In this document: positions 1 to 64,000 of the stretch, in pieces
Layout: each line of letters begins with the position of its first letter
Numbering within the stretch: the stretch's first letter is position 1
Assembly (NCBI GenBank): GCA_964016885.1
Contig: OZ024756.1
Span: 20,646,001-20,710,000 of the forward strand
Reading direction: 5' to 3'
DNA: 64,000 nucleotides
DNA from: Eledone cirrhosa
Taxonomy: Eukaryota
Translations under genes and position numbers: made by a program
Notes under the pieces: model-generated
The model's input: the letters and a program-made list of their open reading frames with translations, nothing else
Told to the model about the DNA's origin: nothing
The model's database searches: none

Positions 1-488
1 TAATATTGAAGCTATGAGATTGTGATGTTATTTATTTTGAGAACAGTACCTTAGCATTGATATGAATGGGCAATTACGGTTGGTTTGAACAAAAAGAGGC
101 TAGAGGATTCTGGCCAGATGCTAATATAGAGCCACAATCAATACAAACCTTTAGCTATGGAACTGAAACTTCTATCATGAGATTTCTTACATAACATTAA
201 TGGTTTTTAATTACTCTTGAGAATAATTATTAGCAGGTTGGTATTTAGAACATAGCTTAACAAAGGTTTTTTTAGATAAATATAAACACATTAAAACAAA
301 GTTTTGTGTCTTATTTCTAGGGGCAGTTTCAGGCATGTTGATAATAAAAAAGGGTCAAATCATTTTCATAGGTTTTTAGATAAATATAAACACATTAAAA
401 CAAAGTTTTGTGCCGTATTTCCAGGAGCAGTTTCAGGCGTGTTGATATCAAAAGGGTTAAGTTATTTTTATTCATATTTCATGTATAG

Positions 489-616
489 AACTGCCAGCTG
501 GAAAATCTGTTCGTATATTAGTTGGATTTACAAATGGTGGTAAGGCTGACTTCACAGTTGACACGATGGAAGCATCCCTTAGATATCCCCAAGACTTCTC
601 ATTTTATATCCAAAAT
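489..616 (+). CDS. SSR1: SSR1 internal coding exon
   Basis: tatag|AACTG...CAAAAT|gtaagt; encodes LPAGKSVRILVGFTN...RYPQDFSFYIQN. Confidence 0.93.
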
Positions 617-3600
617 GTAAGTATATCAATTTCCTGAAATATAATTCTTTATTGTGTATGTGATTATGTTTTTGAATTCTTTTTTTAAAAAAAAAGCCTC
701 ACAGTATAGTGTGTGTGTGTGTGTAAGATGTCATATATATCTATCATCATCATCATGGTCCCCTAACCCCTCTCGGGGTTGTTGGGACACTGCAGTGCCA
801 AATGCTGCACCAACTGCCTCCATCTTTGGCAGTCATGGGGCAGGTGCTTGGGTTGTGGCAAAGTTCTTCCCTGTTCACTGCTGCTTGTTTCTCCTGCCTT
901 CTCTTCCTTTGCACTGTTCCTTGGAGAGTTGTCTTAGAGAGTCTGACTGCTCTTGTCACATGTCCACACCACCTCAACTTTCTCCTCTTCACCGTGGTCA
1001 ACAAACAGACATTAAATAATGATGATAATGTTAGTGATTATATCTATCAATAATTATACAGAATATTTGATAGAAAGATCTGTATTTTAATGTAGAAATT
1101 GATAGAAAGATCATCAAGGTGCATAGAATAATGTACAAATGTCAGGAAAGTGAACAGTGTATGAGTCATGATATACACACGCAGATACATGAGTGCGTGT
1201 GTATGGCGGGGGGAATATCGGGTTTACTGTTGGCGAATTTCGGAAAGCATGGAGGTTTTAAAGGATGCAGTGTCCTGACAGCTAATAACCGATGCAGGTA
1301 GCTTGTTCCATGGTTCAGCAACTACGAGTATGAAAAAATGTTTCCGAAAGTCATGGGAGCTGTTTTGTTTTCTGACTTTGTAGGCATGCCCACGGATGTT
1401 AGACATTTGGATTTAAAAAAGGTCCTCAGGGTTGTTGTTGGCAAGATGGAACATAGATATTGATTTCTCTAAATTTCAGGCAAGATTCTGCAGAGTTTCT
1501 TGTCGAAAGGGATTCTTATTTTCACTGAAATTCATGACAATTTCTTTAGATCCAGATGCTGGTATTGCTTCGTGCTTTCATCTCTGATTTCTTGGAATAG
1601 TTCCCTCATCACCTTTTAACGTCCATTTTCCCACACTAACATGGGTTAGACGAGTTGTCCCATTGTGAGATATGTCAGATCAGGTGACTGTTTCTGTGGC
1701 TGGATGCCCTTCCTAACACCGACCACATTTACAGTGTGAACTGGGTGCTTTTTATTGTGACACCTACATGACCACTTTACAGGGTGGACTGGGTGCTTTT
1801 TGTTATGTCACCAACCTGACCACTTTACAGTGTGGACTGTCATCAATCTGACCACATTCCTAATTAAATTTATTAAGTAGGAATTTTTAAAATCAATTTG
1901 ATTAACTGTGTTTATGTTAAAATTCTATTCTAGGAGAGCCAGATGTTCCAAGGTAGGTAATTTCTCCCTGTCTGTGACTGGTATCATTTAACAGTTAAGC
2001 CTGCTGTATGCTTATTGTTTGCTGCTGCTAGCTTTGCTAAAACCTACTGAAGATTAAAACATTAGTTTCTTTGAGGTCAATAACATCACCATATGCTGTC
2101 TAAATTGACCAAAAGGTAAAAATATACCACAGAAGACTGACCAAAGGAAAGATATTCAATGGAAGACTGACCGAGAGGTATAAATATTCAACAGAAGACT
2201 GACCAAAGAGTGTAGATATTCAACAGAAGACTGACCAAAGGGTGTAGATATTCAACAGAAGACTGACCAAAGAGTAGATATTCAACAGAAGACTGACCAA
2301 AGGGTGTAGATATTCAACAGAAGACTGACCAAAGAGTGTAGATATTCAACAGAAGACTGACCAAAGGGTGTAGATATTCAACAGAAGACTGACCAAAGGG
2401 TGTAGATATTCAACAGAAGACTGACCAAAGGATGTAGATATTCAACAGAAGACTGACCAAAGGGTGTAGATATTCAACAGAAGACTGACCAAAGGGTGTA
2501 GATATTCAACAGAAGACTGACCAAAGGGTGTAGATATTCAACAGAAGACTGACCAAAGAGTGTAGATATTCAACAGAAGACTGACCAAAGTGTAGATATT
2601 CAACAGAAGACTGACCAAAGTGTGTAGATATTCAACAGAAGACTGACCAAAGGGTGTAGATATTCAACAGAAGACTGACCAAAGGATGTAGATATTCAAC
2701 AGAAGACTGACCAAAGGGTGTAGATATTCAACAGAAGACTGACCAAAGAGTGTAGATATTCAACAGAAGACTGACCAAAGGGTGTAGATATTCAACAGAA
2801 GACTGACCAAAGGGTGTAGATATTCAACAGAAGACTGACCAAAGGGTGTAGATATTCAACAGAAGACTGACCAAAGGGTGTAGATATTCAACAGAAGACT
2901 GACCAAAGGGTGTAGATATTCAACAGAAGACTGACCAAAGGGTGTAGATATTCAACAGAAGACTGACCAAAGGGTGTAGATATTCAACAGAAGACTGACC
3001 AAAGGGTGTAGATATTCAACAGAAGACTGACCAAAGAGTGTAGATATTCAACAGAAGACTGACCAAAGGATGTAGATATTTAACAAGTGACTGACCATAG
3101 GTATGAATATATTTAACAGGCAATTGACCGAAAGATATATATATTCCATAGGAGATTGACCAAAAGGGTATAGATATGTAACAGAAGACTGTCCAAAGGG
3201 TATATTTAAGTGTCTCGATCCAAAGGTATAGACAGTCAACAGAAATAAATGGGTGTAGAATGTTGGTCAGATTAAATCAAGGCTGCTTACTTTCTAAAAA
3301 AAGCTTTATTATTGTCGTACTCATGGATGATTCATGAGAAACAAATGTGCATAAATTAAATAAAACATCTATTTAATAAATTTCAATTTCTTTCAGTTCA
3401 CCACAGTTCGTTATAACCAAGCTATAGAACCCAAAAGACAGGCCAGCTTTGAATATGAATTTATCCCTAATGAAGCTTTACATGCTCGTCCCTTTGGGCT
3501 TGTTTTGAATATAAATTACCAAGATGCAGTAAGTATGAATTTTATATATTTTCTTCTTCATCCACTTATTCCAGTCAGAGCAACTGTTTCCAATTAATCC

Positions 3601-6600
3601 AGCTGGATCCTCAAGCGAGACCAGCCAAGCTCATGGATGTTATCCAACCATCTTGCTTGGGGTCTATTCCTGGATCGCATGCTGGTTGGTTTTCCCAGTA
3701 ATGCTTTCCTTAATCCTGTTCAAACCAGCCATAACCAGCCACTCATACTGACATTAAGGTAGTCTCAAAATCTCATAGATTCAATATTATGTGAGATAAA
3801 GCCTTTACTACGAAAATACAATAGTATCATCATCATCATCGTTTAAAGTATATATAGAGTAATGTAAATGCTAAAGGGTTAAACATTCTAACCATTAAGA
3901 AGGTACAAGCAATATTCACTGAGTCATTAGATAACATCCAAACAGCTACACCAAGCTAACCATTACTACAGTAAATTTTAACATCGCTGTGGAACTAAAC
4001 TATAAATAACTATAAGCTAATAATATCTCTGGGTAATCTTTCTCTGATGAAGGTCTAAGACAGAGGTTCTCAAACTTTTGGGGCCACCGCTCCCCTCACA
4101 GCCACGTAATACCCTCAGCGCCCCCAACCCTATTTCCAGAGACTCCTCCCTACACGCAAATTGTAAATAATATGTATAAATAAATATTATATATTTTTTA
4201 TTTTACTATATTTATATGTATCATTTGATATTTAATATACTATTATATCATCCCTACCACCCCTTTATGCCCCAGTGCCCCCCTGGACCTTCTCAACACC
4301 CCCTGGGGAGCAGTAGCGCCTACTTTGAGAATCTCTGGTCTAAGAAGACAAGAAACTTGCCAGATCAACCCCACTTCTGAACACAGATATAACATGTAAT
4401 GTATATAGTGAGCTTAAAATTGTTTGTTTATTAAAAAGATACAACTTATGTTGAAATTTAAATTATCCAAAAACACTCTGTATTGCATCATAAAATACAC
4501 TAACATGCATACACTGAGTTTATGGCTTCTGTGCATTTGCTTAGGTGACAGTACTGTTACCTGGTCAACTGCAGAGAAATGAGCAACTCAGGGTAACATG
4601 GTGTAGTCCAATAAAGTTAATGTACACATCTATAGTTTCACAGGGTGTATTTTCAGAACATTTGTTGGTCTAACCGACTATATAATTCATTTTTTCTTCT
4701 ATCTTTTCAGGAAGGTAACTTTTACCAGACTGCCGTGTTCAATGAAACCGTCACTATTGTTGAAGCTGATGAGGGCCTCGATGGGGAGACGTAAGTAATA
4801 AGTATTTCTATTCACGCTGTAAAGTAGTTGGTGATAGGATGGCCATCCAGCCATAATAAGCTTGTTAAACAAAGGACTGGAAGGACTCTTCAGTCTTGTC
4901 AAGGACATGGCAACCTCCCTAGTGTTGGTGTCAATACATTATAAACGCACCATTAACACTGTAAAGTGGTTGGTAATAGGAAGGGCATCCAGCCATAGAT
5001 AGCTTATCAAACAAAGGGTTGAGTGGACCCTCAGTTGTTTCAAAGACATGACAACCTCTCCTGTGCACTCAGTAGAACGCAAGACCATCATACATAAGTG
5101 AGGCACAGATCCCTGGCCTGTCTGGGAGGTCAGTAGACCCGTTTCAGTACTGACTTGGTCTATGTAGACCTGTCCAACTCTTGCTAGCAGGGAAAATGGA
5201 CATTAAAATGATGATGATGGTGGTGGTAAAAGCTATAACCACATTTACCAAATTTAAATACCTACTTTTGGACTCAGTTTAATCTGTTTTCCCTTCTATC
5301 AAGGGTTGGACAGGTTGTCACATGAAGTCAGTATTCAGTTGGGGCCACTGATCTTGCATTCTAAAGTACCATCACCATGTATTTTATCATGGCACTAGCA
5401 CTAGGGAGACTCTTGTCATTGATCCTATGTTTGGCATATTTGCCGTGGTTGGATGCTCTTCCTATCACCAACCACTTTACAAAGTCACAAAAGGGTTAGT
5501 GTAGTTTACAGATTTTGGTTGGGATTTGGTCTTTTTATATATCTTGTTTTTGTTTTTCTTTTCAGTTTCTTCCTCTATGTTTTCTTGGCTGCTGTCATTG
5601 TTTTGATACTCGTTGGAGCCCAGCAACTTCTGTCTTCATTTGGCGTAAGTAGAAACAAATTTTTATTAAGTCCAAAGCCAGAGTGAATGGTGCACAGATC
5701 TTTCAGTTTCCACAAGATTTGATTTCATATACCACACTAAATATTGCTTCCTCCAGTCTGTATATCATATACCACACCAAATATTGCTTCCGATATTCTA
5801 TATTTCATATACCAGACCAAACATTACTTCCTACAGTCTATATTTCATATACCACACCAAATATTGCTTCCTACTGTATATATTTCATATACCACCAAAT
5901 ATTGCTCTCTACAGTCTATATATCATATATCATATACCATACTGCATACTACTTCCTACAGTATATATTACTATAGCTGTTCAGGTTGCATATCAACCAT
6001 ATTGGAGTACTAGTCACACACAGGAACAGTACTATTGCTGTTCAGGTTGTATATAAACCACACCAACCATACCAATGGAACTGTAAGCAATGACACATAT
6101 CTTATTTTAGAAATTACTAATTATTACCTAAACTATTCTTTAAACTGTAGAAATATTTCTTTGAAATATGGGGCACAAGAAAGTTTGATTTAAACTTCAT
6201 TGGATTGCAGTTATTGACAAAGTTCTGAAGAGATGTTTGTTTAATTTTCAGCGCAAGAAGGGGACTGTAAAGCCAAGAGTGACTGTAGAACTTGGTACCG
6301 AGAAGAACGATGTAGACTACGACTGGCTCCCAAAGGAAATACTTCAAGAAATGAGTAAGTAATCATTACAGTATTCTTCAGTCTGATTGATATTAATCAA
6401 TCAGTCAATTAAGTTCCCACAACTGGCGCAACCAATTATTAGGGTGCCACTCTATATGTTTGACTGTGTCCTCCTCATTGTAACTGGTGCAGTCAGTTGT
6501 TAGGGTGCCACTATGTTTTACTATGTCTATCATGGCATTTGAATAGCCTTAGAAATATTTAGCTGTGCCCATCTTGTAACTGGTGCAGTCAGTAGTTAGG

Positions 6601-7182
6601 GGCCACACTATGTCCTCCGTCATGGCTTTTTTCTGTACATGAGTTTAATAACCAGCGGTTTAACATTTTCCAAATCAACAATTCTGAGATTAGAACACTG
6701 TGAAACTCTGTCAGAAATAAAGTACTCAATTCAAACTTAGTGTCTAACAAATTATTGGACATTTTTTTTCCCTCTGAGAAAAGGGAATAACATGTAAACC
6801 AGAGATCACTTTGTCAGGGTTTCAATAAATGTGTCTACTGGTATCATCAACATTAACATCTATTTTTCAATACCTGCATGGGTTAGATAAGTTGTCATGC
6901 TAGACAGGTCAAACATTCCATTTTTAGTTTGGTTTTCTATGTTTTGATGCCCTTCCTAATGCCAACTACATTTCAGAGTGGATTGGGAGGCTTTTGTCAT
7001 GGCACCAGCACTATCACCTTTTATGGGTAGAGCGGGATGGGATGTTTGTTTTTTGGTGTGTATTTATAATATTTTTACTTTTTTTTTTTTTTCCAGACCG
7101 TTCTCCTCGCCGAGGGACCCCAAAGGTATCACCAAGAAAGCGTCGTCAAAACAAGCGCTTTACAGGAGCTGGAGAAGAATAA
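489..7182 (+). CDS. SSR1: Translocon-associated protein subunit alpha (TRAP-alpha), 3' part; six coding exons, 5' exons lie outside the window
   Basis: Exons 489-616, 3397-3528, 4711-4790, 5566-5644, 6252-6354, 7097-7182 have AG acceptors, GT donors on the five internal exons, and consistent phases. Spliced translation LPAGKSVRILVGFTNGGKADFTVDTMEASLRYPQDFSFYIQN-FTTVRYNQAIEPKRQASFEYEFIPNEALHARPFGLVLNINYQDA-EGNFYQTAVFNETVTIVEADEGLDGET-FFLYVFLAAVIVLILVGAQQLLSSFG-RKKG...NDVDYDWLPKEILQEM-NRSPRRGTPKVSPRKRRQNKRFTGAGEE* matches TRAP-alpha hallmarks (RYPQD..YIQNFT, RPFGL, EGLDGET, TM helix, basic tail). Confidence 0.96.
745..995 (-). mobile_element. RTE-clade LINE 3' fragment
   Basis: ORF 753-1004 reads KRRKLRWCGHVTR...KTTLQGTV, typical of the RTE ORF2 C-terminus; ends in a (TGA)n tail. 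Confidence 0.75.
1180..1445 (-). mobile_element. CR1/L2-type LINE 3' fragment
   Basis: ORF 1224-1406 reads RGHAYKV...FRKHFF..VAEPWNKLPASV, the CR1-family C-terminal motif. Confidence 0.8.
2105..3240. repeat. 32-bp minisatellite (TATTCAACAGAAGACTGACCAAAGGGTGTAGA)n, about 28 near-identical copies with degenerate edges, in an SSR1 intron
   Basis: Directly visible tandem array; homogeneous core about 2185-3080. Confidence 0.97.
3397..3528 (+). CDS. SSR1: SSR1 internal coding exon
   Basis: tttcag|TTC...GCA|gtaagt; FTTVRYNQ...RPFGLVLNINYQDA. Confidence 0.95.
4061..4337. mobile_element. hAT/Charlie-like MITE (277 bp)
   Basis: TIRs CAGAGGTTCTCAAACT / ACTTTGAGAATCTCTG; exact 8-bp TSD GTCTAAGA at 4053-4060 and 4338-4345. 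Confidence 0.92.
4711..4790 (+). CDS. SSR1: SSR1 internal coding exon
   Basis: ttttcag|GAA...GAC|gtaagt; EGNFYQTAVFNETVTIVEADEGLDGE. Confidence 0.95.
5566..5644 (+). CDS. SSR1: SSR1 exon encoding the transmembrane helix
   Basis: ttttcag|TTT...GGC|gtaagt; FFLYVFLAAVIVLILVGAQQLLSSFG. Confidence 0.95.
5722..5965. repeat. 40-bp degenerate minisatellite (CATATACCACACCAAATATTGCTTCCTACTGTATATATTT)n, about 6 copies
   Basis: CATATACC recurs at 5726, 5766, 5806, 5846, 5886. Confidence 0.85.
6252..6354 (+). CDS. SSR1: SSR1 internal coding exon
   Basis: ttttcag|CGC...ATGA|gtaagt; RKKGTVKPRVTVELGTEKNDVDYDWLPKEILQEM. Confidence 0.95.
7097..7182 (+). CDS. SSR1: SSR1 terminal coding exon
   Basis: poly-T ccag|AC...GAA TAA; RSPRRGTPKVSPRKRRQNKRFTGAGEE*; AATAAA follows near 7268 and 7352. 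Confidence 0.94.
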
Positions 7183-7559
7183 CGGAGTTGTTAATTAAAC
7201 CAAGATTAACAATTCTTAAATTTTCTCCTTGTCATGTTATTAGGAGAGAAACTTTTCTACTTCTAAAAATAAAATTTATTCCCCGAAAAAAGTCCAAGTT
7301 TCCAAAATGTTTAGGTAGGATTTTCTCCTTGTATGAATGTTGAGCTAGAGGAATAAAAGGACTTAATTTCTAACTAAATTCTTCCTTTTCTTTTTTTAAC
7401 CATCTTGTTTTGTTTTTTTCCTTCATAAATATTAAAAATCTATCCTCAAAATTGACGACATTTTGATTATAGAAAAATGATTTTTTTTTTTTTTTTTTAC
7501 TACAAATATACAAACATCGAAAAGTGGACGCTAAATAATGATGATGATATAGAAGAGAC

Positions 7560-8190
7560 TGACAAGTTCTGCTTCAGGTTGGCAGGAGGATGATTTAATT
7601 TCATTGGTCACAAAAAAAAATCAGTGCAGTCTTGGAAAGGTCTTCAGGAGGACACAGCCGTCATCAAAGCAACAAGTTTTGACTTGGAAGGTTGGTTAAG
7701 AGCTGTGGACAGGTCAGATCTCCTGGGAAGATTCAAGGTTTAGATTTACAAGCATGGGATCCTCTGGCTCCTACTCATCTATCAAGTCCTCATGTAGTGG
7801 AGAGCTTCAAAAGCAAGGTGCATAGTCATGCCACGCTATGCCATTTGAGCAGTAACAAGCTCAGACTTCCATTCAGCTCTATTGGGAAGCAGTTCATATT
7901 ATGGGTACAAGAACATCTGCAGTACATTGGAACAAGGGACTCTAAACAGAGTGAAGGCCCTTCTTGGGAGTGTGGCACAGGGTAGGGATGAACTCGGTAG
8001 CTGACATTAACCCTGATTGGGCACTACAAGCAAGAAAGACAGACAGATGTTGGTGGTGGCTTCAGTGGAGGAGAAGGGAGCAACCAGATGAGTGGCATTG
8101 GAAGTGGGGGCCCACAGAGGATCAAATGCTTGATTCAGAGAGGTCTATGATGTCCTACCCCTCTCATTCAAGTTGGGAGGACTCTACATA
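7560..8190 (+). mobile_element. Decayed LINE remnant, possibly Hero/R2-superfamily; related fragments at about 10330-10440 and 10720-10810
   Basis: Broken peptides such as PQRIKCLI..VYDVLPS, EAQINKYTRKWLGVPRRLTD and YKVGKARLLTMFENLEDKTVRS resemble REL-endonuclease LINE proteins; recognised from memory only. Confidence 0.5.
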
Positions 8191-9398
8191 AGCAGAATAT
8201 GGACTCTATGATGGTACGTATGCGGAATACAGACCCCTCGACCTGTCTGGGAGGTCAGTAGCCCCAGTCTATGTAGATCCATCTAACCCTTGTTAGCAGG
8301 GAAAGTGGGCGTTAAGTGATGATAATATAAATATCAACATACCCCCAGTGTTGCTAAGCACTCTATCAATAGCGACCTAAAACTATTAGAGAAAGACAGC
8401 AGACACACACACACACATGCTACAGCTTGGAGGATCATGTTTATTAAAGCAGCTGAACAACGGAAGAGAAGGCCGAAAAACTGTTCAGCAGGCTTGCTTG
8501 CTACAACACAAGACAAGCTGGTGACAGTTGATAGCAGGCTTGCCACAACTCAAGACAGGGTGTTGACAGTTGACCTGGAAATTCCATCACATAGCACATG
8601 TTGAGACCAGACATAATCTTGGTTTCTGACATTATACCGGCTGTTATTATACAACTGGCCTTGTGCCTAAATTAGAAATCATTAAATTACTTATTCAACA
8701 TTCTGTCACCACTTTCAGTTGTAATTATAATAAAGCAAGTGAATAAGATATTTATAATGTCCTTTCCTCACTTCAAGCCTCTTCACATACAGCAATAATG
8801 CCTCTGTAAAAATTATATTTCACAAATGGCAGAAGCAAAAGTACCATTTTTGGCAGTGATAACTTATATTCCTTTGCTAGTAAACCGAAGGGTTATGGAG
8901 TGTTGAATGCTAAACTCAGCCCTGATACTGTTCAGTGCTTACCATCCTGAATACCTTACCTCAAGGAATCATAATAGGAACGAGAGAGAGAGAGATGCTA
9001 AACAGCTTCATGATTGTTGTTGGTAAGGAAATTCTATAGGAGTAACATGAAAAAAAAGGGCCCCCAACACATGGAGATTTTACATAATGAAAGCTATACC
9101 CATTTTCACAAGAGAAGACATCTCTCAGCCACCCTAAAGGCTATTGCAAATCTCCCCGGCGGACAGGGAGAGTTCACAGGTCTGTAACATGAGTAGTGCG
9201 ATGTAGGAAGAGAGAGTAATATAGATTATCTATTTTATTTTAATCATAAAATATAAAGAAAGCCGCTCTTTATGAATATTTAATAACCCTTTCCCTAGGG
9301 ACTATCTCATATAATAGCATGTGTTTTCTAGTAAACATGTTTCACTGTCAAGCCAATCAAAAGAAGATTCTTTAAATATTGTTAAAATTTTATTTCCA

Positions 9399-9483
9399 TC
9401 AGCTATCAGCAGTGTTTAAAATATCTCCAGCTTCAGTCGAAGAGTCAAGTAGAAAGTCTTTTATATAACCTTTCTGTAGTAAG
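9399..9483 (-). CDS. CTU2: CTU2 terminal coding exon 15
   Basis: LLQKGYIKDFLLDSSTEAGDILNTADS*; atacag acceptor; AATAAA on minus strand at 9389-9394. Confidence 0.85.
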
Positions 9484-12400
9484 CTGTATAAGACAAGAAC
9501 ATTGTATACTTAACAATGTTTGATTGGTTTTTTTTTCTTAAATTTTAATATCATTTTAATCAAGAATTAAATCTCTTAAAATTTGAAAAAAAAAAAATAT
9601 TTTTTTAAATTGAAACATCATGATAAACAAAAATAGTTAGGAATTTTGGGTTAAATATAAATTTTAAATTTCCGTTTATAAAATTATGTTAATTTTATCG
9701 CAAATAATAATAACAATAAAATGAAACCAGGATTACAATTTAGTAGAAAGAACATCAAAATTTAAAAGTTAGCAATTAAACACTATCTTTTTAAAAAATC
9801 TATACATACCTTATATTTGGTTGTGTCAACTGAGTTGGTAAGAGATCTGGTTTATTCTAGTGTGAAAGAGATAAAATGCTATTTAGATATCATCAACATT
9901 TTTACGCCGGTTTGCCATGCTCTAAGTAAGTTTTCATTCATAGTTATACTGAAAACAACTTTATAGATTTCAAGATAAATAGTCTGTATAGATTGTTACT
10001 TTAACCCTCTAGCATTTAAACTGGTCAGAATTCTCTCACATCTTTCTGTTCAAACCAGCCGTAATTGACCACTCATACCAATGTAAAGGTATTGTTCTCA
10101 AAATAAATAACATCAAAATCTCGTAGCTTCGATATTATGTGAGATAAAGCCTTTACCGTGAAAATACACTAGTAAATATAGTTATATAAATGTTAAACGG
10201 TTAAAATAGTAGATCCTTAAATATTTCTAGTGGCATGTTAAGAATTTTATATTTTTAAAAAAATTTAATCTATTTATTAACAAGGAAAATATTCCCTACT
10301 GTTTTGTTACTCATTAAAATATAATCAGCTCTAGAATGGTGGAGGCCCAAATCAACAAATACACAAGGAAGTGGCTTGGTGTCCCACGCAGGCTCACTGA
10401 TCTTGTACTTTGCTGATGCTATCTCTCAAATTCATCATTGTGGAATACATCATCATCTCTGTTTAACGTCCATTTTCCACGCTGGCATGGGTTAGATGAG
10501 TTATCCTGTTGTGAGCAATGCCAGGTCAAGTGACCATGTCTTGCTCATACAGAACCGATTCTGGCTTAGTTTCTACAGCTGGATGCCCTTCCTAGCGCCA
10601 ACCTCATTTAAAGTGTGTACTGAGTACCTTTTATCGTGGCACCAAAACGACCACCTAACAGGTTGGACTGGGTGGTTTTTGTCGTGACAGCTACATGACC
10701 ATTTTACAGTGGCACACAACCACAATACAAAGTCGGAAAAGCAAGGCTCTTGACCATGTTCGAGAACTTGGAAGACAAGACCGTGAGGTCGATCTGGCCC
10801 AAGCTGAAGAAGTTAAGGGCTGAAACTCTTGCTTGAGTGGGTGGGAGGATTCTTTTCTGAAGACTTTTCTACTGTCCAGTTCTCCTGAGAGTTTCTTACG
10901 ACAAATTACAAAATTAAGTAATAGAATATATATGGAGGCACATGGCTTAGTGGTTAGAGCATTGGCCTTGCAATCGAAAGGTTGTGAGTTCAATTCTCAG
11001 ACCAGGTGATGTGTTGTTTCCTTGAGCAAGACACTTTATTTCACATTGCTCCAGTTTACTCAGCTGTAGAAATGAGATGATAGGGACAGGGTTCCCTATC
11101 ATTCCACTGCAAAGTGGTCGTGGATGTGCCACGGCAAAAAAGCACCCAGCACTCACTGTAAATGAGGTTGGTGTTAGGAAGGGCATCCAGCTGTAGAAAT
11201 CAAGCCAGCATCAGTTCCCATCCCACCCTTGCAAGCAGGGAAAAAGCGGACATAAAATGAAAATGAAAAATGAATGTGTTAGTGCTGGTGTCATGAAAAT
11301 ACACCCAGTACACCCTGTATGGTGGTTGAAACCATGATAAAGAGTCGAGAAGTCTCTTCAGTTATGTCAAGGGACAACAACCTCTTTAGTGTTGGCGATC
11401 TACACAATAAGCACACCCAGTACACACTGTAAAATGGTTGGTCATTTAAAGGGCATCCGGCTGTAGAAAACCTACTAAACAAAGGAGTCAACTGCATCAA
11501 AGACATGATAACCTTCTCGATGCTGCTAATCTACAGCAATCTATATATAAATATGTACGACTTCAATCCATCACACAATGTGCGTGTGTTTGTGTTTGTG
11601 TGAATGTATAAGTGTATAAAAGGAAGGAGGGGATGGTGAAAAAACTTTTGCTATGCTGTGTGTGGTTGTGTAAATGTGTGTTTGTGTGAATATATGTCTG
11701 TGAGTGTATTTTTGTAAGTGTGTCTGTGTTCAAGTGTTTATATTTATATAATATACTCATACATATAAATGTATGCATATGCATATGCACGTACACATCA
11801 GCATGTTGAAAAAAAAAATTCTAAATTCTAAACTACCTGGAACTGCCACTGGTTCTCAGATACAAAACTGTAAAGTGTTTATATCTACTCACCATTTCTC
11901 GTAGCATGGCTCGACAACCAAAGCATAGGCGATCATTAATATCATCATTACCATCATCATCAACATTATTGCTAAAATATAAAAATGACAGATTTTCTCA
12001 TTAGTACCTGTGAAAACTTTATGGTCAAGATTGAAAGGGTAAATTTCATAAAAATATTAAGGAAAAAAAATAATGGTGGCAGAATCTTGTTCAGATTTTT
12101 GCCACCATATTTCTAATGACATATAGTGCCAACACATGCAAACATGGAAAATTGGATGTAAAAACAATCATCATCATCATCACTGTTTAACATCCATTTT
12201 TCCATGCTTGCATGGGTCAGATAGGTCTGTAAATTTGGCCAGTGTTTTTGCAGTTGGATGCCCTTCCTAACTGATAATAATAATAATTGTTTCTACTTTT
12301 GGCACAAGGCCAGCAATTACCCAGTACGTAACTGGTACTTTATTTTATCGACCCTGTAAGGATGAAAGGCAAAGTTAACTTCGGCGGGATTTGAACTCAG

Positions 12401-15400
12401 TTCGTAAAGGGACGTAACTATGCTGGAAAGCATGGCGTCTGACGCCCTCTACCAATACTGCCAATCCACCAACTGATAATAATAATTGTTTCTACATTTG
12501 GCACAAGGCCAGCAATTACCCAGTACATTACTGGTACTTTATTTTATCGACCCCTTAAGGATGAAGGGCAAAGTTAACCTCGGCAATAATAATGGTTTCT
12601 GATTTAGAAACAAGGCCAACAATTTTATGAGAGGGGAAAGTTGATTAAACTGACCCTAGTGCATTACTGGTATTATATTTTATCGACCTCATAATGATGA
12701 AAAGCAAAGCTAACCTTGGCAGGATTTGAACTCAGAATGTAAAGGGTCGTAACTCTATGCTGCAGAGCATATTGCCCAATCCTCTACCGATACTGCCAAT
12801 CTATTAGGTATGAAGCTATTATCCTTATTATTATATTTGTCAGGTAGACAGCAATATATCATCATCATCATTTAGTATCTGTTTCCCTTGCTAGCAAGAG
12901 TTGGAAGGATCTTTACAGACCGAATCAGTACTTATGTGAAGCTACAGACCTCTCAAATGGGCTGGGGTGGTGGTAGTGGGGGACTCATTTGCACTCTACC
13001 AAGCGTTAAGGTGGGGAAGGAGCCTACATCTCTTTCAAACGTTCCAACGCTCTACCCCTTTTTGGCGTGATTTCTACAGCAGGATGCCCTTCCTATTGCC
13101 AACTACCATACAGGGTTTCCTGGGTGCCACTAGCACTATGGAGGTTTCGGCCACAGGCTCAACATAGTAGTGAGGACTTTTCAGTTGTGTCAAAGACATC
13201 ATGACCACTCCTTAGTGCTTGTGCTATGATAAAATGCACCAAGTGCACTTTGCAGAGTGTAGGAATGTATGTGACTGAGATGTGACCCCCAGGCCCATCT
13301 GAGAGATCAGTGGCTACAATTAAGTACTGACTTGGTCTGTGATGACCCATCCAACCCTTGCAAGCAGAGAAATCAGATGATATTGATGATGGAACATAGA
13401 TTTTTTTTTTTAAATGTCATCTATAATCATAATTACCTGTTACAGTTACTTTCACCATTTGTTTGCTGCTCCTGGATCCCATTGGAAAGATTATATGATA
13501 TGTTGAGAGCATTAAGAGCAGATGCTTCACAGACAGCCGTATCTAGCCAGCCCTGTTAGAATAGATATATTTCTTTATTAGCCACAGGGGCACAAAAGAA
13601 GGGGACAAATACAAAGGGGGAAGTTTACATACAATAAAAACGTGTAAAATGTTATCACAGATGGAATTTAAAAGTTAGTCGATTTTCCCCAATAGAGGGA
13701 GACAGTTTATATGGGTAACACAGACCCCCGAAAAAAATGTGCAACCCTCATCTCCAGGAGTACGAAGAGCTTGTACTCCTTTCCTCTCCTCCTCCTTTTC
13801 CTCAACCTACAGGCTGATATAGAGAGAAGGCCCATTCACTCGGGCCATTCTCGCCACTTTCACCCACCTTTCATAAAACTTGCTGGGGTACAGCACCTCT
13901 CTCTCCATCCTGATTCTTCTTCCAAAGTGGTATTTGAAAAAAAGAATCAGTTGTTGGCCGGAGAGAAAGGTGTCTGACCTCAGCCCTTTCAACCTTGTCC
14001 ACCATACAACCTCTTTCGCCATAGCTATCACACAAAGGAAAACCGCCTCTCCTTCGTTTTTGAAGATAGACAGATAATCAGGTAAAATGAGACAAGTACT
14101 TAACTGAAAACCAACTGTTATGAGAAAAGAAAAAAATTAATAGTGCAAGGAAGCTGCAGTAGAAGAAAGACCAAGGAAAACCTGGGGTGGTAAGAGCTGA
14201 CCTGAAATTGCTGAAGCTCACAAAGGAAATGAGGAAGGAATGCAACAAGTGGAGAGATGCTGTTCTGGAAAAGACCTGTCCAACCCATGCAAGTGTGGAA
14301 AAGACCCGTCCAACCCATGTAAGAGTAGAAAAGACCCATCTAACCCATGTAAGTGTAGAAAAGACCTGTACAACCCATGTAAGTGTAGAAAAGACTTGTA
14401 CAACCCATGTAAGTGTAGAAAAGACCCATTTAACACATGTAAGTGTAGAAAAGACTCATTTAACCCATGTAAGTGTAGAAAAGATCTGTCTAACCCATGT
14501 AAGTGTGGAAAAGTCCTATCTAACCTATGTAAGTGTGGAAAAATCCTATCTAATTCATGTAAGTGTGGAAAAGACCTGTCTAACCTATGTAAGTGTGGAA
14601 AAATTCTGTCTAACTCATGTAAGTGTGGAAAAGACCTGTCTAACTCATGTAAGTGTGGAAAAGATCCATCTAACCCACATAAGTGTAGAAAAGACCCATC
14701 CAACTCATGTAAGTGGAGAAGGATGGACTCTGCCAGACCTGAGTACAACAGATTTCTTCCACAGTAGGACAAAAAGTGAGATAAGGGAAGTGAGAAAAAG
14801 ATATAGAGGAAGAATCGACCCCAGTACTAGACTGGTACTTTTTTTATCATAACAGAACTATATTTTGTGAGCTAGGTGGTCCTGCTACAAGGGAGATCTG
14901 ATCAGTTGGCCATGCCATACTTTGCTCATAGCTGGACTGTATTTTGGCTGGGTTTTTACAGTTGCTGGATGCAATTCCTAACACCAACCACATTTACAAT
15001 ATTAGTAGAAATTCTGTATCGATAGAAAACTGAAGATGAATAAGAAAGATCTACTCACCTTACAAAGAGTACATTTAGATCTAACTTTATCACTTGCTTG
15101 TATATCTAATTTTTCACTTGTTCTGAAATAATATAAGAGTACACACACTTTAAATAGACTTGGTTAAATTAAGTCATTTTAATGCAATAATAATAATTAT
15201 ATATATATCATTTCATTTCATTCATTTCATTTTACGTCCGCTTTTTCCCTGCTTGCAAGGGTGGGGCGGGAACTGATTATGGCTTGATTTCTACAGCTGG
15301 ATGCCCTTCCTAACACCAACCTCATTTACAGTGAGTGCTGGGTGCTTTTTTGCTGTGGCACCTCCACGACCACTTTGCAGTGGAATGATATGGACTCCAG

Positions 15401-16658
15401 TCCCTATCATCTCATTTCTACAGCTGAGTAAACTGGAGCAATGTGAAATAAAATGTCTTGCTCAAGGAAACAACACATCACGCAGTCTGAGAATTGAACT
15501 CACAACCTTTCGATTGCAAGGCCAATGCTCTAACCACTAAGCCATGTGCCTCCATATATATATATATATGAAGGTGAAGGCACATTAGTAATATTAACTT
15601 TACAGTTGTACTTACCGAGTAATGTTACAAACTGTTGATGGATATTCAACAAGGAGTTCTGTGACAAACTTTTCTGTAAGTCGTTCAATACTTGCATTAG
15701 AGGAACCCTATATTAAAAGATTAAGAAGAGAATTTGAGAGTTTACATAGCACATCTATCTAGTACCAACACTAATGGAACTAAAATGATTTGTAAATGTA
15801 AAAAAAGAGCATCTTAATAAATTTATAATTAACTCATTAGCATTTACATTACTTTATATATATAAACTATTGTATTTTCGTGGTAAAGGCTTTATCTCAC
15901 ATAATATCGAATCTGAGATTTCGATATTATTTATTTTGAGAACAATACCTTAACATCAGTATGAGTGGCCAGTTATGGCTGGTTGAACAGAAAGAGGTGA
16001 GAGAATTCTGGCCAGATACAGCTGGTTTAAATGTTAAAGAGTTAAAAGTCATATTAAAGCTTTAGTTAAGCTATACTTAAAATAACAAACAGTGTTTTGT
16101 TGAACTGTTGTTTATTGTGTGTCAAACATTTACTAAAAATAAGAAGGTTGCAATCTACCCCTAAAGTCCAGATCTTGTTACCCACCACACTGGAAGTCCC
16201 TTCACTACCGACCAGTTAAATAACCAGTCCGCAGTAAAGGCCCTTCTGTCAACAGTTCGTCTTTACAAGTTCATGGCAATGCTCTACAATATACATTTTA
16301 AGTTTTAATTTCATGTGTAAAATATTCAAGACTCTATATTTATCTAAAAGCCTTCCATAATAATTTTATGTAGGAACCTTTGTTAAGTTATTTTCCAAAC
16401 ACCAGATAGATACTAAGAACATTTGTTTTATTACTAAATACCTCCAAATTTTTTATTATCTTCTAAAGTATTTGAAAATCATAGAAAGTGTTTCATTAGA
16501 AGTTTGGTAATGAAAAAGTTAAAAAGTTTCGTATAAGTCAAGAAAAGGGCAACATACCATCGTGGTCAAGGAATGGCATGCAACAGGTTTAATATTATTG
16601 GTGATGTTATACATGGCCACTTCTTTACTGGTTAAGTTTCTGGAAGAAATATATATTA

Positions 16659-16693
<35 letters not shown>

Positions 16694-17934
16694 ATGAGAC
16701 AGCTGGTTATTATAAGATGGTATGTATTATTCAAGAGAAAGAGATAAACAAGATGAAGAAGGAACCAATAATGAGGATGCTGATACCAATTCTAATGATG
16801 ATAACGACACTAATAATAATAATAACAATAATAGTATTAGAGAGTATTGAAGTTTGCTTGAAGCATTGTGGAATAATAAGTAAATATCTTTAAGTCGTTT
16901 GGAAGCCTCGACAATGCAAATGGGTAAATCTCCGGGTAACAAGATCCGGTGGTGGAGAGAGAGATGCGTGGTGTGTATAAGATGTGTAGAGGAATGAAGG
17001 AAAGAGTATAAAGGATAAAATAAAAATAACAACACGAGAGAGAGTTACCTTGGGAGAGATTTAATTCTCCCTATATATTTCGGATTCACATCCATCAACT
17101 AGGGGTTTTTTCCGGGTTGGGGAAAGGTTGTCTGTCGGAAAAGTGCGAAACGCGTCCTCTGCTGATTGTTGTTTTGAATAATAGTATTGATTTCTACTTT
17201 AGGCACAAGGCTAGCAATTTGTGGGGAGGAGAAAATCGATTAACTCAACCCCGTAAGGAGGAAAGACAAAGCTAACCGTGGCAGGATTTGAACTGTTAAG
17301 AGCCATAACTCTATGCTGTAAAGCTAGTTGTCCGATGCCCAGCCGATACTGAATAATAATAATACATAAAATAAAAATGTCGCCAGTACACCCTGTAAGG
17401 TGGTTTGTGACAGGAAAGATGTCCAGCTGTAAAAAATCCTGCCAAAAAAGGGTCAAGAGGACTCCATAGATGTATCAAGGACACAATAACCTTTTTAGTG
17501 TTGGTGACACAATAGAAGGCACTCAGCATATACAGTAGAGGCGTGTGGATGTATGTAAACAAGATGTGGGCCCCCAACCCATCTGAGAGGGTGTCATGAT
17601 ATAATGTACCTGGTGCGCTCAGTAGAGTGTGTGAGTGTATGTAAGCAAGATGTGAGCCCCCAACCCATCTGAGAGGGTGTCATGATATAATGTACCTGGT
17701 GCACTCAGTAGAGTGTGTGAGTGTATGTAAGCAAGATGTGAGCTCCCAACCCTGGGGGCAGCATTGTCCTAATGAGAATCATTAAGTTTGAAATACATAG
17801 ACAAGTATTCTCCGCTGCTTCTGCTGAAATCTGCTAGATGGCACTAGCTGTCAGCGTTCTATTCATAGCTGGGCTTTCAAAATGTTTATTTATTAAACAT
17901 ACTGTATATCTTTAGATATACGAAATTCACACAC

Positions 17935-17978
<44 letters not shown>

Positions 17979-19213
17979 GGAGAGTTGGTTGAGTGGTTAG
18001 TAGTAAGAAAGGTATTCAGGCAACCAACTAAAAGTCTTAATCCATGTAACCACAGCAACATGGATGTAAAATAGAACAATAATAACAAAAAAAACTTACT
18101 TCAATGGTCGAACTGTCATAATGTCATCACTTCTGTCATCAGAAAACCCCTGAAAAAAATTGGGGTGTAATTTATTTATTTATTGCATTTAAATAATAAA
18201 AAAACAATCAAGAAATTATTATTTGAATAATTATAAATCAAATTACGGAGTACTTGTACCCTCAGTCGCTTAATGTCCCCAAAACCAGGATAAGCCTGAT
18301 GAGCCTCCAGATTTGTGACAGACCTTAGACTTTAAAGACTAGTTTTAAAACATGAGAAATATAAAACAAGTAAACTCACCACATTGAGAGAAATATGAGC
18401 ACCTCTTCCTTGAGCTATGTCAGCTAACATCAGAATAGCAAGACGGTTTTCACCTGTACCAACCATAATCATTCTATTACCTGTCAGCCTTGCAATTCTC
18501 ACTAACAAGTCATTCCTGGATAGAGAAAAATGATAATGGTTTCTGATTTAACTTCACAGGATTTGAATTCAGAATATGAAAGGAGGTAACACTATGCTAC
18601 AAAGAATGTTGTCTGATGCTTCACTGATTACTACCAATCCACAGAAGAGAAAAATAATGGTTTTATGGTATCGACCCCATAAGGATGAAAAGTAAAGCTA
18701 ACCTTAGTGGGTTTTGAACTCATGTCCAATATTCCACAGTAGTGGAAGTCAGCTGCCCAGCAGTATGATATTAAAGATTAGCGAAAAGGAGAATATCTAT
18801 GCAGAACTAATGAGAAATCTGCAGTTACTCCACCCTGACTATACCTTCAGATTTATACCTGTGATTATTGGGGCACTGGGATATATTAGTAACTGCCTCA
18901 ATACAAATCTTGGTTAGGAAATTACAAGAACAATCCATTAATGGAACAGTAAAAATATGTAAAACATTCCAAAAATTCTGTATGTAATAACTGCATGTAA
19001 CATGTACAGATACAAAGCATATGCACATACACACATACAACTCAAAACATACACCTCCATACATACATTAACATCCATATCAGCACACACATGCACAGAT
19101 ATCTACCTAGTTGATGTTGATTTATGTTAGAAACCAAGTCTCTCTCTATTGGTAAAACTTTATAAAATTATAAAACCAGAAGAAAATACATGCAAACACA
19201 TGCACATACATAC

Positions 19214-19255
<42 letters not shown>

Positions 19256-22200
19256 ATATATACAATGTATCTGAGTTAACTAATTAAGAATTTAGAAGAA
19301 TTTACTAAAATAATTATTTAATTATTAAGATGATATTTGTAATATAATTTAACAAAAGGTTCTTATGTTGGAAGATCTTAATTTAAATAGGAACCCTTTA
19401 AAATGGGTTGTTTTGTTCTATAGAACCAGAGGTGGTTCTGGTGTGTTGGTATCAAAAGTGTAAATGGTGAAACACTGTTGAAACTGGAATTAGTAGAATG
19501 GTAGGAAAGAATACATACCGTAAATGTCTTATCAGCTGTTCTTTAAAAGTAGAACTTTTTGTGTTCTTTATAAGATTTACTAATTTCTCTTCTGACTCAG
19601 TATCTTGTAACAATTCTTTTTCACCATTTTTACAAAGTTTCAATGCAGTCATAGTACTTTCCGGTGAAGAGAAGAGCTAAAAAAATTTAAAAATTAAAAA
19701 AGGTGAAGAAAAAATATATTTCCTGGAGTAAGAAATGGGGTGTGATATCATCAATGTTTTTACATCAACTTTTCCATGCTGGCATGGATTGGATGGGACT
19801 TTTGAGGCAATGTTTTACAATCAGATGCCCTTTCTGATGTCAACCCTTTTAGCAATTTCTTAAGACATACAAAGAAGAGGGCATCAGTAGTACCATACCT
19901 GGCATAAAACCAAATTTGATTCTGTCCCTATTCAGTTGTGCAATAACCCACATTTGGGACAGACTAAACGATGAAATCTGAATATTTTGAAATGATAAAC
20001 AAACAATGAGAAATACCTGTTCTAATGATGTTATATAATATGGCATTCCCATCCTTTCACAGAAATCTTTAATTTGAAGAACAATCTCTTGACGTTGTGG
20101 CCAGCTTTGACCAAGGACTGCTCCCTCTGTAAATAAATGTAGGTCGATATATTTTAGTAACATTTCAGACAGAATTATTGCTATTCCTCCACCCTCTCTT
20201 TATAATCAAATATTGTTTCTAATTTAGGCACAAGGCCAACAATTTTGGGGGAGGGGAAAGTCGACTAAATCGACTCAGTGCATTACTGGTACTTTATTTT
20301 AAGGACGAAAGGCAAAGCTAACCTCGGTAGAATTTAAACTGATTGTAAAGGGATGTAACTCTATGTCATAAAGCATTTTTGTCTGACACTCCCCCAATAC
20401 TGCCGATTCTCCTCAAATATTGCAGAGTTGTTACAGCTCAGACAGGTGTTGCTATCCCCCCTTCTTTTTTTATAATCATTTTATAGCATTCATTCTTTCT
20501 CTATACTTTAGGTTCAAATACTGTTGAGGTCACCTTTGTTTCTCTTCCTTTTGGAGTACCACCAGTCAAGTACAGGGCAAATTCCTCTCACTCTTTCTTT
20601 GTTTGTCTATTTCTCTCTCTCTTTCTGGCTGTCTATCTCTTTCTTTATGACCACCAATCATTCTCTCTCTCTCTCTTTTTCTATGGCCGTCAATCTCTCT
20701 CTCTTTCTCTCTGGTTGTCAATCTTCATATTATTACTGAGATACACTATGGTTTTCAGATAATTTTGAAAATAATCATGAATTTAGATAGAATTAATAAT
20801 CTAACTTTTTCATTATTTAGCTGGTGTTTGCAACATAATTTAACAAATTGTGATGGAAGGTGTTTTAGATAAATATAAACACTTTAAAACAAACAGTTTT
20901 GTATCACAGAACCAGGGGTGGTTTCAGGGAGTTTGACATCTCAAAGAGTTAACATAACTGATCTTATCACATTCCATGTGATATACAAAGACAAGACTAG
21001 GTGACTAACTTACCATCAATATATACTATTTCTGGAATAAACCGAAGTTTCTTGAACTTGCTCAGCTCCAACCCCTAGAACAATATAAATAATGGTTAAA
21101 TGTGAGAGATTTGTGTAAGGAAATAATTCTGAAATTAACAGAAGAATGAAAGGAAACCTACTTTACTAGCAATTTAATTAGGAAAGATAATTATTTTTAT
21201 AAGATTTTTTTTATTTAACCCTTTAGCATTTATATTACTCTATTTTCATGGTAAAAGCTTTATCTCACATAATATGGAATCTGAGATTTTGATGATGATG
21301 TTATTTTGAGAACAATACTTTAATGTCAGTATGAGTCGCCGGTTATGGCCGGTTTGAACAGAAAGAGGTTAAGAAAATTCTGGCCGGATATTGCCGGTTT
21401 AAGTGCTAAAGGGTTAAAGAAAATATATTGAATAGCTATAGGATAAAAATATATTGGTTTCTTAACTCTTGAGATACTAACTAGAGTATGGTTGAAATCA
21501 TTAGAGAAACCATTTGTCTGCCAAGAACAACATTATTTCATTCATGCCAAACCAATCCAATCTGGGGCCTTCTCACTCCTGTTGAAGGAACCCCTCCCTG
21601 ATTAACCTCCACCAGTGTTTTGTTTGGTTTTGGTCATGTCTTCAGGGATGTAGTCATATTCACCACGCTTGGCCAATTGTGGGTTAGTGAGGCTATTTAA
21701 TCCATAGTTGGGGTGGATGGTCATTGGGAAGTTCATCCACCCTTTTAATAGCTCTTGTTTTTTGAGCTGCTGGGGTTCCACTTACCCTCCTCACTAGACC
21801 AGGGTCTGGTGAGGGAGCTGGTTTAGTAGCTGACCACTTGACCATGAAGCAGGTTGTACTGGGTTACATGGTACCAATAGCAGGTTGTACTGGGTTACAT
21901 GGTACCAGTAATAGGTTGTACTGGGTTACATGGTACCAGTAACAGGTTGTACTGGGTTACATGGTACCAGTAACAGGTTGTACTGGGTTACATGGTACCA
22001 GTACCATGTTGTACAGGGTTACATGGTACCATTAATAGGTTGTACTGGGTTACATGGTACCATTAATAGGTTGTACTGGGTTACATGGTACCAGTAACAG
22101 GTTGTACTGGGTTACATGGTACCAGTAGCATGTTGTACAGGGTTACATGGTACCATTAATAGGTTGTACAGGGTTACATGGTACCAGTAATAGGTTGTAC

Positions 22201-23757
22201 TGGGTTACATGGTACCAGTAATAGGTTGTACTGGGTTACATGGTACCAATAGCAGGTTGTACTGGGTTACATGGTACCAGTAATAGGTTGTACTGCGTTA
22301 CATGGTACCAGTAACAGGTTGTACAGGGTTACATGGTACCATTAATAGGTTGTACTGGGTTACATGGTACCAGTAGCATGTTGTACAGGGTTACATGGTA
22401 CCAGTAATAGGTTGTACTGGGTTACATGGTACCAGTAATAGGTTGTACTGGGTTACATGGTACCAGTAACAGGTTGTACAGGGTTACACGGTACCAGTAA
22501 TAGGTTGTACTGGGTTACATGGTACCAGTAATAGGTTGTACTGGGTTACATGGTACCAGTAATAGGTTGTACTGCGTTACATGGTACCAATAGCAGGCTG
22601 TACTGGGTTACATGGTACCAGTAGCATGTTGTACAGGGTTACATGGTACCAGTAATAGGTTGTACTGGGTTACATGGTACCAGTAATAGGTTGTACTGGG
22701 TTACATGGTACCTGTAACAGGTTATACTAGGTTACATGGTACCAGTAACAGGTTGTACTGGGTTACATGGTACCAGTAATAGGTTGTACTGGGTTACATG
22801 GTACCAGTAATAGGTTGTACTGCGTTACATGGTACCAGTAATAGGTTGTACTGGGTTACATGGTACCAGTAATAGGTTGTACTGGGTTACATGGTACCAG
22901 TAATAGGTTGTACTGCGTTACATGGTACCAGTAGCAGGTTGTACAGGGTTACATGGTACCAGTAATAGGTTGTACTGGGTTACATGGTACCAGTAATAGG
23001 TTGTACTGCGTTACATGGTACCAGTAACAGGTTGTACAGGGTTACATGGTACCAGTAATAGGTTGTACTGGGTTACATGGTACCAGTAACAGGTTGTACA
23101 GGGTTACATGGTACCAGTAATAGGTTGTACTGGGTTACATGGTACCAGTAATAGGTTGTACTGGGTTACATGGTACCAGTAACAGGTTGTACTGCGTTAC
23201 ATGGTACCAGTAATAGGTTGTACTGCGTTACATGGTACCAGTAATAGGTTGTACTGGGTTACATGGTACCAGTAACAGGTTGTACAGGGTTACATGGTTC
23301 CAGTAACAGGCAGAAGCCTGACTTCACCTATAATTTCATGCTAAGAACAATGTTAATCTAATATATTGAACCATTATCTAATTTATGTCAGCCTTTACCT
23401 GTACTGATGTGCTCAGGTAAGTTTGTCATGTAGCAGACTGCCAAAGTGAAAATAAAATTGAAAAAAAAAAATGCAAGTTATTTATAGGATATTAGGAAAA
23501 AATAATATTCATTGGTGGTTGTCTGTAGGAATTGTCTGTGGGTTTTTTTATATTGAGTTGGTGGGAAAAAATGGAAAAAAATCTTACGTCTTTTACAAAG
23601 CGGAGTAAAGCTGATGATGAAGGACCACCAGAATATGCAAGAAGGATGTTGTCTCTGTCTCTGATCAGTTTAGATTTACCAATGTTTGATCGAAACTTAT
23701 GAGTCACATGTGTAAGAAAACAGTCTCTGGAAAAAAGACAGAGATATATATATAGAT

Positions 23758-23798
<41 letters not shown>

Positions 23799-24768
23799 AT
23801 AGAGAGAGATAGAGAGGAGGCTAGGGTTAACTCTTTCATTACCAGTTTTAATGAAATACGTTTCCTATGTTTCAAATAATAGTTTAAATAATCAAGAATT
23901 TGAAAGGACTAAGTAATGTATAAATAACTTTCTCATAATCTATCTGTTGTTTAGAACACAACTTACCCCTTTAACATTACTCTATATATACTATTGTATT
24001 TATGTTAAAGGCTTTATCATACATAATTATCTCACATAGTATCGAATCTATGAGATTTTGATATTATTAATTTTGAGAACACTACCTTAACATCAGTATG
24101 AGTGGTCAGTTACAGCCGGTTCGAATAGAAAGAGGTGAGAGAATTATGGGATTTGAACTCAGAGCGTAAAGAGTGGGAACGAATACTGCAAAGCATTCTA
24201 TCTGATGTTCTAACGACTCTGCCAATTCGCCGCCTTATATAAAACAGATGAGTTAAAAACTATGACTTGATGGTTACCTGCAAAAAGGGTCGTTTTGGCG
24301 AATAACAAATTTAGCTTCATTTTCTTGACATTTTACACAAAGTCTTGTAGAACTGAAAGAGAAGATAATTTAATAAATAATTATGGAAGATACAGTTTCA
24401 ATAGACATCAGAATATTACTTGACAACCGTTATATTACATGTGGTAGTTGAATATATGGAAGTCTTGACGGAAAACCAACTGTTGTAACCTCCGTACATG
24501 TTATAAGACACACACATACAAGAAGATGAAGATAAAGAAGACATGGCTTGAATGCTTTATTAGTTACTATAATGCGCTAAATTGCCCCATTAGACAATGA
24601 AGTTTTGTTTATCACATATGATAGCCTCGTATAAGAAGTAACAAAGTATTTCAACAATATATTGAACTTGGTAGTGTCTTGTGTATATATGTCTGTGTGT
24701 GTCTGTAGTAGCCAACAATTACATCACATACCAGACGATAAAATTACAACAAACGAACACATGGTTTA

Positions 24769-24818
<50 letters not shown>

Positions 24819-25288
24819 ACGAAGGAAATGTTGTAAGGAACCAGGTGGACCATAACGCACCAAAATACTCAATACTTAGGGTAGTAGAGTGGGTAATAGG
24901 AACGAGTAGGACCCCGACGGCTGAGCTCAAGCCGTTTCGACGGCTAATTCTAATTTTAGTCCAGAATTAGCCGTCGGGGTCCTACTCGTTCCTATATATA
25001 TATATATATATATGCTTATATATACACATATCGATCGATCGACAAGATTCCAGATCTCATTCGTTTACCGAGTGGGGTGGAACTCGTTAATTCGGACCAA
25101 GGAAACAATGTTTCCATTGGTCTTCCCATTGCTGATATTATCTACCAGTCACAACTCCAGGCAGACGATAGAACTAATAAATACTACGGAATATAATTAA
25201 GATGTAGCAGGCGTTACCTATTGTTTTGTAATTTCAATTTTCGGACTGGTTCGTCTAAATTCTCATCCTCACCCTGACGACTACACAT
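9399..25288 (-). CDS. CTU2: Cytoplasmic tRNA 2-thiolation protein 2 (CTU2/NCS2), complete, 15 coding exons, 1365 nt, 454 aa
   Basis: Exons (5' to 3'): 25218-25288, 24278-24352, 23588-23726, 21014-21074, 20017-20126, 19519-19676, 18380-18515, 18100-18149, 16558-16639, 15616-15707, 15059-15122, 13437-13552, 11893-11971, 9810-9856, 9399-9483; all introns GT-AG and phase-compatible. Protein has MC start, CVKC..DPFCRDCF..HKFR, degenerate PP-loop LLAYSGGPSS (CTU2-type, not CTU1 SGGKDS), YIDEGA, RLAI...AQGRGA, GFSDDR..VRPL, SIERLTEKF...PSTV..RTSEKL, CTLC and LCFGCR. Confidence 0.96.
9810..9856 (-). CDS. CTU2: CTU2 coding exon 14
   Basis: NKPDLLPTQLTQPNI; cactag / gtatgt; supplies the phase 0 to phase 2 link needed for exon 15. 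Confidence 0.8.
10001..10204. mobile_element. TTAA-flanked piggyBac-like MITE (about 200 bp)
   Basis: TTAA-CCCTCTAGCATTT...AAATGTTAAACGG-TTAA; same family as 21219-21413. Confidence 0.8.
10934..11275 (+). mobile_element. tRNA-derived SINE, full length
   Basis: A-box TGGCTTAGTGG, B-box GAGTTCAATTC, conserved body, RTE-like 3' end with (AAATGA)n tail; near-identical inverted copy at 15210-15553. Confidence 0.9.
11893..11971 (-). CDS. CTU2: CTU2 coding exon 13
   Basis: NNVDDDGNDDINDRLCFGCRAMLREM (C-terminal LCxxCR motif); ttttag / gtgagt. Confidence 0.92.
12285..12800 (-). mobile_element. Three tandem or truncated copies of a second tRNA-SINE family (Meta-domain-like core)
   Basis: Each carries GGCACAAGGCCAGCAA...ACTGGTACTTTATTTTATCGACCC..AAGGATGAAAGGCAAAG; AACTGATAATAATAAT is duplicated at 12269 and 12471. 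Confidence 0.85.
13437..13552 (-). CDS. CTU2: CTU2 coding exon 12
   Basis: GWLDTAVCEASALNALNISYNLSNGIQEQQTNGESNCN; ctaacag / gtaatt. Confidence 0.88.
13570..14075 (-). mobile_element. L1/Tx1-type LINE 3' fragment
   Basis: ORF 13807-14031 (AMAKEVVWWTR...FFKYH...RIRMER...FYERWVKVA) resembles the Tx1 ORF2 C-terminus; followed by a 3' UTR ending in AATAAA. Confidence 0.7.
14150..14720 (+). repeat. RTE LINE 3' remnant followed by a 30-bp minisatellite (GAAAAGACCTGTCTAACCCATGTAAGTGTA)n, about 15 copies
   Basis: RPRKTW..VRADLKLL...WRDAVLEKT-like remnant runs directly into tandem copies of its own terminal 30 bp (about 14265-14716). Confidence 0.88.
15059..15122 (-). CDS. CTU2: CTU2 coding exon 11
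   Basis: TSEKLDIQASDKVRSKCTLCK; tttcag / gtgagt. Confidence 0.94.
15210..15553 (-). mobile_element. tRNA-derived SINE, full length, inverted relative to 10934-11275
   Basis: Reverse complement aligns end to end with 10934-11275; ORF track gives near-identical 79-aa pseudo-ORFs on opposite strands. Confidence 0.9.
15616..15707 (-). CDS. CTU2: CTU2 coding exon 10
   Basis: GSSNASIERLTEKFVTELLVEYPSTVCNIT; atatag / gtaagt. Confidence 0.94.
15830..16045. mobile_element. TTAA piggyBac-like MITE
   Basis: TTAACTCATTAGCATTT...AAATGTTAAAGAGTTAA. Confidence 0.8.
16558..16639 (-). CDS. CTU2: CTU2 coding exon 9
   Basis: NLTSKEVAMYNITNNIKPVACHSLTTM; ttccag / gtatgt. Confidence 0.93.
16650..17170. mobile_element. 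(TA)n microsatellite followed by a possible Penelope-like remnant
   Basis: TA array followed by a purine-rich segment and a TTTCGG...CCATCA motif reminiscent of Penelope termini; inference only. Confidence 0.35.
17520..17752. repeat. 86-bp tandem duplication (about 2.5 copies) within a SINE-like remnant
   Basis: AAGATGTG.GCCCCCAACCC-like motif recurs at 17561, 17647, 17733. Confidence 0.85.
18100..18149 (-). CDS. CTU2: CTU2 coding exon 8
   Basis: GFSDDRSDDIMTVRPL; tttcag / gtaagt. Confidence 0.94.
18380..18515 (-). CDS. CTU2: CTU2 coding exon 7
   Basis: NDLLVRIARLTGNRMIMVGTGENRLAILMLADIAQGRGAHISLNV; atccag / gtgagt. Confidence 0.95.
18735..18985 (+). mobile_element. R4/Dong-like LINE 3' fragment (restriction-like endonuclease C-terminus)
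   Basis: VVEVSCP..., EKENIYAELMRNLQLLHPDYTFRFIPVIIGALG and GTVKICKTF motifs. Confidence 0.7.
19519..19676 (-). CDS. CTU2: CTU2 coding exon 6
   Basis: LFSSPESTM...KSSTFKEQLIRHL; ttttag / gtatgt. Confidence 0.9.
20017..20126 (-). CDS. CTU2: CTU2 coding exon 5
   Basis: EGAVLGQSWPQRQEIVLQIKDFCERMGMPYYITSLEQ; ttacag / gtattt. Confidence 0.93.
21014..21074 (-). CDS. CTU2: CTU2 coding exon 4
   Basis: GLELSKFKKLRFIPEIVYID; ttctag / gtaagt. Confidence 0.93.
21219..21413. mobile_element. TTAA piggyBac-like MITE, intact copy; further copies near 1-125, 3715-3882, 23965-24150, 28935-29140, 29436-29632
   Basis: TTAA TSDs at 21215-21218 and 21414-21417; TIRs CCCTTTAGCA / TGCTAAAGGG. Confidence 0.9.
21851..23310. 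repeat. 31-bp minisatellite (AGGTTGTACTGGGTTACATGGTACCAGTAAT)n, about 47 copies, in CTU2 intron 3
   Basis: Directly visible, highly homogeneous tandem array. Confidence 0.98.
23588..23726 (-). CDS. CTU2: CTU2 coding exon 3
   Basis: DCFLTHVTHKFRSNIGKSKLIRDRDNILLAYSGGPSSSALLRFVKD; ttccag / gtaaga. Confidence 0.96.
24278..24352 (-). CDS. CTU2: CTU2 coding exon 2
   Basis: STRLCVKCQENEAKFVIRQNDPFC; ctttcag acceptor, gtaacc donor. Confidence 0.94.
24896..24995. repeat. Perfect 27-bp inverted repeat (100-nt fold-back) between (TA)n tracts in CTU2 intron 1
   Basis: ATAGGAACGAGTAGGACCCCGACGGCT (24896-24922) is the exact reverse complement of 24969-24995. Confidence 0.93.
25218..25288 (-). CDS. CTU2: CTU2 coding exon 1
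   Basis: ATG TGT...; MCSRQGEDENLDEPVRKLKLQNN, then AG|gtaacg; phase 2 matches exon 2. Confidence 0.85.
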
Positions 25289-26295
25289 TTTTACACAGGA
25301 CTGACAATACAGTAATAACTTCAGTTAACAGATTGAATGTAACTTCAGCTGATGTAATAGTTACTACCTCAGTCGAAGAAGAGCGATAAGAAGAAGAGTT
25401 ACCTCCCCTCAACTACAAAGTCATGAATTTCTTACGTAGTCATTCGATCTGCTAGAAATAGCAGCCACATTGGGGATGTTTCACTTTAGGTAATTTAAAT
25501 TAGAATTAAAATTAATTAAAGTGAAAGTAACCCCCTCCCGTACACAATAAAGTGAAATGTGCAAGTCGTTTAAAAAAAAAAAAAAAAATTAACAAATAAA
25601 TCATTCAGAAAAAAATATTTTCTCAAATATTTCAGTTTATCAATTGCATACACGGTCTCAACTCCTGATTGAGTCGTAGGGGACGCCGTATTGACATACA
25701 GCATTTCTAGGGCATTATCTTTTTTTTTTTTTTTTTTTTTTAACCTGGCAGAGCCCGTCTCCTCTCCATGAATACGGCAGAAAAAGATAGAGACAGTGAG
25801 AGAATGGAAGTGGGAAATAGATAAAGAGAAAGAAGCCACCCCAGTACTAGACTCGTACTTTTTGTATCGACCTTGAATGGATGAAAGGCAAAGTTGACCT
25901 CAACGGGATTTGAGCTCTGCGAGTTCAGAGAGTCGAAACGAATACCAGAAAATACTCTCTCCGACGTTCTAACGACACTGCCAATTCGCTGCCTTCAGTT
26001 TGTCAATTTAAAAATTCTGAGTTCATTTGCTTTGGTAGGCTGACAGATAGAGAATGGATCTGACAATGAGTGTCCCAGTTCGATGGGTGTAACTGCTAGA
26101 TCTTTTCGGTTAGGCTGCCAGCATTAGAGTTTATCGAACATTTTTTTTTAATTTGGCACATATTAATGTAGTTTTCCAAGCTGAATTGCTGGAGTTATTT
26201 CATTTTTTTTCCCAGAAAAATGTTTTAAAAAAGTTATAGAGGTTTAAAGTGTCAGTCGGGGAACAGGATTTGGAAGCTGTCATTTTGTGTGTGTA

Positions 26296-26540
26296 GCTAA
26301 CTCTAACCCTAACCCTAACCCAGTTATTATAATCAATAGCTGTGCTATGGTTCATCCCCAGTTTCCGCTTGTTACTATGGAAACAGGCTTCAATATATTT
26401 GTCAACACGTGCTTTCTTACAGACAAAAGAATTCTCATCGTTACTATGGAAACAGGCATGAATATGTCTGTGGCTTACGATTGGCTAAAATTACCCAAAA
26501 TTTTCAAACTTTTATTGCTAACTCCCTTATTTATTGGTTT
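26296..26540. promoter_or_regulatory. Promoter-like block: two RFX X-boxes, CACGTG E-box, two CCAAT boxes (minus strand), short (TAACCC)n
   Basis: GTTACTATGGAAAC at 26371-26384 and 26440-26453 fits GTHNYYATRRNAAC; ATTGG at 26480 and 26533; CACGTG at 26406; about 1.1 kb upstream of the CTU2 ATG. Confidence 0.55.
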
Positions 26541-27214
26541 ATAGCGAAAATGATTTTCATGGCATTCATTAACCTATAAATGTGTATCGTTACACTGAAT
26601 ATGAAATCAATTCGAACAGAAATTGCCGCTGGCAGTCAAACCGAAAAGATCCGAACTGCTTATTCGTGAAACTAACATGTAAGTGGCTGAGCATTCTACA
26701 GACATTTGTACTCTTAACGTAATTCTCTGGGACATTCAGCGTGACATGTTGTATACCAAATACTGACCATTTAAATTACATGTACAGTCTCCTCAATTTT
26801 ACTCGCACGGCATGGGTCGACATGAGGATATGGCAAATGGCACTTGTCCAAGATACCAGACAGGGGAATCTTAATTATTGTGAAGCAAGCTACTCAATCC
26901 TTCGGCCATGCTGCATCTATACAGACAGATATAGAGACCCCCTTCAGTCACAAATGACCACGAGATTTACATCTAGAAAGTTCCGCTCCAAGGTTGTTTT
27001 TGTGGAAGACCAGCAATCATCCATGCACACCAGTCTCCCCTCTCCACACCACTGATGTTGTCCAAGGGTAAGGCAATGGCCGATAAGGCTTGGTACCAGT
27101 GATGTTGCAACTCATTTCCTACAGTTGAGTAAACTGGAGCAACGTGAAATAAAATGTCTTGTTGAAGGACACAATACACTGCCCTGTCCAGGAATTGAAA
27201 TCACAACCTAATGA

Positions 27215-27404
27215 TAATTGTTTCTACTTTAGGCACAAGGCCAGCAATTACCCAGTGCATTACTGGTACTTTATTTTATCGACCCCGTAAGGATGAAAGG
27301 CAAAGTCAACCTCGGCGGGATTTGAACTCAGATCGTAAAGGGACGTAACTATGCTAGAAAGCATGGCGTCCGACACTCTACCGATACTGCCAATCCACCG
27401 CCCT
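27215..27404 (-). mobile_element. tRNA-SINE (Meta-like family) nested inside an older SINE (about 26950-27445)
   Basis: Full-length copy with TAATGATAAT duplicated at 27209-27218 and 27405-27414; the host SINE head resumes afterwards (CTAACCACTAAGCCATG). Confidence 0.8.
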
Positions 27405-30400
27405 TAATGATAATAAGTCCAATATTCTAACCACTAAGCCATGCTGATCCTCACAGACAGATATAATATCATATGAAACTACAACTTTTGATCCACTCTA
27501 TTTAGCTGGTTATTAGAACCACCATAACTTGATCTGTTGTGATTACTGGTTAGGATGTTCAGCTCACAATCTTAGGATAGTAAGTTCAATTCCCAGCAGA
27601 GACTTGTGTCCTTCAGCAAGATACTTGATTTCACATTATTCCAATCCACTCAGCTAGCAAAAAAGAGTTGTACCTACAATTCAAAGAGCCAGCCTTTTCA
27701 CTTACTGTGGCGTGCTGAATCTCCCTGAGAACTATGCTATGGGTGTATGTGTCTGTGGAATGTTCAGTCACTTTCACGTTAATTTCATAAGAAGGCTGGA
27801 ATACTCATCTTCGGAACCGACAGAAGTTCAAGACATATAACTTATACAATATTTCATTATCAGCATCATCTTATCCACCACCATTATCATCATGAACCTG
27901 GTGTATGTTGAGTCAACTTTAAACCTCTTGACCTGCAAGAAATAACAGCCAAATCAGACTGTAATGATTCTTGATTTTATTAAATCTAGAGCGATGAAAC
28001 GTCAACCCAGAGACATTTGAAAATGTAAAAGGATGGAATTTAAATACCACCAGACATTTTCTCCAATATGACCAATTCTACTATCCATTGCCCTAATAAT
28101 TAATTTGGAGGGAGGGATTTTTCAATTCAACCACAGAACATGTTAAAAGTTAAGTTAAAGTCTGTTTTAAGCCAAAGACTCATCAGGCCAGTGCTTATCC
28201 CTGGCATTAAGTGACTGAGAGTACAAGACTTCCCCCAGGATAGGACACCGGCCTATTGCAGGATTAACTCCCCAGTAACTACTGGTGCACACACTCAGCT
28301 GAGTATGATGGAGAAACATGAAATAAAAGTGTTTTGCTCAAAAACACAACACAGCAGCCTGTCCAGGAATTGAACTGATGACATGATTGTACGTCAAGCA
28401 TCCTAACCATTAAGCCATGTAGTTTCAGTACATGGCTGATACTTTATTTTATCAACTCTAGAAGAGTGAAGGCAAGGGGAGTCTGCAAGCCAGAGTAGTC
28501 AGTCTTCTTGTCTATGAGAACAGTAACTCTGAATAGTGGTAACTCTCAGGAGGGCTGGACAGCAGGTCTTCAGAGAAGAAACCCCTCTCAAGCGAGTGTT
28601 TCAGCCTTTAACTTTTGAGTATTAATACAGGGTAGAAAGGACTCTTTAGTTCTACTGCAGACAACCTTTATAGTGTTTTGTGGTACAATAAAATGCACCC
28701 AGGTCAGGCTGTAAAGATGTGAGTGATATGAAGGGCATCCAACCATAAAAAATATACCCAAAATAAAGATGACATACACAATGTAGCAAATTGGCAGAAG
28801 CATGGCAGTTGGTCAAAACGTTTCTGTTCTTAGTTCAAATCCTTTGAGTCTTTTCTGGTACATTTCTCAGACCAACTGGGAGGTGACCCAGAGCAAGATG
28901 GTTGGATAACATCCATGAGCTCAGCTGGCCTTGTTTAACCCTTTAATGTTCAAACCGGCCAGAATTCTCTACTTCTTTCTGTTGAAACTGGTCGCTCAAA
29001 CTGATGTTAAGGTATTGTTCTCAAAATAAATACTTTCAAAATCTCAGATTCGATATTATGTGAGATAATTATGCGAGGTAAAGCCTTTACCATGAAAATA
29101 TAATAGTATATATTGAGTAATGTGAATGCTAAAGGGTTAAATGTTCTTGTGTATTTAGTGAAGCTGTACAATTAATTGGGTCTACGAAGTATTGATTAAT
29201 TAAAATGGAAATAATTCTTTAAAAATTATTAACAGTTGTCTTGTGTATATAGTAACCAATGGTAACAGTATGGGCCAATCAATGCTAACTTATGTATTTT
29301 GGGGGTAGAATACATTAATCTGATTGAATAGTTAAGTGGTTTGCTTCACAATCATAAGATATCTGGTTCAATTTCTTGGATGTCATTTACTATAAGGCTT
29401 GAACAGAAACTGTTTTGAAGCCTGTATCTGTAATTTAACCCTTTAGCATTTAAACCAGCTGTATCCGGCCAGAATTGTTTCACCTCTTTCTGTTCAAACT
29501 GGCTGTAACCGGCCACTCATACTGATTTTAAGGTATTGTTCTCAAAATCTCAGATTTTATATTGTGAGATAAAGACTTTTCTATAAAAATTTCAACAGTA
29601 TATATAGAGTAATGTAAATGCTAAAGGGTCAACCATGTCACATTGAATCCGAGAATTGTGATAAGAGTATATATCTATAAAATGTTAGGTATTTGCACAA
29701 TTTTATGAACAGGCTATTGATCGAAGTACTGGAACACTTATCTAAACCAACAAAGGTTTCATTCCATTAACAGTTTTTAAAGATGAATAAACTTTTTTCC
29801 TGTTTAGTCAAGGGTTTTCAGGTTTGGTGAGAGGAGAGTATCCTCAAACTGCAGATCTTGCATGAATGCTTGCAACATACCACCAAACATTCTACCTGAT
29901 GCTCTAATAATTCTGTTAATCTACCCCCTTGGATTGGTAGTTTATTTTATCATGACCAAAAAGATGTAAAATAAATTAGATCACAGCAGTATTTGAAGTA
30001 AAAAACAAATACTGCAAGAAATTTTGTTCTCTACCCTAACTTTAATTTCAACAGTTTTGTTGCTTCTATAGCATTTTGACTGTTAGCAGAATCGGTAGAA
30101 CATTGAATAAAATGACTATTCTGAATTCATATCTTGCTGATGGTTAGCTTTTCTTTCCATAATTTCTTCATCTTATTTAATTCAATTAAACTAAATATAT
30201 ATATATATTTATATTTATATAAAGTGCAGGGCAATAAAGATAGACGGTAGCCAGACCCAGAAAAACCTGGGACGACATGATAAATTCCGACCTCACACGC
30301 TTACACCTCTCCAAGACAATGTCACTGGACCGAGACCTTTGGCGGTACTCAGTAATAGAGAAGACCCGCCTTACCTAAATACAAAGTAAAAACCTACTAG

Positions 30401-30548
30401 TCAGTAGGCATCTCTATCAAAACACACCCCCGTCCCACCACCTCCACCCCATCCACACCGCCCCTTTCAATGTAAAGTTATGTTGGTCCCACAACATCCA
30501 GGCCGAAACAAATGAGATCGTGTAAGTGTCACGACAAAAAAACACAGT

Positions 30549-30875
30549 CCACGCTGTAAATGTGGCCGTGTAGGCAACACGGTAAAAACCTCCCAGCCCC
30601 ACACTGTAAATGTGGTTGGTGTTAGGAAGGGCATCCAGCTGTAGAAAACCCGCCAGACAGTCCACGCTGTAATGTGGCCGTATAGGCAACACGGTAAAAA
30701 CCTCCCAGCCCCACACTGTAAATGTGGTTGGTGTTAGGAAGGGCATCCAGCTGTAGAAAACCCGCCAGACAGTCCTATGCGAGCAAGACAACCACTCTTG
30801 CCTCAAGTGGGAAAACCCCCGTCCAAACCCATGCAAGCGTGGAACACGGACGCTAAACCCGATGATGATGATGAT
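30549..30875 (+). mobile_element. SINE/RTE-tail element with an internal 113-bp tandem duplication and a (TGA)n tail
   Basis: CCACGCTGTAA...CCCGCCAGACAGT at 30549 and 30662; ends GGAACACGGACGCTAAACCCGATGATGATG. Confidence 0.75.
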
Positions 30876-32419
30876 ATAAACACATGAATCAGCTCTATAG
30901 GAAATAAAGCAAAAAAACAGAAATATTTGGAATAGAAACTTTATTTTCTTTAAACAAAACCCCACCTAAAAAACAAAACATGAAAATAAAACAAAAACAG
31001 TAACATATATATATTTGATAATTGGTTAACTTCAATAACCGTGAATTTGGAGCAACAGTAGTCAGAATAAAAAACATGGAATATGAATATATCACTTAGG
31101 TTTCCAATAAGATATCCAATAGCTGACTCAATGAAAAGAATACTTGTTGCATGACATGGAATATTATCTAGCTATAATAAAAGATGACCCATCCTCTGTT
31201 TTTGTCATACAGGTCTGCCTGTTGTTATAGGAAATGGATTATGTGTCATTAGTTCTATCATAAAGTAGATATGAGAAAGTAACTACTTTATGATAGAAAG
31301 AAAATAACAGTAACACATTGAATGCCAACTGTAATGGAATGTGCAAGCAAGACCTGGTCCCTAATCCATCTAAGAGGAGAGTATTTCCAAATAAATGATT
31401 TAAGATATGATTACATGTCTAACCCATGCCAGCAGACAAAAGTAGGTTTAAAAATGACTATAATATAATCATCATCTTTGACTTGTAAAATTTCCCTATC
31501 ACAATAAAACCAAATATAAAAAAAATATTAAACCCATAACATACTGTACTATGATTGACAGGAAAAAATATATTTCAAGAATATATTTCTTAAAATTAAT
31601 CTTATCTTTATATTTTTTACTACACATATCTATCGATATCCAACTTATTTTTCAGGTCACATAGTGTTAAGTGAATAGTAAAATTTACTTAACAAAATAT
31701 ATTTTGCTAGTTTCATTATTTAATTTTACAGATAAACATTTTCATAAATATTTCAGGGTGCATTTCTCTGCTCCAAATTTATATAATATATTAATACTTT
31801 ATAAATCTTAGACGACCTAATGGTAGATCAGGTACATTCACTCTAAATTCCACATTATTTAAGGTCTTGTTTCAGCATCAGCGAAGGTAGTCACTTCATC
31901 TGCACTTGTAAATCTTCCTCACCAGCAGTCAGTTACGTTTATTACTACTGTTAATCTTCATGCCAGTCGAACATCCCATCATGCAGCAGAACCAATGTTC
32001 ATCCTCTATTTTGTAGTGACCTCTTGGATGTTGCTCCTCATAAAAGCTCCTTGTTGCCTGTTGTTGTAGTTGGTCTAACTTGATGTTTCAATAATCTTTA
32101 TATCAGTGGTTTTCAAAGCAACATATTTCATTACACAAGGTACCTGAAAGTAGATACTGTGAAAGACCCACCACCAAAAAAAAAAAAAAAAAAGCTGCCT
32201 CATCCAAATCCTTGGACTTCCATCAGAATGTTCAGCAGTTACCAATCAGAGATGCTACACCAGGTGGCAGTTGGTATCCACAGCTCTTTAACTTCATCTG
32301 GTTGACTGTCCATAATATGTAATACTTCACCTGAAATGAAAGAAACAGAAACTCTCCACCTCTCAAGTTACACAACTTGAATTATCACCACTCCATTGGC
32401 TTCTTGTCATCAGTTGTTT

Positions 32420-35400
32420 CAATCCACCTTGATGATGTCACAGATGTTCCATTCCACCATGACGTCAGAGATGTCCCACTCCTCCTTGATGATGTCAGAT
32501 GTTCCACTCTTCGATGTTGTCAGATGTTCCATTCCACCTTACTGATGTCACAGATGTCCAACTCCACCTTGATGATGTCACAGATGTCCCACTCCAACTT
32601 GCTGTCATCACGGATGTCTCAATCCACCTTTATGTTGTCAGATATTCCACTCAAGCTTGATGTTGTCACAAATGTCCCACTCCAACTTGATGTCATCACA
32701 GATGTCCAACTCCAACTTGCTGTTATCACAGATGTTCCACACCGCCTTGTTGTCACAGATATTCCACTCCAACTTGCTGTTGTCACAGATGTCCCACTCC
32801 AACTTGCTGTCGTCACAGATGTCCCACGCCAACTTGCTGTTATCACAGATGTTCCACTCCGCCTTGATGTTGTCACAGATGTCCCATTCCGCCTTGATGT
32901 TGTCACAGATGTCCCACTCCAACTTGCTGTCATCACGGATGTCTCAATCCACCTTTATGTTGTCACAGATATTCCACTCAAGCTTGATGTTGTCACAAAT
33001 GTCCCACTCCAACTTGCTGTCATCACGGATGTCTCAATCCACCTTTATGTTGTCAGATATTCCACTCAAGCTTGATGTCACAAATGTCCCACTCCACATC
33101 ACCTTACTGATGTCACAGATGTCCCACTCCACCTTGATGATGTCACAGATGTCCTACTCCACATTGGTGATATCACAAATGTCCCACTCCACCTTGATGA
33201 TGTCACAAATGTCCTACTCCACATCACCTTACTGATGTCACAGATGTCCCACTCCACCTTGATGTTGTCACAAATGTCCCACTCCACCTTGATGTCCCAC
33301 TCCAACTTGCTGTTATCACAGATGTTCCACACTGCCTTGTCATCACAGATGTCCCACTCCACCTTAATGTCACAGATGTTCCACTCCAACTTGCTGTCGT
33401 CACAGATGTCCCACTCCAACTTGCTGTCGTCACAGATGTCCCACGCCAACTTGCTGTTATCACAGATGTCCCACTCCGCCTTGATGTTGTCACAGATGTC
33501 CTACTCCACATTGGTGATATCACAGATGTCCCACTGCACCTTGATGTTGTCACAGATGTCCCACTCCAACTTGCTGTCATCACGGATGTCTCAATCCACC
33601 TTTATGTTGTCACAGATATTCCACTCAAGCTTGATGTTGTCACAAATGTCCCACTCCAACTTGCTGTCATCACGGATGTCTCAATCCACCTTTATGTTGT
33701 CACAGATATTCCACTCAAGCTTGATGTTGTCACAAATGTCCCACTCCACATCACCTTACTGATGTCACAGATGTCCCACTCCACCTTGATGATGTCACAG
33801 ATGTCCTACTCCACATTGGTGATATCACAGATGTCCCACTGCACCTTGATGTTGTCACAGATGTCCCACTCCAACTTGATGTCATCACAGATGTCCAACT
33901 CCAACTTGCTGTTATCACAGATGTTCCACACCGCCTTGTTGTCACAGATATTCCACTCCAACTTGCTGTTGTCACAGATGTCCCACGCCAACTTGCTGTT
34001 ATCACAGATGTTCCACTCCGCCTTGATGTTGTCACAGATGTCCCATTCCGCCTTGATGTTGTCACAGATGTCCCACTCCAACTTGCTGTCATCACGGATA
34101 TCTCAATCCACCTTTATGTTGTCACAGATATTCCACTCAAGCTTGACGTTGTCACAAATGTCCCACTCCACATCACCTTACTGATGTCACAGATGTCCCA
34201 CTCCACCTTGATGATGTCACAGATGTCCTCCTCCACATTGGTGATATCACAAATGTCCCACTCCACCTTGATGATGTCACAAATGTCCTACTCCACATCA
34301 CCTTACTGATGTCACAGATGTCCCACTCCACCTTGATGTCATCACAGATGTCCCACTCCAACTTGCTGTTATCACAGATGTTCCACACTGCCTTGTCATC
34401 ACAGATGTTCCACACTGCCTTGTCATCACAGATGTCCCACTCCACCTTAATGTCACAGATGTTCCACTCCAACTTGCTGTCGTCACAGATGTCCCACTCC
34501 AACTTGCTGTCGTCACAGATGTCCCACTCCAACTTGCTGTCGTCACAGATGTCCCACGCCAACTTGCTGTTATCACAGATGTCCCACTCCGCCTTGATGT
34601 TGTCACAGATGTCCCATTCCGCCTTGATGTTGTCACAGATGTCCCACTCCAACTTGCTGTCATCACAGATGTCCCACTTCAACTTGCTGTCATCACAGAT
34701 GTCTCACTCCAACTTGATGTCACAGATGTCCCACTCCACCTTTGTTGTCAGATATTCCACACAACCTTGATGTCACAAATGTTCCACTCCACCTTGATGA
34801 TGTCACAGATGTCCTACTCCCCATTGGTGATATCACAGATGTCCCACTGCACCTTGATGTTGTCACAGATGTCCCACTCCAACTTGATGTCATCACAGAT
34901 GTCCAACTCCAACTTGCTGTTATCACAGATGTTCCACACCGCCTTGTTGTCACAGATATTCCACTCCAACTTGCTGTTGTCACAGATGTCCCAGATATTC
35001 CACTCCACTTTGATCTTGTCAGATATTCCACTCCACCTTGATTTTGTCACAGATGTCCAATTCCATCTTGATGATGTCACATGTTCCATTCCACCTTGAT
35101 GTTGTCACATGTTCTACTCCACCTTACTGATGTCACAGATGTCCCACTCCACCTTGATGTTGTCACAGATGTCCCACTCCAACTTGCTGTTGTCACAGAT
35201 GTCCCACTCTGCCTTGATGCTGTCACAGATGTCCCACTCTGCCTTGACGCTGTCACAGATGTCCCACTCTGCCTTGATGCTGTCACAGATGTCCCACTCC
35301 AACTTGCTGTCGTCACAGATGTCCACTCCAACTCGATGTCATCCCAGATGTCCCACTCCACCTTGATGTTGCCACATGTCTTACTCCACCTTACTGCTGT

Positions 35401-36880
35401 CACATGTGCAAGTCCACGATGATGACTCAGATGTTCCACTCCACTTTGATGATGTCACTGATGTCCTACTCCACTTCCCTGTTGTCACTGATGTCTCACT
35501 CCACCTTGATGTCAGATGTTTCACTTCACGTTGATGATGTCACTGGGGTCCCACTCCAGTTTGCTGTTGTGACAAATATTCCACTCCAAATCCTTGGACC
35601 TCCATCAGAATGTTCAGCAGTTACCAATCAGAGATGCTACACCAGGTGGCAGTTGGTATCCACAGCCCTTTAACTTCATCTGGTTGACTGTCCATAATAT
35701 GTAATACTTCACCTGAAATGAAAGAAACAGAAACTCTCCACCTCTCAAGTTACACAACTTGAATTATCACCACTCCATTGGCTTCTTGTCATCAGTTGTT
35801 TCAATCCATCTTGATGTCACAGATGTTCCATTCCACCGTGATGTTACAGATGTTCCATTCCACCTTGATGTCACAGATGTCCCACTCCTCCTTGATGATG
35901 TCAGATGTTCCACCCCTCCTTGATGATGTCAGATGTTCCATCCCACCTTGATGTCACAGATGTTCCATTCCACCTTGATGTCACAGATGTCCCATTCCAC
36001 CTTGATGATGTCACAGATGTCCCACCCCACCTTGATGATGTCACTGATGTCCTACTTCACCTTGCTGTTGTCACAGATGTCTTAATCCACCTTGATGATG
36101 TCACAGATGTCTCAATCCACCTTGATGTCACAAATGTCTCAATCCACCTTGATGTCACAAATGTCTCAATCCACCTTGATGTTGTCACAAATGTCTCAAT
36201 CCACCTTGATGTTGTCACAAATGTCCCACTCCACTTTGATGTTATCACAGATGTTTCACTCTACCTTGATGTTATCACAGATGTCTTACTCCACATTGAT
36301 GTCACAAATGTTCCACTCCACCTTACTTTTGTCACATATGTCCCACACCTCTGTGATGTCGCCACAGATGTTTCACTCCACCTTAATGATATCACTGATG
36401 TCCGACTCCACCTCAATCACTCACAGATGTTTCCCTCCACCTTCATCTTGTCACAGATGTTCCACTCCACCTTGATGATGTCACTGATGTCCCAATCCAC
36501 CTTGCAGTTATCACAGATGTTTCACCCTATATTGATGTTATCACAAATGTCGTACTCCCCATTGATGTTGTTACAAATGTTCCACTCCACCTCAATCACT
36601 CACAAATGTTCCACTAGACTTCCCTGTTGTCACAGATGTTCCACTCCACCTTCATGATGTCACTGATGTCCCACTCCACCTCAGTCAAGTTACAGATGTC
36701 CCATTCCACCCTGATATCACAGATGAACCAGTCCACTTTTCTGTCATCACAGATGTCCCACTCCAGTTTGCTGTTGTGACAAATATCCCACTCCATTTCC
36801 CTGTTGTCACATGTCCTGCTCCATCTTGATGATATTACAGATGTCCCACTCCACCATGTTACAGATGTTCCACTCCAGTC
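32420..36880. repeat. 30-bp satellite (GTCACAGATGTCCCACTCCAACTTGCTGTT)n with 27/28/35-bp variants, in two blocks split by a duplicated unique cassette at 35585-35810
   Basis: Directly visible; repetitive 10-aa ORFs in several frames. Confidence 0.95.
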
Positions 36881-37819
36881 ACTATCTTGCTGTTTTCACA
36901 TCTCGGTCACAGATGCAATTTATTCTTGCAACCATAGTTACTCCATACTGACTGTTGTCACTGTAGATGCTCTTTCATGTTTGTATCAGATAATTAATCG
37001 CTCTTTTGTTACTATATTTCTATGGCAGATGTCCTCCTTAGTCATGTCAACTATGTTAACGACATATGCTCCTTAGTGTTGTCACCCTAAACAGATCCCA
37101 AGGTCACTAGTAGTTGTTGTCACCATATCCAAGATAAATGATACTCCTCATCTCCTTGGTCTTGTGATGGAACATCTTTGTATCTTGTTTTTGCTGTTAC
37201 CACATGTTAGTATGTTACATATTCACCATTTACCTATTATTGAAACCATGGCAGCAACATATTACATTTGTGACACTCCTGTATTGACTGTATGTCATGC
37301 AGTGGTATACTATATAGCTGCTGAAATCATATGGGCTGATTTTTCTTCCTGGTTTAATCAAGGCAGATATTTCTCTTTGGTATTGTTACTATAAACATTT
37401 GTCACAAGAACTCTTAATGGTGATACTGTATGTTAATTACAGGTATTCTCCTTGTCATGGTTACCACCATGTTGGTAGTAACCATCACTGTTCCTCTTGC
37501 TATTGTTAATATCTGCTATCTACATATGTCACTTGGTCCAACAGACACGACACAATTGCTGTTGAATGTTACTTTTGTTTTCTTAGTAAGGGTAATTTTG
37601 TTGTCACCGATAAACCCACCCAGTGCACTCTGTAAAGTAGTTGGCTATAGGAAAGATATCCAGCTGTAGAAAACCTGCCAAACGGGCCAGGAAGACTCTT
37701 TAGTTGTGTTAAAGAGATGCATGCAAACAGATGTGTGCCTCAGAAATCAGCAGCTCTACTTAAGTACTGATTTTGTTTGTGCCTAGTTTCCAGTTGACCC
37801 ATAACAATTGTCATAAATT

Positions 37820-39075
37820 TCCAGATGTTCAACCACACACATCACGAGATTTCAGATGTTCCACCACAGTTGTTACCAGTCTTCAGAAGTTCCATCCCAT
37901 TTGTTACCAGTCTTCAGATGTTCCATTGCAGTTGTTACCAGTCTTCAGATGTTCCATTGCAGTTGTTACCAGTCTTCAGATGTTCTATCACAGTTGTGAC
38001 CAGTCTCCAGATGTTCCACTTCAGTTGTTACCAGTCTTCAGATGTTCTAATACAGTTGTTACCAGTCTTCAGATGTTCTATCACCAGTTGTTACCAGTCT
38101 CCAGATGTTCCACTGCAGTTGTTACCAGTCTCCAGATGTTCCACTGCAGTTGTTACCTGTCTTCAGAAGATCCACCACACAAACATCAGATAATTCATCT
38201 TTCTGTTCTCTGTAGCTACAAGTCGTTCACACTCTCCTATATATATATCACCATTCTCCAGGAATGGCACTGCCTGGAAATAAAATAAAATAAAAAACAC
38301 AAACCTCTACCTGTCACTGTTGCAGAATCACCATCGATCAGTTACATTTCAAAATATGCTGAAGAAGTACGTCACAGCAAAAACATTCTCCCCCATATGT
38401 TTATCAAGCAGCAGATGTCGCCAGTCTCCAGATGTTCCAGCACAGTTGTTACCAGTCTTCAGATGTTCCAGCACAGTTGTTACCAGTCTTCAGATGTTCC
38501 AGCATAGTTGTTACCAGTCTTCAGATGTTCCAGCACAGTTGTTACCAGTCTTCAGATGTTCCAGCACAGTTGTTACCAGTCTTCAGATGTTCCAGCATAG
38601 TTGTTACCAGTCTTCAGATGTTCCAGCACAGTTGTTACTAGTCTTCAGATGTTACCAGTCTTCAGATGTTCCAGCATAGTTGTTACCAGTCTTCAGATGT
38701 TCCAGCACAGTTGTTACCAGTCTTCAGATGTTCCAGCATAGTTGTTACCAGTCTTCAGATGTTCCAGCATAGTTGTTACCAGTCTTCAGATGTTCCAGCA
38801 TAGTTACCAGTCTTCAGATGTTCCAGCACAGTTGTTACCAGTCTTCAGATGTTCCAGCATAGTTGTTACCAATCTTCAGATGTTCCAGCACAGTTGTTAC
38901 CAGTCTTCAGATGTTCCAGCACAGTTGTTACCAGTCTTCAGATGTTCCAACACAGTTGTTACTAGTCTTCAGATGTTCCACCACAGTTGTTACCAGTTTC
39001 CAGATGTTCCACCACAGTTGTTACCAGTCTCCAGATGTTCCACTACAGTTGTTACCAGTCTCCAGATGTCCCAGT
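37820..39075. repeat. 31-bp satellite (CAGATGTTCCAGCACAGTTGTTACCAGTCTT)n in two blocks (about 37850-38170 and 38420-39070)
   Basis: Directly visible tandem array. Confidence 0.95.
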
Positions 39076-42000
39076 TCCTAGTTGTCACTAGTTTCTTGCA
39101 AATACTCCATCAGTGTTGTATTTCAACAGTAGATCATGATCCCAACACCTTACAGTTGATGTTAAAGCTAATCACAGGTCTCCCTCTCTGTGACAAGACT
39201 GTAACAGAATCGGTGTAAAGGACACAACCTACCTCCTCTTTTTAACCATTCTCTTACACCAGCAATGATGTCAGTTTTTTTCCAAGTGTTTAGACTGTCA
39301 CAAATTCAGCAGAGAAACAAGTTACAAATGACAGGCCCTCTTTCCAATATTTGACATGACTTCACTCAAATTCTCCATCACAGCTGTCACCAGCATTCTT
39401 GTAGAAGCTGTCGTCAGTTTGCAGTAGATATGCTATCAAATATCTAATTAGTTTATAGCATGTTCCAACAGTCTACTTAGCTTCCAATAAACATTTCATC
39501 AATAAATGTTCAGTAAATAGTCTATCTCCCAGTCATTACCAGTTCATAGTCAATGGTTCCATCAGCTACCACCAGTGTCCAATTAAGTGAAAAATAAAAA
39601 GAAAAGATTCCCTATTTGTCAACAGATGTCAACATTTCATTAAACAGATGTCATCAATTTCCAGATGTGCCACCAATAGTTCCCAGATGTCACTCCACCA
39701 ATCTCCAATATAGTGTTACAGCTCCCAGTGTCACCAATCTCCAATAACTCCCAGATGTCATCAATCTTCAGTAGATTACAGCTCCTGATGTCACCAGTCT
39801 CTAGTAGATGTTAATGTTACAGCTCCAGATGTCACCAATCTCCAGTAGTTGTTCAACTCCCACTGTCACCAATCTTCAGATGTTATAGATGTAACCAATC
39901 TCCAGTAAATGTTACAACTTCTAGATGTCACCAATCTTCAGTAGATGTTAAGCTCCCAGATGTCTGCAATCTTCAGCAGATTTTAGTTGTCACCCATCTC
40001 CAGTAGATGTTTACAGCTCCCAATTGTCACAGTATTTCATTAAATGTTCCATCACAGCCCTTGTTTTCATGTTCTCTCTTGTATTTCAACAGTAGATAAC
40101 CACATACCTCTACACCTTACAGTTGATATCAGAAACAAATCATAGACATATTAGCTCAGTGAGACTAGCAATGATTCCATAGTTTCTGAAAATGTTCAGT
40201 CACAAAGGTCACCCCTGAATAACATTACATAAGCAGACATATATGTTACAAAAGACAGATTTGGTCAAATATTTGACAATCATAAACATTGTCATCCATT
40301 TCCACATGTTCCAACACAGTTGTCACCAGTATACAGATGTCCCCAGTCACCACCAGTTTCCATCAGATATGCAACGAACATTTTGTTTACAATAGATTTC
40401 AAATGTATATACATCTGAAAGTAAAACTAAGCAGTTTTCTGTCATTGGTGACACCATAGACAGTCACATTCCTTATTTTCAAATAGGTTTACAATTCACT
40501 GTTGATCTGTTACCAGTTACCACTTTCACTAGATGTCCAATCACCCAGTTGTCACCAATATTCTATCTCTTAGCTGTCACCATGTTTTATGAATTGTCCC
40601 ACCACACTGTAGATATTCAATCTCTCAGCTGTTACCAGGTTTTAGTAAATGTTTCACCATACCATCATCACCAATCTCCAGAAAATATTAAATCCCTCAG
40701 TTGTCACCAGGTTTTATATTAAATGCTCCAACATCCATTGTCAATATTCAATCTCTCAGCTGTCACCAGATTTTAAATGTTCCACAGTACCATTGTCACC
40801 AATCTGTAGTAGATATTAAATGTCATGCCACCAGGTTTTATTGAATATTCCACCAAACCATTATCACCCATCTCCAGAAAATATTAAATCTTTGTTGTCA
40901 CAAGTTTCTTGTAGTAGATATTCAATCTCTCAGTTGTCACCATGTTTTCAATGTTCCACCAAAGCATTGTCACCAATATTCAATAGTTATTCAATCTCTC
41001 AGCTGTCACCAAATTTTAGATGTTCCACCATACCAATGCCACCAATCTGTAGTAGATATTCAATCTATCACCTGCCACCAGTTTCTTGTAGATGTTTGTT
41101 ATCTCAGAGCTGATGTTCTCTTATCTTCTCTACCTTACAGTTGATATCAGGTCTAATCATAAAAAGTCTCTCTGAGGCAGACTGTAACACTCTTGTATCT
41201 ACCATCCAGACCAGCAGTGATGTCAGTTTCTATAAGTTTTCCCTTTAGACACAGTTTACAATGATGATTCTCCAGCTCTATATATGATACCAGCCACAAA
41301 TGACATTACTGGAAAAAAACATAAGAAAAAGTAAAAACAAACATCTACATGTCAATGTTGGATAAAAAAAACAACAAAAAAAAAAACAACAATCATCTAC
41401 CTGTTCATGTTGCAGAAATCGCCATGGGTCAATCACATCTGCAAATGTTGTGCTCAAGTTACAGATGTCATCTATTTCCAGATATTCCACCAATATCACA
41501 GAAATCAGCAATCTCCAGTAGATGTTACAGCTCCCAGATGTCACCAATCTCCAGTAGAATGTTGCAGTTCTCAGCAATCTCCAGATGTCACTAATTTCCA
41601 GATGTTACAGTATTTCATTAAATGTTCCACAATGCCATTGTAACTATTAGTTTCTTGTAGATGTTCCATCACAGCCCTGGTTGTCTACATGTTCTCTCTT
41701 GTATTTCAACAGTAGATAACCACATACGTCTACACCTTACAGTTGATATCAGGTACTAATCATAGACATTCTTTCTATCTTAGAGACAGAATTAGTGTAA
41801 AAAACACAAACCACCTCATCTATCTATAATCTAGACCAGCAATGATTTCATAGTTTCTGTAAATGTTCAGACTGTCACAAAGGTCACCACTGAATAACAT
41901 TACATAAGGTTGACTCTTATTCAGCAGACATATATTAAACAAAAGACAGACTCCATGAAATATTTGACAATCATAAACGTTGTCATCCATTTCCAGATGT

Positions 42001-42189
42001 TCCACCACAGTTGTCACCAGTCACTATAGAATGCTAGTGTGGAAAAATGGACATTAAACAGGTGACGATGATGATGTTCCACCACAGATGTCACCAGCTG
42101 CCATCAGATATGCAATCAGATATTTACAATAAATTTCAAATGTATATACACCTGAAAGTAAAACTAAGCAGTTTTCTGTCATTGGTAAC

Positions 42190-44882
42190 CAGCGCTGCCA
42201 ATGAGTGTAGGTTCATACAAAACTACGTTTTGCTCAAAATTTTGATGTGCTGAATGTTCGGACGAATTTGCTGTACGTTTTAGTGATCTTGCCATCGGTT
42301 TATAAAATTTATGTTTTGACGCATTGATTGAGTGCATTTTCAGATATGCGTGTTTCCGAGCTTCACAAGAATAAAAGCACGTGAGAATGCAGACGAGACT
42401 TGTGCATGCAAGCGCACGTTGACTTCAAGGGCGTCTGTAAATTTGGGTGAAGTATATGTCCAGTTTACCACGCCATATCTGTCAAAACGCAGGAATTCTT
42501 CTCACAAACTGGTGTAAAAGGTGTGAATTTTTTTCCAAAAGTTTGATAGATTAGATTTAATTTTACAGAGCTAATTTATACAACCACGCCATATCAGTCT
42601 GAACACAAAAGCAGAATTCTTATAACCTACAGTGTGAACGGTATGAGATGTTTTTAATAGTTTAATTAATTCAAATAAATCATATGAATCAGATATGAGT
42701 GATGGAACTGTGAAACGAGAACATTCTTCAGATAATGAACATAAAGCAGCAGATAAGAATAAGGCTAGATAGGCATCGTATGAAAGTAAGCTGCCGTCCA
42801 AATTATTGTACGATCAAAAATTTTTTTCGTTGGAAGTGGGCAAGAACGATACAACTGAAGGCAAATGCATATTATGCAAATGTGAAATTGCCGACAGTTT
42901 GAGTCAAATTTTACGACATGGACAGAAAAGCACCGCAAGAATGCAAAAGGCGCGAACAAAGCAACAAAATTGACAAATTTTATCCAAGCCTCTTCGTTTT
43001 CTTCACTCCAGAAAAGTAGTATCTGCTGAATTAAAGTACTGTGCATTTGTTGTTGAGCATAATCTACCCATCTCCATTTTGGACCACTTGCCTGGCCTTG
43101 TTGTAAACGCCTGTCCTGATTCTAAAATCGCCCAGGATGTGAAGTGTGCCAGAACAAAAGGCACATCCATCTTTTCAAACGTCATCAGCCCCTATGGCTT
43201 CAACACTTTATTAAAGAAGCTTCATTCGACAAAATTCTCCCTCATCATCGATGAAACAACTGATGTTTCAACACTTAAACAACTCGTTCTTGTATCCAGA
43301 TATTACGACGTTGAAATTCAAAAGACTGTTGACGATTTTCTAACGCTTATGGAAATAAATGATTGCAGTGTTGTGGGTATTTACAACTGTCTTCTATCGT
43401 TTTTCAACGAACACGCTATTCCTTTGGAAAATTTGATAGGTTTCGCCTGTGATAATGCGAGTGTTATGAGATGGGCAGCAAAGGAGGCGTCCAGCATTTG
43501 TTGAAGCAGACGAGACCAGATCCACTTGTGCAAGCCTGTGTTTGTCATTCATTACACTTATTGTTCATCAAAAGCGTGCAATGAATTACCAAATTCCGTG
43601 GAAGAATTGACAAGAAGTATTTATGCATACTTTAGTCACAGTCCTAAGCGGATCAATGAATACAAAGGTCTGCAGTAAATAGCTTCAATTGATCCTCACA
43701 AAATCTTGCATGCAAGCTGCACGAGGTGGCTGTCTCTCAAGCAAGTTGTGGAGCGCATTTTAGAGCAGTGGCCAGCATTGCTGGCATATTTCACCCAAGC
43801 AACATTGGAGGGTGGGTGTCCATCTACGGCTCGAAGAATTCTCACTGAAATGAAGAATCCTCTTACAAAGATGTATTTTACATCTTTTATTTTAAATGAC
43901 GTCAACAAACTTAATCTGGAATTCCAGGCCGAAAGCTATTGGATGCATAAACTCAAAAGAGCAATCAACGCTGGAATGAAGGGAATTTTGAGCAATTTCA
44001 TTAAACCTGATTTACTTTCTGCCATCAATGTGTGTGAGATTAATGTCAACGATTCAACGGCACACCAACCATTAGATCGTATCTATTTTGATGCTGTAGC
44101 TGAGAGCATTTTACACGACAATTCTACAACCATTGCCCTTGATGAATTGCTGACCTTCCAACAGAATATACTACGATTCTTTGTTTGTTTTTCAAACCAA
44201 ATGCTAATGCGGCTTTTGTCTTGCACTATGCAGAACAATTTGGAACTACTTGAGGCGTTAGACTCAACCAATGTGGAGAGAAGGCCAAAGTCAATAATTC
44301 CACTTGTTATGCGATTTTCAAGTCTTTGTGATGAGAAAGATTACGAAGAGATAAATCAGGAATGGCGCCACCTGACGATTCAAGTTTCTTCCTTCATCCC
44401 GCACAACGATCCAGAAAAATTTTGGTTTGCTGTCTCACAAGAGAAGTGTGGCGATGAGAACCGTTACCCTCTGCTGTCATCTCTTATGCTTAGTCTTCTT
44501 TCTTTACCCCACTCCTCCACAGCGGCTGAAAGAATTTTCTCTGTTCTCCAGTCTATTAAAACAAAGAATCGAAATTGTTTGAAAACTTCCACTCTTAACG
44601 CTCTTGTTAGGTCAAAACATTTGCTACGACATGCCGACTGCATGACGTGGGAGCCCGATGAACATCTTTGCAAAGCATTATTTGAAAAAAATTGGTACAA
44701 CAGAGAATCTGCTCAGGAAGATGACGTTTCTTTTTGATGCCCTTATGTTTAAATTGTCAATAAATGTTAACTTCAAAAATATGTATAAAAAGAATGTTTT
44801 TAATTGTAATTGGGGGATTTAGTAAAATTCTGTACGTTTTGGTCAGATGCTGTACGTTTTGAAAAAACTTTCGGCAGCGCTG
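42190..44882 (+). mobile_element. Full-length but decayed hAT DNA transposon (2693 bp)
   Basis: 10-bp TIRs CAGCGCTGCC / GGCAGCGCTG; exact 8-bp TSD TTGGTAAC at 42182-42189 and 44883-44890; subterminal TACGTTTT repeats at both ends; composition distinct from flanks. Confidence 0.96.
42695..44737 (+). pseudogene. hAT transposase pseudogene (ZBED/ZNF862-like), with frameshifts and stops
   Basis: Motifs FSLIIDETTDVS, GFACDNASVM, CVCHSL, TRWLS and LSLPHSSTAAERIFS (hATC dimerisation domain) are spread over ORFs 43079-43504, 43706-44737 and the broken frames between; BED-finger remnant CILCKCE near 42866. Confidence 0.92.
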
Positions 44883-45719
44883 TTGGTAACACCACGGACA
44901 GACACATTCACTTATTTTTAAATAAGTTAATTTGCTGTTGATCTCAGTTACCACTTTCACCATTATCCAATCCCTTAGCTGTCACCATGTTTTATCAAAT
45001 GTTCAACCATACTGTTGTCACCAATCTAGTAAATATTCAATCTCTCAGCTGTCACCAAATTTTAAATGTTCCGCCATCCTGTTGTCACCTATCTGTAGTA
45101 GATATTCCATCTGTCATCTGCCACTAGTTTCTTGTAGATGTTACCTCAGAGATGTTGTTCTCTTATCTTCTCTACTTTACAGTTGATATCAGGTCTAATC
45201 ATAAAAAGTCTCTCTGAGACTGCAATACTCTTGTATCCATCATCCAGACCAGCGGTGATGTCAGTGACTTCCAAAGAGGTCACCTCTAAATAATAATTAT
45301 ATGATGAGGTTGACACTAATTAACAAATCACAAATGAAGGACTTTTTCACATATTTGACATGTTTTCACTCATAGGGAGTTATCCTCAGTTTTCAGATGT
45401 TCCAATCATCAAATTCTATATATTCTATTTCAAAAATGTAACCAGCTCAGTTCAGTTCTGTATTCCCTTTAGACAAGTTTACAATGATAAATCTCCACCT
45501 GTATATGTTATACCAGCCACGAATAACATTGCTGGAAAAAAAAAAAAAAAAAAAAAAAGTAAAAACCAACACCTACATGTCAATGTTGTACGGAAATATA
45601 TATTAAAAAAAAAAAAAAAATTATCTACCTGTTTATGTTCCAGAAATCACCATGGGTCAATCAGATCTCCAAATGTGCGCAAGCCACAGCAAGAATTGTC
45701 ACCAATCTCCTCTAAACAT

Positions 45720-48700
45720 TCCACCACAGTCACCAATGTGCTGTAGATGTTCCACAACAGAGTTGTCATCAATGTCTTCTTGAAGATGCTTTATCACAGT
45801 TGTCACCAATGCCTTTTAGATATCCCACACAGTTGTCACCTGTTTCCAGTAGATGGCCCACCACTGAGTTTCATAAATTTCCATTCCTCATTTAAGGATA
45901 CTGCCCAAAACACCTAAAAATGCAATAAAACATACCTCCACATCTTGTTCCTTAAGTCAGCTTCTAAATGTCTCCACTTTTTCCTTCACAGATGTCAGCA
46001 GTTGTCTTGTAGATATTCTACCACACAGTTGTCACCAATGTTTTGATGTTCCACCACAGTTGTCACCAATGTTTTGATGTTCCACCACAGTTGTCACCAA
46101 TGTTTTGATGTTCCACCACACAGTTGTCACCAATGTTTTGATGTTCCACCTCACAGTTGTCACCAATGTCTTGTAGATGTTCCATCACACTGTTTGTCTT
46201 TACTTCTTCCTTCACGGGTGTCGTCAGATTTCAGCAATTTTTAGTCGATGTTTTATCACATAGTTGTCAAATGTCCTGTCAATATTCTGCCACATAATTA
46301 TCATTTTTCTTCAGTAGATGTTGGTGCCGCATCACACAATTGCCAAGAGATTTCACTAGATGTTTTATCCCCCTCAGTATCAGGTCCCTGTAGATGTTTC
46401 ACCATACAGTTGTCACCAATATCTTGTAGATGGTCCATCACACAGTTGTCAGTAATGTCTTGCAGATGTTCTATCACACAGTTGTCACCAATGTCTTGTA
46501 GTTGTTCCATCACACAGCTGTCAATCAGCAGATGTCACACCATTCAGCTTCATAAAATTTCTATGATCATTGAGATACCACCAACACACCAGAAAATGAA
46601 ACAAAACATACACCCACCGCTTGCTTCTTCTTTAAACCAGCTTCATCACCAATGTCCTGTAGATGTTCCACCATTCAGTTGTCATAAATGTCCTGCAGAT
46701 GTTTCACTATTCAGTTGTCATAAATGTCTTGTAGATGTTCCACCATTCAGTTGTCATAAATGTCTTGTAGATGTTCCACCACCTAACTTCATAAGTTTCC
46801 AATGTCTTGTAGATCTTGCACCACAATGTTGTCAGTCAGCAGATGCACCAGCACTCAGCTTCATAAATGTGCAATCATCAAGTAGAGACACTACCAACAC
46901 ACCTGAAAATGAAACAAGACATACCTCCACATCTTGTTCCTTAAGTCAACTTCTTAATGTCTCCATTTTCACAGTTGTCACCTTACTTGTCACTTGTCTC
47001 CAGTAGGTGTTACACCAAACAGCTCACACAAGCTTCTATCTGATATTCCACTACTAACAACACAGTTGGTAATAAAGCAAAACATACCTCCACTTCCTTC
47101 TCTCGTCAGCATATTAAAGTCTCCAGATAGTACAACCACACAGTTTTCACATATATCTTGGACATGTTCCACCACATATTGTCACCAATGTCTTGTAGAT
47201 CTTCTGTTACAATCTTTTCACCAATGTCCTGTAGATGCTTCATCACCATTGTAATAAATACCTTGTAGATGTTACTGCTTCATATATTTCCATTTATCAT
47301 TGACACACCTGGAAATGAAAGACATTCCTCCACCCTCTTGTTCCATAATTCAGCTTCTTAATGTTTCCTCTTCGTCCTTCACATTTGCCACCAAATTCCA
47401 GCAGTTTTTAGCTCATGTTCAACCATACAGATGCCACAAATGTCCTGTAGATATTCTGTCACATAGTTGCCACTCAAGAACACTGCTCATTGACAATGAA
47501 GCAAAACATACTTCCATTTCTTTCTCACTTGATGTTCCTTCATAATTGTCACCAATGTCATGTAGATGTTCCATCACACAGCTGTCACAAATGTCTTGAC
47601 GATCTTCCTTCATAATTGTCACCAATGTCTTCCAGATCTTCCACCATAGTTGTCACCAATATCCTGTAGATCTTCCACCACACAGCTATCACCAATGTCT
47701 TGTAGATGTTCCATCACCCAGTTGTCACCAATGTCATGTAGATGTTCAACCATAGTTGTCACCAATATCTTGTAGATCTTCTACCACACAGCTATCACCA
47801 ATATCCTGTAGATCTTCTACAACACAGCTATCACCAATGTCTTGTAAATGTTCCATCACCCAGTTGTCACCATTGTCTTGTAGCTTCCTATATTTCCATT
47901 CATCATCCAGCAACACCACTAACACACCTGAAAATCAAACAAAACATACCTCCACCTTTTGTTCTTTAAAACAGCTCCTTAATGCCTCCATTTCTTCCTT
48001 TAGGTGCCACATCACACAATTGCCAAGAGATTTCACTAGATGTTCTATCCCACTCAGTACCAGGTCCCTGTAGATGTTTAATCAGACTGTCACCAATGTT
48101 TTGTAGATGCTCTATCACAGGTGTCACCAATGTTGTCCACATGTTCCACCACACAGTTGTCATTAACGTCCTGTAGATTTTCCATCACATATTTGTCACC
48201 AATGTCCAGTAGATGTTCCATCACAGCTGTCACCAATGTCACGATATTCCATCACACAGCTGTCAGTCAGCAGATGTCCCACCACTCAGCTTCATAAATT
48301 TCCATTTATCATTGAGAGATACCAACACACCTGAAAACCAAACAAGACATACTTCCACTCTTTTGTCCCTTAAGTCAGCTTCTTAATGGCTCTATTTATG
48401 CCTTGACAGTTGCCACCAGATTCCAGCAGTTTTTAGTTTATGTTCCATCACATAGTTGTAAAAAATGTCCTGTAGATATTGTCACTTCCCAGTAGATGTT
48501 ACACCAAACAACTCACACAAACTTCCATTTCATATTCTATCACAGTTCTCACAGCTTCAAATTCACCAGGAAATGTTCCACCATACATTTCTATTTATCA
48601 TACAATGCCATAAACCTGAAAATGAAGCAAAACATACCTCCATTTCAGTTCGTTCTCTCTTGTCAACATATTAAAAGCCCCAGATGTTCCTTCAGACAGT

Positions 48701-51700
48701 TGTCATCAATACCTAGTAGATATTTCATCAACCAATGTCTTGTAAATGTTCCACCATAGAGTTGTCACCAATGTATTGTAGATGTTCCACCATAGAGTTG
48801 TCACCAATGTCTTGTAGATGTTCCACCAGAGTTGTCACCAATGTCCCATAGAGGTTTCACCATAGAGTTGTCACCAATGTCCTGTAGATCTTCCACCATA
48901 GAGTTGTCACCAATGTCTTGTAGATCTTCCACCATAGAGTTGTCACCAATGACTTGTAGATCTTCCACCATAGAGTTGTCAGCAATGTCTTGTAGATTTT
49001 TCACCATACGGTTATTACCAATGTCTTGTAGATGTTCCACCACACAGTTGTCACCAATATCTTGTAGATGTTCCATCACACAGTTGTCACTAATGTCTTG
49101 TAGACATCCCACCACTCAGCTTCATGAATTTCCATTCATCTTTGAGAGATACCACCAATAGACCTAAAAATGAAACAAAACATACCTCCACTTCTTGTTC
49201 CTTAAACCAGCTTCTTAATGTCTACTTCTGTCACCAATGTGTTGTTGTTCCATCACACAGTTGCCACCAAGTCATAGTAGGTGTTTTCCCACAGCTGTCA
49301 TCACATTTCATATGATCCATCACAGTTGTCAACAATGTCTTGTAGATACACCATCACACAGTAGTCACGATAATCCTATATATGTTCCATCACACCGTTG
49401 TCACCAATGTCTTGTAGATGTTCCATCACATATTTGTCACCAATGTCCAGTAGATGTTCCACCACAGCTGTCACCAATGTCATGATATTCCATCACACAG
49501 CTGTCAGTCAGCAGATGTCCCACCACTCAGCTTCATAATCAAACTGAAAACCAAACAAGACATACTTCCACTCTCTTGTCCCTTAGGTCAGCTTCTTAAT
49601 GAGTCTATTTGTGCCTTGACAGTTGCCACCAGATTCCAGCAGTTTTTATTTTATGTTCCATCACATAGTTGTAAAAAATGTCCTGTAGATATTGTCACTT
49701 CCCAGTAGATGTTACACCAAACAACTCACACAAACTTCCATTTCATATTCTATCACAGATCTCACAGCTTCAAATTCACCAGGGAATATTCCACCATACA
49801 ATGCCATAAACCTGAAAATGAAGCAAAACATACCTCCATTTCTTTCTCTCTTGTCAACATATTAAAAGCCCCAGATGTTCCTTCAGACAGTTATCAATAC
49901 CTGGTAGATATTTCATATTAAAGTTGTCACTAATGTCTTGTAGATGTTTCACCATAGAGTTGTCACCAATGTCCTGTAGATGTTCCACCATAGAGTTGTC
50001 ACCAATGTCTTGTAGATCTTCCACGATAGAGTTGTCACCAATGTCTTGTAGATGTTCCACCGGAGTTGTCACCAATGTCCCATAGAGGTTTCACCATAGA
50101 GTTGTCACCAATGTCCTGTAGAGATTTCACCATAGAGTTATCACCAATGTTCTGCAGATGTTCCACCATAGAGTTGTCACCAATGTCTTGTAGATGTTGC
50201 ACCATAGTTGTCACCAATGACTTGAAGATGTTCCACCATAGAGTTGTCATCAATGTCTTGTAGATGTTCCACCGTAGAGTTGTCACCAATGTCCTGTAGA
50301 TGTTCCACCATAGAGTTGTCACCAATGACTTGTAGATGCTGTACCATAGAGTTGTCACCAATGACTTGTAGATGTTCCTCCATAGAGTTGTCACCAATGT
50401 CTTGGAGATGTTCCACCATAGAGTTGTCACCAATGTCTTGGAGATGTTCCACCGTAGAGTTGTCACCAATGTCCTGTAGATGTTCCACCATAGAGTTGTC
50501 ACCAATGTCCTGTAGATGTTCCGCCATAGAGTTGTCACCAATGTCCTGTAGATGTTCCACCATAGAGTTGTCACCAATGACTTGTAGATGCTGTACCATA
50601 GAGTTGTCACCAATGACTTGTAGATGTTCCTCCATAGAGTTGTCACCAATGTCTTGGAGATGTTCCACCGTAGAGTTGTCACCAATGTCCTGTAGATGTT
50701 CCACCATAGAGTTGTCACCAATGTCCTGCAGATGTTCCACTATAGAGTTGTCACCAATGTCTTGTAGATCTTCCACCATAGAGTTGTCAGCAATGTCTTG
50801 TAGATGTTTCAGCATACGGTTATCAGCAATGTCTTGTAGATGTTTCAGCATACGGTTATCACCAATGTCTTGTAGATGTTAACCATAGTTGTCACCAATA
50901 TCTTGTAGATGTTCCATCACAGTTGTCACTAATGTCTTGTAGATGTTCCACCACACAGTTGTCACAAATGTCTTGTAGGTGTTCCATCACACAGTTGACA
51001 ACAATGTTTTGTAATTCCTTCACCACACAGTTGTCAACAATGTCTTGTAGGTGTTTCACCACACAGCTGTCAGCAGATGTCCCACCACTCAGCTTCATGA
51101 ATTTCCATTCATCTTTGAGAGATACCACCAACAGACCTAAAGATGAAACAAAACATACCTCCATTTCTTGTTCCTTAAACCAGCTTCTTATGTCTACTTC
51201 TGTCACAAAAATGTTACCAGCTGTCACCAATGTGTTGTTGTTCCATCACACAGTTGCCACCAAGTCATAGTAGGTGTTTTCTCACAGCTGTCATCACATT
51301 TCATATGATCCAACACAGTTGTCAACAATGTCTTGTAGATGCACCATCACACAGTAATCACGAAAATCCTGTTTATGTTCCATCACACCATTGTCACCAA
51401 TGTCTTGTAGATGTTTGACCATACAGTTGTCACCAATGTCTTGTAGATGTTCCATCACACAGTTGTCACCAATGTCTTGTAGATGTTTCAACACACAGTT
51501 GTCACCAATGTCCTATAGATTTTTCACCTCAGTTATCACCAGTTTGGAGATGTTCCACTCTAATGAATTGTATATCACCGTAGGTGTTCCACCACTCAGC
51601 TTCATAAATTTCCAATGAGATACCACCAACACATCTGAAAATCAGACACGACATACCTCCATACTCTTGTTCCTTCAGTCAGCTTCATAATGTCCGTCTT

Positions 51701-54700
51701 CCAGTATATTTTAGTTGAGGTTCTATCATATAGTTGTCACAAATATCCTGTAGATATTCTCTCACCATAGTTGTGATTTGTCTCTAGTAGATGTTACACC
51801 AAACAACTCACACAAACTTCCATTTCATATTCCATCACTGTGTTCTAACCAGCTTCCAATTCATGTTCTATTGCAGTCATCACCAGGGAATGTTCCACAA
51901 CACAGATTTGATGTTTGTATTTATCATACAGAGAAACCACACACCTGAAAATGAAGCAAGACTGACCTCCAAAACTTTTATTTGCCAACATCTTACTCTC
52001 CAGATCTTCAATTATACAGTTGTCACCTATATCCTGTAGACATTCCACTTCACAGGTGTCACCGATGTCTCGTAGATGCTCCATCACACAGTTGTCACCA
52101 ATATCTTGTAGATGTTCCACGTCACAGTTGTCACCAGTCTCCGGTAGATGTTCCACGTCACAGTTGTCACCAGTCTCCGGTAGATGTTCCACCCAATACT
52201 TTTATAACCAACATCTTGTAGATGTCTCACCATAGCTGTCACCAATATCCAGTCATGTTCCAACACATGGTTGTCAATGTCATGTAGATGTTCCATCACA
52301 GAGTTGTCACCAGCGTTCTGTAAATGCTCCACCACCAAGCTTCATACATTTCCACTATTATTTAGAGATATTAACACCTGAAAATGAAACAAAAGATACT
52401 TCCACCTCTTGTTCCTTAACTGTACAAATGTCACCAATGTCCTGTAGATGTGTCACAACATTGTAACCAAGTCGAAGGAGATGTTCTCTCATAGCTGTCA
52501 TCATATTTCATATGTTCCATCTCACAGTTGTCACCAATATCTTGTAGATGTTCCATCACACAGTGGCCACTAATGTCTTGTAGATGTTCCACCACATAGT
52601 TGTCATAAATGTCCTGTAGGTGTTCCATCACACAGTTGTCACCAATGTTTTGTAGATCTTCCACCACACATTTGTCACCAATGTCTTATAGGTGTTTCAC
52701 CACACAGCTGTCAGCAGATGTCCCACCACTCAGCTTCATGAATTTCCATTTATCATTGAGAAATACCAACACACCTGAAAATCAGACAAGACATACTTCC
52801 ACTCTCTTGTCCCTTAGGTCAGCTTCTTAATGGCTCTATTTGTGCCTTGACAGTTGCCACCAGATTCCAGCAGTTTTTAGTTTATGTTCCATCACATAGT
52901 TGTAAAAAATGTCCTGTAGATATTGTCACTTCCCAGTAGATGTTACACCAAACAACTCACACAAACTTCCATTTCATATTCTATCACAGTTCTCACAGCT
53001 TCAAATTCACCAGGAAATGTTCCACCGTACATTTCTATTTATCATACAATGCCATAAACCTGAAAATGAAGCAAAACATACCTCCATTTCAGTTCGTTCT
53101 CTCTTGTCAACACATTAAAAGCCCCAGATGTTCCTTCAGACAGTTGTCATCAATACGTAGTAGATATTTCATCAACCAATGTCTTGTAGATGTTCCACCA
53201 TAGAGTTGTCACCAATATCTTGTAGATGTTCCACAAGAGTTGTCACAAATGTCCCTTAGAGGTTTCATCATAGAGTTGTCACCAATGCCCTGTAGAGATT
53301 TCACCATAGAGTTATCACCAATGTCCTGTAGATGTTCCAGCATAGAGTTGTCAACAATGTCTTGTAGATCTTCCACCATAGAGTTGTCAGCAATGTCTTG
53401 TAGATGTTTCACCATACGGTAATTGCCAATGTCTTGTAGATGTTCCACCATAGAGTTGTCACCAATGTCTTGTAGATGTTCCACCAGAGTTGTCACGAAT
53501 GTCTTGTAGATGTTCCACCACACAGTTGTCACCAATATCTTGTAGATGTTCCATCACACAGTTGTCACTAATGTCTTGTAGACGTCCCACCACTCAGCTT
53601 CATGAATTTCCATTCATCTTTGAGATACCACCAACGGACCTAAAAATGAAACAAAACATACCTCCACTTCTTGTTCCTTAAACCAGCTTCTTAATGTCTA
53701 CTTCTGTCACCAATGTGTTGTTGTTCCATCACACAGTTGCCACCAAGTCATAGTAGGTGTTTTCTCACAGCTGTCATCACATTTCATATGATCCATCACA
53801 GTTGTCAATGTCTTGTAGATGCATCATCACACAGTAGTCACGATAATCCTATATATGTTCCATCACACCGTTGTCACCAATGCCTTGTAGATGTTCCTTC
53901 CATCACATATTTGACACCAATGTCCAGTAGATGTTCCACCACAGCTGTCACCAATGTCATGATATTCCATCACACAGCTGTCAGTCAACAGATGTCCCAC
54001 CACCCAGCTTCATAAATTTCCATTTATCATTGAGAGATACCAACACACCTGAAAACCAAACAAGACATACTTCCACTCTCTTGTCCCTTAGGTCAGATTC
54101 TTAATGAGTCTATTTGTGCCTTGGCAGTTGCCACCATTTTTTATTTTATGTTCCATCACATAGTTGTCAAAAATGTCCTGTAGATATTGTCACTTCCCAG
54201 TAGATGTTACACCAAACAACTCGCACAAACTTCCATTTCATATTCTATCACAGATCTCACAGCTTCAAATTCACCATACAATGCCATAAACCTGAAAATG
54301 AAGCAAAACATACCTCCATTTCGTTCTCTCTTGTCAACATATTAAAAGCCCCAGATGTTCCTTCAGACAGTTATCAATACCTAGTAGATATTTCATATTA
54401 AAGTTGTCACTAATGTCTTGTAGATGTTTCACCATAGAGTTGTCACCAATGTCCTGTAGATGTTCCACCATAGAGTTGTCACCAATGTCCTGTAGATCTT
54501 CCACGATAGAGTTGTCACCAATGTCTTGTAGATGTTCCACCGGAGTTGTCACCAATGTCCCATAGAGGTTTCACCATAGAGTTGTCACCAATGTCCTGTA
54601 GAGATTTCACCATAGAGTTATCACCAATGTTCTGCAGATGTTCCACCATAGAGTTGTCACCAATGTCTTGTAGATCTTCCACCATAGAGTTGTCAGCAAT

Positions 54701-57700
54701 GTCTTGTAGATGTTTCACCATACGGTTACCGCCAATGTCTTGTAGATGTTCCACCACACAGTTGTCACCAATATCTTGTAGATGTTCCATCACACAGTTG
54801 TCACTAATGTCTTGTAGACGTCCCACCACTCAGCTTCATGAATTTCCATTCATTGAGAGATACCAACAGACCTAAAAATGAAATAAAACATACCTCCATT
54901 TCTTGTTCCTTAAACCAGCTTCTTAATGTCTACTTCTGTCACAAAAATGTTACCAGCTGTCACCAAGTCATAGTAGGTGTTTTCTCACAGCTGTCATCAC
55001 ATTTCATATGATCCATCACAGTTGTCAATGTCTTGTAGATGCATCATCACACAGTAGTCACGATAATTCTGTATATGTTCCATCACACCATTGTCACCAA
55101 TGTCTTGTAGATGTTCCTTCCATCACATATTTGTCACCAATGTCCAGTAGATGTTCCACCACAGCTGTCACCAATGTCATGATATTCCATCACACAGCTG
55201 TCAGTCAACAGATGTCCCCCCACCCAGCTTCATAAATTTCCATTTATCATTGAAAGATACCAACACACCTGAAAATCAAACAAGACATACTTCCACTCTC
55301 TTGTCCCTTAGGTCAGATTCTTAATGACTATTTGTGCTTTGACAGTTGCCACCAGATTCCAACAGTTTTTAGTTTATGTTCCATCACATAGTTGTCAAAA
55401 ATGTCCTGTAGATATTGTCACTTCCCAGTAGATGTTACACCAAACAACTCGCACAAACTTCCATTTCATATTCTATCACAGATCTCACAGCTTCAAATTC
55501 ACCAGGGAATATTCCACCATACAATGCCATAAACCTGAAAATGAAGCAAACATACCTCCATTTCGTTCTCTCTTGTCAACATATTAAAAGCCCCAGATGT
55601 TCCTTCAGACAGTTATCAATACCTAGTAGATATTTCATATTAAAGTTGTCACCAATGTCTTGTAGATGTTCCACCATAGAGTTGTCACCAATGACTTGTA
55701 GATGTTCCACCATAGAGTTGTCACCAATGTCTTGTAGATGTTCCACCGTAGAGTTGTCACCAATGTCCTGTAGATGTTCCACCGTAGAGTTGTTACCAAT
55801 GACTTGTAGATGTTCCACCATAGAGTTGTCACCAATGTCCTGTAGATGTTCCACCATAGAGTTGTCACCAATGTCTTGTAGATGTTCCACCATAGAGTTG
55901 TCACCAATGTTCTGTAGAGATTTCACCATAGAGTTGTCACCAATGTCCTGTAGAGATTTCACCATAGAGTTATCCCCAATGTCCTGTAGATGTTCCACCA
56001 TAGAGTTGTCACCAATGTCTTGTAGATCTTCCACCATAGAGTTGTCAGCAATGTCTTGTAGATGTTTCACCATACGGTTATCGCCTATGTCTTGTAGATG
56101 TTCCACCACACAGTTGTCACCAATATCCTGTAGATGTTCCATCACACAGTTGTCACTAATGTCTTGTAGACGTCCCACCACTCAGCTTCATGAATTTCCA
56201 TTCATCTTTGAGATACCACCAACAGACCTAAAAATGAAACAAAACACACCCTCATTTCTTGTTCCTTAAACCAGCTTCTTAATGTCTACTTCTGTCACAA
56301 ATGTGTTGTTGTTCCATCACACAGTTGCCACCAAGTCATAGTAGGTGTTTTCTCACAGCTGTCATCACATTTCATATGATCCATCACAGTTGTCAACAAT
56401 GTCTTGTAGATGCACCATCACACAGCAGTCACGAAAATCCTGTTTATGTTCCATCACCAATGTCCTGTAGATGCTCCACCACACAGTTGTCACCAATGTC
56501 CTGTAGATGTTTCATCACACAGTTGTCACCAACGTCCTGTAGATGTTCCACCACACAGTTGTCACCAATGTCCTGTAGATGTTCCATCACTCAGCTTCAT
56601 ATATTTCCCATTAATTATTCAGACACCACCAACACGCCTGAAAATGAAACAAAAACATACCACCACCTCTTTTTCCTTAAGCCAGCTTCTTCATGTCTCC
56701 AGTTGTTCTTTCACAGATGTCAATAGCTGTCACCAATGTCTTGTAGATCTTCCACCAGAGCTGTCACAAAGTTGCAGTATGTGTTCTCTCACAGCAGTCA
56801 TCATATTTCCTATGATCCATCATAAAGTTGTCACCAATGTCTTGTAGATATTCCATCACTTCATGAATTTCCATTAATCATTTAGAGACACCAACACACC
56901 TGAAAATGAAACAATATGTACCTCCACCTCTTTCCTTAAGTCACCATATTCCAGCAGTTTTTAGTTGATGTTCCACCATACAGATGCCACTTTTCTCCAG
57001 TAGATGTTACACCAACCGCTCACACAAACTCCATTTGATATTTCCCTACTTCTCAGTTCTCAGCAGCTTCCAATTCCTGTTCTATAGCAGTCATGGCCAG
57101 GGAATATTCCACCACACAGATTTCACATTTCTATTAATCATACACAAATACTACACACCTGAAAATGAAGCAAAACACCACCAATACTTTCTCTCACCAC
57201 CATCTTAAAGTCTCCAGATCTTCCATCACACAGTTGTCACCAATGTTTTCTAGATGTTCCATCACACAGTTGTCAAAGACTTGAACATTTCCCTGAAAAA
57301 CTGTCACCAATGTCTTGCAAATGTTGCACCACATTTGTCACCAATGTCCAGTAGAAGTTCACTACAATTGTTACCATGTAGATGCACTACCATAAACTTA
57401 TTACCAATGTCCTGCAGATGCTGCATCACAATTTTATGGGAACAAGTTCCAGTAGGTATTTTCACACTAAAGTCATCACACAGTTGTCACCAATGTCTTG
57501 CAGATGTTCCATCACACAATTGTCACCAATGTCTTGTAGATATTCCAACAAACAGTTGTCACCAATGTCTTGTAGATGTTCCACCACACAGCTGTAACCA
57601 ATGTCCTGCAGATGTTCCATCACAGTTCTCACTAATGCCCTGTTGATGTTCCATCACACAGCTATCACCAATGTCTTGTAGATGTTCCATCACAGTTCTC

Positions 57701-60700
57701 ACTAATATCCTGTAGATGTTCCACCACACAGTTGTCAGTCAGCAGCATAGGTCCCACCATTCAGCTTCATAAAATTTCCATTCATAATCCAGTGACAGAA
57801 CCAACACATACCTCCACCCTCTTGTTCCTTACGTCACCTTAATATCTATTCCTTCACAGATGTCATTTATCAGACAATGATACCACACACCTGAAAATGA
57901 AGCAAAATATACCTCCATTTTTTCCCCTCTTGTGAAAGTCCCAGATGTTCCTTGACACAGTTGTGACCAATATCTTGTAAATGCTCAATCACAGCTGTCA
58001 CCAATGTCTTGTAGATGTTCCACCACATTTGTGACCAGTATATTCCATCACTCAGTTGTCACCAATGTCTTGTAGATGTTCCATCACACAGTTGTCACAA
58101 ATGTCTTGTAGGTGTTCCATCACACAGTTGACACCAATGTTTTATAATTCCTTCACCACACAGTTGTCAACAATGTCTTGTAGGTGTTTCACCACACAGC
58201 TGTCAGCAGATGTCCCACCACTCAGCTTCATGAATTTCCATTCATCTTTGAGAGATACCACCAACGGACCTGAAATTGAAACAAAACATACCTCCACCCT
58301 CTTGTTCTTTAAACCAGCTTCTTAACATCTCCACTTCTTTCTGCACAGATGTCACCAGATTCCAGCAGTTATTGTTCCATCATATAGTTGTCACAAATGT
58401 CCCGTAGATATTCTCTCAACATAGTTGTCACTTGTCTCCAGTAGATGTACACCAAACAGCTCACACAAACTTCCATTTGATATTCCATCACTGAGTTGTC
58501 ACCAATGTATTCTAGATGTTCCATCACACAGTTGTCACCAATGTCTTGCATATGTTCCATCATAGTTGTCACCAATGTCTCATAGATCTTCCATCACATA
58601 GTTGTCACCAATGTATTCTAGATGTTCCATCACACAGTTGTCACCAATGTATTCTAGATGTTCCATCACACAGTTGTCACCAATGTCTTGCAGATGTTCC
58701 ATCACAGTTGTCACCAATGTCTCATAGATCTTCCATCACATAGTTGTCACCAATGTATTCTAGATGTTCCATCACACAGTTGTCACCAATGTATTCTAGA
58801 TGTTTCACCACAGCTGTCAGATGTCATTGAGATACCACCAACAAACCTGAAATTGAAACAAAACATACCTCCACCCTCTTGTTCTTTAAACCAGCTTCTT
58901 AACGTCTCCACTTCTTTCTGCACAGATGTCACCAGATTCCAGCAGTTATTGTTCCATCATATAGTTGTCACAAATGTCTCGTAGATATTCTCTCAACATA
59001 GTTGTCACTCTCCAGTAGATGTACACCAAACAGCTCACACAAACTTCCATTTGATATTCCATCACTGAGTTGTCACCAATGTATTCTAGATGTTCCATCA
59101 CACAGTTGTCACCAATGTCTTGCATATGTTCCATCATAGTTGTCACCAATGTCTCATAGATCTTCCATCACATAGTTGTCACCAATGTATTCTAGATGTT
59201 CCATCACACAGTTGTCACCAATGTATTCTAGATGTTCCATCACACAGTTGTCACCAATGTATTCTAGATGTTCCATCACACAGTTGTCACCAATGTATTC
59301 CAGATGTTCCATCACAGTTGTCACCAATGTATTCTAGATGTTCCATCACACAGTTGTCACCAATGTATTCTAGATGTTCCATCACACAGTTGTCACCAAT
59401 GTATTCTAGATTTTCCTTCACACAGTTGTCACCAATGTATTCTAGATGTTCCACCACACAGTTGTCAGTCAGCAGCATAGGTTCCACCATTCAACTTCAT
59501 AAAATTTCCATTCATCATCCAGTGACAGAACCAACACATCTGAAAATGAAACAAGACATACCTCCAGCCTCTTGTTCCTTAAGTCACCTTAATATTTCTT
59601 TCTTCCTTCACAGATGTCAGCAGATTCCAGAAATTTTCAGTTGAGGTTTTAGCAAAAACTTGTCACAAATGTCCTGTAGATTTTCTGTCACCTTAGTTGC
59701 TATTTATCTTCTGTACACTAAACAGCTCACACAAATTACCATTTGATATTCCATGACAGTTCTCACCAGCTTTCAATTCATGTTCCATCGCTGTCATCAA
59801 CAAGGAATGTTCAACCACATAGATTTCCTGTTTCTATTTCAGACAATGATACCACACATCTGAAAATGAAGCAAAACATACCTCTTTTTTCCCTTCTTGT
59901 GAAAGTCCCAGATGTTTCTTCACAGAGTTGTGACCAACATCTTGTAGATTCTCTATCACAGATGTCACCAGTATGTTGTAGATGTTCTACCACTCAGTTG
60001 TCACTAATGTCCTGTAGATGTTCCATCACACAGTTGTCACCAATGTCCTGTAGATGTTCCATCACACAGTTGTCACCAATGTCCTGTAGATGTTCCATCA
60101 CACAGTTGTCACCAATGTCCTGTAGATGTTCCATCACACAGTTGTCACCAATGTCTTGTAGATATCCCATCACACAGTTGTCATCAATGTCTTGTAGATG
60201 TCGCATCACACAGTTGTCATCAATGTCTTGTAGATGTTCCATCACAGTTGTTATCAATGTCTTGTAGATGCTCACCACAGTTGTCATCTATGTCCTGCAG
60301 ATGTTCCTTCACACAGTTGTCACCAATGTCTTGTAGATGTTCCATCACACAGCTGTACATCAGCAGCAGATGTCCCACCACTCAGCTTCATAAATTTCCA
60401 TTCATCCTGGAGAGATACCACCAACACACCTGAAATTGAAACAAGACATACCTCCACCCTCTTGTTTCTTAATGTCTCCACTTCTTCCTGCACAGAAGTC
60501 ACCATATTCCAGCAGTTACTAGTTATTGTTCCATCATATAGTTGTCACATATGTCCTGAAGATATTTACTCACCATAGTTGTCAGTAGATGTACACCAAA
60601 CAGTTCACATAAACTTCCATTTGATATCCCATCACAGTTCTCACCAGCTTCCATTTCATGTAGATGACCCACCACAGTTTTCACCAGTATGTCGTTCCAC

Positions 60701-63700
60701 CACAGTTGTCACCAGTATGTTGTAGATGTTCCATCACACAGTTGTCACCAGTATGTTGTAGATGTCCCATCACAGTTGTCACCAGTATGTTGTAAATGTC
60801 CCATCACACAGTTGTCACCAGTATGTTGTAGATGTTCCATCACACAGCTTCATAAATTTCCATTCATCACTGAGAGATACCACCAACACACCTGAAATTG
60901 AAACAAAACATACCTCCACTCTCTTGTTTCTTAATGTCTCCACTTCTTCCTGCACAGATGTCACATTCCAGCAGTTACTAGTTGTTCCATCATATAGTTG
61001 TCACATATGTCCTGAAGATATTTACTCACCATAGTTGTCAGTAGATGTACACCAAACAGTTCACAAAAACTTCCATTTGATATCCCATCACAGTTCTCAC
61101 CAGCCTCCATTCCCTGCCCCCTCTTGTTAAAGTCCCAGATGTTCTTTCACACAGCTGTGACCAATATCTTGTAGATGCTCAATCACAGATGTCACCAATA
61201 TCTAATAGCTGCTCAATCACAGTTGTCAACAATGTTTTGTAAATGTTCCATCACACAGTTGTCACAAATATCTTGTAGATGTTCCTTCACACAGTTAGCA
61301 CCAATGAGATGCTCACCACAGTTGTCACCAATGTCTTGTAGATGTTCCACCACAGTTGTCACCAATGTCTTGTAGATGTTCCACCACAGTTGTCACCAAT
61401 GTCTTGTAGATGTTCCACCACAGTTGTCACCAGTATGTTGTAGATGTTCCACCACACAGTTGTCACCAGTATGTTGTAGTTGTAGATGTTCCACCACAGT
61501 TGTCACCAGTATGTTGTAGATGTTCCATCACGCAGCTGTCCCACCACTCAGCTTCATACATTTCCATTCATCCTGGAGAGATACCACCAACACACCTGAA
61601 ATTGAAACAAGACATACCTCCACCCTCTTGTTTCTTAATGTCTCCACTTCTTCCTGCACAGATGTCACATTCCAGCAGTTACTAGTTATTGTTCCATCAT
61701 ATAGTTGTCACATATGTCCTGTAGATATTGTCTCACCATAGTTGTCAATAGATGTACACCAAACAGTTCACATAAACTTCCATTTGATATCCCATCACAG
61801 TTCTCACCAGCTTCCATTTCATGTTCTATTGCAGTCATCAACAGTGAATGTTCAACCACAGATTTCACTTTTTCATTTATCATATAATGATACCACACGC
61901 CTGAAAATGAATCAAAACATACCTCCATTTCTTTCTCTCTTGTCACCATCTCCAGATGTCTCTTCATACATGCAACATCATTATTTTGTAGATCTTCCAT
62001 CACACAGTTGTCATCAATGCCTTGTAGATGTTCCACTCAATGCCTTGTAGATGTTCCACTCAATGCCTTGTAGATGTTCCACAACAGTTGTCACCAATGT
62101 CTTGTAGATGCTGCACCACACAGTTGTCACCAATGTCTTGTAGATGCTGCACCACACAGTTGTCACCAATGTCTTGTAGATGCTGCACCACACAGTTGTC
62201 ACCAATGTCTTGTAGATGCTGCACCACACAGTTGTCACCAATGTCTTGTAGATGCTTCACCACACAGTTGTCACCAATGTCTTGTAGATGCTGCACCACA
62301 CAGTTGTCACCAATGTCTTGTAGATGCTGCACCACACAGTTGTCACCAATGTCTTGTAGATGCTGCACCACACAGTTGTCACCAATGTCTCGTAGATCTT
62401 CCATCACATAGTTGGCACCACTGTCTCGTAGATGTTCCACCAAACAGTTGTCACCAATGTCTCATAGATCTTCCATCACACAGTTGTCACCAATGTCTCA
62501 TAGATCTTCCATCACACAGTTGTCACCAATGTCTCATAGATCTTCCATCACACAGTTGTCACCAATGTCTCGTAGATCTTCCATCACACAGTTGGCACCA
62601 GTCTCGTAGATATTCCACCACATAGTTGGCACCAGTCTTGTAGATATTCCACCACATAGTTGGCACCAGTCTTGTAGATATTCCACCACATAGTTGACAA
62701 TGTATTCTAGATGTTCCAGGAGTCCTCACTAATGTCCTGTAGATGTTCCAACACAGTTGTCAGTCAGCAGCATAGGTCCCACCACATCTGAAAATGAAAC
62801 AAGACATAACTCCTACCTCTTCTTAATGTCTCCACTTCTTTCTGCACAGATGTCACCAGTTACTAGTTATTGTTCCATCATATAGTTGTCACATATGTCC
62901 TGTAGATATTCTCTCACCATCGTTCTCAGTAGATGTATAGCTAACAATTCACAAAAACTTCCATTTGATATCCCATCAGTTCTCACCAGCTTCCATTTCA
63001 TGTTCTATTGCAGTCATCTCCATGGAATGTTCAGAGACTTCACTTTTTCATTTATCATACAATGATACCACACACCTGAAAATGAAGCAAAACATACCTC
63101 CATTTATTTCTTCATACATCCAACATCATTATTTTGTAGATCTTCCATTACAGTTGTTACCAATGCCCTGCAGCTGTTCCATCACACAGTTGTCACCAAT
63201 GCCTTGCAGATGTTCCAAGACAGTTGTCACCAGTACTATGTAGATGTTCCAACACACAGATGTCAGCAATGTCTTGTAGATGTTCCATCTTGTCACCAAT
63301 GTCTTGTAGATGTTCCATCTTGTCACCAATGTCCTGCAGCTGTTCCATCACAGTTGTCATCAATGTCTTGTAGATGTTCCACCACACAATTGTCACCCAA
63401 TGTCTTGTAGATGTTCCATGTTGTCACCAATGTCTTGTAGATGTTCCATCTTGTCACCAATGTCCTGCAGCTGTTCCATCACACAGTTGTCATCAATGTC
63501 TTGTAGATGTTCCACCACAGTTGTCACCAGTACATTGTAGATGTTCCATCACACAACTATCACCAATGTTCTGTAGATGTTCCACCACACAATTGTCACC
63601 CAATGTCTTGTAGATCTTCCATCACACAGTTGTCACCAATGTCCTGCAGCTGTTCCACCACACAGTTGTCATCAATGTCCAGCAGATCATTCAGAATCTG

Positions 63701-64000
63701 CAGGAAAAACAAACAAAACCTACCTTTACCTCTAGTTCCTTAATACTTTCAGGGATGACACCAGTTTGTAGTTGATGTTCTATGACAAATGTCCTGCAGA
63801 TAGTCATACTTGTCACTTTTCCAGATTCCGGTAGGTGCCACATCACAATTGCCAAGAGATTTCACTAGATGTTTTATTGCTCTCAATTGCCAAGAGATTT
63901 CACTAGATGTTTTATTGCTCTCAATACCAGGTTCACATCATTTTGTAGATCATCCGTCATACAGTTGTCACCAATGTCTTGCTACCAAATTTCTGTAGAT
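45720..64000. repeat. 34/36-bp satellite (GTTGTCACCAATGTCTTGTAGATGTTCCACCA[TA/CA][GA/CA])n interleaved with recurring unique cassettes; higher-order repeats of about 0.5-1.3 kb and one about 4.45-kb-offset duplication; runs off the window end
   Basis: Directly visible; ORF track shows duplicated peptides at offsets 4444-4480 (48465/52909, 49854/54334) and 574-577 (58369/58946). Confidence 0.95.

Follow-up and report, generated by a model that had tools for sequence, protein, structure and literature searches.

The repeat domain beside CTU2

The window, a 64,000-nt stretch of Eledone cirrhosa DNA (OZ024756.1, 20,646,001 to 20,710,000) whose own positions are used throughout, holds a 33-kb block of nested repeats that adjoins the housekeeping gene CTU2 (9,400 to 25,294, minus strand, with its ATG at 25,288) and runs off the window at 64,000. 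From the left, the block consists of a unique segment (31,015 to 32,400), a 30-mer array (32,404 to 36,855; about 151 copies of units of 27 to 30 nt), a unique spacer (36,860 to 37,850) bearing a short dispersed-repeat fragment at 37,596 to 37,719, 31-mer arrays (37,851 to 39,075), diverged 35/36-mer units with older modules (39,076 to 42,189, the 35/36-mer from 39.7 kb) and, past a transposon, 36-mer arrays in higher-order units (44,883 to 64,000, with the 36-mer at 46 to 63.7 kb) that exceed the window. The unique segment and the arrays are assigned to the minus strand. A 218-bp segment at 32,203 to 32,420 recurs at 35,585 to 35,802 with two differences.

The domain is a higher-order repeat in a single orientation. 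The original prediction of ordered, related tandem arrays with no inverted copies, on a C-rich and G-poor plus strand, is borne out: the 30-, 31- and 35/36-mers follow one another and share one common core; none of the 32 inverted pairs among the 68 self-BLAST matches listed falls in the domain; and on the plus strand 31 of the 32 one-kb bins from 32,001 have a negative GC skew, mostly of -0.2 to -0.43, with the near-zero bins lying inside the transposon. No inverted match was found among 47 spacers, and short inverted pairs number 810, the 25 longest of which reach at most 34 nt at 70 to 91% complementarity. What did not survive is the idea that unique modules separate the arrays: the spacers are repeats, and 7,274 of the 7,692 spacer bases beyond 45.7 kb (95%) have a paralogue in the domain.

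TRF arrays make up 51% of 31.8 to 64 kb against 14% of the left half, and self-BLAST within the window gave no match between domain and left half at E<1e-10. Arrays of 30- to 32-mers also occur in minisatellites of the left half, so that such arrays are ordinary here. Dispersed repeats common with the left half amount to two short pieces, besides the transposon, in the right 33 kb, compared with 37 segments for the left 31 kb; recent expansion could account for this scarcity of transposons. The 30-mer array is purine-rich on the minus strand and less folded than its shuffles (z of +4.95 at 33,400 to 33,700), a 36-mer stretch gave +1.27, and the terminal segment, for which only 20 shuffles were used, gave -2.39; we claim no conserved structure from these values. 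The density of m6A consensus sites in the domain (58, 78 and 49 per kb against 36, 62 and 42 in shuffles) is not distinctive, since an intronic 32-mer of the left gene also lies above its shuffles (63 against 49). Rfam returned no match in the domain, the sole weak hit being tRNA-like at 15,483 to 15,546.

The interrupting element, overlooked in the original prediction, is a 2.7-kb hAT DNA transposon (42,190 to 44,882, plus strand) by each of the features expected of that family: 10-bp terminal inverted repeats, an 8-bp target duplication and a dimerisation domain (Pfam Dimer_Tnp_hAT, PF05699, E 4e-12). Its transposase is broken, is 77% identical to an O. vulgaris hAT protein, and lies antisense to the RNA proposed below. 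The element is a passenger, and the repeats did not arise from it. A search with the hAT protein gave one octopus match, on another chromosome.

RNA, strand and coding capacity at the left end

Transcription was assessed from contigs, and depths taken from them, of one RNA run of one study (X1) and three DNA runs (X2 to X4), covering the domain up to 40.9 kb, left of the 22-nt modules described below. The RNA run joins CTU2 exons 25,218-25,294, 24,278-24,352 and 23,587-23,726 in one contig (depth 8.96), which identifies it as spliced RNA. In it an unbroken contig of 1,179 nt lies on 31,015 to 32,162 with no differences at a depth of 658.5, where the DNA runs give 9.46, 7.11 and 8.49, respectively. 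A second contig, on 32,219 to 32,395 within the duplicated segment, reaches 1,364, about double, with 16 to 18 in the DNA runs; as far as contig depth can tell, this suggests that both 218-bp copies are in the abundant RNA. Among 860 sampled words of 30,900 to 40,890, a fraction of 0.84 is present in the RNA run (0.80 to 0.82 in the DNA runs), and even if every word left of 36,860 were present, at least 60 to 64% of the words in 36.9 to 40.9 kb must be as well; pre-mRNA could be a source of the latter.

Thus the left part of the domain is transcribed, apparently at a high level, contig depth being a poor measure of expression that gives no strand, start or end. Direct cover amounts to at least 1.4 kb, and cover by word share to about 10 kb, of sequence without coding capacity. 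Of the proposed Xist/Rsx-type lncRNA locus, then, a transcribed, non-coding, repeat-built region stands for the left 10 kb in one RNA run, and the likeness to Xist and Rsx is one of architecture only. The opposite case, a silent, dispersed satellite, does not describe 31 to 41 kb, where the three DNA runs show one copy of the unique 3' segment and the RNA run covers it strongly.

The strand is read from the left boundary of RNA cover, which begins at 31,015; arithmetic on the bin gives none for 30,905 to 31,014. Near this boundary there is one AATAAA on the minus strand, at 30,940 to 30,945, and four on the plus strand within 500 nt; a further minus-strand AATAAA at 31,938 is crossed by an RNA contig. 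We infer an RNA on the minus strand with its 3' end at the likely poly(A) signal at 30,940. This agrees with the suggestion that the left end carries AATAAA in a segment resembling a terminal exon, and extends that exon: RNA contigs read through both the acceptor-like site at 32,144 and the one at 32,331, which makes the "terminal exon" longer than the unique segment, itself covered unspliced by the contigs. An effect directed toward the CTU2 promoter, also proposed, finds no support, as RNA depth is 0 to 2.3 in the unique bins that separate the 3' end from CTU2, with no sign of read-through to that promoter 5.6 kb away.

Coding capacity was sought in several ways. The longest stop-free stretch in the six frames of the unique segment is 75 codons. 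Within the arrays it reaches 327 codons, one minus frame is Ser/Thr-rich, and unit length is a multiple of three (30 or 36) in 90 of 100 and in 114 of 152 units whose length was determined; units of 31 and 34 nt break the frame, and the 31-mer arrays cannot keep a single one. All 34 inter-module segments tested contain stops in all three minus frames, and neither 115 30-mers nor 249 36-mers show a synonymous excess in stop-free frames. Pfam searches with five repeat translations gave only sub-threshold matches, in three of them, and a protein search with repeat translations found nothing among 128 candidates; a further search gave 96 weak matches at 14 to 47% identity, of which the 12 examined are unrelated low-complexity repeats. 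A mucin-like repeat-protein gene was considered and rejected, as no open frame runs through the arrays and there is no synonymous excess.

Splice-signal modules and the nature of the transcript

Between 45,914 and 63,100, at least 36 modules on the minus strand place a donor-like site (mostly GAG|GTATGT) 21 to 23 nt upstream of one resembling an acceptor (mostly TTTTCAG|G), at a median module spacing of about 400 nt; the distance is exactly 22 nt in 31 of the 36. Four further copies, at 46,590, 47,082, 47,506 and 57,806, have no acceptor. Conservation is concentrated in the core, with pairwise identity across the 36 modules of 0.89 for the donor, 0.80 for the middle and 0.89 for the acceptor, the last inflated because modules were chosen by their acceptor, against 0.56 to 0.74 for the flanks. 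Splice signals had been said to face the minus strand. This is right for donor-like motifs, which number none on plus and 30 on minus in two parts of the domain (10 and 12 in the left half), and mixed for acceptor-like motifs (11 on plus and 6 on minus in 31.8 to 42.2 kb; 12 and 30 in 44.9 to 64 kb); most of the donors are copies of one amplified motif, so their polarity is not independent evidence.

The reading we prefer, to which we would commit about halfway, is that the domain likely encodes the 3' portion of a non-coding RNA that is very long, abundant and for the most part unspliced, and that is probably retained in the nucleus by its unspliceable splice-signal repeats. Such an RNA would run on through 41 to 64 kb from a promoter beyond the window, and its locus would have expanded as an ancestral unit bearing a short intron-like element underwent unequal exchange again and again. 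The roughly 36 cores, with donor and acceptor 22 nt apart, would be too close to splice to each other; they may bind U1 snRNP and 3'-splice-site factors without splicing, and the bound cores might prevent premature cleavage at AATAAA sites within the RNA and keep it on chromatin. Unfolded purine-rich 30- to 36-mers would add hundreds of binding sites for proteins of the hnRNP/SR type, and the RNA is predicted to remain nuclear as a multivalent protein scaffold. Retention of non-coding RNA on chromatin through U1 has precedent, and in the repeated 22-nt donor-acceptor element the idea that unspliceable splice signals keep an RNA nuclear finds a natural test case. Hundreds of repeats in a very abundant RNA are also ready FISH probes and knock-down targets.

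The main rival, which we consider unlikely, would make the RNA the giant 3' UTR of a highly expressed coding gene beyond 64 kb, the repeats having grown in its last exon or intron. The 5' end does lie beyond the window, the 3' end resembles an ordinary poly(A) site, and large minisatellites arise inside genes in this genome; against this, 33 kb contain no coding exon, and an unspliced repeat tail of at least 4.8 kb, perhaps more than 10 kb, would be an extreme case among mRNAs of such abundance.

Slightly less credence goes to a functionless but abundant transcript, driven by a strong promoter through either a runaway "mirage"-type minisatellite born of an old exon-intron junction or a decayed repeat-protein gene. 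The high contig depth and clean boundary speak against it, as do the small number of dispersed repeats and a splice core kept across module types whose flanks have diverged, and the missing synonymous excess means that there is no trace of recent coding constraint. Its appeal lies in unit lengths of 30 and 36, both multiples of three, in the Ser/Thr-rich minus frame and in the fact that the index, translated and metagenome searches given below found no relative in another species.

That the modules serve as genuine splice sites in a non-coding RNA of many exons, with exon skipping or back-splicing yielding combinatorial isoforms or circles of about 220 to 970 nt, is improbable. Sites 22 nt apart cannot pair, so each join would have to skip an exon or splice back, and RNA contigs run without splicing across the two acceptor-like sites open to checking (32,144 and 32,331). 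Still, conservation among the modules peaks at the donor and acceptor positions, GTATGT likely serves as donor in 3 of the 16 CTU2 introns examined as well, and related modules to the left contain candidate intron-like GT-AG stretches on the minus strand at 41,309 (92 nt) and 45,532 (97 nt). A shorter candidate stretch of this kind, of 37 nt, lies at 38,274.

A single-strand piRNA precursor, with the antisense hAT as a trapped target, is very improbable: a long one-strand unit with a transposon antisense to the proposed RNA would suit it, but the domain holds few transposon fragments, unlike typical anti-transposon clusters, and long high-depth contigs suggest a stable RNA. Silent satellite DNA, to which the higher-order tandem structure typical of satellite growth would point, is hardly credible and largely refuted for 31 to 41 kb by RNA cover of the 3' segment at a depth of 658 and of most words there, and could still hold for 41 to 64 kb.

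Comparison with sex-chromosome and architectural RNAs

Octopods have an ancient ZZ/Z0 system, among the oldest animal sex-chromosome systems, with partial dosage compensation. Beyond the preferred reading of a long, nuclear-retained non-coding RNA, we raise tentatively the more specific possibility that the locus encodes a Z-linked, male-specific dosage-compensation RNA of octopods, more than 30 kb long, either the counterpart of Zmast or a second such RNA, convergent on the tandem-repeat design of Xist and Rsx and held on its own chromosome by dozens of unspliceable 22-nt donor-acceptor elements. Orthologues of CTU2 are found on a 73.56-Mb scaffold in O. vulgaris (CAI9737463), a 55.35-Mb scaffold in O. 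sinensis (XP_029647585) and a 47.89-Mb scaffold in O. bimaculoides; neither CTU2 nor these lengths turned up in literature searches or in the supplements of PMC10925132, PMC13122204, PMC13282606, PMC9068888 and PMC12407938. CTU2 is absent from the 19 Z genes of Table S6 in PMC10925132, a small subset of Z genes. Two alleles seem to be present across the window in the sequenced DNA, a pattern compatible with either an autosome or a ZZ male. In an index that finds near-identical DNA only, the stretch itself occurs in a single organism; translated searches found no relative, and a metagenome scan with one 30-nt stretch of the 36-mer gave no matches.

Zmast (OCTVUL_1NCB338440) and Zfest are octopus Z-linked, sex-specific lncRNAs, as the preprint text presents them; Zmast, at a mean TPM of 990 in male paralarvae, is given there as a long single exon of 7,098 nt in an 18-kb locus at 19.56 to 19.58 Mb (bioRxiv 10.1101/2024.12.09.627507). 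Like Zmast, the RNA discussed here comes from an octopod and is long, non-coding and very abundant; unlike the present locus, Zmast, compared by description only, appears in the preprint text with no mention of tandem repeats or of a neighbouring gene (bioRxiv 10.1101/2024.12.09.627507). Zfest is described there as antisense to Amnionless, a gene not seen in this window, and the sequence design of the two octopod candidates is not described in that text (bioRxiv 10.1101/2024.12.09.627507). Should the locus be Zmast, the Xist/Rsx design would have arisen independently in a mollusc; otherwise the RNA would still be a candidate architectural RNA for cephalopods.

Xist and marsupial Rsx are very long non-coding RNAs with ordered internal tandem-repeat domains, in the account of PMC6633197. 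Internal tandem-repeat domains are found here too; those of Xist and Rsx differ in composition, as far as that account goes, whereas all of those here are related to one ancestral unit and are nested in higher-order repeats. The C-rich repeats of Xist that bind hnRNPK have no parallel on the sense strand assigned here, a contrast that hinges on that assignment: on the minus strand CCC occurs at 0 to 0.7 per kb in five of six domain blocks and at 3.0 in the sixth, the left half having 7.4.

Drosophila hsr-omega-n, human HSATIII RNA and NEAT1_2 are long RNAs, rich in repeats and for the most part unspliced, that serve as scaffolds of nuclear bodies by binding hnRNP and SR proteins. Purine-rich GGA motifs are present here as in HSATIII, a general likeness rather than the outcome of a sequence comparison; set against these three RNAs, the locus described here appears to be single and to end at a poly(A) signal.

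Architecture and genomic setting of the repeat locus

The domain occupying about 31-64 kb of the window is a real, transcribed, non-coding repeat locus, its transcription being read from one run over 30.9-40.9 kb. Tandem Repeats Finder (TRF) resolves it into a 30-mer array (32,404-36,855), 31-mer arrays (37,851-39,075), diverged 35/36-mers (39.7-41.6 kb) and 36-mer arrays that start at 46 kb and continue to the right edge of the window; the 30-, 31- and 35/36-mer arrays have a common core. Arrays cover 51% of the domain, versus 14% of the rest of the window (the left half). No inverted copies of the domain were seen among the self-comparison pairs listed, in spacers or among the longest of the short inverted pairs, and plus-strand GC skew falls below zero in all but one of the 32 one-kb bins from 32 kb onward. 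These results bear out the original prediction of ordered, related tandem-repeat blocks in a single orientation on a C-rich, G-poor plus strand. Its "unique modules" between arrays were a misreading: beyond 45.7 kb, 7,274 of 7,692 spacer bases have paralogues (66-99% identity), giving higher-order units. Also overlooked was a plus-strand hAT transposon (42,190-44,882). Its ends are intact (10-bp inverted ends, 8-bp target duplication) but its transposase is broken; the empty insertion site corresponds to a sister module near 40.4 kb, and the transposon's nearest named proteins are an Octopus vulgaris hAT (77%) and one from the crab Petrolisthes manimaculis (52%). Besides this insert, the domain's 33 kb holds two short pieces of dispersed repeat, versus 37 segments in the other 31 kb, a scarcity that fits constraint and also youth.

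The source is an octopod: a 46-residue exon (23,588-23,725) is 93% identical to CTU2 of O. vulgaris and 89% to that of Argonauta hians. CTU2 lies on the minus strand, the O. vulgaris protein aligning exon by exon from 25,288 to about 9,400 (70-100% identity). Convergent with it is a multi-exon plus-strand gene at about 0.5-7.2 kb, whose exon translations look like those of SSR1/TRAP-alpha, a translocon subunit. One intron of the SSR1-like gene carries a 32-mer array (2,106-3,201, about 34 copies), and CTU2 introns carry a 31-mer array (21,851-23,310, 47 copies) and a 30-mer array (14,266-14,715, 15 copies). The unit size is therefore ordinary for this genome, unlike the domain's size and nesting. 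The CTU2 30-mer contains a spurious 229-codon open frame in which synonymous excess is absent. CTU2 introns also hold a 350-bp dispersed repeat as an inverted pair (10,926-11,274 and 15,212-15,561, 95% identity), whose copies could pair into double-stranded RNA within the pre-mRNA; a weak tRNA-like Rfam match (15,483-15,546) lies inside the second copy.

Transcription, strand and coding potential

The query 30,900-40,890 is contained in four sequencing runs of one study (X1-X4), none on record as RNA. X1 is spliced RNA, since a 1,497-nt contig joins three CTU2 exons without introns; X2-X4, whose contigs run through introns, are DNA. In X1, 31,015-32,162 forms one contig with no differences at a depth of 658.5, compared with 8.96 for CTU2 and 0-2.3 for unique intergenic bins (7-9 for the same segment in the DNA runs), although contig depth from one run is a poor measure of expression. 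Depth reaches 1,364 on 32,219-32,395, a segment duplicated with two differences at 35,585-35,802, which suggests that abundant RNA extends to at least 35.8 kb. Of the words sampled across the 10-kb query, X1 contains a fraction of 0.84 and so at least 60-64% of those in 36.9-40.9 kb, which could be pre-mRNA.

At the left boundary, X1 shows no cover over 30,905-31,014 (the bin mean, 419.4, equals 193 x 658.5 / 303), with the caveat that filters can hide short AT-rich contigs. One minus-strand AATAAA lies at this boundary (30,940); a plus-strand transcript would meet four within 500 nt, and the comparison points to a minus-strand RNA. Just past its probable 3' end is a dispersed repeat (30,518-30,875) with an internal 112-bp tandem duplication; each of the four runs covers it very deeply.

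The 30- and 36-nt units prompted a coding test. Stop-free stretches within the arrays reach at most 327 codons, frames switch repeatedly, and among units measured 10 of 100 30-mers, 38 of 152 36-mers and all 28 31-mers break frame. Each of the 34 inter-module segments is interrupted by stops in every minus-strand frame. Across 115 30-mers and 249 36-mers, synonymous differences did not exceed expectation in any stop-free frame, the sole excess falling in a frame whose consensus contains a stop. Pfam and protein searches found no relatives of the repeat translations. The unique 3' segment, predicted to be non-coding, indeed has no stop-free stretch above 75 codons.

Splice-like modules and a possible mechanism

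Donor-like motifs in the domain number none on the plus strand and 30 on the minus (10 versus 12 in the left half), so for donors the predicted minus-strand bias stands as a count. Most, however, are copies of one module, and as such amount to a single piece of strand evidence. With an intact acceptor the module occurs in 36 copies (45,914-63,100), leaving aside four further copies without one; the donor-like site is GAG|GTATGT in 22. Donor and acceptor lie exactly 22 nt apart in 31 of the 36 and 21 or 23 nt apart in four, the donor being absent in one. An intron of 22 nt is shorter than animal spliceosomes normally remove. Pairwise identity is 0.89 at the donor, 0.80 in the middle and 0.89 at the acceptor (the last inflated, as modules were selected on it), with flanks at 0.56-0.74. 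Intron-like GT-AG stretches of 37 nt (38,274-38,310), 92 nt (41,309-41,400) and 97 nt (45,532-45,628) have common flanks, so that copies of one module differ in the length of their intron-like stretch; another, of 26-32 nt, lies at 63,698-63,729. X1 contigs show no splicing at the acceptor-like sites 32,144 and 32,331, running straight across both.

The locus probably yields one long minus-strand transcript that begins beyond 64 kb. Its strand is purine-rich (UGGA 15-34 per kb in arrays versus 4 in the left half), C-runs are nearly absent, and one stretch of 30-mers is less well folded than any of 100 shuffles; such repeats would offer many exposed, repeated sites. The paired cores, spaced about 400 nt apart, would bind U1 and 3'-site factors while unable to splice with each other, and thus may shield the RNA from internal minus-strand AATAAA sites and keep it in the nucleus. 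RNA can be retained in the nucleus in a U1-dependent manner, and the proposed retention step draws on that work. The density of m6A motifs is not distinctive, which counts against a special role for the locus.

Possible sex linkage and likeness to known lncRNAs

In its accessible part, a preprint on the lncRNAs Zmast and Zfest (bioRxiv 10.1101/2024.12.09.627507) assigns the Z to chr16 in O. vulgaris, to LG20 in O. sinensis and, in the public assembly of O. bimaculoides, to chr16. One lncRNA in it is male-specific, extremely abundant and from an 18-kb locus; that text mentions neither repeats nor neighbours. The scaffolds that carry the CTU2 orthologues measure 73.56 Mb (O. vulgaris), 55.35 Mb (O. 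sinensis) and 47.89 Mb (O. bimaculoides). Among the 30 O. vulgaris chromosomes (N50 118.9 Mb, L50 9; PMC10700109, in part), a length of 73.56 Mb falls in the middle ranks, where it would suit chr16 and also the chromosomes ranked next to it. CTU2 is absent from the 19 shared Z genes in the portion of PMC10925132 available. DNA-run contigs differ from the window at 27,894, 30,051 and 31,459; the latter two vary between runs of one sample, which suggests two alleles, as on an autosome or on a male's Z. We put the chances of Z linkage at near even, and consider it doubtful that the locus is Zmast, one of the octopus Z-linked sex-specific lncRNAs, or an RNA of equivalent role.

The literature searched, with subscription journals mostly outside it, yielded no account of this locus or of any cephalopod lncRNA built from repeats. 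The original prediction of an Xist/Rsx-style gene is supported in part, as a transcribed non-coding repeat locus whose likeness to Xist and Rsx is one of architecture. Like these RNAs, as described in the part of PMC6633197 available, it is long, non-coding and built of ordered repeat domains; unlike them, its domains form one related family and its probable sense strand has no C-rich repeats. For these reasons we do not place it in the Xist/Rsx family.
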